DNA of 64,000 bases, from the NCBI GenBank assembly GCA_017464525.1, contig JAFTZM010000008.1, positions 29,623 to 93,622 of the forward strand. Direction: 5' to 3'. The DNA comes from Clostridia bacterium (lineage in GTDB: Bacteria > Bacillota > Clostridia > Oscillospirales > QAKW01). This document shows, piece by piece, positions 1 to 64,000 of this stretch (positions are counted from its first letter, which is position 1; every line of letters begins with the position of its first letter). The position numbers and the translations under genes are program-made. The notes below the pieces were generated by a model, which had not been told where the DNA came from, searched no databases, and worked only from the letters and a program-made list of their open reading frames with translations.

Positions 1-1
1 G

Positions 2-1507
2 ATTGCTTATAACATCAACAAAACCGGCGTTACCATGAAGTGGGAGATCACCGCTGAGGGTGAGTTGGCTGTGGATACCGATAATGCCGGTCTGCCTGTA
101 GCTGTTACCTTCTCTGCCATTGATGAGGAGGCTACCACCATCGATGTGCAGCCCACCACGCTGTATACCAACGCCAACGGCACCCTGATCGGCCTCACCG
201 CCGATCTGCTGAACGCTGCGATCTGGCCTGAGGAAGAGACCCTCACCACCAAGGTGTTCACCGAGGATACCGCTATCGAGGGTACTCCCAATCCTGCCCA
301 CACCCATGAATGGGGCAACTTCACTCATATCGACGGTACCAATACCCATATGGCTGAATGTACCAAAGGCTGTGGAGCCACCGCTACTCTGGACTGCACC
401 TTTGATTCTGTAAAACATGTAGAGGGCACCTCCGGCGCTGAGAGCAAGCACGTTGCAAGCTGCGAATGCGGTAACAGCAAGGAAGTGTTCTGCTCCGAGA
501 ATGCTGAGACCTGGACCTATGAGAAGGTGGATGCCACCTGCTCTGCCAACGGCTACGAGATCTTCAAGTGCTCCGCCTGCGGCCTGGATGAGCTGGAGGT
601 TCTGACCGCTGAGCATATCCCCGGCGAGTGGACTCATGTGGACGGCACCTTAACCCATGCCATCAGCTGTACTGTTTGCTCTGAGCCCATCGAAGTTGCT
701 GAGTGTACCTATGATGATGCCTGGACTCATGTAGAGGGTACCGATACTCACAGCCGCAGCTGTAATGTTTGCGGTGAGAGCACCGAGACCGAGGCTTGCT
801 CCTTCACTGTTTGGAATGAGACTACCGCTCCTCAGGTAGGCGTTCCCGGTGAGAAGACGGCATATTGCGATGACGCTTGCGGTAACTTCAAGACCGAAGA
901 GATCCCCGCTCTGCCTGAGGCTGCTGCCTTTGCTCTTGAGATGCCCAACCGTGCAAAGCCCGGCGATACCATCGAGGCAACTGTTGCTATTAAGAACAAT
1001 CCCGGTGTGGCCGGCGTGACCTTTGATCTGGTCTATGATAAGGCTGCTCTGAGCCTGGTAGGTGCTGAAAGTGCATACGGCGCCGTAGAATTCTACAACG
1101 AGACCGGCCGTGTGGCCTTCGCCAATGCGGCTAATGTGACTACCGATGAGGTTCTGATCACTCTGACCTTTACGGTTGCAGAGGCGGCAGAAGGTGAGAT
1201 CGCTGTTCAGCTGACTCCCGTGAGCGTTATCGATGAAGTGAATGCACCCATCGATGTACTGGCTGCTACCGGTAAGGTGACGGTTTCCAGCTCCGTTCTG
1301 GGCGATGTTACCGGCGACGGCAGAGTGTCCATCGCTGATGCTGTTCTGATGCTTCGCATCGCTTCCGGCGATACCGAGCTTCCCGAGGGTACTGATCTTG
1401 CCGCAGGCAATATCACCACCGAGGGCGATACCGAAGGCTTGACCATCAACACCAACGATGTTGTGCTCCTGCTCAAGTATCTGAGCGGCTCTGTTACAGA
1501 ACTGTAA
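2..1507 (+). CDS. Giant secreted cohesin-dockerin protein A (5'-truncated): Cys/His-rich spacer, 1 cohesin-like domain, C-terminal dockerin
   Basis: Frame open from window start (IAYNINKTGVTMKW..). Cohesin-like 'KPGDTIEATVAIKNNPGVAGVTFDLVYD'; dockerin 'GDVTGDGRVSIADAVLMLR...NTNDVVLLLKYL'. Paralogous to the C-terminus of the 20255 gene. Confidence 0.85.
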   Translation: MAYNINKTGVTMKWEITAEGELAVDTDNAGLPVAVTFSAIDEEATTIDVQPTTLYTNANGTLIGLTADLLNAAIWPEEETLTTKVFTEDTAIEGTPNPAHTHEWGNFTHIDGTNTHMAECTKGCGATATLDCTFDSVKHVEGTSGAESKHVASCECGNSKEVFCSENAETWTYEKVDATCSANGYEIFKCSACGLDELEVLTAEHIPGEWTHVDGTLTHAISCTVCSEPIEVAECTYDDAWTHVEGTDTHSRSCNVCGESTETEACSFTVWNETTAPQVGVPGEKTAYCDDACGNFKTEEIPALPEAAAFALEMPNRAKPGDTIEATVAIKNNPGVAGVTFDLVYDKAALSLVGAESAYGAVEFYNETGRVAFANAANVTTDEVLITLTFTVAEAAEGEIAVQLTPVSVIDEVNAPIDVLAATGKVTVSSSVLGDVTGDGRVSIADAVLMLRIASGDTELPEGTDLAAGNITTEGDTEGLTINTNDVVLLLKYLSGSVTEL

Positions 1508-1516
1508 AATTTTAAG

Positions 1517-1551
1517 AAAAACTGCGCAAGCTTCGGCTTGCGCAGTTTTTT
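1517..1551 (+). terminator. Rho-independent terminator
   Basis: AAAAACTGCGCAAGC-TTCG-GCTTGCGCAGTTTTTT. Confidence 0.9.
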
Positions 1552-1559
1552 ATTTGATA

Positions 1560-1626
1560 AATGTCACAAAATGTTTAGAAAAAGCAACATAAAATGATGT
1601 AAAATTATAATAAACTATGCTACAAT
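1560..1626 (+). promoter_or_regulatory. Promoter with conserved operator-like motif (copy 1)
   Basis: AATGTCACAAAATGTTT, then GCAACATAAAATGATGT at 1584; extended -10 TGcTACAAT with hexamer at 1621. Confidence 0.75.
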
Positions 1627-1703
1627 TAAACCATAATACTGGGTCAGTCCCCAAGAGAGGGGGAGTTGGCTCTAAAAAATATTTTCTTTAGGAGGAAAAT
1701 AAT

Positions 1704-4700
1704 ATGGTCACAAGAAAGACAAAACTGATGTCCGGTTTTGTTGCTCTGCTGATGCTCGTGTCCATGTTTACCGGATTTGTGATCCCGGTAAGCGCCGCCA
1801 ATGAGGGCGGTATCGTTACGGGCACCGGTCTGCATGACGCAACAGGTTATCCTGACATCACCGCCTATGCCGACGGTACCAAGACCTATTCGATCAAGGA
1901 TCGCGCCGGTATGGACAAATTGGCTGATCTGGTCAATAACGGTAACAAGATGGAAGGCGTTACCATTTATCAGATCGCTGATATCGATATGTTGAACACT
2001 CCTTTTGAGGGTATCGGTCACGGTAACACGACCGCTCCCTTTAACGGAACCTTCGACGGTAACGGTTTTACCATCGATAACCTTTTCTATTACCGTGGTA
2101 GCGAAGGCCAAAGCGACGGTAACGCTTTGTTCCCCACTGCAGTGGGTGCTACCTTCAGAAACATTGGTATTTCCGGCGGTCTGATCGTCGGCGGTAAGTG
2201 GACCGGCTCCATCGTCGGCCGCGGCTCCATGTGTAAGATCATCAACTGCTGGAACGCCGCTACCGTTGTCGGTACTTCCGCTCAGGGTACCGGCGGTCTG
2301 GCCGGCACCAACATCAACGGCAACTCCCTGATCGCCAATAGTTTCAACGTTGGTATGATCTATTGCAATACCGGTAAGGCTTCCGGTATCGTAGGCTGGA
2401 TCAACCAGGCTACGGACTCCGTTATCAACAACTACAATGCCGGTGAAATGGTAACCGGTATTACCAACTGGAACCTCACCACCGCTGAGGGTCATACTTA
2501 TTCCCCCATCGTTTGCCAGGATCTGACCCAGTCCCGCGGTACTGCCAACGCCTATAACTACTACATCCTCGACCGTGGCGGCCAGCAGATGTCTTCTTAT
2601 GAACTGATCCAGAGCGGTGCGACCACCATCCCCGGTACCGAAACCGCTCTGAACGGCACCCACGACGGTGCGATCGGTCTGAACGCTTCCGAGCTGACCG
2701 GTGCTCTGGCTCAGAACCTGAATGCACATTTTGTTGCTGAAGGCCAAGGCGAAACCTACGACGTTACCTTTGAAAACGTAGACGGCGTTGGCTATCCCGT
2801 TCTGACCTACTGGAACGGCAACGACATCGTTGCCCAGCGTTACGCCAAGGACACCACCAACGTCAACGGCGATAAGACCTGGGAAAACGCTTCTCCCTTC
2901 TTTAAGTCCATCGTAGAGGCCCGCAGCGGCGCTCTGCTGGGCGAAGGCGTTGAGCGCCCCGCTACCCTGACCCTCACCAATGCAGACGATCTGTTCCTGC
3001 TGGGTTTGGTGATGCATAATGTTGCTCCCTCCGATTTTGGCTATACCGAGATCAACCTCGCTTGCGATATTGACCTCGCTGCCAAGACTGTCAACCCCGG
3101 CGTTACCTACGGTGTACCCCTCGGTAACCCCGGCGGCAGCTTCAATATTACCTTCGACGGCAAGAACCACGTGATCAAGAACTGGAATTTCTATGCCTTT
3201 AAGTCCGGCGGTCACTGGGCAGGCGGTTTCATCACCGAAATCGCCGGTGCTGTCATCAAGAACTTGGGCCTGCTGGATGCCAAGGGTATCTACGTTTACG
3301 GCTATGGCGCTGCTGATGCAGGCTATCAGTATGCTTCCATGCTGGTAGAGCGTGCCAGCGGTACCGGCAACGTGATCGATAACTGCTTCGTTACCGGTCA
3401 CATCATCTCCCACGACACCAACAACGCCAACAACCACGGCGGTGTCTTCTCCACCACCTGGGGCGATAACATCAAGGTTAGCAACTGCTGGTCCAACGTA
3501 ACCATCGAGACTGCTCCCGATAATATCTGGGGCATCCGTACGCTCGGTAAGCTGCCTGCGGCGCAGGATTACACCGGCGATATGGCCAACAACTACAACT
3601 TCAACACCATTGCTCCCATCATCAATTCCGATAACCAGGCCGGCACCTATGATCTCCTCATTGGTGACAAGGTGGAATACGGCACTGCTGAGGCTGCTTA
3701 CTGGCTCTCTCATGAAGGCGGTATGACTCAGCTCTGGAAGGCTGTGGCCGGCGATATCGTCTGGGCTACCGAGGCTGATGCGGCCCGCCGGGTAACTGTA
3801 AACAGAATGTTGAATGAGTATACCGTTGCAGATACCTCTTATATTTATGCTCATCCCGGCGAAACTGTTACGGTTCCTGTGATGGATAACTGTATTCTGG
3901 ATGAGACCACCATCCCTGCCGGCGGTACTGCCGAAAGCTTTACCATGCCTGCCGAGGATGTTACTCTGAAGTATACCATTCAGGGTGTGGATTATACGGT
4001 TGCCGAGAACATTAAGGCTAAATATGAGGCTTATGATCCCGAGCTCTTCGCCAATGGGGCAGAGCTAGCGGCTCTGATCGAGATGGCAGATGCAGCCATC
4101 GCTCTGCAGGAGCAGGAGCAGGATGCCGCTACCATTCAGCAGGCTAATAACATCATGGCTGTTCTTCTGCAGCAGGACGATAGCCTGACTCTGACCCTGA
4201 AGAATGAATACCCCTACTATCCCAAGGCTGCCGACCGTGAGATCTATGCCGACATTCACGACGGTAAGAACTGGGTGGTTTCCGATTACGACGACTGGGC
4301 TGAGCTGGTTCAGATGGCTAATGTGGAGAAGAACACCTTCGTCGGTGTGACCATCCACCTCGCCAACGATGTGGATATGGGCGGCAAGCAGGTCGATCCC
4401 CTTGCTGTCAATAACAGTTATTCCTTCAAGGGTACGCTGGACGGCCACGGCTATGTCTTTAAGAATGTCAACATCAGCTACGATGTGACTGACGCTGAAA
4501 GATGGGTCGCCCTGATTGGTAGCGGTAATGGTGCTACCGTGAAGAATGTTGGTATCGAGAGCGGTACCATCAAGGTCACCTCCAGCGCCACATCGAAGGA
4601 GATCATGCTGGCCAGTCTGGTCGCCGAAGGCTCGATCTGCCGCGTTTACAACTGCTGGAATGCCGCCACCGTCGATGCCGGCACTGCCTACACCACCGCT

Positions 4701-7700
4701 TCCGGTATCGGCCGCTTCACCGGCAGTACCGATGCCTCCAAGACCAGTGAGCACAGCGTCATCGACGGCTGCTTCAATGTGGGTGATGTGATCACCACCG
4801 GTTACTCCGGCTCTTATGCCGGCGGTATCTCCGGTTATACCCAGGGTACTACCAACGTGTTCAACTCCTTCGCTGCTGCTAAGAACGTTACCGGCAAAAC
4901 TGTCGGTATGGTCCGTTACAATGCCGGCAGTAAGGAGGCCTTCTTCGGCAACTCCTACAGCGCAGGTTACCTCTTTGACGGTCAGAACACCCACGCCGGT
5001 GAGGCAGACTACGAGCTGAACTACGCCGATTATGAAAGCGGTAAGCTGGCCTGGATGCTGAACCAGAACTACATCAGCGGCAAGGGCGGCGAGCGTGTAT
5101 ACTACACCAACGATCCTGTTGCCAAGACGGTTCGTTTCGGTACCGAAGCTACCCAGACCCGCCAGATCACCCTGATCGACGAGAACGGTGAGAATGTTTA
5201 TAACCTCTACGGTGCGCAGGGCTCTACCATCGCTCTGGACTATCCCGCCACCGGGAACCTCGCCTTTGCTCTGGCCAGCGGTACCGGCTATTCCCTGAAC
5301 GGGGATCAGCTGACCATCGGTACCGGTGATGCATTTGTTGTTGCTTTTTACGACGGTGTCTATACCGCCGCTCTGGATGATGCCATTGCATACTTCGCAG
5401 ATTTCGATACCGATGTTTACTCCGTATCCGACGGCAGAACCGTAACTGCTGTCATTGAAGAGGCCGAAGCCAAGCTCGCCGACGGTACCATCACCGCCGA
5501 AGAGGTTGCCGCTTATGCCGCTCTGCTCACCGCAGACGTGAAGCTCAACGGCTCTGTACTTCCCTCTCATATTCAGAACAACAACGTGGGTGCCAAGGGC
5601 TTCCTGTCCCCCAACTACGTTGCTTACCTCGGTGCTAAGGTCGATGTCTACACCATCGAGGATCTGCGGCTGGTTCAGAACTTCTATCAGCAGTACACTG
5701 CCGATATGACTGTTGCCATTAAGGCAGATCTGGCCATGACCGAGGAAAATCAGGTCAACACCCTTTATGTTACGGCCTCCATCGACGGTGAGGGCCACAC
5801 CATCAGCGGTTTGACTATGACCGGTGCTTGGTTCGGTAACGGCCAGACCGGCATGAAGTCACTCAAGAACCTGAACTTTGATAATATTACTTACACTACC
5901 AATGACTGGAATCAAGGCTTCCTCTGGAATCAGGCCGTCTGCACCGACCTCACTATTGAGAATGTGAAAGTCACCAACAGCACCTTTACCAAGAATAACG
6001 GTGCCAACGGCTTTGGCGCTTTGATCGGCCAGATCCCTGCCGGGAAGAAGGTTACTCTCAAGGATATTGAATTTACCGGCAATACCATCAACCGTGATTG
6101 CTCCAACCAGGGCAACAACGGCGGTCTGACCGGCCCTGTGAACGGTGTGATCATTGCCGATGGCATCAAGATCACCGATAACATCTACGCAGGTACCTCT
6201 GCTAAGTGGGGCGACGCTATGTTCTGCGGTGAGCTGGTTTCTGCCGGCAACAGCATCAACAATGTGCTGATCTCCCGCAATAAAGTTACCGGCTCCGCTC
6301 CTAATGGTATCGTCAGCGGTGTTTATAAGAATACTGCCACCGTTACCTTCGGCAACATTGTGATCGCCGATAACGAAGGCACCGACGGTATTCCCGTTCA
6401 GGGCGGCATTGTCTCCGGCGGCACCGCTCCCGTATACACCAATGTTGTGACCGATACCGACGGTACTGTTACCACCGAGGCCATTACCGGCGGCGAAAAG
6501 CTCTACGAGTTGAATAATGCCGGCGTTGAAAAGACTTGGGTTCTCACCGAAGAAGGCATCGACTTCGGTACCGAGGGTCTGCCTGTGAAGGTTGACTTTG
6601 TGACCGACGATGCAGTAATGGCTACTCTCTACACCGATGTAAACGGCAATCTGGTGGCTCTGACCAACGATCTGCTGGATGCTGCTCAGTGGGAGGATGA
6701 AGCCAATCTGCCTACCAAGGTGTTCACCGCTGATAGCGTTGTGACCGGCACCACCGTTCCCGAGCATGAGCATATCTGGAGCGAGCCCACTCATTTGGCT
6801 GGCACCGATACCCATGTTTATGCCTGCACCTGGACCGACGGCGAGTGGGTCTGCACCAGCACCAAGACCGCTGATTGCCTCTTTGCTCCCGTAGCCAGCG
6901 AGTTTGAGGGCGCTCCCGAGGATGCCAAGCACATCGGTCAGTGTATCTGCGAAAACTTCAAGGAGACCAAGTGCTCCGAGGATGAGTACTGGACCTATGA
7001 GAAGGTAGAAGCCGATTGCGAGAACGACGGTTCTATCACCGCTTCCTGCGATTACTGCGGCTACTCCTACTCCGAGATTCTGGTCTCCGAAGGCCATGCC
7101 TACGGCGATAGTTGGATTCATGTAGAAGGTACCGATACTCATAAGCGTGTTTGCGCCAATGGGTGCGGCATTGATGAGACCGCTGATTGCTCCTTCACCG
7201 GCGAGTGGGATGAAACTCCCGCCACCAAGGAGAGCGAAGGCAAGCGTGAAATGGCTTGCGACGCTGCTTGCGGTAATGTGATCTCCGAGACCATTCCTGC
7301 CATTGCTTATATCAATGTGACCGCTGAGCCCACCGATATCGGTGAGACCATGGAGGTTCTCATCGATCTGCATAACAATCGCGGCGTTTCCGGTGCTCAG
7401 ATCGCTGTTACCTACGATGCAAGAGCAATGACTCCCTCCGGCTACAGCCTGAAGGTTGCAGACGCCATCTTCAGCCAGGGTCCTGCTACTGAGCCTGATG
7501 AGCAGGGTCTCTCCACCGTCATCTATACCTTCGTATTCCCTGTAGAGATGACCGAGGACGGCACCATCATGTCCATCTTCTTCGATGTGGCAGAGGATGC
7601 TGAGGCCGGCCAATACACCATGATCGTAGAAGCTCTGGTTTCCGATTATGAGATGGTCGAGTACGATTTCGAGGCATATGTTGGTACTGTTGAAGTTGTT

Positions 7701-7928
7701 GATGAGCCCGATTTCATCCCCGGCGATATCAACAGAGATATGCGCGTTTCCATCGCCGATGCAGTTCTCATGCTTCGCGTGGCCAGCGGCGACCAGAACC
7801 TCCCCGAGGGTCTGGATCTGATCGCAGCCAATGTGACCGCTGAGGGCGATACCGGCGAGTTGACGGTTAATACCAACGACGTTGTTCTGGTTCTCCAGTA
7901 CCTGAACGGCACCGTTACCTCTCTGTAA
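1704..7928 (+). CDS. Giant secreted protein B (2074 aa): signal peptide, 4 GLUG-like beta-helix modules, Cys/His-rich spacer, 1 cohesin-like domain, dockerin
   Basis: RBS AGGAGG; Sec signal MVTRKTKL..IPVSA; four 'DGxG/NxxI' modules; cohesin 'IGETMEVLIDLHNNRGVSGAQIAVTYD'; dockerin 'GDINRDMRVSIADAVLMLR'. Confidence 0.9.
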   Translation: MVTRKTKLMSGFVALLMLVSMFTGFVIPVSAANEGGIVTGTGLHDATGYPDITAYADGTKTYSIKDRAGMDKLADLVNNGNKMEGVTIYQIADIDMLNTPFEGIGHGNTTAPFNGTFDGNGFTIDNLFYYRGSEGQSDGNALFPTAVGATFRNIGISGGLIVGGKWTGSIVGRGSMCKIINCWNAATVVGTSAQGTGGLAGTNINGNSLIANSFNVGMIYCNTGKASGIVGWINQATDSVINNYNAGEMVTGITNWNLTTAEGHTYSPIVCQDLTQSRGTANAYNYYILDRGGQQMSSYELIQSGATTIPGTETALNGTHDGAIGLNASELTGALAQNLNAHFVAEGQGETYDVTFENVDGVGYPVLTYWNGNDIVAQRYAKDTTNVNGDKTWENASPFFKSIVEARSGALLGEGVERPATLTLTNADDLFLLGLVMHNVAPSDFGYTEINLACDIDLAAKTVNPGVTYGVPLGNPGGSFNITFDGKNHVIKNWNFYAFKSGGHWAGGFITEIAGAVIKNLGLLDAKGIYVYGYGAADAGYQYASMLVERASGTGNVIDNCFVTGHIISHDTNNANNHGGVFSTTWGDNIKVSNCWSNVTIETAPDNIWGIRTLGKLPAAQDYTGDMANNYNFNTIAPIINSDNQAGTYDLLIGDKVEYGTAEAAYWLSHEGGMTQLWKAVAGDIVWATEADAARRVTVNRMLNEYTVADTSYIYAHPGETVTVPVMDNCILDETTIPAGGTAESFTMPAEDVTLKYTIQGVDYTVAENIKAKYEAYDPELFANGAELAALIEMADAAIALQEQEQDAATIQQANNIMAVLLQQDDSLTLTLKNEYPYYPKAADREIYADIHDGKNWVVSDYDDWAELVQMANVEKNTFVGVTIHLANDVDMGGKQVDPLAVNNSYSFKGTLDGHGYVFKNVNISYDVTDAERWVALIGSGNGATVKNVGIESGTIKVTSSATSKEIMLASLVAEGSICRVYNCWNAATVDAGTAYTTASGIGRFTGSTDASKTSEHSVIDGCFNVGDVITTGYSGSYAGGISGYTQGTTNVFNSFAAAKNVTGKTVGMVRYNAGSKEAFFGNSYSAGYLFDGQNTHAGEADYELNYADYESGKLAWMLNQNYISGKGGERVYYTNDPVAKTVRFGTEATQTRQITLIDENGENVYNLYGAQGSTIALDYPATGNLAFALASGTGYSLNGDQLTIGTGDAFVVAFYDGVYTAALDDAIAYFADFDTDVYSVSDGRTVTAVIEEAEAKLADGTITAEEVAAYAALLTADVKLNGSVLPSHIQNNNVGAKGFLSPNYVAYLGAKVDVYTIEDLRLVQNFYQQYTADMTVAIKADLAMTEENQVNTLYVTASIDGEGHTISGLTMTGAWFGNGQTGMKSLKNLNFDNITYTTNDWNQGFLWNQAVCTDLTIENVKVTNSTFTKNNGANGFGALIGQIPAGKKVTLKDIEFTGNTINRDCSNQGNNGGLTGPVNGVIIADGIKITDNIYAGTSAKWGDAMFCGELVSAGNSINNVLISRNKVTGSAPNGIVSGVYKNTATVTFGNIVIADNEGTDGIPVQGGIVSGGTAPVYTNVVTDTDGTVTTEAITGGEKLYELNNAGVEKTWVLTEEGIDFGTEGLPVKVDFVTDDAVMATLYTDVNGNLVALTNDLLDAAQWEDEANLPTKVFTADSVVTGTTVPEHEHIWSEPTHLAGTDTHVYACTWTDGEWVCTSTKTADCLFAPVASEFEGAPEDAKHIGQCICENFKETKCSEDEYWTYEKVEADCENDGSITASCDYCGYSYSEILVSEGHAYGDSWIHVEGTDTHKRVCANGCGIDETADCSFTGEWDETPATKESEGKREMACDAACGNVISETIPAIAYINVTAEPTDIGETMEVLIDLHNNRGVSGAQIAVTYDARAMTPSGYSLKVADAIFSQGPATEPDEQGLSTVIYTFVFPVEMTEDGTIMSIFFDVAEDAEAGQYTMIVEALVSDYEMVEYDFEAYVGTVEVVDEPDFIPGDINRDMRVSIADAVLMLRVASGDQNLPEGLDLIAANVTAEGDTGELTVNTNDVVLVLQYLNGTVTSL

Positions 7929-7938
7929 TCAATTGAAT

Positions 7939-7973
7939 AAAAACAGCGCGAGTTTGACTCGCGCTGTTTTTTT
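7939..7973 (+). terminator. Rho-independent terminator
   Basis: AAAAACAGCGCGAGT-TTG-ACTCGCGCTGTTTTTTT. Confidence 0.9.
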
Positions 7974-8023
7974 CGTCAAGTGATGGATGTATAAATACAT
8001 AAATTCACATTTATTTTTATCAA

Positions 8024-8090
8024 AATGTCACAAATCGTTTGAAAAAAGCAACATAAAATGATGTAAATTTCCTATTGTATATGATACAAT
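8024..8090 (+). promoter_or_regulatory. Promoter with conserved operator-like motif (copy 2)
   Basis: AATGTCACAAATCGTTT, GCAACATAAAATGATGT at 8048, TGaTACAAT with hexamer at 8085. Confidence 0.75.
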
Positions 8091-8150
8091 AGAATCATCA
8101 TAATGGGTCGGTCTCTATAATGCCGGCTCAAAAAATTAGGAGGAATCATT

Positions 8151-11100
8151 ATGGCAACAAGAAAAACAAAACTGATGTCCGGTTTTGTTGCTCTGCTGAT
8201 GCTCGTTTCGATGCTCGCCATGTTTGTGATCCCGGCAAGTGCTGCCGAGGTTGCAGGCGGTATCGTTGCCGAGAAGGGTCTACATGACGCAACAAGCTAC
8301 CCCGACATCACGGCCTATGCCGACGGCACAACGGTCTATTCCATCAAAGACCGCGCCGGCATGGAGAAACTGGCGAATCTGGTCAATAACGGCACCTATT
8401 TAAGCGGTGTCACCATTTACCAGATTGCAGACATCGACATGCAGAATATCCCCTTTGAGGGTATCGGCTACGGTGATACGGCCCGCTATTTCAGCGGTAC
8501 CTTCGACGGTAACGGATTTACCATCGATAATCTGTATGTTTATCGGGGTTCTAACAGTTATCGCCAGTCCGTTGCACTTTTTGGTTCTGCCAAGAGTGCC
8601 ACCTTCAAGAACATCGGTATTTCCGGCGGTCTGATCGTGGGCAGCCAGTGGACCGGTTCTCTGGTAGGCCGTGGGCAGTACTGCAAGATCATCAACTGCT
8701 GGAATGCCGCCACTGTTGTGGGGACCTCTGCGCAGGGTACTGCCGGTATTGCGGCTACCAATATTTCCGGCAGCAGTTGCAATGTGAATACCTACAATGT
8801 GGGTCTGGTCTACAGCGATTCCAGTAAGGCTTCCGGTATCGTGGGCTGGATCAATAACGCCAACGATAAGGTGGTCTCCTGCTACAATGCGGGTGAGATC
8901 GTTTCCGGTATCACCGCTTATGCCCAGAACGCCGAGGGTCAGACAGTGGCTCCCGTCGTTTGCCAGGCGTTGAATCAGGAACGCGGTACGGCCAATGCCA
9001 ATAACTACTACATCAAGGGCCGCGGCTTCGATCAGTCCTCCTATGAGCTGATCCAGAGCGGTGCCACCACCATCCCCGGCACCGAGACGGCTCTCAACGG
9101 CACCCATGATGCCGCCATCGGTCTGGAAGCTACTGCCCTGACCGACGGTTCTCTGGCTGAAAAGCTGAACGCCGGTTTTGCTTCCGAGGGTAACATTGAC
9201 GGCTATACCATCGCTTTCGAGCAGGTGGAGGGCGTTGGCTATCCTGTACTGACCTATCGCAAGGACGGCGAGATCGTTGCCCAGCGTTATGCCAAGGACA
9301 ACACCAATGTAAACGGTGCTCAGACCTGGAAGGATAATTCCCCTCTCTTTGCTTCTTTCCATGCTATGCAGGACGGCGCAGGGCTGGAAGCAGGTCTGCC
9401 CACCAGCCTAACCATCAGCGATCCTGATGATCTCTTCCTGCTGGGCATCCTGACCTATGCCCGGGATCTGAAGAAGACCTTCAACCTTACGGAGATCAAG
9501 CTGGGCGCCGATATTGATCTGGCGCAAAAGGTCATCAATCCCAATATTAAATACGGTGTTCCTCTTGCTAATTCCGATGCATCAGATACGAATAATGGCT
9601 TGGACTATCGCTTTTGTATCACCTTTGACGGCCAGAACCATGTGATCAAGAACTGGGCGTCCTATGGTGAAAAGTTCAGCAGCCACAGTGTTGCCGGCTT
9701 TATCTCTGTTACCAATACCGGTGCTGTGATCAAGAACGTGGGCTTTATTGATGCCCTTTCTGAGTATCACTACAGCTGGGGCGGCGATACCACCGGGTAT
9801 ATTTATCCTTCTTTGGTTGTGGAGCGTGCGTACGGTGTCACCACCATTGAGAATGTGTTTGCCACCGGCCAGATCGTGACCGATGGAATCGTAAACAGCA
9901 ACAACAACTCCGGTGTATTTTCCACCACTTGGGCGGACAATGTGACCATCAAGAACTGCTGGTCCAACGTGACCGCTGTGGAGAACGGTGCAGCCGCCAG
10001 AACGGTTCGTACCATCGGTAAGCTGCCTACCAAGATCGGCGATGTGACCGGAAACCACTATGACGGCGATGTGGTTAATGTTTACAACTTCAATACCTCC
10101 ACTCCCATGGCCGGCAGCGACAATAACGCTAATACCTACGAGAAAACGGTCGGTACCGATCATGCGTACGGTTCCCTGGAGGCTGCTTACTGGCTTTCCA
10201 ATGATGGCGGCATGACCCAACTCTATAAGGTTGTGGACGGTGATATCGTTTTCGCTACCGAGGCTGATGCAGCTCGCAAGGTGACCGTTGAGAAGCGGTT
10301 CCCGGATGGAACTGTAGCTGAAACCATTGATGAGTATTATCATCCCGGTGATACTGTTACCATCGGCGAGATCGCCAACTATACCTTTGATGAGACCACC
10401 ATCCCCGAGGGCGGTACTGCTGAGTCCTTTACCATGCCTACTGAGGATGTTGTTCTGGGCTATATTATTGCCGATGCCGACTACACAGTAGCTGAAGGCA
10501 TTCTGGCTGAATATGAAAATTATGATCCGGCCCTCTTTGTGGAAGAAGAGGCGGTGGCAAAGATCATTGCCGATGCCAAGGCGATCGTTGCTCTGAAGGA
10601 GCAGGAGCAGACTTCTGCGGTGATCGAGGCTGCTATCGATCAGACCGGTGACCTGGCTGCTTTGAAGAACGAGACTGCCCTGACCCTGAAGAATACCTAT
10701 CCCAATTATCCCAAGCTCTCCGAGCGTGAGATCTATGCTGATCTTCACGACGGAAAGAACTGGGCCATCTCTTCCCGTGAGGACTGGGTGGAGGTCACCA
10801 CGATGTTTAATGTGGAGAAGAACGGCCTTTCCGGTATCACTCTTCACCTGACCAATAACGTCGACATGAAGAATGAAGCAGTGGCTCCTGCCGGTACTTC
10901 CAACAGTGTTCCCTTCAAGGGTACTCTGGACGGTCATGGCTACTACTTCGAAAACCTGCTGATCGAGCTGGAAACTGATGGCACAAACCGTTGGATCGGT
11001 CTGTTTGGTTTTTCGAATGGTGGTGCTACCATTAAGAATCTTGGTATTGAGAGCGGTACCATCCGTGTTGCCAAGTCCGGCACTACCAATGAGACGATGA

Positions 11101-14100
11101 TCGCTGCCTTTATCGGCGAGACCAGCGGTGCTTCCTACTTCTATAATCTTTATAATAAGGCCACCATCGAAGGAGGGGATGCTTATGTAAGCGCCTCCGG
11201 TATTGCACGTATGACCGGCGCCAGCGTTGTTGATAACTGCTACAACGTGGGTGATATTATCTCTAAGCCCTCTGCCGGCGGTTATGCCGGCGGTATCTCC
11301 GGTTATTCCCGTGCGGATGCCATGGTCTGGAATTCCTTCTCTGCACCCAAGAATATGGTATCCAAAATCTCCGGTGCCCTGCGTTATAACGGCAGTAATA
11401 AGGAGAACCTTTTTGGCAATACTTACAGTGCCGGTTATGCCCTGGACGGCCAGAACACTCATGCCACCGAGGCGCAGTATGAGTTGAACTACTCCGATTA
11501 TGAAAGCGGTAAGCTGGCATGGTTGCTGAACTCCAACTATATCAGCGGCAAGGGCGGGACTCGTGTTTACTACACCAACGATCCTGCTGCCAAGACCGTT
11601 TCCTTCGGTACCGAGGCTACCCAGACCCGTCAGATCACGCTGGTTACTGCAAATGAGGAGTATTACTACCTTTATGCTCCCCAGGGATCTACCGTTACTC
11701 TGCGGTTCCCCGCTACCGGCAATATCTCCTATTCTTTTACCGGTGAGATCGGCTCTTTGGATGGCGATCAGTTTACGGTTGGCGCCGGCGATGCAACTAT
11801 TGCTATTGTTTACGACGGTGTTTCCACCGCTGCATTGGAGAATGCTATTGCTCATTTTGATCGCTTTAACACCGATTATTATGAGACTTCCGACGGCAGA
11901 ACTCTGACCGCTGTGATTGCAGAAGCCAACGCCAAGCTGGGTGAAGGTACGATCACCGCCGAGGAGATCACCGCTTATGTGGGCCTGCTGACTTCCGGCG
12001 TTGAGCTGGTATCTCAGGTTACCGTTGAAGATATCAAATATCGGAATGTAGGTCATAACGGATATTTGATCCAGGATTATAATGCTTATGTAGGTGCTAC
12101 TGTTGCTGTTTACAGCATTGAAGATCTGCAGGCTGTTCAGGATCATTATCAGTTCTACACCGCAGATATGACCGTTGCCCTTAAGGCCAACCTCAATATG
12201 ACTGCGGATGACATGGTTAATAACCTGTTTATTACAGCATCGATCGATGGTGAGGGCCATACCATCAGCGGCCTGAATCTGACCAGCGCTTGGCTTGGCA
12301 ACGGTCAGGCTAACATGAAGGCCATTCGGAATGTGACCTTCGATCAGATCGCCTTCAAGACCTCTGCCTGGAACGCAGGCTCCCTCTGGGGTCAGATCAC
12401 CTGCAACGATCTGCTGATCGAGAACGTGAAGTTTACCAACAGTACCTTTACCAAGAATAACGGCGCCAACGGCTTTGGCGGTATTATCGGCCAGATCCCC
12501 AACAATAAGAAGGTTACCTTCAAGAACGTGGTGATGTCCGGCAACACCCTGAACCGTGATTGCTCCGGCCAGGGCAACGACGGCCTGCTGGTCGGCCCCA
12601 ATGTAGGTACTCTTGTTATCGACGGCATGGAGATCTACGACAACGTGATCGCCGGTACCAGCGCCAAGTGGGGCGACGGTATCATCTGCGCCGAGATGAC
12701 CAAACCCAACAATATTATTAAGAACCTGCTGATCACCCGCAATACCCTGACTGGCAGTGCACCTCAGGGCATGATCGCCGGCGTTTATAAGGATAGCGTT
12801 ACCCTGACCATGGATAATGTGGTCATCGCCGATAATACTGGCTTTGATAATATTCCCTGGTTCGGCGTTGTCGGTAGCCCTGCTACTCCCGTTTCCACCA
12901 ACCTGCTGACCGATGCACCCAAGGTTCTGAGCAACGGTGCCGCTAATACCGTTACCACCGCCCAGATCCTCAGCGGCGAAAAGCTCTACGAGCTGAACAA
13001 CGCCGGTGTGGCTAAGACCTGGGTCATCAACGATGAAGGTATTGCTTCCGGTACCGAGGGTCTGCCTGTTAAGGTTACCTTCGTAGCCGAGGATGAGAAG
13101 GAAGTTACCACCGATGTAAACACTGCCCTTTACACCGATGTAAACGGCAACCTCATCGGCCTCACCGAGGATCTGCTGAATGCAGCCATCTGGGAGGACG
13201 AGGATGCTCTGGCAACCAAGTCCTTCACCGAAGATACCACCGTGACCGGTACCTTCCCCACCTGGTTCACCGCCGGCAATGCCGAAGGTCTGAACGGTGC
13301 TGAGGTGACTGTGCCTGTTACTCTGAACAATAACCCCGGCTTTATCGGCGCTGAGATCAGCGTGACCTATGATCCCAATGCCATGGCGCTCACCGCTGTG
13401 GAGAAGGGCGATCAGGATGCTCTGATCGTTCCCGGCACCCCCGTTGTGGGCGAGGACGGCAAAGCAACTGTTGAAATTGCTCTGATTCCTGCCGACGGTG
13501 ATAATCCTGTTGAGGTTACTGCCGACTGTGTGATCGCCAACCTGAAATTCACCCTGAACAATACTGTGAAGGGCGGCGACTATACTGTTGAGATCGCTGC
13601 GGTCGAAGTTGTTGATGCAGAGAACAATGCTCTGACCATCGAGAACGGTACCGCTACCGTTACCGTGAAGTGTGACTTCAAGCCCGTGATCTCCGATAAG
13701 AACGCCAAGCCTGAGGATGCTACGCACTATACCGCGTGCGTCTGCGGCGAGACTACTGACCCCGTGAAGTGCTCCGAGGGCGAGGGCTGGTCTTATGAGA
13801 GAGTTGAGCCCACCGTTCTGGAGACCGGTTCCATCACCGCTTCCTGCGCTATCTGCGGATATTCCTATTCTGAGGTTCTGCCTGCTCTGACCGGCTTTAT
13901 CATTGGCGAAGTCAGCGGCAACAAGGGCGATTCCGTGAAGGTTCCCGTAACCATCAAGAATAACCCCGGCTATGTGGGCGCTCAGTTTACTGTGACCTAT
14001 GATCCCAACGCCCTCACCCTGACTGGTGTTGAAAAGGGCGAGGCTGAGATCTTTGCCGAGCTGGGCGATCCCGTTGTGGGCGAGGACGGCATGGCCACCG

Positions 14101-15440
14101 TTAACGTTGCTGTGATTCCTGTGGATGATGCCGGCGCTCCCGCTGAGATCACCACCGATATCGTTATCGCAAACCTGGTATTCACCGTTAATAACTGCGG
14201 CGCCGCTGCCGATCATGCCATCACCGTGGATGCTACCGACGTGGTTGCTGATGGTAATGTGAAGATCGATGTAGTTTCCGGCACCGGTAAGGTGACCGCT
14301 CTGGGCCATCAGCTGGAAAAGAATGAGGCGAAGGATCCCACCTGCACCGAGACCGGTAACAACGAGTACTACACCTGCTCCGTCTGCGGTAAGGTCTATA
14401 AGGACGCCGAAGGCAAGACCGAGACTACTGTTGAGGCCGAGACCATCGGTTCCAAGGGTCATGAGATGACCAAGACCGAAGCGAAGGAGCCTACCTGCAC
14501 CGAGGCCGGTAACAACGAGTACTACACCTGCGGTACCTGCGGTAAGGTCTATAAGGATGCCGAAGGCAAAACCGAGACTACCGTTGAGGCTGAGACCCTT
14601 GCTGCCAGTGGCCACGAGATGACCAAGACCGAGGCGAAGGAGCCCACGTGCACCGAGGCGGGTAACAACGAGTATTACACCTGCGGTACCTGCGGTAAGG
14701 TCTATAAGGATGCCGAAGGCAAGACCGAGACTACTGTTGAGGCCGAGACTCTTGATGCCAATGGCCACGAGATGACCAAGACTGAGGCGAAGGAGCCCAC
14801 CTGCACCGAGGACGGTAACAACGAGTATTACACCTGCGGTACCTGCGGTAAGGTCTATAAGGATGCCGAAGGCAAGACCGAGACTACTGTTGAGGCCGAG
14901 ACTCTTGCAGCCAATGGTCACGAGATGACCAAGACCGAGGCCAAGGAGGCTACCTGCACCGAGGACGGTAACAATGAGTACTACACCTGCGGTACCTGCG
15001 GTAAGGTCTATAAGGATGCCGAAGGCAAGACCGAAACTACTGTTGAGGCCGAGACCATCGCTTCCGACGGTCATGAAATGACTCAGATTCCTGCCAAGGC
15101 TCCTACTCTTGAAGCAGAGGGTAACAATGAGTACTACTACTGCGAGATCTGCGGCAAGTACTTCAAGGATGCCGAAGGCACCATCGAGACCACTGTTGAG
15201 GCTGAGATCCTGCCCAAGCTGGACTACATTGTGGGCGATGTCAACAACGACGGCCGTGTCTCTATCGCCGATGCTGTTATGGCAATGCGTGTTGCTGCCG
15301 GTGATACCACCGTGCCCGAGACCATCAACCTGCTGGCTGCAGACGTTTCCGACGAGGGTGATACCGAGGATATGCAGATCAACACCGCTGACGTGGTGAA
15401 GATCATGCAGTATCTGGTTGGTACTCTTGAGGAACTGTAA
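8151..15440 (+). CDS. Giant secreted protein C (2429 aa): signal peptide, 4 GLUG-like modules, 2 cohesin-like domains, six 51-aa Cys repeats, dockerin
   Basis: RBS AGGAGG; N-terminal two-thirds colinear with protein B; cohesins 'GAEVTVPVTLNNNPGFIG' and 'GDSVKVPVTIKNNPGYVG'; dockerin 'GDVNNDGRVSIADAVMAMR'. Confidence 0.9.
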   Translation: MATRKTKLMSGFVALLMLVSMLAMFVIPASAAEVAGGIVAEKGLHDATSYPDITAYADGTTVYSIKDRAGMEKLANLVNNGTYLSGVTIYQIADIDMQNIPFEGIGYGDTARYFSGTFDGNGFTIDNLYVYRGSNSYRQSVALFGSAKSATFKNIGISGGLIVGSQWTGSLVGRGQYCKIINCWNAATVVGTSAQGTAGIAATNISGSSCNVNTYNVGLVYSDSSKASGIVGWINNANDKVVSCYNAGEIVSGITAYAQNAEGQTVAPVVCQALNQERGTANANNYYIKGRGFDQSSYELIQSGATTIPGTETALNGTHDAAIGLEATALTDGSLAEKLNAGFASEGNIDGYTIAFEQVEGVGYPVLTYRKDGEIVAQRYAKDNTNVNGAQTWKDNSPLFASFHAMQDGAGLEAGLPTSLTISDPDDLFLLGILTYARDLKKTFNLTEIKLGADIDLAQKVINPNIKYGVPLANSDASDTNNGLDYRFCITFDGQNHVIKNWASYGEKFSSHSVAGFISVTNTGAVIKNVGFIDALSEYHYSWGGDTTGYIYPSLVVERAYGVTTIENVFATGQIVTDGIVNSNNNSGVFSTTWADNVTIKNCWSNVTAVENGAAARTVRTIGKLPTKIGDVTGNHYDGDVVNVYNFNTSTPMAGSDNNANTYEKTVGTDHAYGSLEAAYWLSNDGGMTQLYKVVDGDIVFATEADAARKVTVEKRFPDGTVAETIDEYYHPGDTVTIGEIANYTFDETTIPEGGTAESFTMPTEDVVLGYIIADADYTVAEGILAEYENYDPALFVEEEAVAKIIADAKAIVALKEQEQTSAVIEAAIDQTGDLAALKNETALTLKNTYPNYPKLSEREIYADLHDGKNWAISSREDWVEVTTMFNVEKNGLSGITLHLTNNVDMKNEAVAPAGTSNSVPFKGTLDGHGYYFENLLIELETDGTNRWIGLFGFSNGGATIKNLGIESGTIRVAKSGTTNETMIAAFIGETSGASYFYNLYNKATIEGGDAYVSASGIARMTGASVVDNCYNVGDIISKPSAGGYAGGISGYSRADAMVWNSFSAPKNMVSKISGALRYNGSNKENLFGNTYSAGYALDGQNTHATEAQYELNYSDYESGKLAWLLNSNYISGKGGTRVYYTNDPAAKTVSFGTEATQTRQITLVTANEEYYYLYAPQGSTVTLRFPATGNISYSFTGEIGSLDGDQFTVGAGDATIAIVYDGVSTAALENAIAHFDRFNTDYYETSDGRTLTAVIAEANAKLGEGTITAEEITAYVGLLTSGVELVSQVTVEDIKYRNVGHNGYLIQDYNAYVGATVAVYSIEDLQAVQDHYQFYTADMTVALKANLNMTADDMVNNLFITASIDGEGHTISGLNLTSAWLGNGQANMKAIRNVTFDQIAFKTSAWNAGSLWGQITCNDLLIENVKFTNSTFTKNNGANGFGGIIGQIPNNKKVTFKNVVMSGNTLNRDCSGQGNDGLLVGPNVGTLVIDGMEIYDNVIAGTSAKWGDGIICAEMTKPNNIIKNLLITRNTLTGSAPQGMIAGVYKDSVTLTMDNVVIADNTGFDNIPWFGVVGSPATPVSTNLLTDAPKVLSNGAANTVTTAQILSGEKLYELNNAGVAKTWVINDEGIASGTEGLPVKVTFVAEDEKEVTTDVNTALYTDVNGNLIGLTEDLLNAAIWEDEDALATKSFTEDTTVTGTFPTWFTAGNAEGLNGAEVTVPVTLNNNPGFIGAEISVTYDPNAMALTAVEKGDQDALIVPGTPVVGEDGKATVEIALIPADGDNPVEVTADCVIANLKFTLNNTVKGGDYTVEIAAVEVVDAENNALTIENGTATVTVKCDFKPVISDKNAKPEDATHYTACVCGETTDPVKCSEGEGWSYERVEPTVLETGSITASCAICGYSYSEVLPALTGFIIGEVSGNKGDSVKVPVTIKNNPGYVGAQFTVTYDPNALTLTGVEKGEAEIFAELGDPVVGEDGMATVNVAVIPVDDAGAPAEITTDIVIANLVFTVNNCGAAADHAITVDATDVVADGNVKIDVVSGTGKVTALGHQLEKNEAKDPTCTETGNNEYYTCSVCGKVYKDAEGKTETTVEAETIGSKGHEMTKTEAKEPTCTEAGNNEYYTCGTCGKVYKDAEGKTETTVEAETLAASGHEMTKTEAKEPTCTEAGNNEYYTCGTCGKVYKDAEGKTETTVEAETLDANGHEMTKTEAKEPTCTEDGNNEYYTCGTCGKVYKDAEGKTETTVEAETLAANGHEMTKTEAKEATCTEDGNNEYYTCGTCGKVYKDAEGKTETTVEAETIASDGHEMTQIPAKAPTLEAEGNNEYYYCEICGKYFKDAEGTIETTVEAEILPKLDYIVGDVNNDGRVSIADAVMAMRVAAGDTTVPETINLLAADVSDEGDTEDMQINTADVVKIMQYLVGTLEEL
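14304..15221 (+). repeat. Intragenic tandem repeat, 6 x 153 bp (GHEMTKTEAKEPTCTExGNNEYYTCGTCGKVYKDAEGKTETTVEAET)
   Basis: Units start at 14304, 14457, 14610, 14763, 14916 and 15069; the inner copies are nearly identical. Confidence 0.95.
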
Positions 15441-15450
15441 ACTATAATTT

Positions 15451-15484
15451 AAAACAGCGCAAGCTTCGGCTTGCGCTGTTTTTT
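15451..15484 (+). terminator. Rho-independent terminator
   Basis: AAAACAGCGCAAGC-TTCG-GCTTGCGCTGTTTTTT. Confidence 0.9.
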
Positions 15485-15489
15485 GATGA

Positions 15490-15556
15490 AATGTCACAAA
15501 ATGTTTGAAAAAAGCAACATAAAATAGTGTAAACCCTTTTCATAATATGTTACAAT
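15490..15556 (+). promoter_or_regulatory. Promoter with conserved operator-like motif (copy 3)
   Basis: AATGTCACAAAATGTTT, GCAACATAAAATAGTGT at 15514, TGtTACAAT with hexamer at 15551. Confidence 0.75.
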
Positions 15557-15608
15557 ATACTCATAAAACTGGGGCATTGCCCTAATATAATTTTAGGAGG
15601 AAACTTCT

Positions 15609-18600
15609 ATGGTCACAAGAAAAACACGGCTGACCTCTGCTCTGCTTTCCGTTCTGATGGTTCTCACGATGCTGGCAGGCTTCGTGGTTCCCATGAGCGC
15701 AGAGTCCAGCTACCCCTCTGTAACAACCGTTACAGCTGAAGTCACCGGCACTGATTACTCTATTGCTAACGCAAGTGACTGGATGTACGTCTTTAATAAC
15801 CTTGCTTGGTTTAATAAAGACGGTGTCACCCTGCACCTTTCCGGCAATGTGGATTTTAAAGGTGCTGCCACCTTTACTGGATTTGTTAATCCCATGTTCT
15901 CTTTTGATGGGCATGGTTATACCATCTCCAACTGGGGTACCGAAGCCGCTCCCGTTACCACTCCCGGTATGTTTGCCCCCGATTACGGCTATGCTTCCAG
16001 TGTGGATTTCATTAAGAACGTAACGCTGGAGAACTGCTATGCAAAGGCTTCCAGAAACAGTTGCATTGCTTTGATCTACTCTGCCGGTCACTCCAACGGC
16101 GGAGCCAACCTTCCCGAGACCTTTACCATGGAGAATGTTCACGTTAAGGATAGCTCCTTCACTGCCGCAGGCGGCCAAGTGCACGGCATCCTTTTGGCTC
16201 GTTATGCCAACAGCACCGAGTCCACTGTCGTGAACATTACCAACTGCTCCATCGTTGGTACTACCTTTGATGTGACTGCCGCCGATGAGCATAACGGCTT
16301 GGTTGTAGGTAAGCCCCGCGGCAACAATACCGCAGATACTACCGGTGTATACAACATCACCGACCTTAAATTGGTTCGGAATACCATCATCGGCGCAAAT
16401 CAGGGCACTGGCCTGATCTTTGGTACCGTTGAGGACAGCAAGACTACCGTCAACCTGAAGAACGCCATCGCGATCGATAACACGATGAACGTGAAGGAAG
16501 GCGTGGGTGTCGGTGTTGTCGGCGCCAGCGTAGAAGGCAAACTGAACATTCAGGATTCCATCTTCCAGAACTCCGGTGCTGTCGGAACTAACATTGGCGT
16601 TCACCTGCTGGGCAACGGTTACGGCAGTACCCCCCAGTTGACCGGTCTTTCCAACGTTTATCTTTCCAATGATATAACCCTTGTAGAGGGTAAGACTACC
16701 GATCTTGCCGCAGTTACCGATTCCGCAAAGCTGCTTGAGGCTGCTTATAAGGCCAATCAGGGCGGCTACACCAACAAGTGGACCATTACAAATGGGCTCG
16801 TTGATGCTGACGGCGAGGGCGTTCTGCCTGTAAAAGCTACCATTAAGTGCGATAGCGGTTCCGATGAGGTTCTGTATGGAGTGCAGTATGGAACGCTTAC
16901 CCTGAACTATGGCGGCACCCCCGAGAATATCGCGGGTTACAGCATTGTGGCTCCTGCTAACGGTGCTACTGTAAGCGGTTCTACCTTGACCCTTGGCTCT
17001 TCTGATATCGTTATTACCGCAAGCCTGATGGGTCTCAATTATGCAGATCTGGACGAAGCTGTTGCGGCTTTCGAAGGTAAGAATACTGCTTATTATGCTT
17101 CTTCTACCTATGAGCAGTCTCTGGCCGATCTGCTGGCCGAGATCGCTGCCAAGCGTGAGGGCGAGACCTTCGCCGATCAGGACGAAGTCAGCTCCTATAT
17201 CGTTAAGTTGAAGACCTATGCCCTTGACGTTTATCCCAATCTTCCCCTCGCTTCCGAGGTCGATCAGTATGCAGATGCTAATGATTATCTGGTCAACTCC
17301 CTCGGCGAGCTGGAGTATGTAGCCAAGAATCCCACAAAGTATGCTGCTGCCGATACCATCCATCTGGGTGCTGAGATCACCGTTACCGCCGGCTCTGCCG
17401 CCAACCGTCTGGGCAACTTCTCCGCGAAGATCGACGGCCACGGCTACGCCATCAAGGGCGTTACCTTCGATGGCAACAACGTTAATCTCTCCTCTTGGAT
17501 CGATACCTATACCGGTTCCTATATCGGCAATCTGGTCGTCGACGGTTGGACCCTGACCAATATGGGCTGGAAGGGTGGTCTGCTGATCGGCTATGCCACC
17601 GGTGCTTCTTCCTTGACCGTCGAGAATATCACCGTTAAGAACTGCGCCATGGATAAGGCTTCCAACTACGGTTCCTTCACCATCGCAGACTGCGACACCG
17701 CTTCTCTGACCCTGAAGAACATCAACATCATTGATAACACCTTTACCCGTGGTACCGGTACCGGCAACAGCGGTCTGCTGCTGGGTCGTTACAATAAGGG
17801 TGCCGGTACTCTCGATGTAGATGATATCTATATCTCCGGCAACACCGTGAATGGTGTAGTTATTAAAAATGGCATCTACAGCTCCGGTGCCGGTCTGGTT
17901 ATCGGCGAGGTGACTGCCGCCAAAACTACCGTGAACAACGTGATCACTGTTAACACCACCATTGGGGAAGGGCACGAAGTAAACGGTCTGCTCTTTGGCC
18001 GTGTGAAGGGTGCTTCTCCCGTTGTAGATAATGTGGTGATCGAGGCTGGCGCTTGGGCGGCGCTGCCTGTTGCCCGTCTGCAGAAGACCGACAATGTGCA
18101 CGATGCCAATAATGCGGCTACTGTTACCGTTACCAATTTGTATACCGATGCTACCAATCTGACCACCGGCGACCTGACCGCCGCCAACACCCCTGTCGCT
18201 GCCGCCGAGATCCATAACGGTGCCGTTGCATTCGCTCTGAATGCCGCCGGTGTGGAGAAGACTTATGTGATCACCGAGGATGGCATCGCATTCGGTGCCG
18301 AGGGCAAGCCCGTTCAGGTGATTCTGGTTGCCGGCGAGCAGACTATCGCTACGCTGTATACCGATGTTAACGGCAAGCTGATCGGTCTCACCGATGAAAT
18401 GATCAATGCCGCTAACTGGGGCGTTGACCTCACCACCGCAGTTTACAACGAAAACACCACCGTTACCGGTGTTCTGGTTCCCGAGTTCGTTGTTGGCGAT
18501 GTTGCCGGCAAGAACGGCGATACTCTGGACGTTTCCGTTTCTATTAAGAATAATCCCGGCTTTGTGGGCGCAGAGATCAAGGTGTCCTACGATGCCACCG

Positions 18601-20060
18601 CTCTGCAGCTGGCTGGCCTTGCCAAGGGCGACGTGGATGTTCTGCCTGTAGTCGGCAATCCTGTTGTTGCGGATGGCGTGGCTACCGTTGAGATCGCTCT
18701 GATTGCTCTGGACGGTAATATGCCCACCGATATCACCACCGACGGTGTGATTGGCTACCTGCAGTTCAAGATCCTTGATGCCGCCAAGCCCGGCAATTAC
18801 GATGTGACCGTCGAGTCCATCGAGATCGTTAATAAGGCCGAGAAAGTAATCGACGTGAAGACTGCCGCCGGCACCGTTACCGTTGAGTGTAACTTCCAGC
18901 TGGTTGCTCCTTCCAATGATACCGCTCCCGAAGAGGCTGCTCATTATTATGCTTGCACCTGTGGTGAGGTTCAGACTTCCGAGAAGTGCTCCGAGACCGA
19001 GGGCTGGCAGTATGAAAAGATCGATTCTACCTGCACCGAGGAAGGCTCTTTGACCGCCTCCTGCGCAGTCTGCGGATATAACCACAGCTCTGTGATCTCC
19101 AAAAAGTCTCATGCGACGAATGTGGTTGAAGCTAAGGAACCCAGCTGCGAAGAGGCTGGTAATAACGAGTATTACCTCTGCGATACCTGCGGTAAGGCCT
19201 TTAAGGATGCCGAAGGCACCCAGGAGACTACTGTGGAGGCCGAGACCCTGCCTGCCACCGACCATGCTTATCCCAGAGGCTGGACCCATGTTGAGGGCAC
19301 CGATACCCACACCAAGGTCTGCGCCAACGGCTGCGGCAAGGATCTGATCGAGAATTGCGGCGGCGAATGGACTGTTGAGGGCGAAGAAAAGGTCAAGACC
19401 TGCCCCGATTGCGGCAATGTTGCAAGAGCACCTCTCGCTCCTCCCACTACCCTGGAGGTCGAGGCTGAGACCGCCACCCCCGGCAAGACCGTTGCGCTGA
19501 AGCTGAGCGTGAAGGATAACGCCGGTCTCTCCGGTGCGAAGATCACCGTGACCTATGATGCCAGCGTGCTGGGCGTTGCTGATATCCAGCTGCCCGAAGG
19601 CGCTCTGGTTGATATCGGCCCTGAGACCCATCTGGGCGCCGGCACCGAGGTTGCTACCAACATCGTATTTGTTCTGCCTGCCGAGATGACTGAGGATGGC
19701 GTATTTGCCACCCTGATCCTGAATGTGGACACCACCGCCGAGATCGGCGAGCACGCCATCAAGATCGATGTGGAGGCCGCCGGCTACGATCTGGCGGAGT
19801 ACACCATGACCTATACCGGCACCGTGACCGTTGAGGAGCCCGCTTACCTGCCCGGCGATATCAACGGTGATGGCAAGGTCTCCATCTCCGATGCTGTTAT
19901 GATGATGCGTGTAGCCGCCGGCGATGCCGAGGTGATCGCAGTTGCCGACCTGGTGGCCGGTAATGTGACCACCGAGGGCGATACTGCCGAGATGGTGATC
20001 AATACCAACGATATCATCCTGGTTCTCCAGTACCTGAACGGTACCGTGAAGGAACTGTAA
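15609..20060 (+). CDS. Giant secreted protein D (1483 aa): signal peptide, 2 beta-helix modules, 2 cohesin-like domains separated by a Cys/His-rich spacer, dockerin
   Basis: RBS AGGAGG; signal MVTRKTRL..VPMSA; cohesins 'GDTLDVSVSIKNNPGFVG' and 'GKTVALKLSVKDNAGLSG'; dockerin 'GDINGDGKVSISDAVMMMR'. Confidence 0.9.
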   Translation: MVTRKTRLTSALLSVLMVLTMLAGFVVPMSAESSYPSVTTVTAEVTGTDYSIANASDWMYVFNNLAWFNKDGVTLHLSGNVDFKGAATFTGFVNPMFSFDGHGYTISNWGTEAAPVTTPGMFAPDYGYASSVDFIKNVTLENCYAKASRNSCIALIYSAGHSNGGANLPETFTMENVHVKDSSFTAAGGQVHGILLARYANSTESTVVNITNCSIVGTTFDVTAADEHNGLVVGKPRGNNTADTTGVYNITDLKLVRNTIIGANQGTGLIFGTVEDSKTTVNLKNAIAIDNTMNVKEGVGVGVVGASVEGKLNIQDSIFQNSGAVGTNIGVHLLGNGYGSTPQLTGLSNVYLSNDITLVEGKTTDLAAVTDSAKLLEAAYKANQGGYTNKWTITNGLVDADGEGVLPVKATIKCDSGSDEVLYGVQYGTLTLNYGGTPENIAGYSIVAPANGATVSGSTLTLGSSDIVITASLMGLNYADLDEAVAAFEGKNTAYYASSTYEQSLADLLAEIAAKREGETFADQDEVSSYIVKLKTYALDVYPNLPLASEVDQYADANDYLVNSLGELEYVAKNPTKYAAADTIHLGAEITVTAGSAANRLGNFSAKIDGHGYAIKGVTFDGNNVNLSSWIDTYTGSYIGNLVVDGWTLTNMGWKGGLLIGYATGASSLTVENITVKNCAMDKASNYGSFTIADCDTASLTLKNINIIDNTFTRGTGTGNSGLLLGRYNKGAGTLDVDDIYISGNTVNGVVIKNGIYSSGAGLVIGEVTAAKTTVNNVITVNTTIGEGHEVNGLLFGRVKGASPVVDNVVIEAGAWAALPVARLQKTDNVHDANNAATVTVTNLYTDATNLTTGDLTAANTPVAAAEIHNGAVAFALNAAGVEKTYVITEDGIAFGAEGKPVQVILVAGEQTIATLYTDVNGKLIGLTDEMINAANWGVDLTTAVYNENTTVTGVLVPEFVVGDVAGKNGDTLDVSVSIKNNPGFVGAEIKVSYDATALQLAGLAKGDVDVLPVVGNPVVADGVATVEIALIALDGNMPTDITTDGVIGYLQFKILDAAKPGNYDVTVESIEIVNKAEKVIDVKTAAGTVTVECNFQLVAPSNDTAPEEAAHYYACTCGEVQTSEKCSETEGWQYEKIDSTCTEEGSLTASCAVCGYNHSSVISKKSHATNVVEAKEPSCEEAGNNEYYLCDTCGKAFKDAEGTQETTVEAETLPATDHAYPRGWTHVEGTDTHTKVCANGCGKDLIENCGGEWTVEGEEKVKTCPDCGNVARAPLAPPTTLEVEAETATPGKTVALKLSVKDNAGLSGAKITVTYDASVLGVADIQLPEGALVDIGPETHLGAGTEVATNIVFVLPAEMTEDGVFATLILNVDTTAEIGEHAIKIDVEAAGYDLAEYTMTYTGTVTVEEPAYLPGDINGDGKVSISDAVMMMRVAAGDAEVIAVADLVAGNVTTEGDTAEMVINTNDIILVLQYLNGTVKEL

Positions 20061-20071
20061 AATCTCAAGTG

Positions 20072-20104
20072 AAAACAGCGCAAGCTTTGGCTTGCGCTGT
20101 TTTT
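20072..20104 (+). terminator. Rho-independent terminator
   Basis: AAAACAGCGCAAGC-TTTG-GCTTGCGCTGTTTTT. Confidence 0.9.
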
Positions 20105-20112
20105 GTTTTATA

Positions 20113-20179
20113 AATGTCACAAAATGTTTGAAAAAAACCACATAAAATAATGTAAAATAATAACATTATATGCTACAAT
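20113..20179 (+). promoter_or_regulatory. Promoter with conserved operator-like motif (copy 4)
   Basis: AATGTCACAAAATGTTT, variant ACCACATAAAATAATGT at 20137, TGcTACAAT with hexamer at 20174; 5'UTR nearly identical to that of gene B. Confidence 0.75.
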
Positions 20180-20254
20180 TATACCATAATACTGGGTCAG
20201 TCCCCAAGAGAGGGGTCTTGGCCCGAAAAATATTTTCTTTAGGAGGAAAATAGT

Positions 20255-23200
20255 ATGGTCACAAGAAAGACAAGACTGATGTCCGGTTTTGTTGCCATCA
20301 TGATGATCATCTCGCTGTTTACCGCATTTGTGATCCCGGTAAGCGCCGAGAGCGGTACTGTAGCAGGTACCGGCCTTTATGATGCTACAGCCTTGCCGGA
20401 TATCGCAGATGGCTATACCGGCGCAACGGCCTATCAGGTCAAGGATGCTGCCGGTCTTCATGCCTTGGCTGATATTGTAAACGAGGATAGATTCAATCTG
20501 TCCGGGGTTACGATCTATCAGACTGCCGATATCGATCTGGGCTGGGAGCCCTTTGCCGGTATCGGTTATAACCATGGCTCCGGCACCGCAAGGCAGGGCT
20601 TTAGCGGTACCTATGACGGTAACGGCTTTATTATCGAGGGCCTTTATATTGCTCGTACCGGCGATAGTGTTGGCTCTTCCGGTCTCTTTGGTACACTTAA
20701 CAGCGGTGCTACCGTTAAGAACGTTGGTATCGCCAGCGGTTTTGTGTATGGCCGTGTTTGGGTCGGCGCTATTGTGGGCCGTACCAACGGAAATAATAAG
20801 ATCTTGAACTGCTGGAGCGCTGCTACTGTTGTGGCTACCGATGCCATGAGCGCCGGCGGTATCGTGGGCTCCCTGGCCGGCGGCGGCGTAGTTGCTGCTA
20901 ATTGCTACAATTTGGGCCTGCTGATCTGCTCCACCGGTAAGATCGCCGGTATCTCCGGCTGGACCAATAACGCCGATGCTGTACTTGCAGATAACTACAA
21001 TGCCGGTCAGATTGTTGGCCATTTCAACGGTCTTGCTGCCGGTGAACCCAACTGTATGTATGACTATTCCCCCATCGTCATTCACGATTATTCCCAGGAA
21101 CGTGCTACCGCATCCGAGAATAACTACTATGTGAAGGGCCGCGGTAAGATCAGCTCTGTGAAGGAGTCCGGTTTGACCGAGGTTCCCCGCGATGATAAGG
21201 TTGTTGCCCTTGTTGCCAGCGATGCTGCCACCGGTGTGGAGGCATCTGCCCTGACCGACGGCACTCTGGCTGCTGCCCTGAACGGTGACGGTCTGGATTA
21301 TGCCCCCGATGGTTACACCATGGCCTATGAGAACGTGGAAGGCGTGGGCTATCCTGTGCTGACCTATCGCAAGGACGGTGCCATCGTGGCTCAGCGCACC
21401 GCCACCGCTACCGATCTGGTGAACGGCGACGATACCGCTTTGGCTAACAGCACCGTATGGCAGGCTTTCAAGTCCTGGGCAGACGGCAAAGGCCCCTCTT
21501 CCATCTTTGAGATGGAGATCACCCTGACCAGCGCTGCCGATCTGTGGCTGGTTGCTATGGTCAGCGGTACCAATACCTTTAAGGGTACCATCAATCTGGG
21601 CGCCGATATTGATATGGCCGATCTGGCTGTTAACGGCGTAAAGTATCATATTCCCATCGCTGCTGCCGGCGGGAACTTCAACGGCACCTTCGATGGCCAG
21701 AACCACATCATTAAGAACTGGACTGTTTATGCCCCCATGTTCGGTGAGTCCCCCCGCGGCGGCCTGATTTCCCATGTAAACGGCGCTACTGTGAAGAACG
21801 TGGGTATGGTCGATTCCTACACCAGATATGAGCGTCTGACCCACGAGGTCAACTACGGCTACGTGTATCCCGCTCTGCTGGTTGAGCGTGAGCCCACCAG
21901 TGAGCAGACCTACACTACCCTGACCATGGACAACTGCTTTGCAGAGGGTACCGTATACTGCGAAAATGTCAATAACGTCAATAATGTCGGCGGTGTCTTC
22001 AGTACCGCATGGGGCGATGACGTTGCCATCACCAACTGCTGGTCCGATGTAAACTACATCGATGCTGTTAGTGCTAAGGCCGGTAAGGGCCGTGCTATGG
22101 GTAAACTGAATACCACCAGCATCGCTGTATCCGGCATCTATCAGGTGGACGACGGCACCTTCATTCCCGGTGCCGATAACCTTTCCGACGATCTTTCTAC
22201 CCACCTCACCGACGTGAGCTGCAAGGATGCTTCCTTGGCTGCCGCTCTGAACGAGAAGATGGGCGAGAAGTGGATCTACAACGGTGAGTACACCACCTTC
22301 GCCGGCAACACCGCTCCTGCTGCTACCAAGGTGGAGCAGGCTGCCAAGGCTGCCGCTAAGCTGGCTGAGCTGGACTTCACCTACTTTGCTGAGGCCGATG
22401 CCCTGCAGGCTGCTTACGATGCGCTGGTTACCGCTACGGATGAAGCTGCTGCTACCACCGCTCTGGCTGCCTACGCTGCTCTGACCTATACCATCAAGGA
22501 TGGCGTATATGTTCCCATTACCAAGGCAGAGATCTACCTGCCCTATATGGATACCATCAATTGGGGCATCTCCACCTTTGAAGATTGGGCCGCTTTTGCG
22601 CATCTTTCTGTCAATTCTTATTTTGTAGGGCAGAACTTTCACCTGACCAATGATATCGACATGGGCAACCGCGCTGTCGATTCTGTCAACCCCCAGCACT
22701 ATTATCTGAATGATAAGGGTGAGGCCAAGAGCGTCGGTACCACCTTCCAGGGTGTCTTCGACGGTCACGGCTATGTTCTGAAGAACTACCGCAATAACAT
22801 CAACCTGACCTACTACTACAAGGCCGGTGTATTTGGTGACATCTCCAAGGGTACCATCAAGAACTTTGGTGTTGCCAGCGGCTTGGTCAAGTGCTACAAC
22901 AGCCAGAATAAGATCGAGCCTCTGATCGGCGGTCTCGCCGGCGTTTCCACCAATAATGCTAAGGTCAGCTACTGCTGGTTCGGCGCTGATATTGATGCTA
23001 CTTCTTTCACCAGCACCAGCCCCGGCATCACCATTTCCGGTATCGCCCGTACCACCAACGACGGTAACGTGATCGATAACTGCTATGCGACCGGTAATAT
23101 TTCCGGTAATACCGGCGCTGCCTCCTATGCCGGCGGTCTTTCCGGTTATTCTCAGGCTTCCGGTGAGTTCTATAACTGCTTCTACGGCGGCGGTACTCTT

Positions 23201-26200
23201 TCTGGCAAGACACCCGGTTTGCTGCGCTACAACGGTGATGCTAAGGAAGCTTATTTTGCAAACACTTACATCTGCGGTCCCTATAGCTTTGACCCACAGA
23301 AAACGCATGCCAATGAAGCCAACTATGAGCTGGGCGCTGATGCCTACTCCACCGGTGAGCTGGCTTACCGCCTGAATACCGGTTATGTGGAGGGCAAGGG
23401 TACCAAGGGCTATTACACCCTGGCGGACAGCAAGACCGTATTCGGTACCGAAGCCAACCAGACCCGCAAGCTGACCATTGAAAAGAAGCTGGAGGACGGT
23501 TCTCTGGTAGAGTCCACCGCCGAGTATGTCAATGCCGGCACCGTTTATACCATCAATGCTCCTGCCGGTTATGAGCCGGTGGCCGAGGGCCTCAATCAGT
23601 ACGATGCCGAGGCCGGCACCTTTGTGATGCCCACCACCGATGCCACTCTGGTTCTGCAGTTCTCCGGCGAGGCCGATGCGTTGATGCAGAATATTGTGGA
23701 TTCCTATGCCCCGTTTATCGAGGGCTATGAGGAGGATTTCGACCTCTTCAATCAGGAAGAAAAGATGCGTGCATCCTATAATGCCGCCCTCTCCGTGCTG
23801 GAAGGCACCGCCGAGGATGTTCCCGCTGCAGTTGCTACTGCTACCGAGAATTTTGTTGCAGTTGCAAACCTCACCCTCAAGAAAGCTTATCCCTACTATC
23901 CTTCCCTGAGAAATATTGAGGTCTATAAGGATCTGAATACCGCCAATGCGGAAGGCCGCATTAACTGGGGTATCCATTCTGTTGAGGATTGGAAATACCT
24001 TATCGAGGATAGGTTCGATCCCGCTTCTGCCAAGTATCTGGGCAGTGATCCTAACACCAAGATCAACGGTAAGGACGGAAATTATACCTACATCCTGAAT
24101 GTGACCCATGATCTGGACTTTAACAACGAAGAAATGTCTCCGCTTTACTGCGACACCAACTGGACCCTGGACGGCCACGGCAATTCCTTCAAGAATGTTA
24201 ATATCGTGGAAACCATCGCTGATCCTGAAAGTGCAACCTATGTAGGTCTGCTGGGTGGCCAGCCTTGGAACGTGATTATCCAGAATCTAGGTATGGAAGG
24301 CGGTACTGTGAAGGTTACCGGTACCAATGCTAACGCCAAGTCCGTTTATGTATCTTCCTTCTATGGCTACAACGGCGGCTATTCTGCGCGCCTCTTCAAC
24401 TCCTGGAGTACCGCAGATGTAATTCTGGATGTGGCCGGCGGTTCCGACCTCATCGCATCCGGTTTGATCAACTTCACCCGTCCCGTTGCAGTTACTAACT
24501 GCTATTTCGGCGGTACTGTTACCTCCAACGGTAAGTCTGCTGTGATCTGGTGCACCGACGGATCCAGCGATGAGATCTATAAGAATGTATGGAGCTCCGC
24601 AGAAGGTCTGCAGTTCTCCAATATTGCAAACGGCGCTTCCTCCACCGCAGGAGTCGTTTCCGCCGATGCTGTTGAGTCCGGCGAGATCGCTTACCTGCTG
24701 AACAATAACTATACTGCCTGCAACTATGATAGCTACTATCCCGCAGGCCACCCCTACTTCGATGTAGTTGACGGTGTTACCGTCCGTGTCGATGCCGATC
24801 CCGAACTGAGAAAGATCACCATGAAGCTGGCCGGCTACGAGGATAAGACCCTCTACGGCAGCGACGGTGAGACTGTTACCCTGAACTATGTGGATGGCGC
24901 TTCCTACGCCATTGCCTCCGGCAACGGTACTCTGGAGGGTGATCAGCTGACCATCGACGGCGAGGCTATCATCACCGTAACTGCCGAGAACATCCTCATT
25001 CTGGATGAGTTGAAGGCAGCCGTTGCCCTCTACGACGGCAAGAACACTGCCTACTACACCAATGATAACGGCGATTCCCTCGCCGAGATCCTGGCCACCG
25101 CCAATGGCATCATCGCCGGAGATGTGCAGGCCGATCAGGCTATGGTAAATGCCTATGCTGAGATGGTGAAGAGTTTCTATCTGGCCGATGCATATCCTGC
25201 TCTGCCCAAGATGTCCGAATATGCCACTTATCCCGGATTGAGCGGATATCTGGTCTACGACCTGGCTGATCTGGAGGCTGTTGTGAAGAGCATGGGCAAC
25301 CTCACCGCCGAGCAGACCATCTACCTGATGGCTGATATCGAGGTGACCGAAGGCTCTGTTGCCAATAGCATGAAGGGTCTGAAGGCCAGCATCGACGGTA
25401 ATGGCTATGCCATCAAGAATGTTCACGTTGTGGGCGTTGAAGACGACTGGGGCGGCAGCGCCTGGTTGGGCAACTACACCGGCTTGAGCATCAAGAACTT
25501 GGTAATCGATGGCTGGACCACCGAGACGATGGGCTGGCAGGCTGCTCTGCTGGTAAGCACCGCTTCGGCCGATACCACTTTTGAGAATATTACCATTAAG
25601 AATTCTACCGTTACCGGCGGTACTGTTCGGAACGGTCTGGGTGCTCTGATTGGTATTGTTCGTACTACTACGATCACTGTTAAGAACATTCGCATCGAAA
25701 ACACGACCTTGCTTCGCAATTCCGGAAACTTCGGCTTTGTTCTGGGTCGTAACGAAAACGGTGTAGCCAACATTGATGGCGTATATCTGGTCAACAATAC
25801 CATCGGTGCGGTGGATGAGAATGTTAACCAAGGCGCCAGCGGCCGCGGTATTCTGGTCGGTGAGTCTACCGGATCTACCGCTTTGAAGAACATCGCTGTA
25901 TTCAACACCTCCTTTAAGGATGATGTTACTGTTCTTGGCGTTCTTGCCGGTTGCCTGAAGGTAGGCGACGACGGCGCAAGTGCCGGCAACACCGCCGCTT
26001 CCTTGTCCATGAGTAACATTATGGTTGAGGATTGTGGCGATGCGCCCCTGATCTATAAGGCTAATGCCAATGGCACCTGCACCTATAGCAATGTTTATAC
26101 CGATGCTGAAAAGATCATCGGAAAGAATGATGAGGTTGCAAACCTCACTGCTCTGACTGCAGATCAGTATACAGAAGCTGCGTTCACCATGAACCTCACC

Positions 26201-27655
26201 AGCGAGATCGTGAAGTGGGAAGTTCCTGCTGAAGGTTATCCCGAATTTGATACCGACGGTAAGGGTCTGCCTCTGGCTATCTCCTTCTCTGCAACCGATA
26301 GCGATCCTACTACTACTGATGTAAATGAAACCCTCTTCACCAACACCGAGGGTAAGGTGATCGGTATCACCAACGAGCTGAAGGAAGCCGCCATCTGGGA
26401 GAACGCCGATGAGTGGTCCACCATGACCTTCACCGAGAATACCACCATTTCCGGTACTCCCATTACTTACCATGTTTGCGTCTGGGGCAACCACAGCCAC
26501 ATCGACGGAACCGACACCCACTATGCTGAGTGTATCTGGACCGACGGCACAATTGAATGTCCCAAGACTGCAACTCAGGATTGCGACTTTACCACTTCTG
26601 CCACTACTGTGGATCCCGACGCTGAGCCCGAGGCTGCTGCTCACAGCGCAACCTGCGCCTGCGGCAATACCTCCGGTGAGACCCTCTGCTCTGCTAATGC
26701 GGATACTTGGGTGGTGACCACCACCGAGCCTACCTGCGATAAGGAAGGCTCCACCATCTACAATTGTACCGTTTGCGGCTACATTCATGTAGACACCACC
26801 GATTCCAAGGGTCACACTTATCCCGAGACCTGGACCAAGGATGAGGTCGCTGAGGGCGAGACCCAGACTCATAGCCACGCTTGCATCAACGAGTGCGGCA
26901 CCACCGAGTCCGAGCCTTGCACCTACACCAATGGCAATTGGGAGGTCACCGAGGCTACCGCCACCTCCACCGGCGAGAAGAAGATGCCCTGCGATAAGAA
27001 CTGCGGCTCTTACCTGGTAGAGATCATTCCCGCTCTGGGCAATGTTACCATCGAGGCCGAGACCGGCATCGTGGGCGAGACCATGGAGGTCGAGGTTGTG
27101 CTGAATAATAACTCCGGTCTGTCCGGCGCTGATATCACCATCACCTACGATTCCGACGCTCTCGTTCTGGAGACCGTTACCGCCGGTGATTGGGAACTGC
27201 CTCTCCTGAGCAATGGTCCTGTTACCGAGCCCGATGAGGACGGTATGGTTTCCGTTATCGCCAACTTCGCCATTTATGGCACCATCGAAGAGGACGGCAC
27301 CATCATCAAGCTCACCTTCAAGGTGAAGGAAGATGCTGTTCCCGGTGATTATGCCTTTGGCGTGGATGTTTTCGCCTCCGATTTCGACGGCAACGAGTTC
27401 AGCTTCATTCCTTATGAAGGTACTGTGACCGTTTCCAGCATCGTTCGCGGCGATATCAACGGCGACCGCTATGTCACCATTGCCGATGCAGTTCTGATGC
27501 TCCGTGTTGCCAGCGGCGAGACCAACCTCCCCGAGGGTCTGAATCTCGAAGCTGCTGATATCATCACCGAAACCAATACGGATGAATTCACCGTCAACAC
27601 CGACGATGTTATTCAGGTTCTGAAGTATCTGAACGGTGAGATCACGGTTCTTTGA
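20255..27655 (+). CDS. Giant secreted protein E (2466 aa): signal peptide, 5 GLUG-like beta-helix modules, Cys/His-rich spacer, 1 cohesin-like domain, dockerin
   Basis: RBS AGGAGG; five 'DGxG/N' modules; cohesin 'VGETMEVEVVLNNNSGLSG'; dockerin 'GDINGDRYVTIADAVLMLR'. Confidence 0.9.
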   Translation: MVTRKTRLMSGFVAIMMIISLFTAFVIPVSAESGTVAGTGLYDATALPDIADGYTGATAYQVKDAAGLHALADIVNEDRFNLSGVTIYQTADIDLGWEPFAGIGYNHGSGTARQGFSGTYDGNGFIIEGLYIARTGDSVGSSGLFGTLNSGATVKNVGIASGFVYGRVWVGAIVGRTNGNNKILNCWSAATVVATDAMSAGGIVGSLAGGGVVAANCYNLGLLICSTGKIAGISGWTNNADAVLADNYNAGQIVGHFNGLAAGEPNCMYDYSPIVIHDYSQERATASENNYYVKGRGKISSVKESGLTEVPRDDKVVALVASDAATGVEASALTDGTLAAALNGDGLDYAPDGYTMAYENVEGVGYPVLTYRKDGAIVAQRTATATDLVNGDDTALANSTVWQAFKSWADGKGPSSIFEMEITLTSAADLWLVAMVSGTNTFKGTINLGADIDMADLAVNGVKYHIPIAAAGGNFNGTFDGQNHIIKNWTVYAPMFGESPRGGLISHVNGATVKNVGMVDSYTRYERLTHEVNYGYVYPALLVEREPTSEQTYTTLTMDNCFAEGTVYCENVNNVNNVGGVFSTAWGDDVAITNCWSDVNYIDAVSAKAGKGRAMGKLNTTSIAVSGIYQVDDGTFIPGADNLSDDLSTHLTDVSCKDASLAAALNEKMGEKWIYNGEYTTFAGNTAPAATKVEQAAKAAAKLAELDFTYFAEADALQAAYDALVTATDEAAATTALAAYAALTYTIKDGVYVPITKAEIYLPYMDTINWGISTFEDWAAFAHLSVNSYFVGQNFHLTNDIDMGNRAVDSVNPQHYYLNDKGEAKSVGTTFQGVFDGHGYVLKNYRNNINLTYYYKAGVFGDISKGTIKNFGVASGLVKCYNSQNKIEPLIGGLAGVSTNNAKVSYCWFGADIDATSFTSTSPGITISGIARTTNDGNVIDNCYATGNISGNTGAASYAGGLSGYSQASGEFYNCFYGGGTLSGKTPGLLRYNGDAKEAYFANTYICGPYSFDPQKTHANEANYELGADAYSTGELAYRLNTGYVEGKGTKGYYTLADSKTVFGTEANQTRKLTIEKKLEDGSLVESTAEYVNAGTVYTINAPAGYEPVAEGLNQYDAEAGTFVMPTTDATLVLQFSGEADALMQNIVDSYAPFIEGYEEDFDLFNQEEKMRASYNAALSVLEGTAEDVPAAVATATENFVAVANLTLKKAYPYYPSLRNIEVYKDLNTANAEGRINWGIHSVEDWKYLIEDRFDPASAKYLGSDPNTKINGKDGNYTYILNVTHDLDFNNEEMSPLYCDTNWTLDGHGNSFKNVNIVETIADPESATYVGLLGGQPWNVIIQNLGMEGGTVKVTGTNANAKSVYVSSFYGYNGGYSARLFNSWSTADVILDVAGGSDLIASGLINFTRPVAVTNCYFGGTVTSNGKSAVIWCTDGSSDEIYKNVWSSAEGLQFSNIANGASSTAGVVSADAVESGEIAYLLNNNYTACNYDSYYPAGHPYFDVVDGVTVRVDADPELRKITMKLAGYEDKTLYGSDGETVTLNYVDGASYAIASGNGTLEGDQLTIDGEAIITVTAENILILDELKAAVALYDGKNTAYYTNDNGDSLAEILATANGIIAGDVQADQAMVNAYAEMVKSFYLADAYPALPKMSEYATYPGLSGYLVYDLADLEAVVKSMGNLTAEQTIYLMADIEVTEGSVANSMKGLKASIDGNGYAIKNVHVVGVEDDWGGSAWLGNYTGLSIKNLVIDGWTTETMGWQAALLVSTASADTTFENITIKNSTVTGGTVRNGLGALIGIVRTTTITVKNIRIENTTLLRNSGNFGFVLGRNENGVANIDGVYLVNNTIGAVDENVNQGASGRGILVGESTGSTALKNIAVFNTSFKDDVTVLGVLAGCLKVGDDGASAGNTAASLSMSNIMVEDCGDAPLIYKANANGTCTYSNVYTDAEKIIGKNDEVANLTALTADQYTEAAFTMNLTSEIVKWEVPAEGYPEFDTDGKGLPLAISFSATDSDPTTTDVNETLFTNTEGKVIGITNELKEAAIWENADEWSTMTFTENTTISGTPITYHVCVWGNHSHIDGTDTHYAECIWTDGTIECPKTATQDCDFTTSATTVDPDAEPEAAAHSATCACGNTSGETLCSANADTWVVTTTEPTCDKEGSTIYNCTVCGYIHVDTTDSKGHTYPETWTKDEVAEGETQTHSHACINECGTTESEPCTYTNGNWEVTEATATSTGEKKMPCDKNCGSYLVEIIPALGNVTIEAETGIVGETMEVEVVLNNNSGLSGADITITYDSDALVLETVTAGDWELPLLSNGPVTEPDEDGMVSVIANFAIYGTIEEDGTIIKLTFKVKEDAVPGDYAFGVDVFASDFDGNEFSFIPYEGTVTVSSIVRGDINGDRYVTIADAVLMLRVASGETNLPEGLNLEAADIITETNTDEFTVNTDDVIQVLKYLNGEITVL

Positions 27656-27672
27656 ACCCATCTCTTTCAATC

Positions 27673-27705
27673 AAAGAGCGCAGGCGAAAGCCTGTGCTCT
27701 TTTTT
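27673..27705 (+). terminator. Rho-independent terminator
   Basis: AAAGAGCGCAGGC-GAAA-GCCTGTGCTCTTTTTT. Confidence 0.85.
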
Positions 27706-27763
27706 GCCAAAATATGCGCAATTTTAAAGACTCGTCTAAAAAAATACACATAACGTGTAAAAC

Positions 27764-27807
27764 AAGCAACATAATGTGGTATCTTTTTTTTGAAGATTTG
27801 ATATAAT
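27764..27807 (+). promoter_or_regulatory. Promoter with conserved operator-like motif (copy 5)
   Basis: AAGCAACATAA (G at 27766) and TGaTATAAT with hexamer at 27802. Confidence 0.65.
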
Positions 27808-27863
27808 TATATTATCTATAGGCAAGTTGTATGGCTTGTATTATTGTAAATGGAGGTTTACTT

Positions 27864-28538
27864 ATGTTTAAAAGAGTATGTTCTGTTGTTGTAATGATCG
27901 CTATGTTGCTCTGCATGGGCGTTGTTGCTAATGCTGAAGGGGAAGCAACCTTTGTGCTCACCCCCGATGATAACGAGGTGGTTGCCGGTGATTCCTTCAC
28001 CGTGGCAGTCTCTCTGGCCAATAACCCCGGTGTGACCGGCATTGTGTATGATATCGAATTTGATGATGCAAAATTGACCCTGAACAGCGCCGCTCTGGGT
28101 AAGGATGTGACCGGCTTTGCCGAAGGCCCCAATAAGGCGGGAGGTGTTTATAAGGTTTCCTTTGCGAATACCACCGCCATTGAAGGCACTACCACTCTGC
28201 TGGTTCTCTCCTTCACCGTGAATGAGGATACCGAACTGGGCGATTATCAGATCAAGGTCTCCAGCGCCGATGTTTCCGATGACGATACTGCCAGCGTTGC
28301 CACCGCCGCCGGCACCACCACCATCACCGTGATCGATTACCTCTGGGGTGACGTAAATGATGATGGAGTGGCCGATGGTTTGGATGCAGTGCTGATCATG
28401 CAGTATGCTGCAGGAACTATTGATTATGAGGATCTTGCTCAGCCCAAGGCCGCTTACACCAACGACGATGAGACCATCGACGGCCTGGATGCAGTTTTGA
28501 TCATGCAGTATGCGGCCGGTATCTACCAGCCCGAATAA
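27864..28538 (+). CDS. Small adaptor scaffoldin F: signal peptide, 1 cohesin, 1 symmetric dockerin (ScaC-like architecture)
   Basis: Start reassigned to ATG 27864 (GGAGG RBS). Cohesin 'AGDSFTVAVSLANNPGVTG'; dockerin with duplicated 'DGLDAVLIMQYAAG'. Confidence 0.85.
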   Translation: MFKRVCSVVVMIAMLLCMGVVANAEGEATFVLTPDDNEVVAGDSFTVAVSLANNPGVTGIVYDIEFDDAKLTLNSAALGKDVTGFAEGPNKAGGVYKVSFANTTAIEGTTTLLVLSFTVNEDTELGDYQIKVSSADVSDDDTASVATAAGTTTITVIDYLWGDVNDDGVADGLDAVLIMQYAAGTIDYEDLAQPKAAYTNDDETIDGLDAVLIMQYAAGIYQPE

Positions 28539-28560
28539 ATCCAAATAAATATGCATATCC

Positions 28561-28590
28561 AATAGGAACCATCCAAGGGTGGTTCCTATT
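28561..28590 (+). other. Intergenic stem-loop without U-tract between F and G
   Basis: AATAGGAACCATCC-AA-GGGTGGTTCCTATT; no promoter motif seen before G. Confidence 0.7.
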
Positions 28591-28615
28591 AGTGCGAGAG
28601 GAGAAGGAGAAGAAT

Positions 28616-30430
28616 ATGAAGAAGAGAGTACTTTCGATTTTTTTAGCTGTTATTTTGGCCTTTACCATGCTTGGTACTGTGATCTATGCGGCAGACAATC
28701 CAATGAGCTTGGACGTTACTGCAAAGAACGGCTTGGAGTATGAGCGTGGCGATACAGTGATTTTGACTGTATCTATGAAGGATTATGAAGCTGCTAATTT
28801 GCTGGCAATTGCGGGGGAATACGATTCCGCTATTCTTACTGGTGTAAAAGCCAGCAAGGGTGAGCTTGGAGCTCCTGTATTTAATGCTAAAACCCTGTAT
28901 TCCAGCTGGGCACAGGCAGATAACTTTGTTGTTGAAGATGAAGATTTTAACCCCGTTTCTGAGTTTGCTTTAGTTTCGTACAGATTTACTGTCGCGGCAG
29001 ATGCTGCCTTTGGTGAAACTACTGTTAAGGTTTATTTTGCTCAGGAAGATGCCAACGGTAGTAAAAATACCAATGCCTATTATGATGGAAAAAGCAATGT
29101 GGTAATGACTCCCGGTGAAGATTATGTTGCCGAGGCTACTGAAATTACATTAAATATTGTATGTAACCATGAATATGCCGAGGGCTACACCCAGCCCGCC
29201 GCCGGTACCGCTATGGAGTCTGCTCAGCATACACAGTATTGTACCAAGTGCCAGCAGAATATCCCTGCCGATTGTGAGTTCGCCGCTGAGGTGACCGATC
29301 CCACTCATACCGAAAACGGTTACACCACCCACACCTGTATTTGCGGTTATACAGTTGTAGATACCGAGACCGCCGCTCTGGGTCATGAGTTTGGTGATTA
29401 TGAGCATGATGAAGTTCTTACTGATGGCAAGCACACCCACACCGCCACCTGTATTGCCAACGACGGTGGCTTCGATACTCAGTTCTGCGAATTCACGACC
29501 TCCTATACCGATCCCACCTGTACCGAAGACGGTTATGTAACTTATACCTGTACCGACTGCGGCTACTACTACGATGTGATCGATGAAGGTTCTGCCAAGG
29601 GCCATAAGATGACCATTTATAATTATGTTGAGAGCGAAAACGGTATCAACAATCATACCGTGACCTGTAGTGTTAAAGGCTGTGGCTATACCGAGACCGA
29701 GGCTTGTACTATGGGCGAATGGGCCATCATTGATGAGCCCACCAAGACCGAGACCGGTCTGAAAAAGCGCACCTGTATCCATTGCGAGACCGGCTATGAG
29801 ACGGAAGTTCTGCCCAAGCTGGCTTACCTGACCGTGGTAGATTCCAAGGGGATCGTCGGTCGTGAGATGACCGTTGATGTAGTGCTGACCAATAACCCCG
29901 GGGTTTCGGGCATGGTATTTGAAGTGGAATATAATGATGCCTATATGACCCTCGCCGGCGTAGAGCAGGGCGATCTGGGTGGTGAGGATGTGATTCTCCA
30001 GGGCCCAATCGATAATAACGGTGTTCATAAGATTGCTCTTGCCACCACGGGTACTGTGACCGGCGATGGTGTTGTGATCCGCCTGATCTTCAATATTGCC
30101 GACGAGCTGGTAGAGGGCGACTATGCTGTTAAGGTTTCTGCCAACGATGTTTGCGATGGCACCGAGGAACTGAAGGCAGTTGCTGTTGAAGGCGATGAAG
30201 GCGTTGCCACCCTCATCGATTATATGCTGGGCGATGTAAACCGTGATAAGAAGATCACTGTTGCCGACGCCGTTCTGCTGCTCCGCTATGCCGCCGGCAT
30301 GGATGTGACCGTTGATCTGCTGGCTGCTGATCTGGTTACCGCCGAGGGCGAGACCGAGGGTGAGATCACCGTTGCCGATGGCCAGTATCTGCTGCAGGTA
30401 CTGATCGGTGCTGCTACCTTGGAAGACTAA
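28616..30430 (+). CDS. Scaffoldin G: signal peptide, cohesin-like domain (shared with H), Cys/His-rich spacer, NNPG-type cohesin, dockerin
   Basis: Start ATG 28616 after GGAG. 'ERGDTVILTVSMKDY' domain, 'VGREMTVDVVLTNNPGVSG' cohesin, dockerin 'GDVNRDKKITVADAVLLLR'. Confidence 0.85.
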   Translation: MKKRVLSIFLAVILAFTMLGTVIYAADNPMSLDVTAKNGLEYERGDTVILTVSMKDYEAANLLAIAGEYDSAILTGVKASKGELGAPVFNAKTLYSSWAQADNFVVEDEDFNPVSEFALVSYRFTVAADAAFGETTVKVYFAQEDANGSKNTNAYYDGKSNVVMTPGEDYVAEATEITLNIVCNHEYAEGYTQPAAGTAMESAQHTQYCTKCQQNIPADCEFAAEVTDPTHTENGYTTHTCICGYTVVDTETAALGHEFGDYEHDEVLTDGKHTHTATCIANDGGFDTQFCEFTTSYTDPTCTEDGYVTYTCTDCGYYYDVIDEGSAKGHKMTIYNYVESENGINNHTVTCSVKGCGYTETEACTMGEWAIIDEPTKTETGLKKRTCIHCETGYETEVLPKLAYLTVVDSKGIVGREMTVDVVLTNNPGVSGMVFEVEYNDAYMTLAGVEQGDLGGEDVILQGPIDNNGVHKIALATTGTVTGDGVVIRLIFNIADELVEGDYAVKVSANDVCDGTEELKAVAVEGDEGVATLIDYMLGDVNRDKKITVADAVLLLRYAAGMDVTVDLLAADLVTAEGETEGEITVADGQYLLQVLIGAATLED

Positions 30431-30445
30431 TTTTAAATCAAAATC

Positions 30446-30479
30446 AATATCCCGGAGTGCCAAAGCACCCCGGGATATT
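30446..30479 (+). terminator. Stem-loop, probable terminator
   Basis: AATATCCCGG.GTGC-CAAA-GCAC.CCGGGATATT followed by AAATTTTT. Confidence 0.6.
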
Positions 30480-30535
30480 AAATTTTTGGTAATAAAAGGT
30501 GAGAAAGTGATGAAAAAACCGCAAAGTGTGGCATA

Positions 30536-30581
30536 AAAGCAACATAAGGTAATGTTATTTTCTGAAATCATCTGCTATAAT
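30536..30581 (+). promoter_or_regulatory. Promoter with conserved operator-like motif (copy 6)
   Basis: GCAACATAAGGTAATGTT (G at 30539; perfect AACAT-N6-ATGTT) and TGcTATAAT with hexamer at 30576. Confidence 0.7.
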
Positions 30582-30683
30582 AATATCGCATAATTGGGTA
30601 GGTATCTAAATCGGCTTACCCCGGAAAGGGAAAATAACACTCTGATTTCCTTTCTGAAAGGAGAAACATAAGGAGGTAAAACT

Positions 30684-32651
30684 ATGTTTAAAAGAGTGAG
30701 TTCTGTTGTAATGGTCGTTGCAATGTTGCTCACCATGCTCTGCACCTTCTCTTTTGCTTCTGCTGAGGGTACCCCTATGAGTTTGACCCTCACCGCAAAA
30801 AATGGTGTTGATGTTAAGCGTGGCGACACTGTGATTTTGACCGTAGGTATGAAGGATTATACCGCTGCCAACCTGATGGCAATTGCCGGCGAATACGATT
30901 CCGCTGTTCTTACCGATGCAAAAGCCAGCAAGGGTGAATTGGGTGCCCCTGTATTTAATGCTAAAACCCTGTATTCCAGCTGGGCTCAGGCAGATAACTT
31001 CGTTGTAGAGGACGATGATTTCAACGCCCTTTCCGAATTTACTTTGGTTTCTTTCAGATTTACTGTTGCAGCTGATGCTCCCTTCGGCGAGACCACCGTT
31101 AAGGTTTATTTCGCTCAGGAAGATGCCAACGGCAGTAAGAATACCAATGCTTATTATGATGGTACTACCAACGTTGTAATGACTCCCGGCGTAGATTATG
31201 TTGCTGAGCCTGTTACCATTACCCTGAATGTTGCTTGTACTGTTGACCACAGCACCATCACCGAATGGACTGCTCCTGCTGCAGGCACCGCTAAAGCTGA
31301 TGCTAAGCATACTGCTGAATGCTCCGGCTGCGGCGATACTTTGGAAGAGGCTTGTAGTTTTGTTGCTGAAGGCGACGCTGCTTGCAATGAGCCTGGTACC
31401 GAGAAGTGCACCGTTTGTGGCTATACTGTAGAGACCGCTGGCGCTCTGGGCCATGATTGGACCGATTGGGAAAATGTGGAAGGCGAGACCAAACACCAGA
31501 GAACCTGTAAGAGAGCCGGTTGCAATGAGGTTGAGACCGAGGATTGCGATCTGGACGAAGTTACCACCCCCGCTACCTGCGAAGAGGATGGCAAGAAAGT
31601 AACTACTTGTACCGAATGCGATTACGAAGATGTTGAAACGATCCCCGCTCTGGGCCACAACTATGTGTACACTGGCGACAATACTCAGGATCCCGAAGGC
31701 ACTCATACTCATAAGTGCACCAACGAGGGCTGCGATGTAGTTGATGAAGAGTGTAACTTCTATATCGTTGTTAAGGAACTGACCTGCATTGAAGACGGTG
31801 AGTATGCTTGCGATTGCGGTCACACCGTAGTATATGAAGCCACCGGTGATGAGCATACCGATCTGGTAATTATCTATAAGGCTCCTACTGATACCGTTCC
31901 CGGTACTATTACCGTCAAATGTAAAAGTTGCGATACTGAGATTGGTACTGAAGAAACCCCCGTTGAACCCTATGCTGATCTGAAGGCTGAGGATGGCATC
32001 TGGTATTATGATGCTGCTACCTTCAACTATATCTTTGGTGAATTGATGGTTGGCGAATATGACAACTTCAACGGCGATAACGCCATTACCAGAGGTCAGG
32101 TTGTAACTGTTCTGGGCAGATATCTGTTCAGTTCTTATGGCGGCGATGAGTATATCGCTTCTCTGACTGTTGAAGAGCTCAATGCTATGATGGATTCTGC
32201 TGAGGCAAATCTTGGCCTGACTGTTGGTGAATTGACCGACCTGAAGGTTGAAGGCGGCGACTATTACGATAGATATGCTCTGCTGCTGGCTCACATGGGT
32301 ATTGTAATGGGCCACGATGATGGCGAATTCAAGGGTGATGATCTGGTAACCCGCGAAGAGTTGGCTTGCTTCATGACTCGTTTCGTAACTCTGCTGGATG
32401 TTGTTGCCGAGGAATTTGAGATGGAGTCTCGTGCCCTGGATGAGAACGCTCCCTTTACCTTTGCTGATATCGATACCGTTAGCGCTTGGGCTAAGGATGC
32501 AGTTGTAGAAGCTGGCGAGATCGGTCTGTTTGCTGGTAAGCTGGACAACAAGTTTGATCCTACTTGCAATGCTACCAGAGCTGAGATGGCCACTCTGATG
32601 GAGAAGATTATGCGTGCATACTCTGTCTTTGAGATCGTTGACGCTGAGTAA
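30684..32651 (+). CDS. Cell-wall anchoring scaffoldin H: signal peptide, cohesin-like domain, Cys/His-rich spacer, three SLH domains
   Basis: SLH signatures 'DNAITRGQVV', 'GIVMG..DDLVTREEL', 'FADID..WA..GLFAG..FDP..NATRAEMA'; N-terminal domain nearly identical to that of G. Confidence 0.88.
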   Translation: MFKRVSSVVMVVAMLLTMLCTFSFASAEGTPMSLTLTAKNGVDVKRGDTVILTVGMKDYTAANLMAIAGEYDSAVLTDAKASKGELGAPVFNAKTLYSSWAQADNFVVEDDDFNALSEFTLVSFRFTVAADAPFGETTVKVYFAQEDANGSKNTNAYYDGTTNVVMTPGVDYVAEPVTITLNVACTVDHSTITEWTAPAAGTAKADAKHTAECSGCGDTLEEACSFVAEGDAACNEPGTEKCTVCGYTVETAGALGHDWTDWENVEGETKHQRTCKRAGCNEVETEDCDLDEVTTPATCEEDGKKVTTCTECDYEDVETIPALGHNYVYTGDNTQDPEGTHTHKCTNEGCDVVDEECNFYIVVKELTCIEDGEYACDCGHTVVYEATGDEHTDLVIIYKAPTDTVPGTITVKCKSCDTEIGTEETPVEPYADLKAEDGIWYYDAATFNYIFGELMVGEYDNFNGDNAITRGQVVTVLGRYLFSSYGGDEYIASLTVEELNAMMDSAEANLGLTVGELTDLKVEGGDYYDRYALLLAHMGIVMGHDDGEFKGDDLVTREELACFMTRFVTLLDVVAEEFEMESRALDENAPFTFADIDTVSAWAKDAVVEAGEIGLFAGKLDNKFDPTCNATRAEMATLMEKIMRAYSVFEIVDAE

Positions 32652-32663
32652 TTAAGCTAAATT

Positions 32664-32696
32664 AAAAAAAGGTTTCCCTTCGGGGAAACCTTTTTT
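32664..32696. terminator. Bidirectional Rho-independent terminator
   Basis: AAAAAAAGGTTTCCC-TTCG-GGGAAACCTTTTTT between convergent genes. Confidence 0.9.
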
Positions 32697-32709
32697 ATAT
32701 GCAAAAGCG

Positions 32710-32737
32710 ATCCCCCGAACTGGGCGGTTCGGGGGAT
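32710..32737 (-). terminator. Stem-loop, probable terminator of the kinase operon
   Basis: ATCCCCCGAAC-TGGGCG-GTTCGGGGGAT just past the stop codon. Confidence 0.6.
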
Positions 32738-32741
32738 GGGT

Positions 32742-33824
32742 TTAATATTTGGCAACGATGGCCTGCATCTGGTCCTGCTTTTCTTCCATTTCCTGCACCA
32801 GCTTAAACTGGGTGCGGGCTCTTACCAGGTTGTGCTCCGGGTAGTCGCACTTAAAGTAAACATCGCCGTTCAGGTAATCGGCCAGGAAGCGGATGCCGCA
32901 TTCCAGGGTCATCATCCAGGCACCGGTGGGGAGGAGATCCTTCTCGGCAGGGGAAAGCACATTGTGGCATCCCTCCAGGAACCCTTGGGTGTAGGCATCG
33001 AAAAGCTCCAGATCCAGCTGAACCTTGGATAGATCCTTTTCATCCTCGGCGGCGGTGGAGGCCCCGTAGCGGATGGAGTCGCCGAAATCAAAGATGGCCT
33101 GGCCGGGCATCACGGTATCCAGATCAATGACGCAAATGCCTTCTCCGGTTTCGGGATCCAGCAAAACGTTGTTCAGCTTGGTGTCGTTGTGGGTGACGCG
33201 CAGAGGAAGTACACCTTGCTCCTGAAGATCCATTACAATGGCGGAGGAGTCTTCTCTTGCCAAGGCAAATTCCACTTCCTCCTTCACCGTTTCTAACCGG
33301 CCGGAGGCATTCTTCTCGATGGCCTCATGCAGCTGCTTCATTCGGGCGGGGGTGTCGTGAAAATGAGGGATGGTTTCGTGGAGTGTTTCTGCCGGGTAGG
33401 ATCCCAGCAACGCTTGAAACCGGCCAAAGGCCTTGCCACTGGCGTAAAAGTCTCGGGGGCTCCGGGCGGCATTCAATGCCATCAGATCGCTCTGAAACCG
33501 ATAGGCCCGCCATGCCCCTTCAGGCCCGTTGTAATATAGATCGCCGTCTTTGGTTTGGATGAAGGTCAGAGTCTCCCGATTGGGATTGCCGCCCTGCTCC
33601 ACGATCCGTTTTTTGAGAAACTCTGTAACACCAAAAACATTTTCCATCAGTCCTTGGGGATCGGTGAAAACATAGGTGTTCATTTTCTGTAGAATATACT
33701 GGGTATTCTTTTTGGAGGTCAGCAGCAGCGTCTCGTTGATGTGGCCGCTGCCAAAAGGCTCGGTTTTTACCACCTCGCCGTCAAAGGCAAAGGACTCGAT
33801 CACCTTCTGGAGTTCATTCATCAT
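32742..33824 (-). CDS. N-acetylhexosamine 1-kinase / AmgK-like phosphotransferase (APH/choline-kinase fold)
   Basis: 'FGSGHINET', 'ETIPHFHDTP', 'RVTHNDTKLNN', 'IDLDTVMPG', 'DFGDSIR', 'RFLADYLNGDVYF'; start reassigned to 33824 (GGGAGG RBS). Confidence 0.85.
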   Translation of the reverse strand: MMNELQKVIESFAFDGEVVKTEPFGSGHINETLLLTSKKNTQYILQKMNTYVFTDPQGLMENVFGVTEFLKKRIVEQGGNPNRETLTFIQTKDGDLYYNGPEGAWRAYRFQSDLMALNAARSPRDFYASGKAFGRFQALLGSYPAETLHETIPHFHDTPARMKQLHEAIEKNASGRLETVKEEVEFALAREDSSAIVMDLQEQGVLPLRVTHNDTKLNNVLLDPETGEGICVIDLDTVMPGQAIFDFGDSIRYGASTAAEDEKDLSKVQLDLELFDAYTQGFLEGCHNVLSPAEKDLLPTGAWMMTLECGIRFLADYLNGDVYFKCDYPEHNLVRARTQFKLVQEMEEKQDQMQAIVAKY

Positions 33825-33828
33825 GAAA

Positions 33829-34752
33829 TCATACCTCCCAAAGCTTCTCGGGGTAGACACCCGCATCCTTCAATGCCCGAATGCCTGCCTCTACCGTGGG
33901 CTTATCCTCTTTATAGGTGACGCCAAACCACTTGGCATCGCTGTGCAGCACCTGAACGGTAGCCTTGCCCTCATGAAGCAGCTCGTCTACCACAACAGGC
34001 AGGAAAAATTCGCCTTTTAACGGATTTTTTTCAACGGTTTCTTTGAGAAAAACAGGAAATTTTTCGTCCAAAGCACGCAGATATGCGAGAGGAAAACCCC
34101 ACATATTCATGGAGACCGGTGCCGTATTGGAGACTGGTACAAAGGTTTCTCCGCCATCCTCGGAGTAATGGGCTTGCCCGTCGATCTTCTGAATCATGGT
34201 ACGCTCATCGATCTTTTGCAGATAGCCATCCTCGCTGACCTGGCAAACACCTCGGGCTACATGGCCGTTATCGGTCAGGGTGTTTTCCAGTACATAGCCC
34301 ACCATGGAGATCTTCATGGGATCGGCTTCACCGGACTCCTTCAGAAAATCATAAAGCTGCACAAAGGCATCTCTGCCGTAAAAATCGTCGGCGTTGATCA
34401 CCGCGAAGGGTGCGTCCAGCACGTCCTTGCAGCAAAGGATGGCATGGCCGGTGCCCCAAGGCTTTACCCGCTCCGCGGGGATCTGGATCACCGGGGGGAT
34501 CTTATCCAACTCCTGGAACACATAATGCACTTCGGCGATCTTTTCGATCCGTTTGCCGATCACTTCCTTGAAATCCTTTTCGATCTGTTTTTTGATAACA
34601 AAAACGAATTTCTTAAAGCCGGCCTTCATAGCATCGTAAACAGAATAGTCCATGATGATGTTTCCGTGGGGATCCACCGGATCGATCTGCTTGAGCCCGC
34701 CGTAGCGGCTGCCCATACCTGCAGCCATGATGACTAAAATAGGTTCATTCAT
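33829..34752 (-). CDS. Sugar-1-phosphate nucleotidyltransferase (NTP_transferase family)
   Basis: 'LVIMAAGMGSRYGGLKQ', 'KPWGTGHA', 'INADDFYG'; start reassigned to 34752 (GGAGGAG RBS). Confidence 0.88.
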   Translation of the reverse strand: MNEPILVIMAAGMGSRYGGLKQIDPVDPHGNIIMDYSVYDAMKAGFKKFVFVIKKQIEKDFKEVIGKRIEKIAEVHYVFQELDKIPPVIQIPAERVKPWGTGHAILCCKDVLDAPFAVINADDFYGRDAFVQLYDFLKESGEADPMKISMVGYVLENTLTDNGHVARGVCQVSEDGYLQKIDERTMIQKIDGQAHYSEDGGETFVPVSNTAPVSMNMWGFPLAYLRALDEKFPVFLKETVEKNPLKGEFFLPVVVDELLHEGKATVQVLHSDAKWFGVTYKEDKPTVEAGIRALKDAGVYPEKLWEV

Positions 34753-34795
34753 AAGAAATGCTCCTCCTGATAGGTTGTTTTTATTCATATTATAT

Positions 34796-34824
34796 ATTAT
34801 ATCATTAAAATGTGTATCTGTAAA
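34796..34824 (-). promoter_or_regulatory. Sigma-A promoter of the nucleotidyltransferase-kinase operon
   Basis: Minus strand TTTACA-17 bp-TATAAT with extended TG. Confidence 0.65.
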
Positions 34825-34966
34825 GCCACGAAAAGTACAGTTTTGGTCATGTGATCTATATTTTGATGAAAATCCGGGCCAAGCCCTATAAATTGTGGTT
34901 TGTGCAGAATGACAGAAATGTCCGAAAAAACTTTGTGAAAAAGGGAAAATTTTTTCAAAAAAATGC

Positions 34967-34995
34967 TTGCATTTCTTGATTGGTTATGGTATTAT
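34967..34995 (+). promoter_or_regulatory. Sigma-A promoter of the S10 operon
   Basis: TTGCAT-17 bp-TATTAT with extended TG. Confidence 0.7.
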
Positions 34996-35000
34996 ATACA

Positions 35001-35300
35001 GGCTGACTTCGGATGCGACGAAGCGGGAGGTGGCCATAGCGCCGTGTTTTCCCCGGCGTTTATGGGGAATTTCCGCTGAGCAAGTCCGGCTAAAAGCCGG
35101 GCGAAATGAGAGGAAAACAAAGAGCCGTTCTTCTGGAACTGCGCGGGTCTGCCGTGTAAGCCGCTTTTGAGAATGGGAACTTTGTGCGGGTTTTTAAAAC
35201 CCGATTTTATTTAACACAGCCGTGAAACACCCGGGTGTGTTGTGAAAGAATTTCCGTCAAAGTTGCTGAATCCCAAAAGTCAAATTTAAAAAGGAGGCTA
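35001..35300 (+). ncRNA. Long structured S10-operon leader (cis-regulatory RNA candidate)
   Basis: About 300-nt 5'UTR with 'GAAGCGGGAGGTGGCC...GGAATTTCCGCTGAG' pairing and hairpin CCGGC-TAAAA-GCCGG, resembling Firmicute rpsJ leaders. Confidence 0.55.
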
Positions 35301-35307
35301 CTCAAGA

Positions 35308-35613
35308 ATGGCTGAAAAAATCCGCATCAGAATTAAGGGCTACGATTCCACTCTCGTGGATCAGGCTGCTCAGAAGATTCTGGAAACTGCTCAGAGAACC
35401 GGCGCCGTTGTATCCGGCCCCATCCCTCTGCCCACCAAGAAAGAGGTTGTGACCATCCTGCGTGCTGTTCATAAGTACAAGGATTCCAGAGAGCAGTTCG
35501 AAAGAAGAACTCATAAGCGCCTGATCGACATCGTGAAGCCCGCCGCCAAGACCGCTGAGGCTCTGGCAAGCGTGGAACTTCCTGCCGGCGTTGAGCTTGA
35601 AATCAAGCTGTAA
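35308..35613 (+). CDS. rpsJ: 30S ribosomal protein S10
   Basis: [27 protein letters not shown]. Confidence 0.99.
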
Positions 35614-35681
35614 GTAAAACGCTCGGGTGAGAAGGTCATGTTGGTGAAAACCAACCAATAACCATTATGGAGGTAAGTAAA

Positions 35682-36320
35682 GTGAAGAAAGGTATTATCG
35701 GTAAGAAGATCGGAATGACTCAGGTTTTCGATGAAGTTGGTAACGTTATTCCGGTTACAGTAATTCAGGCTGGTCCCTGCACTGTTGTTCAGAAGAAGAC
35801 CGTTGAGAACGACGGCTACTCTTCCCTGCAGCTGGGCTATCAGGATCTGGCCGAAAAGAAGGTCACCAAGCCTATGAAGGGTCACTTCGAAAAGGCCGGT
35901 GTGGCTGCTAAGAAGGTACTCAAAGAGTTCCGTCTGGAAGATGCAGATAATTATAATGTAGGTGATGTGATCACTGCTGACGCTTTTGAAGTGGGCAGCT
36001 GTGTGGACGTGACCGGTATTTCCAAGGGTAAGGGCTTCGCCGGTACCATCAAGAGATACAACGGTCAGCGCTCCGGTCCTATGACCCACGGTAGCGGTCC
36101 TATCCATCGCCATGCAGGCTCCATGGGCGCTTGCTCTTCTCCCTCCCGTATCTACAAGGGTAAGAAGATGCCCGGTCACATGGGTGCCGTGAAGGTAACT
36201 GTTCAGAATCTCGACGTAGTAAAGGTCGATGTTGAGAATAATCTTTTGGTTGTTAAGGGTGCGATCCCCGGCCCCAAGGGCTCGATCGTAACCGTAAAGA
36301 ACACCGTTAAAAATGGTTAA
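35682..36320 (+). CDS. rplC: 50S ribosomal protein L3
   Basis: [18 protein letters not shown]; GTG start after GGAGG. Confidence 0.98.
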
Positions 36321-36338
36321 GTAAGGGGGATAAATTAA

Positions 36339-36959
36339 ATGGCTAATGTAGACGTATTTGATATGAGTGGCGCTAAGGTGTCCACCATGGACCTGAACGA
36401 ATCCATTTTTTGCGTAAATGTAAATGAAGCTGCTATGCATATGGCAGTAACCAATTATCTGGCCAATCAGCGTCAGGGCACTCAGTCCGCTCTGACCCGT
36501 GCAGAAGTATCCGGCGGCGGCATCAAGCCCTGGCGTCAGAAGGGTACCGGCAGAGCCCGTCAGGGTTCTACCCGCAGCCCTCAGTGGACCCACGGCGGTA
36601 TCGTATTCGCTCCCAAGCCCCGCGACTATCGCTTTAGCATGAACAAGAAGGTCAAGAAGCTGGCTCTTCTGAGCGCCATCTCTTCCAAGCTGGCCGAGGG
36701 CAAGCTCATCGTTCTGGATAAGATCGATATGGAAGAATACAAGACCAAGACGGTTGTTGGCATGATGAAGGCTCTGAATGTTGAGAACGCTCTGGTGGTA
36801 AACAATGTGACCAACCTCTTCTTTGTGAAGAGCGCTGCAAACATCCCCGGCGTTACCGCTGCTCGCGTAAACACCATCAACACCTACGAGATCCTGAAGC
36901 ATGACACTCTGATCCTGACCCAGGATGCCGTTAAGCAACTTGAGGAGGTTTATGCATAA
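36339..36959 (+). CDS. rplD: 50S ribosomal protein L4
   Basis: RQGTQS..KPWRQKGTGRARQG. Confidence 0.99.
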   Translation: MANVDVFDMSGAKVSTMDLNESIFCVNVNEAAMHMAVTNYLANQRQGTQSALTRAEVSGGGIKPWRQKGTGRARQGSTRSPQWTHGGIVFAPKPRDYRFSMNKKVKKLALLSAISSKLAEGKLIVLDKIDMEEYKTKTVVGMMKALNVENALVVNNVTNLFFVKSAANIPGVTAARVNTINTYEILKHDTLILTQDAVKQLEEVYA

Positions 36960-37252
36960 TGAAATCTAATTACGATGTTATTATGAAACCCATTGTCTCC
37001 GAAAAATCTATGGCTTCCATGCAGGATAAGACCTATGTTTTCCAGGTTGCAAAGGATGCCAACAAGATCGAGATCAAAAATGCGGTTGAGGAAATCTTCA
37101 AGGTTTCCGTTGAAAAGGTTACCACTGTGAATGTAAGTGGTAAGGAAAAGAGAATGGGCGTCCATGTCGGCAAGACTGCTGCCTGGAAGAAAGCCTATGT
37201 GAAGTTGACTGCTGATTCAAAGACCATCGAGTTCTTTGACGGCATGATGTAA
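36959..37252 (+). CDS. rplW: 50S ribosomal protein L23
   Basis: [23 protein letters not shown]. Confidence 0.98.
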
Positions 37253-37265
37253 GGAGGAGAACGTT

Positions 37266-38099
37266 ATGGCAATGAAAACTTATAAACCTACTTCTCCGGC
37301 CAGACGCCAGATGAGCAATGTAGACTACAGCTGCCTCTCCAAGGACGCTCCCGAGCGCTCCCTGCTGACTACCGTTAAGAAGAACGCCGGTAGAAACAGC
37401 TATGGCCGCATCACCGTTCGCCATCAGGGCGGCGGTAACAAGGTGAAGTACAGAATCATCGATTTCAAGAGAAACAAGATGGATGTTCCTGCTACCGTAA
37501 CCTCTATCCAGTATGACCCCAACCGTACCGCTTTCATCGCCCTGCTGCAGTATGAGGACGGTGAAAAGGCTTACATTGTATGCCCCGAAGGTCTGAGCGT
37601 TGGTGATACTGTGATCTCCAGTGCAACTGCCGATATCAAGCCCGGCAACGCACTGCCTATCGAAAACATCCCTGTTGGTACCGTTATCCATAACATCGAG
37701 CTGTACCCCGGTAAGGGTGCTCAGCTGGTTCGTTCCGCCGGTAACAGCGCTCAGCTGATGGCGAAGGAAAACGGCTACGCTCAGGTTCGTCTGCCCTCCG
37801 GCGAAGTTCGCCTGGTTCGGCTGAACTGCATGGCTACCATCGGTGTTGTATCCAATGGTGAGCACGCAAACGTTTCTATCGGTAAGGCCGGCAGAAAGCG
37901 TCATATGGGTATCCGTCCTACCGTTCGCGGTTCTGTTATGAACCCCTGCGATCACCCCCACGGTGGTGGTGAAGGTAAGTCTCCCATCGGCCGCAGCGGC
38001 CCTGTGACTCCCTGGGGTAAGCCCACTCTGGGTTACAAGACCAGAAGCAAGAAGGCCAAGACCGACAAGTTCATTGTGAAGCGTCGGAATGCGAAGTAA
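37266..38099 (+). CDS. rplB: 50S ribosomal protein L2
   Basis: [20 protein letters not shown]. Confidence 0.99.
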
Positions 38100-38121
38100 T
38101 CTGGAAGGAGGAATTTGAACA

Positions 38122-38394
38122 ATGAGTAGAAGTGTTAAAAAGGGACCTTTTGTTGATCCTAAGCTTTTAGCAAGAATTCAAGCGATGAATGAAACCGGCG
38201 AAAAGAGAGTTCTCAAGAGCTGGTCCAGAGCATCCACCATCTTTCCGGAGTTTGTAGGCCATACGATCGCTGTTCACGATGGCAGAAAGCATGTGCCTGT
38301 ATATGTAACCGAGGATATGATCGGTCATAAGCTGGGTGAGTTCGCTCCCACCAGAACCTTTAAGGGCCATGCAGGCTCCAAGACCACTAAGTAA
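38122..38394 (+). CDS. rpsS: 30S ribosomal protein S19
   Basis: [23 protein letters not shown]. Confidence 0.99.
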
Positions 38395-38408
38395 GGAGGA
38401 AAAGAATA

Positions 38409-38741
38409 ATGCAAGCAACTGCACATTTGAAATATCTCAGAATTTCTCCTCGTAAGGTCAGCGTGGTTCTGGATCTGATCCGCAACAAGCCCGCCAAATA
38501 CGCAGTAGCAATTCTGCAGAATACCAATAAAGCCGCTTCTGAGCCTGTTTGCAAGCTGCTCAAGAGCGCAATGGCCAACGCCGAAAACAATCACGGTATG
38601 GACGTTGATAAGCTGGTCGTAGCTAAGGTCTACGCCTGCCCCGGTCCTATCCTGAAGAGAATCATGCCCAGAGCACAGGGCAGAGCGTTCCGCATCAATA
38701 AGCGGACCTCTCACGTGACTATTGTATTGGAGGAGGCGTAA
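38409..38741 (+). CDS. rplV: 50S ribosomal protein L22
   Basis: RISPRKV..PRAQGRA..KRTSH. Confidence 0.99.
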   Translation: MQATAHLKYLRISPRKVSVVLDLIRNKPAKYAVAILQNTNKAASEPVCKLLKSAMANAENNHGMDVDKLVVAKVYACPGPILKRIMPRAQGRAFRINKRTSHVTIVLEEA

Positions 38742-38744
38742 AAA

Positions 38745-39419
38745 ATGGGTCAGAAAGTAAATCCCCACGGCCTGAGAGTCGGGGTTATCAAAAACTGGGA
38801 TTCCAGATGGATCGCTGCTGACGGTAAGGTCGGCGACCTGATCCTGGAAGACTACAAAATCCGTGAGTTCCTGAAGAAAAAGCTGTATGCCGCCGGTATC
38901 CCCGATATCGAGATCGAGCGTACTGCTGAAGGAAACAGCATCCGCATCTTCCTGCATTGCGCAAAGCCGGGCCTGGTTATCGGCCGCGGCGGTGCCGAGA
39001 TCGAGAAGCTGAAGAAGGAACTGATGGATATGACCGGTAAGAAGGTCAACATCAATATCGTTGAGGTCAAGAACATGGACACCAGCAGCCAGCTGGTTGC
39101 AGAGTCCATTGCTCAGCAGCTGGAGAAGCGTATTGCTTTCCGCCGCGCTATGAAGAAGGCCATCGGCAACACCATGAGAACCGGCGCTAAGGGTATCAAG
39201 GTTATGGTATCCGGCCGTCTGAACGGTGCTGAGATCGCCAGAAGCGAATGCTATCACGAGGGTACTATTCCTCTGCAGACTTTGAGAGCTGACATCGACT
39301 ACGGTTTCACCGAGGCAAACACTACCTACGGTAAGATCGGCGTTAAGGTCTGGATCTACAAGGGTGAGATCCTGAACGATGTGAAGAAGGCTCCTAAAAA
39401 AGAAGGAGGAGCTAAGTAA
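38745..39419 (+). CDS. rpsC: 30S ribosomal protein S3
   Basis: [22 protein letters not shown]. Confidence 0.99.
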
Positions 39420-39847
39420 TGTTAATTCCTAAGAGAGTAAAATACAGAAGAGTACAGAGAGGCCGCATGAAGGGTAAAGCTTCCCGCGGCAACACCATCG
39501 CTTACGGTCAGTATGGTCTGCAGGCTCTGGAGCCCGCTTGGATCACCAACAATCAGATCGAGGCCGCCCGTATTGCGATGACCCGTTACCTCAAGAGAGG
39601 CGGACGGGTATGGATCAAGATCTTCCCCGACAAGCCGGTAACTGCTAAGCCTGCTGAGACCCGAATGGGTTCCGGTAAAGGTTCTCCCGAGTACTGGGTA
39701 GCCGTAGTAAAGCCGGGCCGCATCCTCTTTGAGATCGCGGATGTCCCCGAAGAGCTGGCACGTGAGGCTATGCGCCTCGCTATGCACAAACTGCCTATCA
39801 AGTGTAAGTTTGTTGTGAAGGAAACTGAAGGTGGTGACGAAGAATGA
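39419..39847 (+). CDS. rplP: 50S ribosomal protein L16
   Basis: [17 protein letters not shown]. Confidence 0.99.
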
Positions 39848-40044
39848 AGGCTAATAAAGTAAGAGAAATGAACGCAGAAGAACTGAATATCAAGCTCAAC
39901 GACCTGAAGAAGGAGCTTTTTAACCTGAAATTCCAGCACGCTACCAATCAGTTGGATAATCCCCAGCGGATTGCCGCTGTTAAGAAGGACATCGCTCGTG
40001 TTAATACGATTCTTCGTGAGCTTGAGCTCCGTGAGTCCAAGTAA
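39844..40044 (+). CDS. rpmC: 50S ribosomal protein L29
   Basis: [19 protein letters not shown]. Confidence 0.98.
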
Positions 40045-40060
40045 GCTTTAAAGGAGTGAT

Positions 40061-40321
40061 ATGAACATGGAAAGAACTTTGAGAAAGACCCGCGTTGGCG
40101 AGGTTGTAAGCGATAAGATGGATAAAACCATCGTCGTAGCCATTAAAGACAATGTAAAGCACCCCTTGTACAAGAAGGTTATCAAGACCACCTACAAGCT
40201 GAAGGCTCATGATGAGAATAACGAGTGCGGCATTGGCGATACTGTTGAGGTTATGGAAACCAGACCTCTTTCCAAGGATAAGAGATGGCGCCTTGTTCGG
40301 ATTATCGAGAAGGCTAAATAA
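40061..40321 (+). CDS. rpsQ: 30S ribosomal protein S17
   Basis: [16 protein letters not shown]. Confidence 0.98.
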
Positions 40322-40340
40322 TTTAAAGGAGGACTAAGTC

Positions 40341-40709
40341 GTGATACAGCAACAAACTTATCTTAAAGTTGCCGACAATACCGGTGCTAAAGAGTTGATG
40401 TGCATCCGTGTACTTGGCGGTACGAGAAGAAGATACGCAGGTATTGGCGATGTAGTTGTTTGCTCTGTTAAGAAGGCTGCTCCCGGCGGCACCGTGAAAA
40501 AGGGTGACGTTGTGAAGGCCGTTATCGTTCGCACTGTTAAAGGCATCAAGAGAGCTGACGGCTCCAGCATCCGTTTCGACGAGAACGCTGCCGTTATTAT
40601 TCGTGATGATAAAAACCCCAGAGGTACCCGTATCTTTGGGCCTGTAGCCAGAGAGCTGCGTGATAAGGATTATACCAAGATCCTGTCCCTCGCTCCTGAG
40701 GTACTGTAA
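40341..40709 (+). CDS. rplN: 50S ribosomal protein L14
   Basis: [15 protein letters not shown]. Confidence 0.99.
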
Positions 40710-40728
40710 GAGTGGAGGTGCGATCAGA

Positions 40729-41061
40729 ATGAACAAACTGCATGTTAAAAAAGGTGATACCGTTCTGGTGATCTCCGGTGCTTCCAAGGGCCTGAAGGGT
40801 AAGGTTCTGGAAGTTAGCCCCAAGGAGGGCAAGGTTATCGTGGAGAAGGCCAACATGGTCATCAAACACGTGAAACCCCGCCGCCAGGGTGAGCCCGGCG
40901 GCCGTGTAGAGGCTGAAGGTGCAATCTACGCTTCCAAGGTGCAGGTCGTATGCCCCAAGTGCAAGACCGCCGGCCGTATGGGCCACACCATCGTTGAGGA
41001 AGGCGGCAAGAAGGTTGCCAAGCGTGTCTGCAAGAACAAAGATTGTGGCGAAATTTTCTAA
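40729..41061 (+). CDS. rplX: 50S ribosomal protein L24
   Basis: HVKKGDTVLVISG; start reassigned to 40729. Confidence 0.98.
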   Translation: MNKLHVKKGDTVLVISGASKGLKGKVLEVSPKEGKVIVEKANMVIKHVKPRRQGEPGGRVEAEGAIYASKVQVVCPKCKTAGRMGHTIVEEGGKKVAKRVCKNKDCGEIF

Positions 41062-41076
41062 GGAGGAGTAAGAATT

Positions 41077-41616
41077 ATGTCTAGAATGTCTGAGCTTTAC
41101 AGCAAAGAGATCGCTCCCGCCCTGATGAAGAAATTCGGTTACAAGAGCGTGATGCAGATCCCCAAGCTGGATAAGATCGTGATCAACGTTGGCTGCGGCG
41201 ATGCCAAGGACAACGCAAAGGTTATCGATAATGTATGTGCCGAGCTGGCACTGATCACCGGCCAGAAGGCCGTTGCTACCAAGGCCCGCAAGTCCGTTGC
41301 GAACTTCAAGGTTCGTGAGGGCATGAACATCGGCGCTAAGGTTACTCTCCGCGGCGAAAGAATGTACGAGTTCCTGGACAGACTGTTCAACATCGCTCTG
41401 CCCCGTGTGCGCGACTTCCGCGGTATTAATGCCAACGGCTTTGATGGCCGCGGCAACTATGCTTTCGGTATCAAGGAACAGCTGATTTTCCCTGAGATCC
41501 AGTACGATAAGGTAGAAAAGATCCGTGGTATGGATATCGTTTTCGTTACCACTGCTACTACCGATGAAGAAGCAAAAGAGATGCTGACTCTGTTCGGCGC
41601 TCCTTTTGAGAAGTAA
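41077..41616 (+). CDS. rplE: 50S ribosomal protein L5
   Basis: [19 protein letters not shown]. Confidence 0.99.
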
Positions 41617-41631
41617 GAGGGGGAATTTATA

Positions 41632-41817
41632 ATGGCTAAGAAATCTATGATCTTAAAGCAGCAAAAGAACCAGAAATTCTCCACGAGAGAGTACAACAGA
41701 TGCAAGATCTGCGGCCGTCCTCACGCTTATCTGCGTAACTACGGCATCTGCAGAATTTGCTTCCGTGAACTGGCTTACAAGGGCCAGATTCCCGGTGTAA
41801 AGAAATCCAGCTGGTAA
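41632..41817 (+). CDS. rpsZ: 30S ribosomal protein S14 type Z
   Basis: 61 aa, CKICGRP..CRICFRE zinc ribbon. Confidence 0.98.
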
Positions 41818-41830
41818 GGAGGAGCACACA

Positions 41831-42229
41831 ATGCAGATCACTGATCCTATCGCAGATTTGCTCACCCGTATCCGGAATGCAAATGCTGCAAAGCACGAAA
41901 CTGTTTCCATCCCTGCTTCCAACATGAAGAAGGCTATCTGCCAGATCCTTGTGGATGAGGGATACATTAAAGAGATGAAGGTGGAAGATGACGGCCTGCA
42001 GGGCAACATCGTTCTGACCTTGAAGTACGGCGAAAACAAGACTCGCATCATCCAGGGCCTGAAGAGAATTTCCAAGCCCGGTCTGCGGATCTATGCCGGT
42101 GTAGAAGATATGCCCCGTGTAAGAAAGGGCCTTGGCACCGCTATCGTATCTACCTCTAAGGGTATCGTTACCGATAAGCAGGCCAGAAAGTTAGGTGTAG
42201 GCGGCGAAGTGCTGGCTTACATTTGGTAA
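41831..42229 (+). CDS. rpsH: 30S ribosomal protein S8
   Basis: [19 protein letters not shown]. Confidence 0.99.
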
Positions 42230-42241
42230 GGAGGAATTCTG

Positions 42242-42790
42242 ATGTCGAGAATTGGTAGAAAACCGATCACTATTCCCGCTGGTGTTGAAGTGAAACTGGG
42301 CAGTGACAATACCATCACTGTCAAGGGTCCCAAGGGTGAGCTGACCAAGACCATGCATCCTGATATGCAGATCGCTGTGGAAGGCACCGAGATCATTGTG
42401 ACCCGCCCCGACGATGAGAAGCTGCATCGCTCTCTTCACGGCCTCACCCGGACTTTGATCGCAAACATGGTTGAAGGTGTAACCAAGGGTTACTCCAAGG
42501 AACTGGAGATCCGTGGCGTCGGTTACAGAGCTCAGCTGCAGGGCAAGACTCTGAACATGAACCTGGGTTTTTCCCACCCTGTTATTATTGAACCCATTGA
42601 TGGTATCACCATCGAGGTTCCTGCTCAGAATAAGGTGGTAATCTCCGGTATCGATAAGCAGCTGGTAGGCCACTTTGCTGCAAACGTACGCTTTAAGAGA
42701 CCCCCCGAGCCCTATAAGGGTGCCGGTATCCGCTATGTGGATGAGGTCGTTAAGCATAAAGAAGGTAAAGCCGGTAAGGGCTCTAAGTAA
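42242..42790 (+). CDS. rplF: 50S ribosomal protein L6
   Basis: [15 protein letters not shown]. Confidence 0.99.
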
Positions 42791-42808
42791 TAAAGGGAGG
42801 ATAAGATT

Positions 42809-43168
42809 ATGGTTAAGAAGCCTGATAGCAATGCTGCAAGAATCAAACGGCATAAGCGCGTTCGCTCCAAGATCTCCGGAACTCCCGAGCGTCCCCGTCT
42901 TTGCGTTTTCCGTTCTGCAAAGCATATTTATGCCCAGATCATCGATGATGTGAACGGCGTTACTCTGGTAAGTGCTTCCAGCATGGAGAAGGACTTTACC
43001 GAATACGGCGGCAATAAGGATGCTGCCAAGAAGGTGGGCACCATCATTGCTGAGCGTGCTCTTGAGAAGAAGATCGATACTGTCGTGTTCGACAGAGGCG
43101 GTTTTGTTTACCACGGCCGTGTTCAGGCACTGGCCGAGGGCGCCCGTGAAGGCGGACTGAAATTCTAA
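42809..43168 (+). CDS. rplR: 50S ribosomal protein L18
   Basis: [21 protein letters not shown]. Confidence 0.99.
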
Positions 43169-43185
43169 TTGGAGGAGAAAGAATA

Positions 43186-43689
43186 ATGGCTAATAAAATT
43201 GATGCAACTACGCTGGACCTTCAAGAGAGAGTCGTGTCCCTGAACCGGGTTTCCAAGACCGTTAAGGGCGGACGTATCATGAAGTTCTCCGCACTGATCG
43301 TTGTCGGCGACGGCAACGGCCGTGTTGGCGCCGGCCTTGGTAAGGCCGCTGAAGTACCCGAAGCTATCCGCAAGGGTATTGAGGATGCCAAGAAAAATAT
43401 GATCACCATCAGCCTGAAGGATACCACCATCCCCCATGAGATCGTTGGTAAGTACGGCGCTTCCATGGTAATCATGAAGCCTGCTGCTCCCGGTACCGGT
43501 GTTATCGCCGGCGGCGCTGTTCGTGCTGTACTGGAGATGGCCGGTATTAAGGATATCAGAACCAAGGCTCTGCGTTCCCGCAATCAGAGAAACGTTGTAA
43601 ACGCTACTCTGGCTGGACTGGCTGCCTGTACTGATGCTGCCACCGTTGCCGCAAAGCGCGGTAAGACCGTAGAAGAGATCTTAGGTTAA
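43186..43689 (+). CDS. rpsE: 30S ribosomal protein S5
   Basis: [20 protein letters not shown]. Confidence 0.99.
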
Positions 43690-43703
43690 GGGAGGCAATA
43701 ACA

Positions 43704-43889
43704 ATGGCTAAAGTAAAAACTGTTAAGATCACTCTGGTAAAGAGCCTGATCGGCTGTAAGAAGGATCAGATCGCTACCGCTGAGGCCCTGGGCCTGAAGA
43801 AGGTTAACGATGCTACCGAGCAGCCCGACAATGCTTGCACTCAGGGTAAAATCAAGAAGATCATTCACCTGATCAAAGTAGAGAAGTAA
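43704..43889 (+). CDS. rpmD: 50S ribosomal protein L30
   Basis: ITLVKSLIG..ALGLKK; position between rpsE and rplO. Confidence 0.97.
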   Translation: MAKVKTVKITLVKSLIGCKKDQIATAEALGLKKVNDATEQPDNACTQGKIKKIIHLIKVEK

Positions 43890-43901
43890 GGAGGAAGAAA
43901 C

Positions 43902-44342
43902 ATGAAATTACACGAACTTGCTCCTGTAAGCGGCTCCACTTCCGTTTCTAAGAGAAAGGGCAGAGGCCCCGGATCCGGTAACGGTAAGACCGGCGGTCAT
44001 GGCCATAAGGGCCAGAAAGCCCGTTCCGGCGGTAGCATCCGTCTGGGCTTTGAAGGCGGCCAGATGCCCTTGCAAAGACGGTTGCCGAAGCGCGGCTTCA
44101 ACAATATCTTCGCTAAGAAGTATGTTGTGCTGACCCTCAGCGATCTGAACGCTTTTAATGCCGGAGATGTAGTGGATATTAATGCGGTTATTGAAGCCGG
44201 CTATGCCAAGAAGGCATTGGACGGTCTGAAGGTAATCGGAACCGGTTCCGTTGACAAGGCTATCACCGTGAAGGCAGTAAAGGTTACTGCCGGTGCCAAA
44301 GAGAAAATCGAGGCTGTCGGCGGAAAGGTTGAGGTGATGTAA
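43902..44342 (+). CDS. rplO: 50S ribosomal protein L15
   Basis: GRGPGSG..GFEGGQMPL. Confidence 0.99.
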   Translation: MKLHELAPVSGSTSVSKRKGRGPGSGNGKTGGHGHKGQKARSGGSIRLGFEGGQMPLQRRLPKRGFNNIFAKKYVVLTLSDLNAFNAGDVVDINAVIEAGYAKKALDGLKVIGTGSVDKAITVKAVKVTAGAKEKIEAVGGKVEVM

Positions 44343-44343
44343 G

Positions 44344-45639
44344 ATGTTCAGCGTCTTCAAAAATGCCTGGAAAATCCAGGATTTGAGAAAGAAGCTCCTG
44401 TTCACTGCTTTTATCCTCCTGATCTTCCGGTTGGGCTGTAATATTACCGTTCCTTTTCTGGACGCTGAGGCTATGCAGTCTCTGTTCGCCGGCTATACTG
44501 CCGAGGGTAATATTTTCTCTTATTTAAATATCATGTCCGGTGGCGCAATGGACCAGGCTGCTATTTTCTCCCTGTCCATTTCCCCCTATATCAACGCATC
44601 CATCATTATGCAGCTGCTTATGGTTGCGATCCCTCCCCTGGAGCGGAAAATGAAGGATGATCCCGAAGGCGGCAAGAAGCTGATGGAACGTTGGACTCGT
44701 TACCTCACCGTCATCTTCTCCTTCCTGCTGGGCTTTGGTTACTACACCATCTTGAAGAATGCCATCGACGTTGTTGATGCTGAGGCAGGTGTGTTCGGCG
44801 CTCTGGTAATCATATTCACCTTCGCTGTTGGCGCAGCCATCGTAATGTGGCTGGGTGAGAAGATCAATGAGCACGGCATCGGGAACGGTATCTCCATGAT
44901 CCTGTTCGCCGGTATCGTCTCCAGTATGCCCGGCACCATCAACCTGCTCTACAACAACATTCTCGCCGGTGCAGTTCATTGGATCCTGGCTGTTGTTCTG
45001 GTGATCATTGTGATCGCTATGATCGGCTTCGTTGTGTTTGTGACCAACGGCGAGCGCCGTATCCCTGTGCAGTATGCCAAGCAGGTGAAGGGCCGTAAGA
45101 TGTACGGCGGTCAGAATACCAATATTCCCCTGAAGGTGAATATGGTAGGCGTTCTGCCCATCATCTTTGCGCAGTCCTTCGTGATGCTGCCCGCTACTAT
45201 TCTGAACTTCTTCCCCAAACTGCAGAACACCTGGTTCGGCAGCGTGGTAGATGCTCTGAGCGTAGGCGGTTGGATCTATACCGTTCTGATGTTCCTGCTG
45301 ATCATCTTCTTCAGCTATTTCTATACTGTGATCACCTTCAACCCTGTTGAGGTGGCCAATAACCTGAAGAAGAACGGCGGCTTCATCATGGGCATCCGCC
45401 CCGGTAAGCCCACTGCAGATTTCATTACCAAGAGCCTGAACCGTGTCACCCTGATCGGTGCCATCTTCCTTGGCCTGGTATCTGCTCTGCCCAACGTTGT
45501 AGCGATGATCAATTCCAATCTGTCCTCCGTTGCCATCGGCGGTACCACCCTGCTCATCGTAGTCGGTGTTGCTCTGGAAACTGTGAAGACTCTGGAATCT
45601 CAGATGCTGATGCGTCACTACAAGGGCTTCCTTGAGTAA
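44344..45639 (+). CDS. secY: Preprotein translocase subunit SecY
   Basis: ISPYINASII, GIGNGISM, GIRPGKPT; multiple TM segments. Confidence 0.99.
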   Translation: MFSVFKNAWKIQDLRKKLLFTAFILLIFRLGCNITVPFLDAEAMQSLFAGYTAEGNIFSYLNIMSGGAMDQAAIFSLSISPYINASIIMQLLMVAIPPLERKMKDDPEGGKKLMERWTRYLTVIFSFLLGFGYYTILKNAIDVVDAEAGVFGALVIIFTFAVGAAIVMWLGEKINEHGIGNGISMILFAGIVSSMPGTINLLYNNILAGAVHWILAVVLVIIVIAMIGFVVFVTNGERRIPVQYAKQVKGRKMYGGQNTNIPLKVNMVGVLPIIFAQSFVMLPATILNFFPKLQNTWFGSVVDALSVGGWIYTVLMFLLIIFFSYFYTVITFNPVEVANNLKKNGGFIMGIRPGKPTADFITKSLNRVTLIGAIFLGLVSALPNVVAMINSNLSSVAIGGTTLLIVVGVALETVKTLESQMLMRHYKGFLE

Positions 45640-45654
45640 GGATAGGTGCGTATC

Positions 45655-46296
45655 ATGAAGTTGATTCTTTTAGGCGCGCCGGGTGCCGGCAAAGGCACTC
45701 AGGCAGAAAACATCTCAGGTCGTTATGAGATCCCCACCATCTCTACCGGTAATATGATCCGGGCAGCCATTCATAACGGTACCGAGCTGGGCAAGCAGGC
45801 AGAAAGCCTGATCAATGCCGGCAAGCTGGTTCCCGATGAGGTTGTGATCGGCATGATCCGTGAGAGATTGGCAGAGGATGATTGCAAGAACGGTTTTATC
45901 CTGGACGGTTTTCCCCGTACCATCCCCCAGGCCGAGGCTCTGGAAAAGATGGGTATCAATATTGATATGGCCCTCTCCATTGAGGTGGCCGACGAGAAGA
46001 TCGTGCAGCGGATGAGCGGCAGACGTGTCTGCCCCGCTTGCGGCATGACCTATCATGTAGATTTTAAGCCCTCTGAAGATAACAAACATTGTAATGAGTG
46101 TAAGACCGAGCTGATCATCCGGAAGGATGACCACCCCGACACTGTTCTGGATCGGTTGAAAACTTATCACGAAACCACCGAGCCCCTGAAGGCATTCTAT
46201 GATGCCCGCGGGAAGCTGGTGATGGTGGAAGGCCGGGAAGAACTGGCCGAGACCACTAAAGCAACCTTTGAAGCTATCGAGGCGTTTTTAAAATGA
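45655..46296 (+). CDS. adk: Adenylate kinase
   Basis: GAPGAGKGTQ, LDGFPRT. Confidence 0.98.
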   Translation: MKLILLGAPGAGKGTQAENISGRYEIPTISTGNMIRAAIHNGTELGKQAESLINAGKLVPDEVVIGMIRERLAEDDCKNGFILDGFPRTIPQAEALEKMGINIDMALSIEVADEKIVQRMSGRRVCPACGMTYHVDFKPSEDNKHCNECKTELIIRKDDHPDTVLDRLKTYHETTEPLKAFYDARGKLVMVEGREELAETTKATFEAIEAFLK

Positions 46297-47045
46297 TGAT
46301 CATCAAATCCGATAGTGATATTCGCTTGATGCGCAAGGCCGGCGCTGTTGCAGCCGGTGCGCTTCAGGCGGCAGGTGAGGCGATCTGCCCCGGGATGTCC
46401 ACCAAGGAGTTGGATAAGATCGTTGAGAACTATATCCGCTCCCATGGTGCCCGCCCTTCCTTTAAGGGCTACGGCGGATTTCCCGCCAGCGCCTGCATCT
46501 CCGTCAATGAGGTCGTGATCCACGGCATCCCTTCCGATAAGATCATCCTGAAGGAGGGTGATATTGTCAGCGTGGATGTGGGTGCCTATCTGGGCGGATT
46601 TCACGGTGACACAGCCAATACCTTTCCGGTAGGCAATGTCTCCCCGGAAGCCATGCAGCTTATCGAGGTCACTCGGGAAAGCCTGCGCCGTGTAGAAGAG
46701 ATTCTGAAGGGCGGCATCCGGCTGGGCGATATCGGGCACTGTGTGGAAAGCTATGTGCAGCAGTTCGGCTATAGTCCGGTGAAGGACTTTGTGGGCCACG
46801 GTGTAGGCCGTGCGCTCCATGAGGATCCTAATATCCCCAACTACGGCCGCCCCGGGCATGGCTTGCGCCTGCCCAAGGGTGCAACTGTGGCGATCGAGCC
46901 GATGATCAATCAAGGAACGGACCGGGTCATCGTGAGCAACGAGGACGGCTGGACTGTCACCACGGCAGATGGCAAACTCAGCGCTCATTATGAACACACC
47001 TTCTTCATTGATGACGACCGCGGCTACATCCTTACAACGGTGTAA
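46293..47045 (+). CDS. map: Methionine aminopeptidase type I
   Basis: CISVNEVVIHGIP, GHGVG..HEDP, SAHYEHT. Confidence 0.98.
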   Translation: MMIIKSDSDIRLMRKAGAVAAGALQAAGEAICPGMSTKELDKIVENYIRSHGARPSFKGYGGFPASACISVNEVVIHGIPSDKIILKEGDIVSVDVGAYLGGFHGDTANTFPVGNVSPEAMQLIEVTRESLRRVEEILKGGIRLGDIGHCVESYVQQFGYSPVKDFVGHGVGRALHEDPNIPNYGRPGHGLRLPKGATVAIEPMINQGTDRVIVSNEDGWTVTTADGKLSAHYEHTFFIDDDRGYILTTV

Positions 47046-47048
47046 GCG

Positions 47049-47288
47049 ATGGGTCTCATTGAAAAAGGTACGGTGGTGCTAGTCACCGCCGGTAAGGAAA
47101 AAGGTTCAATATTTGTTGTCGTAGAAGATTTTAATAGCCGTCAGGTCTGGATCGCAGACGGCCGCCGCCGTAAACTGGCCAACCCCCGCAAAAAGAGTGT
47201 CAAGCACTTGGTGGCGGTGGGGAAGCTTGCGGCGCTGCCGGAGCGGGACCGCCTGATCTGGAAAAGTCTTTCCCCATATCGGGGATAA
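47049..47288 (+). CDS. KOW-domain RNA-binding protein (L14E-like)
   Basis: [26 protein letters not shown]; usual position between map and infA. Confidence 0.9.
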
Positions 47289-47299
47289 TAGGAGGACCT

Positions 47300-47657
<358 letters not shown>

Positions 47658-47701
47658 TCCCCCTACTTCAAGCTTGATTAATATGGAGGTGTAATAACCA
47701 A

Positions 47702-48067
47702 ATGGCAAGAATTGCTGGTATCGATTTACCGAAGGAAAAGCGCGTAGAGATCGGTTTGACCTATATCTACGGTATCGGTCGTAAGACTTCCAACGACATT
47801 CTGGCTAAAGCCGGTGTTAATCCCGACACCAGAGTCAAGGATCTGACCGAGGAAGAGGTTGCTGCTATCCGTGCCGCCATGGACGGCTACGAGGTAGAGG
47901 GTGACCTGAGAAGAACTGTTGCTTTAGACATCAAGCGTCTGATCGAGATCGGATGCTACAGAGGCACTAGACATAGAAAAGGTTTACCTGTTCGGGGCCA
48001 GAGATCCAAAACCAACGCCCGTACCAGAAAGGGCCCCAGAAAAACCATGGCAAATAAGAAGAAGTAA
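47702..48067 (+). CDS. rpsM: 30S ribosomal protein S13
   Basis: [27 protein letters not shown]. Confidence 0.99.
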
Positions 48068-48082
48068 AGGAGTGAATGAAGA

Positions 48083-48481
48083 ATGGCTGCAAAGGCTGTA
48101 AAGAAAGTAACCGGTAAGCGCCGTGTGAAAAAGAATATTGAACGTGGAGCCGCTCACATTCGCTCTACCTTCAACAATACGCTTGTTACCATTTCCGATG
48201 TAAACGGCAATGCGATCTCTTGGGCCAGCGCCGGCGGCATGGGTTTTAAAGGCTCCAGAAAGAGCACTCCCTTCGCTGCTCAGATGGCTGCAGAGACTGC
48301 TGCTAAGGCTGCAATGGAACATGGTCTCAAAACCGTTGAGGTTTATGTTAAGGGTCCGGGTGCCGGCCGTGAGGCTGCTATCCGTGCTCTGCAGACCGCA
48401 GGACTGGAGATCACCCTGATCAAGGATGTAACTCCCATCCCCCATAACGGCTGCAGACCCCCGAAGAGAAGAAGAGTATAA
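48083..48481 (+). CDS. rpsK: 30S ribosomal protein S11
   Basis: [24 protein letters not shown]. Confidence 0.99.
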
Positions 48482-48496
48482 GGAGGATATGACGTT

Positions 48497-49117
48497 ATGG
48501 CTAGATATACTGGCGCTGTATGCCGTCAATGCCGCAGAGAAGGTCAGAAGCTGTTCCTGAAGGGCGAGCGCTGCTACTCCGATAAGTGCGCGATCACCCG
48601 CCGTGCCTATACACCCGGTCAGCATGGCCAGGGCAGAAAGAAAGTATCTGAGTATGGTACTCAGCTCAGAGAGAAGCAAAAGGTCAGAAGATATTATGGC
48701 GTTCTGGAGAGCCAGTTCGCTAAGTATTATGAAATGGCCGTTAAGAAACAGGGCGTTACCGGTGACAATCTGATGTCTATCGTTGAGAGCAGACTGGATA
48801 ATGTCATCTACAGATTAGGCTTTGCTATGTCCAGACCCGAGGCGAGACAGTTGGTTCGCCACGGACACTTTACCGTAAACGGCAAGAAGGTAAACATTCC
48901 TTCCTACCTGGTAAGCATCGGTGATGTAATTGCAATTAAAGAAGGTAGCATGAACTCCACCAAGATCAAAGCGATCCTGGAAGCAAACGAGAAGCGTGCT
49001 ATCGTGAAGTGGCTGGAGCTGAACGGCACCACCGCTAAGGTTGTTGGCTTTGCCGACACCGAAGATATCGACCTCCCCGTCGAGACTCACCTGATCGTCG
49101 AGTTGTACTCCAAGTAA
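48497..49117 (+). CDS. rpsD: 30S ribosomal protein S4
   Basis: [21 protein letters not shown]. Confidence 0.99.
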
Positions 49118-49248
49118 GAAAGTGCTCCTGCACTTTCTTGCGCAGGAGATCTCTTGGAAACGCTCTTTCGCTTGCGGATGCAGGCATTTAAGATTAGGAT
49201 GTAGAATTAAGGACTCACATAACGTGAGATTATAAGGAGGTTTTAGAT

Positions 49249-50199
49249 ATGATCGAGATTGAAAGACCCCGGATCGAAACCGAGGTGATCGGTGATAATG
49301 GCGAGTACGGCCGTTTTGTGGCTGATCCTCTGGAGAGAGGCTACGGTCTCACCCTTGGCAACTCTCTGCGCCGAATTCTGCTTTCCTCCCTGCCTGGCTG
49401 TGCAGTTGTTGCAGCCAAGATCAATGATGTTCCCCATGAATTCACCACCATTGAAGGCGTGAAGGAGGATGTTACCGAGATCATCCTGAACATCAAGGGC
49501 ATTATCCCGAAGCTCTACTGCGAAGAGCAAAAAACCGTATATATCGAGGCGAAGGGCCCCTGCGTTGTGACTGCCGGCGATATTAAGGCAGACAGCGATG
49601 TTGAGATCCTGAACCCTGATCATGTCCTGGCGACTCTGGGCGAGGGTGCCGTTTTGAATATTGAGCTGGTCATCGATCATGGCCGCGGCTATGTTTCCGC
49701 CGAAAAGAATAAGGCCTATACCGAAAACCAGACCAATATGCTGGCTGTGGACAGCGACTTCTCTCCTGTTACCAAGGTAAACTATAAGGTAGAGAACACC
49801 CGTGTCGGTCAGATCACCGACTTTGATAAGCTGACTCTGGAAGTTTGGACCAACGCAGTTACGTCCGCCAGTGATGCAGTTTCTTTGGCCGCAAAGGTAA
49901 TGAACGAGCATCTTTCTTTGTTCATTGATCTTTCCGAAAAGGCAAAGAACGCCGAGATCATGGTAGATAAGGAAGTTTCCTCTACCAGCACCGCCCTCCG
50001 GATGACCATCGAGGAGCTGGATCTCTCCGTTCGTTCCTTCAATTGCTTGAAGCGTGCCGGTATCAATACCGTGGAGGATCTGATCAATAAGAGCGAAGAG
50101 GATATGATGAAGGTTCGGAACCTTGGCAGAAAGTCCCTGGACGAAGTGATCGGCAAGATCGCCTCTCTGGGCCTTGCGCTGAAGAAGGACGACGAATAA
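49249..50199 (+). CDS. rpoA: RNA polymerase alpha subunit
   Basis: [38 protein letters not shown]. Confidence 0.99.
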
Positions 50200-50238
50200 T
50201 TATTACTGATTTACTGATTGCAAAGGAGGTTTACTCTT

Positions 50239-50580
50239 ATGTCCGGTTATAGAAAGTTGGGCCGCCCTACCGCTCATCGTAAGGCGATGCTCAGAGGCAT
50301 GGTAACCTATCTGCTGGAGAACGGTTCTGTTGAAACCACTTTGACCCGTGCAAAGGAAGTTGGCAGAGTCGCCGAGAAGATGATTACCTTGGGCAAGGCT
50401 AATACGCTGCACACCAAGCGTCAGGCTCTGTCCTACATTACCAAGGAAGATGTTGTTAATAAGCTGTTTACCGAGATCGCTCCCAATTATGAAAGCGTGA
50501 ACGGCGGTTACACCCGTATCGTAAAGATCGGCCCCCGCCGCGGTGACGGTGCTGAAATGGCTATCGTTCAGTTGGTATAA
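50239..50580 (+). CDS. rplQ: 50S ribosomal protein L17
   Basis: [19 protein letters not shown]; start reassigned to 50239. Confidence 0.99.
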
Positions 50581-50591
50581 TTAAATTTTTA

Positions 50592-50619
50592 AAAAGAGAC
50601 CTCTTCGGAGGTCTCTTTT
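50592..50619 (+). terminator. Rho-independent terminator of the alpha operon
   Basis: AAAAGAGACCTC-TTCG-GAGGTCTCTTTT. Confidence 0.9.
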
Positions 50620-50671
50620 GTTTGTTGTATACAAAAATGAGTCGCTTTAGTTGTTCAATATAAATAAGGAA

Positions 50672-50689
50672 TGTTACATTAATGTGACA
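50672..50689. promoter_or_regulatory. Near-perfect 18-bp palindrome (operator candidate)
   Basis: TGTTACATTAATGTGACA, upstream of TATAAT at 50726. Confidence 0.45.
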
Positions 50690-50753
50690 AATTGGAAATT
50701 TGGTCGATTTTATTAATTTGCTGTGTATAATAGAAAATGAAGGAGGCGACGAA

Positions 50754-50849
50754 ATGCGTGTAAAGAGAATCAACATAATATGCCTGATATTCATACCGGC
50801 AAGACTATGGGGAGTACAAGCTTCCATTATGAATTCGATCAATAAATAA
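50754..50849 (+). CDS. Putative 31-aa small protein (or sRNA)
   Basis: AAGGAGG RBS before ATG; MRVKRINIICLIFIPARLWGVQASIMNSINK; own -10 and terminator. Confidence 0.4.
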   Translation: MRVKRINIICLIFIPARLWGVQASIMNSINK

Positions 50850-50850
50850 C

Positions 50851-50893
50851 TGCAACGGGAATGCCTTTCTTTGGCGTTCCCGTTGTACTTTTT
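50851..50893 (+). terminator. Rho-independent terminator
   Basis: TGCAACGGGAATGCC-TTTCTTT-GGCGTTCCCGTTGTA-CTTTTT. Confidence 0.75.
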
Positions 50894-50894
50894 G

Positions 50895-50923
50895 TTGCAA
50901 TCTCTTCCTAATTGTGATATATT
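50895..50923 (+). promoter_or_regulatory. Sigma-A promoter of the EEP cluster
   Basis: TTGCAA-17 bp-TATATT with extended TG. Confidence 0.6.
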
Positions 50924-50955
50924 TAAAGAAACAACACCCCGAAAGGAGCCGTTTT

Positions 50956-51984
50956 ATGAGAAAAATCATAGGTTTTTTATTGGTTTTTTGCTTGGTTTTA
51001 ACCGGTTGTGCCGGGTCCGGGCAGGAAGAGGAGAGCGCCCAAGTGGGCTACAAGCCCCCGGAGGTGGTGGGCAGCACGGTTCAGACGGGGGATAAGGATG
51101 AGATTATCAAGGAGGAAGAAGAGGCCCAGAAGGTCACCGTACCCACCGGCACCGGCGAGCAGGTGGAGGTGGTGGATTACACCGGCAAATTCCCCGTCAT
51201 CACCGAAAAAAATACCTTTTCCACCTTTAATATAAACATGAAAAATGAAAACGGCAAGGACGATCAAAGCTATGCCACCCGGCTAAAGCTGCTGATGGAG
51301 CTGTTGGTAAAGTATAATCCCGATGTGATCACCTTTCAGGAGGTGGGCAGCGATTGGATGGATTTCATCGTGCCCCAGCTGGAAAACATTTACGATTACT
51401 ACCTGATTTATCCTCAAAAAGAAGATAAAACCACTGCAAATCCCATCTTTTTTAAGATCGAAAAGTTTGAGGATGAATCCGGCGGCTGCTTCTGGGTCTC
51501 CGATACCCCCGAGGAGGAGTCCCCCGCACCGGACGGCAAATACTACAACTGCACCTGGCTTCAGTTGAAGGAAAAGGCCAGCGGTAATTCGGTTTATATT
51601 TTTAACTCTAAGCTGAGCCCTGAGGTGGGGCAAAAGGGCGCAGAGATCATTCGCTCCAAGTGTGAATTTGTGGGCTGGAAAAAGGCTATTGTATGCAACC
51701 TGGATCTGGGAGCTGCCTTAGACAGCGCCGCGGGAACGGTGCTGCAAAAGAATCTTTTCAACAGTAACACCACCAACAACGCCACTCCCACCAGCTATGT
51801 GTACAGCGGAGCCGGCGACATCCACGATTTCTCTCTGTATACCAAGGTCTGCCTGAGCCCTAAGACCTATAAGGTGGTCACCGACCGGATCGATGGAAAG
51901 ATGGTTTCGGATCACAACCCCATTTTCAGTGAGTTTTCCATCAATACCGAAACCCTCAACTACGAAGATCAATTTATCTTTTAG
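50956..51984 (+). CDS. EEP-family lipoprotein 1 (partly degenerate active site)
   Basis: Lipobox LTGC; STFNI, FQEV and SDH present, but NTH is replaced by NSK and GDFN by LDLG. Confidence 0.85.
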   Translation: MRKIIGFLLVFCLVLTGCAGSGQEEESAQVGYKPPEVVGSTVQTGDKDEIIKEEEEAQKVTVPTGTGEQVEVVDYTGKFPVITEKNTFSTFNINMKNENGKDDQSYATRLKLLMELLVKYNPDVITFQEVGSDWMDFIVPQLENIYDYYLIYPQKEDKTTANPIFFKIEKFEDESGGCFWVSDTPEEESPAPDGKYYNCTWLQLKEKASGNSVYIFNSKLSPEVGQKGAEIIRSKCEFVGWKKAIVCNLDLGAALDSAAGTVLQKNLFNSNTTNNATPTSYVYSGAGDIHDFSLYTKVCLSPKTYKVVTDRIDGKMVSDHNPIFSEFSINTETLNYEDQFIF

Positions 51985-51994
51985 GAGAATCCGT

Positions 51995-53062
51995 ATGAAT
52001 CATAAAAAATGGATGGCATTGGCCATGATTATCGCCCTGCTGCTTACCGGTATGGTGGGATGCAAAAAGGCGGAGGAGCAGACGCAGGAGGAGAGCGCCT
52101 CCGCCGGCGATGTGGTACAGCAGGAGGGAACCGAGCAGAAGCAGGAAACCACCAAAACGCCGGCCTCTACCAATAGTCCCGAGGTGGTAAACAAGAACGA
52201 TAAGACCATTACCCTTCCCACCAAAAAGGAAGAGCCGGAGGAGACCCCCAACGAGGAGGAGCCGAAGGAAGAGGTGGTGATCGAGGAAGGCAACAAGCTG
52301 AAGATCGTGGATTATAATGTGCGCTGTGTGGATGACGGTGTGGGCAAGACCATCGAGGAACGGGCAGTCCGCTTTGAGGATCTGATGAACCGGCTGGATC
52401 CGGATATCATGGGTCTGCAGGAGGTCACGCCCCGTTGGCTGGATTACCTCACCGAAAACTTTACCGACGATTATGAATATCTCCATCGCTGGCGGTCTGT
52501 GACCAGCGAGGAAGGTACTCCTATCTTTTGGAAAAAGGATAAATTTAAGCTGGTGGATTCCGGTTATTTCTGGCTCAGTGATACCCCTGACCGGGAAAGC
52601 AAGGCGGACAACTGGGGCGCCGATTGTTACCGCATTTGTATGTGGGTCAAGCTGAAAGTCAAGGCCACCGGGAAGGAATTCCTTTTCTTTAATACCCATT
52701 TCGATTATAAAAACGATACCTGCCATGTGAACAGCGCCAAGGTGGTCATTCAGCAGGCCACCAAGCTGAGAGGTTTCAGCAAATACGCCATCTTCTGCAC
52801 CGGCGATTATAATATGGGCCGTAACGGAAAGGGCTACCAGGCGATGTATCAGAAATTTGCCGATCTCAATGCGGATCTGAATGATGATCTTTCCCCTACC
52901 ACCAACGGCTATAACGAAAGTAATGGGGGCAGTATCATCGATTATGTGTTTTATTCGCCCCAACTGGTGAAGCCCTTGAAATATCAGGTGCTCAATGAAA
53001 AGATCTTCGACGGATATATCTCCGATCACCGGGGGATCTATGTAGAGGCTGCGCTGTTATGA
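51995..53062 (+). CDS. EEP-family lipoprotein 2
   Basis: Lipobox MVGC; acidic linker; YNVR, LQEV, FWLSDTP, NTH, GDYN, IDY, SDH. Confidence 0.92.
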   Translation: MNHKKWMALAMIIALLLTGMVGCKKAEEQTQEESASAGDVVQQEGTEQKQETTKTPASTNSPEVVNKNDKTITLPTKKEEPEETPNEEEPKEEVVIEEGNKLKIVDYNVRCVDDGVGKTIEERAVRFEDLMNRLDPDIMGLQEVTPRWLDYLTENFTDDYEYLHRWRSVTSEEGTPIFWKKDKFKLVDSGYFWLSDTPDRESKADNWGADCYRICMWVKLKVKATGKEFLFFNTHFDYKNDTCHVNSAKVVIQQATKLRGFSKYAIFCTGDYNMGRNGKGYQAMYQKFADLNADLNDDLSPTTNGYNESNGGSIIDYVFYSPQLVKPLKYQVLNEKIFDGYISDHRGIYVEAALL

Positions 53063-53832
53063 AAACTTTACTTTCTGCTGTAAGCTATAATCTCCGCGCA
53101 TGGAACGATGGAGAAAATAAAATGATCGGTGACCGTGCGCCTCGCCTGCAGGCGGTGATGTACGATCGCGATCCCGACCTGATGGGCTTTCAAGAGGTTC
53201 GTCCGGTTTGGATGAAGTACCTGACGCTCTATTTCGGGAATGAATACGACCATGAGATCATGTACCGGGATTCTGCCGGGCTGAACAGTGAATCCACCCC
53301 CATCTTCTGGAAGAAGAAAAAATTTCAACGCTTGGACGGCGGAAGCTTTTGGCTTAGCGAAACACCGGATCAGGAATCCAAGGGATGGGGTGCCGATTAT
53401 TATCGGGTCTGTACTTGGGTGCGGCTGAAATGCCGGGAAACCGGAGAAGAGTTTTTATACTACAATACGCACTACGACGGTCCCTCCTGCCATTGCGGCA
53501 GCAACCGGCTGGTTCTGGCTCATATGCGGGAGCAGGGCGGCTTTGCAGGATGCCCGGTTCTATATACCGGCGATTTCAATATGACACCTGAAAGTGAGGG
53601 CTATCGGGATCTTCTGGCAAGCGGGGAATTGAAGGATCTGAACTGCTTGCTGGAGGCCTCTGCGGCGATCACCACGGATGGTTATAATGAAAATAATGGC
53701 GGCCGCATCATCGATTTTTGTTACTGCTCGGAGCAAGTTATCCCCTCCAAATACCAGATCCTGAATCAGAAGATTCTGGGCGGTTATGTTTCTGACCACC
53801 GGGGTTTGTATATTGAAGCGGAACTCACCTAA
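53059..53832 (+). CDS. EEP-family protein 3 (no signal peptide)
   Basis: SYNLR, FQEV, FWLSETP, NTH, GDFN, SDH. Confidence 0.92.
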   Translation: MKTLLSAVSYNLRAWNDGENKMIGDRAPRLQAVMYDRDPDLMGFQEVRPVWMKYLTLYFGNEYDHEIMYRDSAGLNSESTPIFWKKKKFQRLDGGSFWLSETPDQESKGWGADYYRVCTWVRLKCRETGEEFLYYNTHYDGPSCHCGSNRLVLAHMREQGGFAGCPVLYTGDFNMTPESEGYRDLLASGELKDLNCLLEASAAITTDGYNENNGGRIIDFCYCSEQVIPSKYQILNQKILGGYVSDHRGLYIEAELT

Positions 53833-53856
53833 AAAACTTTATAGGAGGACAAAATC

Positions 53857-54975
53857 ATGACAGCAAAAAAATGGATGGCAATTGCCATGATCTTTGCACT
53901 GCTGCTGACCGGTATGGTGGGCTGTAAATCCCCCGATACGGAGGAGGGCGCTGTGGTGAACGAGTATGTGGAAGGGGATACTTCTGCTACCGATGTAGAG
54001 CAGGATCTGCCGGAAAAGGTGGAACAAAGTGAAACTGGTTCTTCTGCGAATGATACGGATGAGCTTGCCGATAACAGCGGCGATACAACCAAAACCGAAA
54101 CGCCGAAGGAGGATACGCCGGCTCTCGACACCCAGACTCTTACAGAGGATACCAACACCCCCGCCGAGGAGGATCCTGTGGAGGAGCCGGAGGTGCAGTA
54201 TCAGGCAGGAAATCTGCTGAAGTTGGTAGATTATAATGTGCGCTGCGCCAACGATGGGGATAACAAGCAGGTGGCCGACCGTGGACCCCGGCTGGAAAAG
54301 CTGATCGATCAGCTAGATCCCGATCTGATGGGCTTTCAGGAAGTAACGCCTACCTGGCGTGGATTGCTGGCCGGGTATTTCTCCGATGAATACGACTATG
54401 TATATAAGGAAAGAAACCCCGGCGGGGAGTGCACCCCTATTTTTTGGAAAAAAGATAAATTTGAAAAGATGGATGAGGGGTATTTCTGGCTCAGCGAGAC
54501 CCCCGAATCGGAATCCAAGGGCTGGGATGCGGATTATTACAGGATCTGCTCCTGGGTGCGGCTGAAGATCAAGGCCACCGGAAAAGAGTTTTTATACTTT
54601 AATTCCCATTGGGATGGCTCCGGTCAATGCCATATCGGCAGCGCCAAGGTGACCTTTTCCTATGCCCGCAAAGCGGGCGCCTTCAGCAAGTACGGAATGT
54701 TACTGACGGCCGACTTTAATATGATCCCCTGGAGCAAGGGCTATTCGGCGGTGGTGGAATCCGGGGAACTTTCGGATGTGAACTATGATCTGGAAAATGA
54801 CACGACTCCGACAACAAACGGCTATAATGACTCGTCGGGCGGCCGGATCATTGATATGTGCTTCTATTCCCCGGAAAAGATCCTGCCGGTCTCCTATAAG
54901 GTCCTGAACGAAAAGATTGATGGAGGATATATCTCCGACCACCGCGGCTTGCTGGTGGAGGTGGCAATTTTATAA
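53857..54975 (+). CDS. EEP-family lipoprotein 4
   Basis: Lipobox MVGC; YNVR, FQEV, NSH, ADFN, SDH. Confidence 0.92.
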   Translation: MTAKKWMAIAMIFALLLTGMVGCKSPDTEEGAVVNEYVEGDTSATDVEQDLPEKVEQSETGSSANDTDELADNSGDTTKTETPKEDTPALDTQTLTEDTNTPAEEDPVEEPEVQYQAGNLLKLVDYNVRCANDGDNKQVADRGPRLEKLIDQLDPDLMGFQEVTPTWRGLLAGYFSDEYDYVYKERNPGGECTPIFWKKDKFEKMDEGYFWLSETPESESKGWDADYYRICSWVRLKIKATGKEFLYFNSHWDGSGQCHIGSAKVTFSYARKAGAFSKYGMLLTADFNMIPWSKGYSAVVESGELSDVNYDLENDTTPTTNGYNDSSGGRIIDMCFYSPEKILPVSYKVLNEKIDGGYISDHRGLLVEVAIL

Positions 54976-55060
54976 AAAAATTGTGAAAAGCTATAGAATT
55001 ATTGTAAAAGGTGTGTTACAATAGTGTAAATCGACAATGGTTTTATAGGAGGACAAAATC

Positions 55061-56212
55061 ATGACAGCAAAAAAATGGATGGCAATTGCCATGATCTTTG
55101 CATTGTTGCTGACCGGTATGGTAGGCTGTAAATCCGCCGATACGGAGGAAGGCGCCGTAGTGGATGAATATGTGGAGAGCGATACGCCCGCTACCGAGGT
55201 AGAGCAGGATCTGCCGGAAAAGGTGGAGCAGAGCGGGAATACCGGCTCCTCTACGGATGATGGCGGCGACGAGCCCTCTCAGCAGCCCGCTGATAATAAC
55301 GATAACAGCAACGATACCCCCAATAATGATACCCCCGCTGATGATACGCCGAATACCGACACCCAGACGCCTACTGAGGATACCAACACCCCCTCTGATG
55401 ATACCCCGGAGGAGGAACCGACTGTGCAGTATAAAGAGGGCAACAAGCTGAAGGTAATGTCCTATAATGTACGCTGCGCCAACGATGGTACCGGCAGAAT
55501 GATCGCTGAGCGGGGCCCCCGGCTGGAGATCGTTGTGGATATGTATGACCCCGATATCGTGGGCTTCCAGGAGGTCACTCCCACCTGGCGGACGATGCTG
55601 GAGGGCTATTTCAGCGATGAATACGATTATGTGTATCAGGAGAGAAGCCCCGGCGGTGAATGTACCCCCATTTTCTGGAAAAAGGATAAGTTTGAAAAGA
55701 AGGACGGCGGCCATTTCTGGCTTTCCGAGACCCCCGATACCTCTTCCATCGGCTTCGGCGGCGATCATTACCGGGTGGTCAGCTGGGTGCGCCTGAAGAA
55801 TAAGGCCACCGGTACCCAGTTCCTCTATTTCAATACCCACTATGATTTCACTGCAACGCAGCATATTCCCAGCGGTCAGCTGATCCTTGCCCGTGCCCGC
55901 AAGGCCGGTGGCTTCAGCAAGTATGGCGTATTGCTGACTGCCGACTTCAATATGACCCCCTGGAGCAAGGGCTATCAGACGCTGGTGGAGACCGGTGATC
56001 TGAGCGATGTGAACTACGATCTGGAAAATCTTTCCGACGGCACCTGCAACGGTTATAACGACGGCGACGGATCCGGCGGCTCCATCATCGATATGTGCTT
56101 CTATTCCCCCGCCAAGATCGTACCTCTCAGTTATAAGGTGGTAAATGAAAAGGTCAACGACGGATATGTTTCCGACCACCGGGGCATTTTTATGGAGGTC
56201 GCTCTCTTATAA
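55061..56212 (+). CDS. EEP-family lipoprotein 5
   Basis: Lipobox MVGC; D/N/T/P-rich linker; SYNVR, FQEV, NTH, ADFN, SDH. Confidence 0.92.
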   Translation: MTAKKWMAIAMIFALLLTGMVGCKSADTEEGAVVDEYVESDTPATEVEQDLPEKVEQSGNTGSSTDDGGDEPSQQPADNNDNSNDTPNNDTPADDTPNTDTQTPTEDTNTPSDDTPEEEPTVQYKEGNKLKVMSYNVRCANDGTGRMIAERGPRLEIVVDMYDPDIVGFQEVTPTWRTMLEGYFSDEYDYVYQERSPGGECTPIFWKKDKFEKKDGGHFWLSETPDTSSIGFGGDHYRVVSWVRLKNKATGTQFLYFNTHYDFTATQHIPSGQLILARARKAGGFSKYGVLLTADFNMTPWSKGYQTLVETGDLSDVNYDLENLSDGTCNGYNDGDGSGGSIIDMCFYSPAKIVPLSYKVVNEKVNDGYVSDHRGIFMEVALL

Positions 56213-56215
56213 TCT

Positions 56216-56247
56216 AAAATACTCTCCCACGGGAGAGTATTTTTTTT
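56216..56247 (+). terminator. Rho-independent terminator
   Basis: AAAATACTCTCCC-AC-GGGAGAGTATTTTTTTT. Confidence 0.85.
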
Positions 56248-56330
56248 GAACTTTTTGCAATAAAAGGGTTTCTTTTTCAGGCAATGTATGGTAGAATGTG
56301 CACAACAAGAACTACCGGGAGGTAAGAGGT

Positions 56331-57416
56331 TTGAATTGTAAAAAATGGATGGTAGTAATATTACTGATCGTAATGTTACTTTCGGTTTGTACGGGATGTA
56401 AAAGTGAAGTTCCCGGCGAGACCGCCGCTGCGGATACCGAGGTGGTGGGCGAGGATAATACCCCGGAGGTGGAAGCCGATCTTCCCGAGGTCAATACCGG
56501 GGAGCCGGTGATCCAGCAGGGAACGTCCAATCAGCCTGACCCCCCCAAGGAAGAGCAGGAGGAAGAACCCAAGCAAGAGGAAGAAGCCCCTGTTGTAGAA
56601 ACTGACCCCTATGAGGTTCCCCTCTCCAAGACAGAAGCCACTACCGAGGATGGGATCACCTATTATCTGGAAAATAAATTTAAGGTAGTTTCCTATAATA
56701 TCCGCTGCGCCAACGATCCCAACGGCAACTCCATTGAGGAGCGGGCACCCCGGCTGGAGGAGGTCATTAATAAGTACGACCCCGATCTGATCGGTTTTCA
56801 GGAGTTCACCACTCCGTGGGAGATGCCTGTTGACTTTGCGTTTGCCGAAGAGTATGAGTATGTCTATAAATATCGGGCTGAGAGCAACCTGGAAGCTACC
56901 CCTGTGTTGTTCAAGCGGAGCAAATTCAAATTGTTGGATAGCGGCACCTACTGGCTCAGCGAGACCCCCGAGAAGGAATCTAAGGGCTGGGGCGCCGATC
57001 ATTACCGTATTGTTACTTGGGTCAAGCTGGAGGTGCGTCAGACGGGAAAGGTGCTTTATTTCTGCAGCACCCACTTCGATTTTACCGATGACCCGCAGGT
57101 AAACAGTGCGAATCTGATCATTGACAGGGTGAAGGGTGAATATAAAAATGCTCCCACTATCGTGGTAGGCGATTTCAATATGACCAAGCAATCCAAGGGC
57201 TACGCCGCTATGACCGCTTATTTTACCGATGCAAATGTAAAAAATGACCCTGCCAAAACCTATACCGGCTATGGCGAGGCCAAATCGTTGATCGATTTTA
57301 TCTTTGTGACCGGCAAGCATATCAAGCCGGTGGATTATAAGGTGATGGACGATAAGCCGGATGGGAACTTTGCTTCCGATCATTTCGGCGTTTACAGTGA
57401 GGTTATTATATTATGA
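56331..57416 (+). CDS. EEP-family lipoprotein 6
   Basis: TTG start after GGGAGG; lipobox CTGC; SYNIR, FQEF, STH, GDFN, SDH; TGgTAGAAT at 56289-56297 upstream. Confidence 0.9.
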   Translation: MNCKKWMVVILLIVMLLSVCTGCKSEVPGETAAADTEVVGEDNTPEVEADLPEVNTGEPVIQQGTSNQPDPPKEEQEEEPKQEEEAPVVETDPYEVPLSKTEATTEDGITYYLENKFKVVSYNIRCANDPNGNSIEERAPRLEEVINKYDPDLIGFQEFTTPWEMPVDFAFAEEYEYVYKYRAESNLEATPVLFKRSKFKLLDSGTYWLSETPEKESKGWGADHYRIVTWVKLEVRQTGKVLYFCSTHFDFTDDPQVNSANLIIDRVKGEYKNAPTIVVGDFNMTKQSKGYAAMTAYFTDANVKNDPAKTYTGYGEAKSLIDFIFVTGKHIKPVDYKVMDDKPDGNFASDHFGVYSEVIIL

Positions 57417-58336
57417 TGAAAAGGATCGTATGCTTTTTAATGCTGGCCGTACTGCTGGTGAGCGGCTTTACCGGCTGCAAAAAGAATGCCGCAGAATCGA
57501 TGATCCAGGAATATATTCTGGAGGATTCCGAAGGCTTTTATGATATCCCCGAAGCCTTTACCGCTTCGGTTACTGCAGACGGTACCGCCTATGCGGTGGA
57601 AAATAAGATCAAGGTAGTTTCTTATAACATCCGCTGCGCCAATGATGCCAACGGCAATTCCATCAAGGAGCGGGCGCCCCGGCTGGAGCAGGTGATCGGG
57701 AAGTACGATCCCGATATCATGGGATTTCAGGAGTTTGTGCCGGAATGGAACAATTATGTGGAGCCTGCCTTTTCCGATACCTATGATTATATCATCTATT
57801 ACCGCTCCAAGGATAACTATGAAGGCACCCCCGTTTTCTGGAAGCGGAATAAATTCAAGCTGCTGGACAGCGGCGTGTTCTGGCTCTCCGAGACCCCCGA
57901 TACGGAATCTCTGGGATGGGACGCCGATTACTACCGGATCTGCTCCTGGATCAAGCTGGAGGTGCGGGCTACCGGTAAGGTGTTCTATTATTATAATACC
58001 CACTTTGATTATACAGAGCCGCCTCAGGTGCCCAGCGCACAGTTGATGACTGAGCGGGTAGTGGCAGATGCCCCTGTGATCGTTACCGGTGATTTTAATA
58101 TGACACCCAAATCCAAGGGCTACGCTGCAATGACAGAGGTCTTTGCCGATGCCAATACCGCCGGCGATACCACCGCTACCTTTACCGATTACGGTACCAA
58201 GGAAGACCCCATTCTGATCGACTACATCTTTACGAAAGATTCCATCTCTGAAAATTATACGGTCATGACCGAGATGCCCGGCGGCAAATATGTCTCCGAT
58301 CATTTCGGAGTTTATAGCGAGGTAATTATATTATGA
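57413..58336 (+). CDS. EEP-family lipoprotein 7
   Basis: Lipobox FTGC; SYNIR, FQEF, NTH, GDFN, SDH; same C-terminus (SDHFGVYSEVIIL) as EEP6. Confidence 0.92.
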   Translation: MMKRIVCFLMLAVLLVSGFTGCKKNAAESMIQEYILEDSEGFYDIPEAFTASVTADGTAYAVENKIKVVSYNIRCANDANGNSIKERAPRLEQVIGKYDPDIMGFQEFVPEWNNYVEPAFSDTYDYIIYYRSKDNYEGTPVFWKRNKFKLLDSGVFWLSETPDTESLGWDADYYRICSWIKLEVRATGKVFYYYNTHFDYTEPPQVPSAQLMTERVVADAPVIVTGDFNMTPKSKGYAAMTEVFADANTAGDTTATFTDYGTKEDPILIDYIFTKDSISENYTVMTEMPGGKYVSDHFGVYSEVIIL

Positions 58337-59769
58337 AAGTGATCTCTTTTAACATCCGCAGTTCAAGCGACCCCAACGGTCATTCCTTTGATGAGCGGGC
58401 ACCCCGTGTGAAGGCGGTCATCGATAAGTATGACCCCGATCTCATCGGCTTCCAGGAGGTAGTTCCCGCCTGGATGGAGCATATTCCCGGCGATTATGGC
58501 GAAAAGTATGAAATTTTTCATAAGTTCCGTTGCGAGACCTTCGATGTGGAGGGCTGCCCCATCCTTTGGAAAAAGGATAAATTTGAGTGCCTGGATAAGG
58601 GCTACTTCTGGTTCTCCGAGACCCCCGGTATCGTCTCTCGGGGCTGGGATTCCATCGGCTGCCACCGCACCTGTATGTGGGTGAAGCTGCGGGATCTGGA
58701 GAAGGGCACTGTGTTCCATTTCTTCAATACCCACTTCGGGTTCAGCGATAAGTGCCAGCTGGACAGCGTGAAGCTGCTGATGGATCACTATAAGGCACTG
58801 AAGGTCAAGAGCGCTCTCATCACCGGCGATTTCAATATGTTTAAGCATTATCCGGCTTATAAAGAGCTGACCAAATCCCTCTGCAACATCAATGAGCTGC
58901 TGGATAACGACCAGAGCTTTACCTTTCATGGCTATCACCCCGAGTACCATGGCCATGAGACCCCCATCGATTTCTGCTTCGTCACCCCCGGTACCGTGGA
59001 GCCCATCTCCTATAAGCGGCTGGACGATACCTTCGAGGGCAAGTTCCCCTCCGACCATTACGGTCTCCTCTGCGAGATGGAGATGAAGCAGAATGTGGAG
59101 GTCATGAGCATGAATGTCTGTGCCGCTCTTCCCGGCGAGGAGGAGAAGGCCATCAAGGGCAGAATGAGCACCGCCAAGCTGCATATCATGCGGTATGTGG
59201 TTCCCGATGTGGCAGGCCTGCAGGAGGTTCCTGCCTTTGCAGAGGAATCCTTCACCAAGACCAAGAACTACGGCTATGCGCCTCTGGGCAGTAAAAACCC
59301 CGTTCTCTGGCATGAGCCCGATTATGAAAAGGTGGCGGAGGCCATTCTCCCCCTGCCCGGCGCTGAGGAGTGCAGTATTGTGACCCTCCGGCATATCAGC
59401 ACCGGCAAGCAGTTTTGCTGTTTCAATGCCCATATTGTGGAAAACGAGGAGGAAAGTGTCCGGCTGATCTGCGAAAAGATCGCCGCCTGCCAGTTGCCGG
59501 TGGTACTGCTGGGCAGCCTCAATTGCCAGATCGGCAGCCCCGCCTATAAGCGGCTGCGGGAGATGCTGGCGGATGTCCGCTGGGAGAAGGCCCCCGGCAA
59601 CATTCAGCCCACCCGCCATGGCCTTGGGCAGGATATGGTGGCGCCCGCCATTGCGGACTATGTCTTCTGCAAGGATCTGGCCCCTGTCCGCTATGAGCTG
59701 ATGGCGGTGAAGAACCGCTTCGAAAAGGTCACCGACCACGATGCCATCCTAGCAGATGTGGCGTTTTGA
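58333..59769 (+). CDS. Double-domain EEP protein 8 (no signal peptide; second domain degenerate)
   Basis: Domain 1 intact; domain 2 has LQEV, NAH, GSLN, TDH. Confidence 0.9.
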   Translation: MKVISFNIRSSSDPNGHSFDERAPRVKAVIDKYDPDLIGFQEVVPAWMEHIPGDYGEKYEIFHKFRCETFDVEGCPILWKKDKFECLDKGYFWFSETPGIVSRGWDSIGCHRTCMWVKLRDLEKGTVFHFFNTHFGFSDKCQLDSVKLLMDHYKALKVKSALITGDFNMFKHYPAYKELTKSLCNINELLDNDQSFTFHGYHPEYHGHETPIDFCFVTPGTVEPISYKRLDDTFEGKFPSDHYGLLCEMEMKQNVEVMSMNVCAALPGEEEKAIKGRMSTAKLHIMRYVVPDVAGLQEVPAFAEESFTKTKNYGYAPLGSKNPVLWHEPDYEKVAEAILPLPGAEECSIVTLRHISTGKQFCCFNAHIVENEEESVRLICEKIAACQLPVVLLGSLNCQIGSPAYKRLREMLADVRWEKAPGNIQPTRHGLGQDMVAPAIADYVFCKDLAPVRYELMAVKNRFEKVTDHDAILADVAF

Positions 59770-60608
59770 AAATGAACGGTTATAAGCTGATTGCTTCCGA
59801 TCTGGACGGCACCTTTCTGAACGGGGAGATGGAGATCACCCCGGAAAATACCCGGGCCATCGCCGCCCTGCGGGAGCGGGGAGTTGAATTTGTTCCCGCC
59901 TCCGGCCGTACCTTCGGGGAGATGGATCCCGAGCTGCGGGAGCACCCGGATCTGCGCTATTATATCTATTCCGACGGTGCGGTGGTCTTCGATAAGGAGA
60001 CCGGCGAGATGGATACCGCCTGCATGGACTGTGAGCTGTGCAACCGGATCTTTGATATCCTGGAGGAATTTCAGGTATTCCTGGTTGCCCATTGCGGCGG
60101 AAATTCCTACATAGACGGAGAGAGAATGCAACCGTCGGTTCTGGAGCATCACCGCATCAGCCGGTATTACGGCATGATCCTGGCGGAACGGAACCGGGCT
60201 GTCACAGGCTTCCGGGAATTTTACCGCAGCCGGGAGGAGATCGAGCAGATCTTTGTTTTCTTCCACAGCGACGATGAGCTAGCGGAATGCCGCCGGCGCC
60301 TTCTGCGCTTGGGAGAGGTGCAGGTGCTCTCCTCCGAGCCCGGCACCTTTGAGATCGTTTCCGCCTGCGCCGGAAAGGGCAACGGCCTTCTCCGCCTGGC
60401 AAAACGGCTGGGGATCGATCCCTCCCAAACGGTAGCGGTGGGAGACAGCTGTAACGATCTTTCCATGCTTCAGGCCGCAGGCCTTTCCCTTGCAGTTTCC
60501 AATGCATGGGAGGAGGTCAAGGCGGCGGCAGACCGGACGATCTGCTCCAACGATGAGCATATCGTGCCATACATTTTGGAACATATTATGAAGGAGAACA
60601 CAGTATGA
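59766..60608 (+). CDS. Cof-type HAD-superfamily phosphatase
   Basis: DLDGTFL, ASGR, GKGNG, GDSCND motifs; alternative start ATG 59772. Confidence 0.93.
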   Translation: MKMNGYKLIASDLDGTFLNGEMEITPENTRAIAALRERGVEFVPASGRTFGEMDPELREHPDLRYYIYSDGAVVFDKETGEMDTACMDCELCNRIFDILEEFQVFLVAHCGGNSYIDGERMQPSVLEHHRISRYYGMILAERNRAVTGFREFYRSREEIEQIFVFFHSDDELAECRRRLLRLGEVQVLSSEPGTFEIVSACAGKGNGLLRLAKRLGIDPSQTVAVGDSCNDLSMLQAAGLSLAVSNAWEEVKAAADRTICSNDEHIVPYILEHIMKENTV

Positions 60609-61942
60609 AAGTAGTATCTTTTAATATCCGCTGTGCCAACGATAAGGACGGCCACTCTGTTGCAGAGCGGGCGCCCCGGGTCAAGGCGCTGATCGAAAAG
60701 TACGATCCCGATCTCATCGGTTTCCAGGAGGTAGTGCCCCGCTGGATGGAGCACATCCCCGGCGATTACGGCGATACTTACGAGCTGTTCCATAAATACC
60801 GGGATGAGGTCACCGATATCGAGGGCTGCTCCATTCTTTGGAAAAAGGATAAATTTGAGTGCCTGGATAAGGGATATTTCTGGTATTCCGATACCCCGGA
60901 GATCCCCTCCCGGGGTTGGTGCAGCTGGGGCCATTACCGCATTTGTATGTGGGTGAAGCTCCGGGATCTGACCAATGGGGCAGAGTTCCACTTCTTCAAT
61001 ACCCATTTCGGCTTCAGCGACCAATGCCATATCGATAGCGTTCGCCTGATCCGGGATCATATCCGGCATCTGGGCGCAAAGGCAGTGGTGCTGACCGGCG
61101 ATTTCAATATGACCCAGAACGGCCCCGGCTATCGGGATATGACCCAGTTCCTGGTGGATGTGAATAAGGCCACCGCCAATGATATCAGCATCACCTGCCA
61201 TGGCTATAACCCCGACCGTACTGGCATCCCCATCGACTTCTGCTTTGTTACTCCCAATACCATGCATCCTGTTTCCTACCATAAAATGGATGAGCGGTTC
61301 GACGGGAAATTCCCCTCCGATCACTATGGTCTTTTCTGCGAGGTGGAGCCCCGCCAGAGCCTGCGGGTGGTGGGCATCAATGCCGCCGCTGCCGCCGAAG
61401 GGGATCATGAAGCGCGGATGCGCAGTATCCGCAACCGTGTGGTAAATTCCGGTGCCGATATCGCTGCTCTGCAGAATGAAGATGAATCTTTGGTTGATAA
61501 GATGAGTCGCGCCCGGGGCTATGAGGGCGCTCAGTCGATCTATTGGAAAAAAGCAGTGTATGCTTTGGAGCAGGAACTGGAAGGCGCTGTGGTGCTGAAA
61601 AATGTCAAGACCGGCAAAAAGCTCTGCGTGGCCAACGGCGGCAAGGCCGCTCCGGGAATGCCCGCCATTGCAGCTGTGACCGATCAGCCCATAGGCGGGG
61701 ACGGCTACCGGGCGCTCCGGGCGGAATATCAGGATGTCCGCCGGGTGATCGCGCCCCGGAATTATACGCCCACCTACCATGCCATGGGCGCCGATATGGC
61801 AGCTCCTGCCATCGAAAGTTATGTATTCTATCAGGGTGAGGAACTGATCCCCGTTTCCTATCAGGTAGAAGAATTGATCAGCCGCGGTGAATATCTTGCC
61901 GACCGCAGTGCTGTCGTTGCTGATTTTGTAGTAAAGATCTGA
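60605..61942 (+). CDS. Double-domain EEP protein 9 (no signal peptide; second domain strongly degenerate)
   Basis: Domain 1 intact; domain 2 has LQNE and ADR in place of SDH and lacks NTH/GDFN. Confidence 0.9.
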   Translation: MKVVSFNIRCANDKDGHSVAERAPRVKALIEKYDPDLIGFQEVVPRWMEHIPGDYGDTYELFHKYRDEVTDIEGCSILWKKDKFECLDKGYFWYSDTPEIPSRGWCSWGHYRICMWVKLRDLTNGAEFHFFNTHFGFSDQCHIDSVRLIRDHIRHLGAKAVVLTGDFNMTQNGPGYRDMTQFLVDVNKATANDISITCHGYNPDRTGIPIDFCFVTPNTMHPVSYHKMDERFDGKFPSDHYGLFCEVEPRQSLRVVGINAAAAAEGDHEARMRSIRNRVVNSGADIAALQNEDESLVDKMSRARGYEGAQSIYWKKAVYALEQELEGAVVLKNVKTGKKLCVANGGKAAPGMPAIAAVTDQPIGGDGYRALRAEYQDVRRVIAPRNYTPTYHAMGADMAAPAIESYVFYQGEELIPVSYQVEELISRGEYLADRSAVVADFVVKI

Positions 61943-61955
61943 GGAGGATAAGATC

Positions 61956-63458
61956 ATGATCAAAGTAATTACCTTTAACCTGCGCTGTGCCAATGACCCG
62001 GACGGCCACTCCATCGATGAGCGGGCTCCCCGCTTAAAGAAGGTGCTGGCTCCGCTGGATGCCGATCTCATCGGTTTTCAGGAAGTGGTTCCCCGCTGGA
62101 TGGAGCATCTGGAGGAGGATTACGGTGCAGAATATGAGATCTTCAATAAGTACCGTGCCGCCCACAACAAAGAGGCGACCCCGATGATGTGGAAGAAGAG
62201 CCGCTTTGAGTGCCTGGATAAGGGCTACTTCTGGCATTCCGATACCCCCGATATAGAATCCCAGGGCTGGGACAGCATCGGCTGCTACCGCATCTGCCTT
62301 TGGGCAAAGCTGCGGGATAAGGTAGACGGCAGCGAGATCGTCTTTTTCAACACCCACTATGGCTTCGGCGATTACTGCCAGGTCAATAGCGGCCGCCTGA
62401 TCCTGGATCATATCAAGGCCATGAAGGCGGATGCCGCATTTGTAACTGCCGACTTTAATATGTACCCCGGCTCCGCCGGCTATAAGAAGCTGACCGAGGA
62501 ACTGGTGGATTGCAATGCCGCTACCCTGAATTACGGTGGCTGCACCTACCATGGCTATCATCCTGAAAACCATGGGAACGGCCGCCCCATCGACTTCTGC
62601 TTTGCAACCCCCGATACTGTGACCCCCGTTGCCACCACCCTGCTGGATCAGGATTTCGACGGGAAGTATCCCTCCGATCATTTCGGCTTCCTTTATGAGC
62701 TGGAGATCCATCAGCGCCTGAAGCTGATGAGCTTCAATGTGCAGAACAACGGCGCTCCCAAGAGCCCCGAGGATCGGGCTCGGATGCTTCGCAGCATCAT
62801 CCGTAAGTACAATGCTGATGTGGTGGGCCTGCAGGAGGTCACCCCCATCTTTGTGGAGAAGCTGGAAAAGATCGGCCGCTATGGCATCTCCCTCAAGTAT
62901 CGCCTGGAGGAGCAGAAGGAGGCCACTCCTGTCCTCTGGAACAAGGAAAAATTCGATCTGGTTCATGAGGAGTTCTTCTGGCTCAGCGAGACTCCCGATC
63001 AGCCGGGTAAGGGCTTCGGCGGCCACTATGTGCGGATCGCTACTTTGGTGGTGCTGCAGTATAAGAATTCCGATCGCCGGATCTGCTATGTAAATACCCA
63101 TTTCGATTTCGGCGATGAAAATCATGTGGCCTCTGCCAAGCTCATCAAGGAGAAGGTGGCACCCTATGGCGATATGCCCATCTTTGTGACCGCCGATTTC
63201 AATATGCATATCGGCGGAGCCGGCTATAAGGCCATGCGGGAGAATTTCAAGGATGTCCGCTGGGAGGTTGCCCCCCGCGACTTCACTCCCACCTATAACA
63301 GTTTGGGGCATGATATGTGTGCTCCCCAGATCATCGATTTTGTCTTTACCAACGGCGTAAAAGCCACTCCTAAGAGCTATAAGGTCATCGACGAAATGCC
63401 CAAGGGCGAGTATGTTTCCGATCACAATGGTATCTTTACTACTTTTATTATCGACTAA
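61956..63458 (+). CDS. Double-domain EEP protein 10 (no signal peptide; both domains intact)
   Basis: Two full sets of FN..QE..NTH..ADFN..IDF..SDH. Confidence 0.92.
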   Translation: MIKVITFNLRCANDPDGHSIDERAPRLKKVLAPLDADLIGFQEVVPRWMEHLEEDYGAEYEIFNKYRAAHNKEATPMMWKKSRFECLDKGYFWHSDTPDIESQGWDSIGCYRICLWAKLRDKVDGSEIVFFNTHYGFGDYCQVNSGRLILDHIKAMKADAAFVTADFNMYPGSAGYKKLTEELVDCNAATLNYGGCTYHGYHPENHGNGRPIDFCFATPDTVTPVATTLLDQDFDGKYPSDHFGFLYELEIHQRLKLMSFNVQNNGAPKSPEDRARMLRSIIRKYNADVVGLQEVTPIFVEKLEKIGRYGISLKYRLEEQKEATPVLWNKEKFDLVHEEFFWLSETPDQPGKGFGGHYVRIATLVVLQYKNSDRRICYVNTHFDFGDENHVASAKLIKEKVAPYGDMPIFVTADFNMHIGGAGYKAMRENFKDVRWEVAPRDFTPTYNSLGHDMCAPQIIDFVFTNGVKATPKSYKVIDEMPKGEYVSDHNGIFTTFIID

Positions 63459-63465
63459 ATAAGAA

Positions 63466-63502
63466 GGACCCGGGCCTGCATAGCGCAGGTCTGGGTCTCT
63501 TT
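63466..63502 (+). terminator. Stem-loop, possible weak terminator
   Basis: GGACCCGGGCCTGC-ATAGC-GCAGGTCTGGGTCT-CTTT. Confidence 0.55.
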
Positions 63503-63521
63503 GCTTAAATGGAGGTATATC

Positions 63522-64000
63522 ATGCTGAAAGTCATTACGTTTAACATCCTTTGCGGGGTTCGCAACGAGACCCCCGACCATGAAAATTCCAAGCAGAACC
63601 GTGCTCCCCGCCTGCAGGCGGTCATTCAGCCGCTGGATGCCGACCTGATCGGTCTTCAGGAGGCCCGCCCCGCCTGGATGCCTATGCTGGAGGAGGCCTA
63701 CGGTAAGGACTACGAGATATTCTATAAGGAGCGCAAGGTGGATAATCCGGAATCCACTCCCATGATGTGGAAAAAGAGCCGCTTTGATTGCCTGGAGAAA
63801 GGCTATTTCTGGCTTTCCGATACCCCCGACGTAGAAAGCGGCGGCTGGGATAACTACGGCTGCCACCGCATTGCGGTCTGGGCGAAGCTCCACGATAAGC
63901 AGGAGGACCGGGATATCGTCTTTATCAACACCCACTATGGCTTTGGTGATGAAAATCAGGTCAAGAGCAGTAAGCTGATCATGGATCATATCAAGCTCTG
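63522..64000 (+). CDS. EEP-family protein 11 (3'-truncated by window end)
   Basis: GGAGG RBS; MLKVITFNIL..LIGLQEA..FWLSDTP..INTHYG. Confidence 0.9.
   Translation, partial: MLKVITFNILCGVRNETPDHENSKQNRAPRLQAVIQPLDADLIGLQEARPAWMPMLEEAYGKDYEIFYKERKVDNPESTPMMWKKSRFDCLEKGYFWLSDTPDVESGGWDNYGCHRIAVWAKLHDKQEDRDIVFINTHYGFGDENQVKSSKLIMDHIKL

What the first reader, a model, noticed from the sequence alone, without database searches (positions are those of the whole stretch)
2..27655. Every giant subunit is both cargo and scaffold (cohesin plus dockerin): potential self-polymerising, branched network
Seen: A, B and E each have 1 cohesin plus a dockerin; C and D each have 2 cohesins plus a dockerin. In classical cellulosomes, enzymes carry dockerins and scaffoldins carry cohesins. 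Inference: if these cohesins bind the shared dockerin class, one-cohesin proteins extend chains and two-cohesin proteins act as branch points, giving an open-ended polymer rooted on the SLH anchor.
Basis: partly seen in the sequence, partly recalled or inferred. Interest (0 to 1): 0.82.

Follow-up and report, generated by a model that had tools for sequence, protein, structure and literature searches.

The report
Giant surface proteins carrying cohesin plus dockerin
An uncultured gut bacterium encodes a row of giant secreted proteins that each carry both halves of the cellulosome "plug and socket" pair next to a cell-wall anchor, so they can be both passenger and scaffold, but whether they link to one another into a polymer is still untested.

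Summary
A (5'-cut in the window, 2133 aa in the genome), B and E each carry one cohesin plus a C-terminal dockerin. C and D carry two cohesins plus a dockerin.

The unit is larger than flagged. It has eight genes, A-H, and also holds two small Coh-Doc proteins (F, G) and an SLH anchor (H) with a divergent N-terminal cohesin.

Genome-wide, 11 of 13 cohesin proteins also carry a dockerin. The two exceptions are the two anchors.

The bulk of each giant matches no Pfam family and is modelled as a GLUG/IgA1-protease-type beta-helix.

The giants' dockerins form a private class. It has a 5-residue insert in the second loop, and its two helices stand in the reverse order of the 23 aligned majority-class dockerins, some of which sit on GH95, GH92 and GH97 enzymes.

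Self-polymerisation is possible but unshown. Many other dockerins compete for the same cohesins. The idea itself is published for R. bromii Amy4, and Coh-Doc tandems are widespread.

Verdict: a new variant of a known kind, of moderate interest.

The parts
2..1507 (+). Gene A, C-terminal 501 aa of a 2133-aa giant subunit (rest lies upstream of the window)
917..1294 (+). A cohesin
   Evidence: Pfam E 1.7e-12; own HMM
1295..1504 (+). A dockerin, class X
1508..1703 (+). Terminator hairpin plus conserved promoter-region box upstream of B (same cassette at 7929-8150, 15441-15608, 20061-20254)
   Evidence: alignment; genome search
1704..7928 (+). Gene B, 2074-aa giant subunit: N-terminal hydrophobic leader, beta-helix modules, Cys-rich mini-domains, cohesin, dockerin
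7284..7706 (+). B cohesin (group II)
   Evidence: six-frame Pfam 25.9 bits; own HMM
7716..7925 (+). B dockerin, class X
8151..15440 (+). Gene C, 2429-aa giant subunit
13245..13676 (+). C cohesin 1 (group I)
13869..14309 (+). C cohesin 2 (group I)
14310..15227 (+). C: tandem Cys-rich ~42-aa repeats between cohesin 2 and dockerin
   Evidence: translation; Pfam Rubredoxin/RYYR-CCHC partial hits
15228..15437 (+). C dockerin, class X
15609..20060 (+). Gene D, 1483-aa subunit
18468..18893 (+). D cohesin 1 (group I)
19437..19841 (+). D cohesin 2 (group II)
19848..20057 (+). D dockerin, class X
20255..27655 (+). Gene E, 2466-aa giant subunit
27017..27442 (+). E cohesin (group II)
27443..27652 (+). E dockerin, class X
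27831..28538 (+). Gene F, 235-aa Coh-Doc protein with a symmetric dockerin (cohesin 27936-28340, dockerin 28341-28526)
   Evidence: Pfam Cohesin 3.5e-11, Dockerin_1 1.9e-5; similar small protein conserved in relatives
28592..30430 (+). Gene G, 612-aa adaptor: anchor-type cohesin-like domain 28691-29161, Cys-rich region, cohesin 29801-30214, class X-like dockerin 30224-30427
30684..32651 (+). Gene H, 655-aa anchor: divergent cohesin 30765-31235, Cys-rich region, SLH repeats (matches at 32259-32366 and 32457-32591)
   Evidence: Pfam SLH 7.7e-16; model and fold search

Best explanation
This is an eight-gene, scaffoldin-type cluster (A-H; about 37.5 kb in the genome) of an uncultured gut Clostridia bacterium. 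It builds a cellulosome-like but non-cellulolytic assembly on the cell surface.

The five giants are paralogs, and three more lie elsewhere in the genome. Each consists of GLUG/IgA1-protease-type parallel beta-helix modules, Cys-rich mini-domains, one or two cohesins and a private dockerin class (X). They are hybrid subunits: cargo through the dockerin, scaffold through the cohesins.

Most likely wiring (inferred, not shown) is hierarchical, as in scaffoldin clusters.
- The conserved class X dockerin plugs the giants into the conserved anchor-type cohesins of H (SLH, cell wall) and of the adaptor G.
- The giants' own diverged cohesins then capture further dockerin proteins. These would be chiefly the majority-class (S) proteins, which include glycan-degrading enzymes. 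Other giants might be captured too, because classes X and S carry the same two helix types in opposite order.

Shown: the modules, their classes, the cohesin-like fold of the anchor domain, the conserved gene order and the genome-wide census.

Inferred: who binds whom.
For: Modules and counts.

Cluster limits and full-length A.

Eight giant paralogs, all with cohesin and dockerin.

Anchor:
- SLH in H.
- The model of H 28-190 (pLDDT 74.7) finds cohesins first in the PDB (5lxv_A, E 3.2e-6, TM 0.58).
- The gene order giants, then a ~240-aa Coh-Doc protein, then a protein with an N-terminal cohesin-like domain recurs in G006 and G007. In G015 the same small protein is followed by three such proteins, at a contig start. 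The 860-, 647- and 750-aa proteins of these three loci end in a region alignable by eye to H's SLH end; Pfam was not run on them.

Census:
- 16 cohesin modules in 13 proteins, and 44 ORFs with a dockerin.
- 11 of 13 cohesin proteins also carry a dockerin.
- The two without one are H (SLH) and a 332-aa protein with a C-terminal membrane helix.

Class X is limited to 7 proteins: A-E, G and one unlinked giant.

Conservation: the dockerins of A, C, D and E are 56-67% identical to B's, and G_n/H_n are 84% identical. The giants' cohesins are 24-47% identical.

Of the 13 class S proteins scanned with Pfam, 8 showed a family besides the dockerin: GH95+GDSL, GH92, GH97, GH63-like, GDSL, phosphodiesterase, Metallophos and Peptidase_M26_N. 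The other 5 showed only the dockerin.

Precedent from passages of PMC5934362: the R. flavefaciens ScaA dockerin has an insert in its second Ca loop and binds only the cohesins of the next scaffoldin. Groups 3 and 6 dockerins share a specificity in reversed binding mode.
Against: No binding was measured or validly predicted here, so every edge of the wiring is inference.

The anchor-type domain is a cohesin only by a medium-confidence model built from a 3-row alignment. It has almost no relatives: 3 proteins in the near-length search, and 7 of 29 other genus genomes with weak matches.

Dockerin identity is inflated by Ca-loop residues. Class S dockerins average 49% pairwise identity against 53% for class X, so the conservation argument is soft.

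The segment swap could equally mean that X and S share receptors, which favours the rival polymer reading.

The function of the beta-helix bulk is unknown.
Confidence: 0.5

Rival explanations
1. First reader's model. The giants' own cohesins bind the shared class X dockerin, so one-cohesin subunits extend chains and two-cohesin subunits (C, D) branch them. The result is an open-ended mesh rooted on H.
For: Every one of the 7 class X proteins also carries at least one cohesin.

If the anchor-type cohesin binds class X, G (anchor-type cohesin plus class X-like dockerin) would itself be chain-forming.

Classes X and S share helix types in swapped order. R. flavefaciens groups 3 and 6 show that such dockerins can share a cohesin (passages).

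Published precedent: the Amy4 cohesin binds its own dockerin, the protein aggregates in SEC, and a dockerin-less mutant does not (passages).

The cohesin runs into the dockerin with only 1-4 residues between the HMM envelopes in A, B, D, E and G. By established cohesin geometry this makes binding in cis unlikely; this is an inference.
Against: No specificity data exist.

The giants' cohesins fall into several groups at 24-47% identity, while the dockerin class is uniform.

33 dockerin-only ORFs compete for the same 16 cohesins.

In relatives, 14 of 28 loci with such a dockerin have no cohesin within the ~500 aa held upstream, and 5 of 6 giants checked in G008 and G018 lack one. The dockerin therefore does not need a partner cohesin in the same protein.
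Confidence: 0.25
2. Closed rather than open assembly. The adjacent cohesin and dockerin bind within one chain, or reciprocally in a head-to-tail dimer. This caps the modules or makes defined dimers, not polymers.
For: The tandem with almost no linker is widespread. In 101 of the 150 best representative proteins a dockerin starts within 30 aa after a cohesin. That suggests the pair is a structural unit.
Against: The linker is too short for the canonical face to be reached in cis (inference from known cohesin structure, not modelled here).

C and the unlinked giant I separate cohesin and dockerin by about 300-400 aa of Cys-rich repeats, so tight pairing is not required.
Confidence: 0.08
3. The cohesin-like and dockerin-like modules are structural spacers or bind non-protein ligands, with no Coh-Doc pairing.
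For: The second Ca loop of class X is atypical. Pfam's dockerin cut-off is missed by A, B, E and G.
Against: The first Ca loop is canonical by eye. The modules are kept across 24 of 24 genus genomes searched. Their co-location with an SLH cohesin protein is conserved.
Confidence: 0.05

Closest known systems
Ruminococcus bromii Amy4 (amylosome)
   Same: One polypeptide carries cargo, a cohesin and a C-terminal dockerin. It is described as both scaffoldin and enzyme, its cohesin binds its own dockerin, and it homo-oligomerises (PMC4611034 and PMC12663171, passages).
   Different: Amy4 is a single GH13 amylase. Here there are eight giant paralogs with no recognised catalytic domain, two of them with two cohesins, plus a private dockerin class and an SLH rather than a sortase anchor. 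Self-binding is not shown here.
Primary/adaptor scaffoldins with a divergent dockerin (R. flavefaciens ScaA, ScaB, ScaC; C. thermocellum CipA with SLH anchors, the latter recalled from memory)
   Same: Cohesins plus a dockerin of separate specificity that plugs into the next scaffoldin. The ScaA dockerin has an insert in its second Ca loop (PMC5934362 passages). The genes sit in a cluster with the anchor. F resembles the small ScaC adaptor.
   Different: Classical scaffoldins are mostly tandem cohesins without large cargo. Here each carries about 1000-2250 aa ahead of the first cohesin, largely beta-helix modules, and only 1-2 cohesins. None of the enzymes seen is a cellulase.
Clostridium perfringens Coh/Doc glycosidases and the Limousia mucinolysome
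   Same: A non-cellulolytic gut Coh-Doc system with host-glycan-type enzymes. C. perfringens GH31 carries both modules. Limousia cSca1 and cSca2 cohesins are AF3-predicted to bind their own dockerins (PMC12997984, sections 20 and 22).
   Different: Different lineage. Limousia uses multi-cohesin scaffoldins and an LPxTG anchor. It has no giant beta-helix Coh-Doc family.
GLUG / IgA1-protease N-terminal beta-helix (PDB 3n6z, putative IgA1 protease of Bacteroides ovatus)
   Same: Best structural match of the giants' N-terminal module (E 1.8e-6, TMt 0.56). Atlas neighbours carry Glug and Peptidase_M26_N.
   Different: No M26 peptidase domain was found. Pfam's Glug model does not hit. Similarity is at the level of fold.

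Membership tests
Cohesin (PF00963) | Sequence match over the curated cut-off | tested here: met
   All 7 modules in A-E, plus F and G, pass in the six-frame search. B fails the whole-protein scan. The profile also hits solved cohesins (3kcp_A, E 5.7e-10).
Cohesin (PF00963) | Cohesin fold for the divergent anchor-type domain of H and G | tested here: met
   AF2 model with pLDDT 74.7 and pTM 0.70. Cohesins head the 26 PDB matches at E <= 0.001, though a few non-cohesin chains are among them. Medium confidence; Pfam does not hit.
Cohesin (PF00963) | Binds a dockerin | not testable with these tools
   The only complex job gave no answer (see Tried and rejected).
Dockerin type I (PF00404) | Sequence match over the curated cut-off | tested here: inconclusive
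   C, D and F pass in the six-frame search. G, E and A are below the cut-off and B is not listed. The tandem profile hits solved dockerins at E 0.003-0.008.
Dockerin type I (PF00404) | Two Ca-binding loop-helix repeats | tested here: inconclusive
   The first repeat is canonical by eye. The second has a 5-residue insert and altered ligand positions. The helix order is swapped relative to class S in 7 of 7.
SLH cell-wall anchor | SLH repeats | tested here: met
   H: PF00395, E 7.7e-16, 2 stretches. 9 SLH matches in 6 frames genome-wide.
Cellulosome in the strict sense | Dockerin-borne plant-cell-wall cellulases on a multi-cohesin scaffoldin | tested here: not met
   No protein has more than 2 typical cohesins. 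In the 13 class S proteins scanned no cellulase family appeared; the enzymes seen were GH95, GH92, GH97, GH63-like, esterases and phosphoesterases. 31 dockerin ORFs were not scanned.
Self-polymerising Coh+Doc protein (Amy4 type) | Its own cohesin binds its own dockerin class | not testable with these tools
   Only the architecture is met.
Adaptor/primary scaffoldin | Cohesin(s) plus a dockerin of a class distinct from the enzyme dockerins, encoded beside an anchoring scaffoldin | tested here: met
   Class X against class S. Cluster with H.

The most novel reading that the evidence does not exclude
The genus builds a protein mesh on its S-layer. Giant beta-helix subunits cross-link through cohesins that accept both the enzyme dockerins and, in flipped orientation, the segment-swapped dockerins of other giants. 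Two-cohesin subunits act as branch points. This would be an extracellular matrix polymerised by Coh-Doc pairs that also holds glycan-degrading enzymes.
Probability: 0.2. Interest if true: 0.75.

Novelty: new variant of a known kind. Interest (0 to 1): 0.45.

Why it matters
Cohesin-dockerin systems outside plant-fibre degradation are only now being charted, as amylosomes and mucinolysomes.

This system shows an extreme form. Almost every cohesin in the genome sits on a protein that is itself dockable. The carriers are giant beta-helix proteins of unknown function. They bear a dockerin class whose two helices are in the reverse order of the enzyme dockerins.

If the wiring were mapped, it would show how valency and orientation are encoded in such networks. 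It would also show whether gut Clostridia build polymeric surface layers from these modules.

The modules could also serve as orthogonal parts for designer scaffolds.

Tried and rejected
1. Complex prediction. The chains were the H anchor-type domain, the E cohesin and B's dockerin as partner.
- Runs scored 0.39, 0.63 and 0.65.
- With the partner replaced, the controls scored 0.00 and 0.02.
- With chain 1 (H domain) replaced, the control scored 0.63.
- The tool's verdict was 'no answer (no support, and no evidence against)'.
- It notes that with three chains the score may come from the chain that was kept.
- I use it neither for nor against any binding claim. A three-chain design was my choice, against the tool's advice of two chains, and it used the only job.

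2. The search for related loci with the tandem alignment in genome contigs found no relative. The genome search was used instead.

3. Looking for the anchor-type domain elsewhere.
- 3 proteins came up in the near-length search of the large protein collection. The longer and shorter length classes were not searched.
- There were weak hits in 7 of 29 other genus genomes.
- Co-occurrence with class X-like dockerins across the genus was therefore not informative: 4 of those 7 also have one.

4. The giants' N-terminal bulk gave no hit over a curated cut-off in Pfam, none in NCBIfam, and no PDB sequence match for B.

5. The look-up of sequencing runs. No RNA holder is listed, and this is no evidence on expression. 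The holders are gut or faeces metagenomes from 2 studies, some of them possibly the source.

6. I considered a covariation test between adjacent cohesin and dockerin columns over the ~100 tandems. I did not run it. There are too few sequences, and a positive result could not separate packing in cis from recognition in trans.

8. Literature. Searches listed no paper on this protein family, judged from titles and abstract starts only. Supplements were not consulted and may hold relevant binding tables for Amy4 and Limousia.

Full report
WHAT IS THERE

The first 32.7 kb of the window are a one-strand row of eight genes.
- A: 2-1507, cut at the 5' end
- B: 1704-7928
- C: 8151-15440
- D: 15609-20060
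- E: 20255-27655
- F: 27831-28538
- G: 28592-30430
- H: 30684-32651

The window is contig 40, 29623-93622, of a 2.62-Mb, 98.7%-complete genome. In that genome A is a complete 2133-aa protein that starts at C40:24728. The genes upstream look like ordinary ones, with no long surface-protein ORF, though they were not scanned against families. The cluster is therefore A-H.

All eight proteins start with a hydrophobic N-terminus that looks like a signal peptide. This is by eye; no predictor was run.

CHECK OF THE OBSERVATION

Pfam finds cohesins in A (1), C (2), D (2), E (1), F (1) and G (1), but none in B or H. B's cohesin reaches the Pfam cut-off in the six-frame search of the genome (25.9 bits). 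It is also clear with an HMM built from the window's own cohesins.

The dockerins are weak by Pfam. A, B and E are not listed in whole-protein scans, and C and D fall under the cut-off (six-frame results). All five giants nevertheless end in one well-aligned 70-residue module. A profile of the tandem also hits solved dockerins as well as solved cohesins.

1. F and G are further Coh-Doc proteins.

2. G and H share a 157-residue N-terminal domain that is 84% identical between them. A model of H 28-190 (pLDDT 74.7) finds cohesins first in the PDB (5lxv_A, E 3.2e-6). The SLH protein therefore carries a divergent cohesin. This domain is rare. Three proteins were found in the near-length search of 5.8 billion: H, G and one G-like protein.

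3. Three more giant paralogs lie elsewhere in the genome, named here I, J and K. Each has a cohesin and a dockerin.

4. A census with four own HMMs found 46 ORFs with a module.
- There are 16 cohesin modules in 13 proteins, and 44 ORFs with a dockerin.
- 11 of the 13 cohesin proteins also carry a dockerin.
- The two that do not are the two anchors: H (SLH) and a 332-aa protein with a C-terminal membrane helix.

The rule 'scaffold equals cargo' thus holds for the whole genome, not only for A-E.

DOCKERIN CLASSES

The dockerins of A-E, G and I form class X, which is found in no other ORF. F and J share a symmetric type.

Most other dockerins belong to class S, which sits at the very C-terminus. 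Thirteen class S proteins were scanned with Pfam.
- Eight showed a family besides the dockerin: GH95+GDSL, GH92, GH97, GH63/MGH1-like, GDSL, phosphodiesterase, Metallophos and Peptidase_M26_N.
- Five showed only the dockerin.

Class X has a 5-residue insert in its second Ca loop. It also carries the two helix types of class S in the opposite order.
- The first helix of X matches the second helix of S (mean BLOSUM62 32.9) better than the first (20.3).
- The second helix of X matches the first of S (31.8) better than the second (20.2).
- This holds in 7 of 7 class X dockerins, though only marginally in G.

Position 11 of the 'b' helix is Ala or Ser in X and Tyr or Phe in 16 of the 23 class S dockerins aligned. 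I recall that positions 10 and 11 are specificity determinants in type I dockerins. That is memory, not a call.

THE CARGO

The stretch ahead of the first cohesin, about 950-2250 aa, matches no Pfam family over its cut-off. It matches no NCBIfam family, and B's has no PDB sequence match.

The protein atlas places B 30-700 beside clusters in which 10-25% of members carry Glug, and beside clusters with Peptidase_M26_N.

A model of B 32-700 (pLDDT 77, pTM 0.83) best matches 3n6z, a putative IgA1 protease of Bacteroides ovatus (E 1.8e-6, TMt 0.56). Parallel beta-helix enzymes follow at low TM. No catalytic domain was recognised, so binding or adhesion is a guess.

RELATIVES

The tandem profile hits 24 of 24 same-genus genomes and 7 of 16 genomes from other families of the order.

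The gene order giants, then a ~240-aa Coh-Doc protein, then a protein with an N-terminal cohesin-like domain recurs in G006 and G007. In G015 the same small protein is followed by three such proteins, at a contig start. The 860-, 647- and 750-aa proteins of these three loci end in a region that resembles H's SLH end by eye. Pfam was not run on them.

The cohesin is optional in relatives.
- 5 of 6 giants checked in G008 and G018 have the dockerin but no cohesin.
- Of 28 relatives' loci around class X-like dockerins, 14 show a cohesin within the ~500 aa held upstream and 14 do not.

By SecY, the nearest named records (69-88% identity) are MAGs labelled Eubacteriales or Clostridia bacterium. Some titles name goat rectum or rabbit. 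The next records, at 55% identity or less, are Acutalibacteraceae and Oscillospiraceae MAGs.

HOW COMMON IS THE ARCHITECTURE?

Against 1.84 billion representative proteins the tandem profile finds 16,533 proteins at E <= 1e-3 and 250 at E <= 1e-30.

Of the best 150, 119 carry both module types. In 101 of them a dockerin starts within 30 aa after a cohesin. Only 7 of those 101 have a single cohesin, and several of these are this genome's own giants or appear to be genus relatives. A cohesin running straight into a dockerin is therefore ordinary. What is unusual is its attachment to giant beta-helix proteins and its near-universality within one genome.

HOW IT LIKELY WORKS

The published cases give two templates.

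1. Hierarchy. In R. flavefaciens the scaffoldin ScaA has a unique dockerin with an insert in the second Ca loop, and it binds only ScaB cohesins 5-9 (PMC5934362 passages).

Class X, with its insert and its restriction to cohesin-bearing proteins, resembles this. The best-conserved cohesins in the genome are the anchor-type pair (84%). The giants' own cohesins have split into groups at 24-47% identity.

With 33 dockerin-only ORFs needing sockets, the giants' cohesins are the obvious supply.

2. Self-assembly. The Amy4 cohesin of R. bromii binds its own dockerin. Amy4 aggregates in SEC, and a dockerin-less mutant does not (PMC4611034 and PMC12663171 passages).

The same R. flavefaciens paper states that groups 3 and 6 dockerins share a specificity in reversed binding mode. 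The helix swap between X and S could mean the same here, and then the giants would also link to each other.

I rate the hierarchy at about 0.5, the open polymer at about 0.25, closed or cis pairing at about 0.08, and no pairing at about 0.05. The rest is unassigned.

The cis option is disfavoured by the 1-4-residue gap between cohesin and dockerin envelopes in A, B, D, E and G. This is an inference from known cohesin geometry and was not modelled.

NOVELTY AND VERDICT

The principle that a subunit can be both scaffold and cargo and may polymerise is in print. Examples:
- Amy4.
- The Archaeoglobus Coh+Doc protein, cited in PMC4611034.
- C. perfringens GH31 and Limousia cSca1/cSca2 (PMC12997984, sections 20 and 22).

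New here:
- the carrier family
- the genome-wide rule
- the segment-swapped private dockerin class
- the orphan-like anchor cohesin

Five literature searches listed nothing on this family, judged from titles and abstract starts.

It is a new variant of a known kind.

Noticed in passing
window 1508-1703, 7929-8150, 15441-15608, 20061-20254 (and upstream of A in the genome): Each giant gene A-E is a separate cassette. A near-identical GC-rich terminator hairpin is followed by a conserved ~45-nt AT-rich box, a TACAAT-like -10 element and a conserved leader. The box occurs 5 times in the genome, only before A-E, at up to 9 mismatches of 45. This suggests co-regulation and duplication of whole cassettes.
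   Followed up: partly
window 14310-15227 (C) and the Cys-rich stretches of A, B, D, E, G, H: Arrays of small Cys/His-rich units, such as tandem ~42-aa repeats in C, lie between the beta-helix, cohesin and dockerin modules. Pfam gives only partial Rubredoxin and RYYR-CCHC hits. They are probably Zn-binding spacer modules. The unlinked giant I has a longer array.
   Followed up: partly
window 50914-63458: Eight consecutive + strand ORFs (356-500 aa) all carry an Exo_endo_phos (endonuclease/exonuclease/phosphatase) domain, forming a tandem paralog array.
   Followed up: no
G000 contigs 12 and 8 (loci L012, L013): There is a second, separate anchor type: a 332-aa cohesin protein with a C-terminal membrane helix. 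Its 203-aa relative (57% identical cohesin) ends in a class S-like dockerin remnant.
   Followed up: partly
window 44344-45639: SecY. A housekeeping gene lies about 12 kb downstream of the surface-protein cluster.
   Followed up: partly
G000 contig 6 (C6:46538-46810): A 90-aa ORF near a contig end repeats exactly the dockerin of the GH95 protein on the same contig. It is either an assembly duplicate or a recent duplication.
   Followed up: no

Follow-up and report, generated by a model that had tools for sequence, protein, structure and literature searches.

The 3′ part of the window (the whole 64,000-nucleotide stretch that was analyzed) contains a tandem array of genes encoding EEP phosphoesterases. 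Eleven of the 12 plus-strand ORFs at 50914-63998 match PF03372 and the remaining one encodes a Cof-type HAD phosphatase; 10 of the 11 score 30.2-88.8 bits (curated cut-off, 24.5 bits), and E12, truncated by the window end, scores 21.4 bits. The array continues beyond base 64000, where seven EEP genes are located wholly or partly (E12-E18): on the whole contig, 17 EEP genes with 21 domains occupy 18.6 kb of one strand between rplQ and addB (19 PF03372 matches at C40:80845-99160), and the array ends at the equivalent of window position 69571 (G000:C40:99193), 412 bases short of addB. Twenty-one homologous domains on a single strand in 18.6 kb are far beyond chance. The first-pass annotation had described at least 11 EEP genes with 14 or more domains, often joined by 4-base stop/start overlaps, in an array that runs past the window; we confirm the family assignment, the domain count (ORFs 8, 10, and 11 each encode two domains), and the overlaps (E02/E03, E06/E07, E07/E08, and HAD/E10 in the window; E12/E13 and E17/E18 past it), and we find that the extent of the array was understated. 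The features of the locus are as follows.

50218..50580, plus strand: rplQ (ribosomal protein L17; PF01196, 130 bits), the last gene of the ribosomal/rpoA operon and the left border of the array
50592-50619 and 50851-50887: two terminator-like hairpins 3′ of rplQ (consensus scan)
50895..50923, plus strand: promoter-like site TTGCAA-17-TATATT with TG ahead, upstream of E01 (consensus scan only)
50943-50949, plus strand: ribosome-binding site AAAGGAG before E01 (read from the sequence)
50956..51984, plus strand: E01, predicted lipoprotein (LTGC) with an altered EEP domain (PF03372, motif reading)
51995..53062, plus strand: E02, predicted lipoprotein (MVGC), acidic linker of ~80 aa, intact EEP domain
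53059..53832, plus strand: E03, a lone EEP domain without a signal peptide; its start and the E02 stop share 4 bases
53857..54975, plus strand: E04, predicted lipoprotein, acidic linker, intact EEP domain
55061..56212, plus strand: E05, predicted lipoprotein, acidic linker, intact EEP domain; its first 192 nt match those of E04 at 90% identity
56331..57416, plus strand: E06, predicted lipoprotein (CTGC), acidic linker, intact EEP domain; the TTG at 56331 is our chosen start, and the longest ORF begins at GTG 56298
57413..58336, plus strand: E07, predicted lipoprotein (FTGC), short linker, intact EEP domain
58333..59769, plus strand: E08, predicted cytoplasmic, two domains (N-terminal intact, C-terminal degenerate)
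59772..60608, plus strand: Cof-type HAD-IIB phosphatase (sugar-phosphatase-like; PF08282, TIGR00099), embedded in the array
60605..61942, plus strand: E10, predicted cytoplasmic, two domains (N-terminal intact, C-terminal with a broken active site)
61956..63458, plus strand: E11, predicted cytoplasmic, two intact EEP domains (PF03372, 88.8 bits over two segments)
63466..63498, plus strand: terminator-like hairpin of 14 pairs between E11 and E12 (consensus scan only)
63522..64000, plus strand: E12, predicted cytoplasmic, single EEP domain, split by the window end (the complete gene, L001:145-912, extends to 64289)
L001:909-6194: E13 (two intact domains), then E14-E18 (single domains)
L001:6607-9861: addB, to the right of the array

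The direct neighbors of the array are housekeeping genes (rplQ and addBA), and no glycoside hydrolase, transporter, or regulator gene was found in its interior. Co-transcription with the ribosomal operon was considered and rejected: two strong hairpins and a promoter-like site separate rplQ from E01 (consensus scans only). The hairpin at 63466-63498, also identified by a consensus scan, probably divides the array into two transcription units. The 412-base gap before addB contains a hairpin, and addB has a promoter-like site of its own after it. DNA contigs from three gut-metagenome runs of one study (X1-X3), which may be the source samples, cover 50200-60865 with zero differences and even depth; positions 61264-64000 lie outside these contigs and are represented by low-depth pieces in X4 only. 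Because the contigs show no differences and the paralogous proteins are no more than 69% identical, recent amplification and an assembly artefact were both discarded as explanations.

The motifs proposed for these proteins, that is, (Y/F)N(I/V)R, QE, FWLSETP, NTH, DFN, and SDH, are found on reading the sequences. An alignment of the 18 intact domains (of 21) shows no variation at the N, QE, H, D-x-N, D, and DH positions (N11, E46, H138, D172, N174, D219, D246, and H247 in E03); W98, P103, and R116 in the branch segment are likewise invariant. The catalytic constellation is broken in the other three domains (E01, E08b, and E10b). In E01, NTH is replaced by NSK and GDFN by NLDLG, with the N, QE, and SDH retained; in the C-terminal domain of E08, the FWLSETP segment is missing and SLN stands in place of DFN; and in the C-terminal domain of E10 (structure model of the protein: pLDDT 87.4, pTM 0.79), the same segment is deleted, QE is replaced by QN, and SDH is replaced by ADR. 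All three degenerate forms are conserved in orthologues (the altered E01 site in those of relatives G015 and G012); these domains are probably non-catalytic binding or scaffold modules.

The ORF at 59772-60608, overlooked in the first-pass annotation, encodes a Cof-type HAD-IIB phosphatase and not an EEP protein. It matches PF08282 (Hydrolase_3) with 163.5 bits and TIGR00099 with 149.8 bits (cut-off 137); its scores for the specific equivalog models (YidA-like sugar phosphatase and others) are all below cut-off.

Within the EEP superfamily, the array belongs to the branch of BT3783, BVU_0621, and 3L1W, to which it is closer in sequence, profile, and fold than to any other; we take this branch to be the 'EEP-1' group of CDD. 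A phmmer search of the PDB sequences with E07 identified 3g6s (5.8e-30), 3mpr/4c1r (BT3783; 5e-28), and 3l1w (1.3e-13), and a profile of the 18 intact domains identified 3g6s (BVU_0621; 1.2e-48), BT3783 (4.1e-46), and 3l1w (4.1e-35). The next matches, TDP2 and Nocturnin (~1e-11; next branch, 6e-12), are separated from the BT3783-type entries by ~35 orders of magnitude in E-value, and no DNase I, ExoIII/APE, or CdtB chain was found among the solved structures at E ≤ 0.001. The segment FWLSETP..(S)KGW..R(I/V)C.W aligns residue for residue with 3mpr and 3g6s. The closest relatives are only ~30% identical to the array, and of these BT3783 is the one with a published activity in the literature consulted. 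The AlphaFold2 model of E03 (pLDDT 92.9, pTM 0.92) predicts the EEP four-layer α/β sandwich: the first four entries in the fold search are the top entries of the profile search (TM 0.86-0.91), Foldseek ranks 1-7 all belong to the BT3783/BVU_0621/3L1W branch, and the matches at E ≤ 0.001 number at least 296 PDB chains, of which the 30 listed are all EEP proteins. For the eight EEP proteins scanned against NCBIfam, no model reached its cut-off, with only far-sub-threshold matches to ExoIII and MnuA. Anti-phage defense was also considered and dismissed, because PADLOC gave nothing meaningful for the 18 array proteins: 17 had no match, and the sole match (E 5.4e-4) is located inside the low-complexity linker of E05.

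Six of the first seven genes (E01, E02, and E04-E07), and none of the later ones, are predicted to encode lipoproteins with acidic linkers; their lipoboxes (LTGC, VGC, VGC, VGC, TGC, and TGC, respectively) occur in the first 18-26 residues. We judged these by eye, requiring a hydrophobic N-terminal leader followed by [LVI][ASTVI][GAS]C. The other 11 of the 17 EEP proteins (E03, E08, and E10-E18) lack a signal peptide. Twenty of the 21 domains are acidic (pI 4.6-6.1), which makes them a poor fit to polyanions such as DNA or teichoic acid.

The paralogues share 20-69% sequence identity (median 38%), and most paralogue types have orthologues in other species, that is, they have long been kept apart; the paralogues are old. 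The genome encodes 28 EEP copies, as compared with 2-19 across the genus, 0-3 in sister genera, and no more than 4 in the sampled members of the class outside the genus. Arrays of 3-5 genes occupy the same rplQ-addB site in five further species of this genus, and the syntenic array in one relative (G017) is interleaved with genes for two SGNH esterases and one CE4 deacetylase. In four sister-genus loci, neither an EEP gene nor addB is located beside rplQ (a fifth contig ended 33 bases past rplQ); an ancient EEP-addB link was, thus, not seen, and the adjacency is restricted to this genus. The locus is an array specific to the genus and expanded in this genome. The suggestion that such a local expansion is unusual stands with respect to the copy number and to genomes outside the genus, where even small arrays are rare; inside the genus, arrays of 3-5 genes are routine. 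We found no description of such EEP arrays in the literature searched.

The neighborhoods of the EEP copies dispersed elsewhere in the genome are mixed (eight loci examined). Copies are found beside AraC regulators (C7 and C34), beside SGNH and other esterases (C12), and beside GH38 (C27) and GH77 (C42); the copy on C34 has a dockerin-like N-terminus, and two copies on C25 are embedded in giant dockerin proteins. One dispersed copy has a PLD-type gene nearby, and another has a sulfatase/LtaS-type gene. In other Clostridia, dockerins occur in 4 of the 17 fused homologues that we examined, as do lamin-tail domains; the latter often travel with secreted nucleases and phosphatases. Because the neighbors of the array are housekeeping genes, the link to carbohydrates is drawn from homology and from these dispersed copies.

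The closest characterized and solved proteins provide the frame for interpreting the array. BVU_0621 (PDB 3G6S; the best match, 1.2e-48) and 3L1W (Enterococcus faecalis V583; the fourth, 4.1e-35) are structural-genomics entries annotated as having unknown function; each is ~250-260 aa long with a single domain, the same layout as in E03 and E12-E18 (E13, with two domains, apart). The solved 3L1W chain has no secretion signal, and we assume that the protein is cytoplasmic and that it, or its family, is MapP, the maltose-6′-phosphate phosphatase. MapP acts downstream of a maltose PTS and is coupled to that system or to the mal operon. The array differs in this respect: the single PTS EIIC match in the genome is on contig C39, and none was found in the array or beside the EEP copies in the eight dispersed loci. 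BT3783 (PDB 3MPR/4C1R) is a secreted mannose-6-phosphatase that works with glycosidases in the yeast-mannan locus of Bacteroides thetaiotaomicron; published phosphatase assays covered BT3783 and BT2630, with phosphorylated sugars and phosphorylated high-mannose N-glycans as substrates (Cuskin et al. 2015, PMC4978465). The array proteins resemble BT3783 in profile (E 4e-46), fold (TM 0.86-0.90), sequence (~30% identity), the FWLSETP..GW..RIC.W segment, and all catalytic residues. However, BT3783 is encoded by a single gene in a Gram-negative polysaccharide utilization locus with GH38, GH76, and GH92 enzymes, whereas the array consists of 17 EEP genes by themselves, flanked by housekeeping operons, in a genome of Gram-positive type. 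It includes both lipoprotein and cytoplasmic forms as well as two-domain proteins and degenerate domains, and its activity is predicted.

We propose, with a probability of roughly 0.55, that the array encodes a two-tier (surface and cytoplasm) set of sugar/glycan-phosphate phosphatases of the BT3783/BVU_0621/3L1W branch. The enzymes would be Mg2+-dependent phosphomonoesterases that release phosphate from sugars or glycans. In the outer tier, the six lipoproteins, anchored on long acidic tethers, would act outside the cell, aided by the lipoprotein, dockerin-bearing, and giant-surface-protein copies encoded elsewhere in the genome, and would strip the phosphates that block glycosidases from phosphorylated glycans or oligosaccharides. 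In the inner tier, E03, E08, and E10-E18 together with the Cof-type HAD phosphatase would finish the imported phospho-oligosaccharides and sugar phosphates in the cytoplasm; we count the 4-base overlap of the HAD gene with E10 as support for this role. Deep divergence combined with strictly retained catalytic residues suggests that each paralogue may use a different phospho-sugar or linkage. The first-pass annotation had described a specialized battery for diverse phosphoesters; the diversification is evident in the 20-69% identities with invariant active sites, and its list of substrates can be narrowed, in that the E-value ranking and the acidic domains favor sugar or glycan phosphates over nucleic acids, phospholipid head groups, and teichoic acids.

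EEP enzymes readily switch substrate class. The enzymes might instead be phosphodiesterases for teichoic or lipoteichoic acids, phosphodiester-bridged capsules, or (glyco)sphingo- and phospholipid head groups, used to feed on the envelopes of other microbes or on plant membrane lipids. Insoluble or polymeric targets fit the surface lipoproteins and the dockerin-borne copies, EEP sphingomyelinases are known, and PLD-type and sulfatase/LtaS-type genes occur near dispersed copies; but β-hemolysin, a sphingomyelinase, is only a remote profile match (3e-5), ~40 orders of magnitude weaker than the BT3783-type phosphatases, acidic enzymes and tethers are ill-suited to polyanionic teichoic acids, and 11 of the 17 proteins are predicted to be cytoplasmic, so we regard this assignment as unlikely. 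A role for the proteins as nucleic-acid enzymes, in which the lipoproteins would be extracellular DNases/RNases that feed on or remodel extracellular DNA and the cytoplasmic copies would clean damaged DNA ends (TDP2-like or 3′-phosphatase-like) before AddAB, seems to us quite improbable. The superfamily includes many nucleases, and BT3563, a surface lipoprotein of the EEP family from the gut bacterium B. thetaiotaomicron that we set beside the array by description only, is an extracellular DNase (PMC8851478). The nearest fold outside the subfamily is that of TDP2: TDP2 and Nocturnin (E ~1e-11, TM 0.72-0.83) have the same catalytic constellation, but they are 17-20% identical to the array, act on 5′-tyrosyl DNA ends and NADP(H), respectively, and, as judged from weak alignments only, lack the FWLSETP-type segment. 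The array adjoins addBA. Relatives carry their last EEP gene on the addB strand, 18-143 bases upstream of addB, an arrangement compatible with a role in the processing of DNA ends, and the lamin-tail domain in the fused homologues would fit a nuclease role. Against this, no DNase-type chain was found with the profile at E ≤ 0.001 (BT3783-type chains, 1e-46 to 1e-48), the domains, unlike what DNA would call for, are acidic in 20 of 21 cases, PADLOC returned nothing apart from the one weak linker match, addB in this genome follows its own promoter-like site, EEP-addB adjacency is limited to this genus, and a sugar-phosphatase-type HAD gene is located within the array.

General phosphate scavenging by redundant, broad-range phosphatases, with a copy number raised for dosage and no real specialization, would account for many tandem copies with one catalytic core and for the outside location of some of them, which is typical of phosphate scavengers. 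We consider it very improbable: amplification for dosage yields near-identical copies, whereas identity here reaches only 69% in the closest pair, with a median of 38%, single paralogue types persist as orthologues in different species, and 11 of the 17 proteins are predicted to be in the cytoplasm.

Starting from the two-tier set of sugar/glycan-phosphate phosphatases, a bolder extension, which we offer as speculation that is unlikely to hold, is that the rplQ-addB site is a diversification hot spot holding a Gram-positive 'phosphoglycan utilization locus' in which the degenerate EEP domains (E01 type and the C-terminal halves of E08 and E10) serve as phospho-sugar-binding modules. Such a locus, self-contained and split between surface and cytoplasm, may open to the bacterium a class of phosphorylated glycans, of dietary, fungal, or microbial origin, whose phosphates competitors cannot remove. 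We found no description of a lectin-like use of the EEP fold in the literature searched.

Phosphates on glycans (yeast phosphomannan, phosphorylated starch and N-glycans, and microbial phosphoglycans) block glycosidases, and, to our knowledge, only a handful of enzymes that remove them have been characterized. If the array enzymes were redundant broad phosphatases or nucleases, the locus would be just a large paralogue array. If the proposed function is correct, an uncultured genus of gut Clostridia with up to ~30 domains of one EEP branch in a 2.6-Mb genome would constitute a natural specificity library, and the array would be a marker of an unrecognized nutritional niche. The 18 intact, deeply diverged active sites in one locus are a resource for assigning substrates to a poorly characterized EEP branch, and the conserved two-domain proteins with one inactive half provide a test case for the retention of pseudoenzyme domains.

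From position 50956 to the end of the window, the plus strand carries eleven genes whose products match the EEP phosphoesterase superfamily (PF03372) in a Pfam scan; ten of the eleven exceed the family cut-off, and the eleventh is split by the window end. Three of the genes (58333–59769, 60605–61942, and 61956–63458) encode two EEP domains each, giving the 14 domains within the window that the first-pass annotation had counted for its at least eleven genes. That annotation also held that the array runs past the window; on the contig (C40), of which the window covers positions 29623–93622, the remainder of E12 (the array genes are numbered E01–E18 in order) is indeed followed by six EEP genes, that is, E13 with two intact domains and the single-domain genes E14–E18, and then, after 412 bases, by addB-addA. 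One gene inside the array, between E08 and E10 (59772–60608), is not EEP and encodes a Cof-type HAD-IIB phosphatase (PF08282, 163.5 bits; TIGR00099, 149.8 bits versus a cut-off of 137). The window genes and their continuation thus make up 17 EEP genes (21 domains) and one HAD gene, on a single strand in 18.6 kb. Intergenic distances range from −4 to 130 bases, and the 4-nt stop/start overlaps reported earlier are present at six junctions of the whole array. The DNA also occurs in gut-metagenome sequencing runs, in keeping with an uncultured gut bacterium as its source.

The upstream neighbor of the array is the ribosomal-protein/secY/adk/rpoA/rplQ operon. By consensus scans, which yield pattern matches only, rplQ and E01 are separated by two strong hairpins and a promoter-like site, E11 is followed by a 14-pair hairpin, and addB is preceded by another promoter-like site; the array is probably transcribed from its own promoter, in two or more units. 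In the stretch between the two rplQ–E01 hairpins lies a 31-codon ORF (50755–50850); it has a strong ribosome-binding site (GAAGGAGG) with an extended −10-like element (TGTGTATAAT) upstream and could encode a small protein or a leader peptide.

Still further upstream is a cluster of giant cohesin-bearing proteins with an SLH protein (35–32651). The features other than the array genes are as follows.

8151–15440: giant cohesin protein (2429 aa) with rubredoxin/zinc-ribbon-like matches
15609–20060 and 20255–27655: giant cohesin proteins
27831–28538: cohesin-plus-dockerin adaptor (235 aa)
28592–30430: further cohesin protein
30684–32651: SLH-domain protein
32742–34788, minus strand: adjacent APH-type phosphotransferase and nucleotidyl-transferase genes, with the SLH protein gene on one side and the ribosomal operon on the other
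9582–15497, 15582–20141, 20117–24178, and 62034–63989, minus strand: examples of long antisense frames

The cohesin, dockerin, and SLH proteins of 35–32651 make up a cellulosome-like surface scaffold system; a 2074-aa ORF at 1704–7928 has no Pfam match. Very long open frames lie antisense to real genes in the window (1–64000); the longest, of 1971 aa, is opposite the 2429-aa cohesin protein, and one of 651 aa is opposite E11/E12. Pfam matched none of the frames scanned, and they look like a codon-usage effect that could mislead gene callers. Beyond the window, downstream of addA (L001:13526–18206), an AraC regulator fused to B12-binding domains lies between two URO-D-like (methyltransferase-type) genes, and an unannotated 374-aa ORF is also present.

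When solved structures were searched with the E07 sequence, four entries were found, for BVU_0621 (3G6S; 5.8e−30), BT3783 (3MPR/4C1R; 5e−28), and an Enterococcus faecalis protein (3L1W; 1.3e−13), with TDP2 next at 1e−5. A profile of 18 array domains recovered the same branch (BVU_0621, 1.2e−48; BT3783, 4e−46; 3L1W, 4e−35), followed by TDP2 and Nocturnin at about 1e−11 and beta-hemolysin at 3e−5; no DNase I- or ExoIII-type chain was found at E ≤ 1e−3. Fold comparison with the E03 model (pLDDT 92.9) gave the same order, with the four entries at TM 0.86–0.91. In a yeast-mannan study (PMC4978465), BT3783 and BT2630 were assayed for phosphatase activity against phosphorylated sugars and phosphorylated high-mannose N-glycans. 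No NCBIfam model names the array EEP proteins, eight of which were scanned, and the PADLOC defense-protein models detect nothing meaningful among the array proteins. The array enzymes are new members of a known, thinly characterized EEP branch.

Two builds can be distinguished when the leaders are read by eye. In E01, E02, and E04–E07, the catalytic domain follows a 40–100-residue acidic P/T/E-rich linker (pI about 4.1), itself preceded by a hydrophobic leader closing in a lipobox (LTGC, VGC, TGC); in E03 and every gene from E08 on, the catalytic domain begins at the very start of the protein, so these enzymes are predicted to be cytoplasmic. The EEP catalytic residues are invariant in the 18-domain alignment, as are the branch-specific R26, R70, E78, W98, P103, and R116. 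Three domains are degenerate: E01 has NSK for NTH and NLDLG for GDFN, and E08b and E10b, the C-terminal halves of the E08 and E10 proteins, lack the FWLSETP segment and several of the catalytic residues. Decay in this genome alone was considered and rejected, because the altered forms are kept in orthologues from other species of the genus (E01 type in G015 and G012; E08/E10 type in G018, G005, and G008). The AlphaFold2 model of E10 is confident across both halves (pLDDT 87.4, pTM 0.79).

A profile search of the source genome counts 30 domains from this branch, 21 of them in the array and nine elsewhere; one weak match on contig C20 belongs to another EEP branch. The dispersed copies are as follows.

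C22, C12, and C7: three lipoproteins, built as in the array
C42: two lipoproteins
C34: one copy with a dockerin-like N-terminus
C27:116545–118461 (L095:7546–9462): one copy fused to an uncharacterized domain of about 380 residues, GH38 neighbor
C25: two copies, inside giant dockerin-bearing surface proteins

The C27 fusion lacks a signal peptide, its approximately 380-residue C-terminal region has no Pfam match, and its gene is convergent with that of the GH38 alpha-mannosidase. The C25 proteins (1859 and 1355 aa; C25:162–9957, L096) lie side by side, each with the EEP domain mid-protein and a dockerin at the C-terminus; in the larger one, a cohesin and a Listeria-Bacteroides repeat are present as well.

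Using the 18-domain profile at E ≤ 1e−20 on genomes at least 90% complete, the source genome has 28 matches versus 2–19 (median 11) in 17 other species of the genus and 0–3 in each of nine genomes from two sister genera. At E ≤ 1e−10, all 24 genus genomes have a match versus 7 of 16 from the order's other families (0–2 matches each). In an even draw across the class, in which up to six candidates were scored per genome, 48 of 399 scored genomes had a match, counting the source genome and G020, which alone reached six (at least six each); the highest count outside the genus was four. Five genomes reached via distant loci (four Bacteroidota genera and one Lachnospiraceae MAG) have 1–3 matches.

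Eight stretches of DNA, representing seven species of the genus, were also mapped against the source-genome proteins. In the five species whose contig spans the site (G020, G018, G005, G015, and G012), rplQ and addB flank three to five EEP genes (5–6 domains); in G008 the contig runs out within the array. In G017, rplQ is followed by an EEP lipoprotein, an 8.5-kb segment (an RNase_T-type exonuclease, an uncharacterized 1874-residue protein, and an SGNH esterase), and then three EEP genes, a second SGNH esterase, and a CE4 deacetylase. The HAD gene is absent from all eight stretches, and at four loci from the two sister genera neither an EEP gene nor addB lies within 4–10 kb of rplQ. A small array at rplQ-addB is a hallmark of the genus. 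The first-pass annotation named routine arrays in related genomes as grounds against its reading, and this objection holds in a weak form; in size, the array described here exceeds every other one examined three- to fourfold. G017 has a second, separate tandem array (L086:2812–11465) of six lipoproteins (437–490 aa) whose EEP domain is diverged and contains an insert; another genome, G023, has many similar partial-match proteins.

The history of the paralogues was read from a single quick maximum-likelihood tree (71 domains, SH-aLRT support only) of near-full-length matches from the source genome, the eight relatives' loci, and five distant loci; partial matches below 180 profile positions, including E08b and E10b, were left out. 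For most paralogue types the tree shows orthologues in other species, namely in G012 and G015 for E01; in G012, G005, and G018 for E06/E07; in G018, G005, and G008 for E08, E10, and E18; and in G020, G015, and G012 for E11, E13, and E14. Relatives hold one set or the other, E08-E10-E18 or E11-E13-E14; the source genome has both, with E11-E13-E14 nested between E10 and E18. Block-to-orthologue identity tracks that of AddB from the same species (51–57% versus 60–61%; 67–72% versus 71%), and on this basis we prefer vertical descent with differential loss to recent transfer. The same tree identifies E03/E04/E05, E06/E07, E12, and E15/E16/E17 as duplications specific to the source genome, and at 49–69% identity these too are old. 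The first 192 bases of E04 and E05 (53838–54029 and 55042–55233; upstream region, signal peptide/leader, and linker start) are 90% identical in DNA versus 73–78% in the catalytic part, a pattern suggestive of gene conversion or of constraint acting on the leader/5′ part.

The branch to which the enzymes belong, their intact sites for metal-dependent phosphoester hydrolysis, the surface/cytoplasm split, and the embedded sugar-phosphatase-type HAD gene fit a two-tier system in which surface-tethered and cytoplasmic enzymes would dephosphorylate sugar or glycan phosphates; we put the prediction that the array encodes sugar/glycan phosphatases at somewhat better than even (about 0.55). Weak support comes from the neighbors of the dispersed copies (AraC regulators, esterases, GH38, and GH77), the carbohydrate esterases interleaved with the G017 array, the acidity of 20 of the 21 array domains, and dockerins, both on EEP copies (in this genome and in other Clostridia, where 4 of 17 fused homologues carry them) and genome-wide (at least 30 matches above cut-off among the 35 listed). 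Against this prediction, the array itself contains no glycosidase, transporter, or regulator, the neighborhoods of the dispersed copies are mixed, the nearest characterized relative is about 30% identical, and Bacteroides has an EEP-family lipoprotein that acts as a DNase (PMC8851478). The genome has one PTS EIIC gene, on a contig other than the array's, so at most a few of the copies could serve in a MapP-like way downstream of PTS uptake.

We found no description of arrays of this kind in the literature searched. For this EEP branch, what is new is the scale and organization of the array, that is, 17 genes in predicted surface and cytoplasmic tiers at a fixed site in one genus, together with two-domain proteins that are conserved although one half is dead, and the display of the EEP domain on dockerin-bearing proteins.
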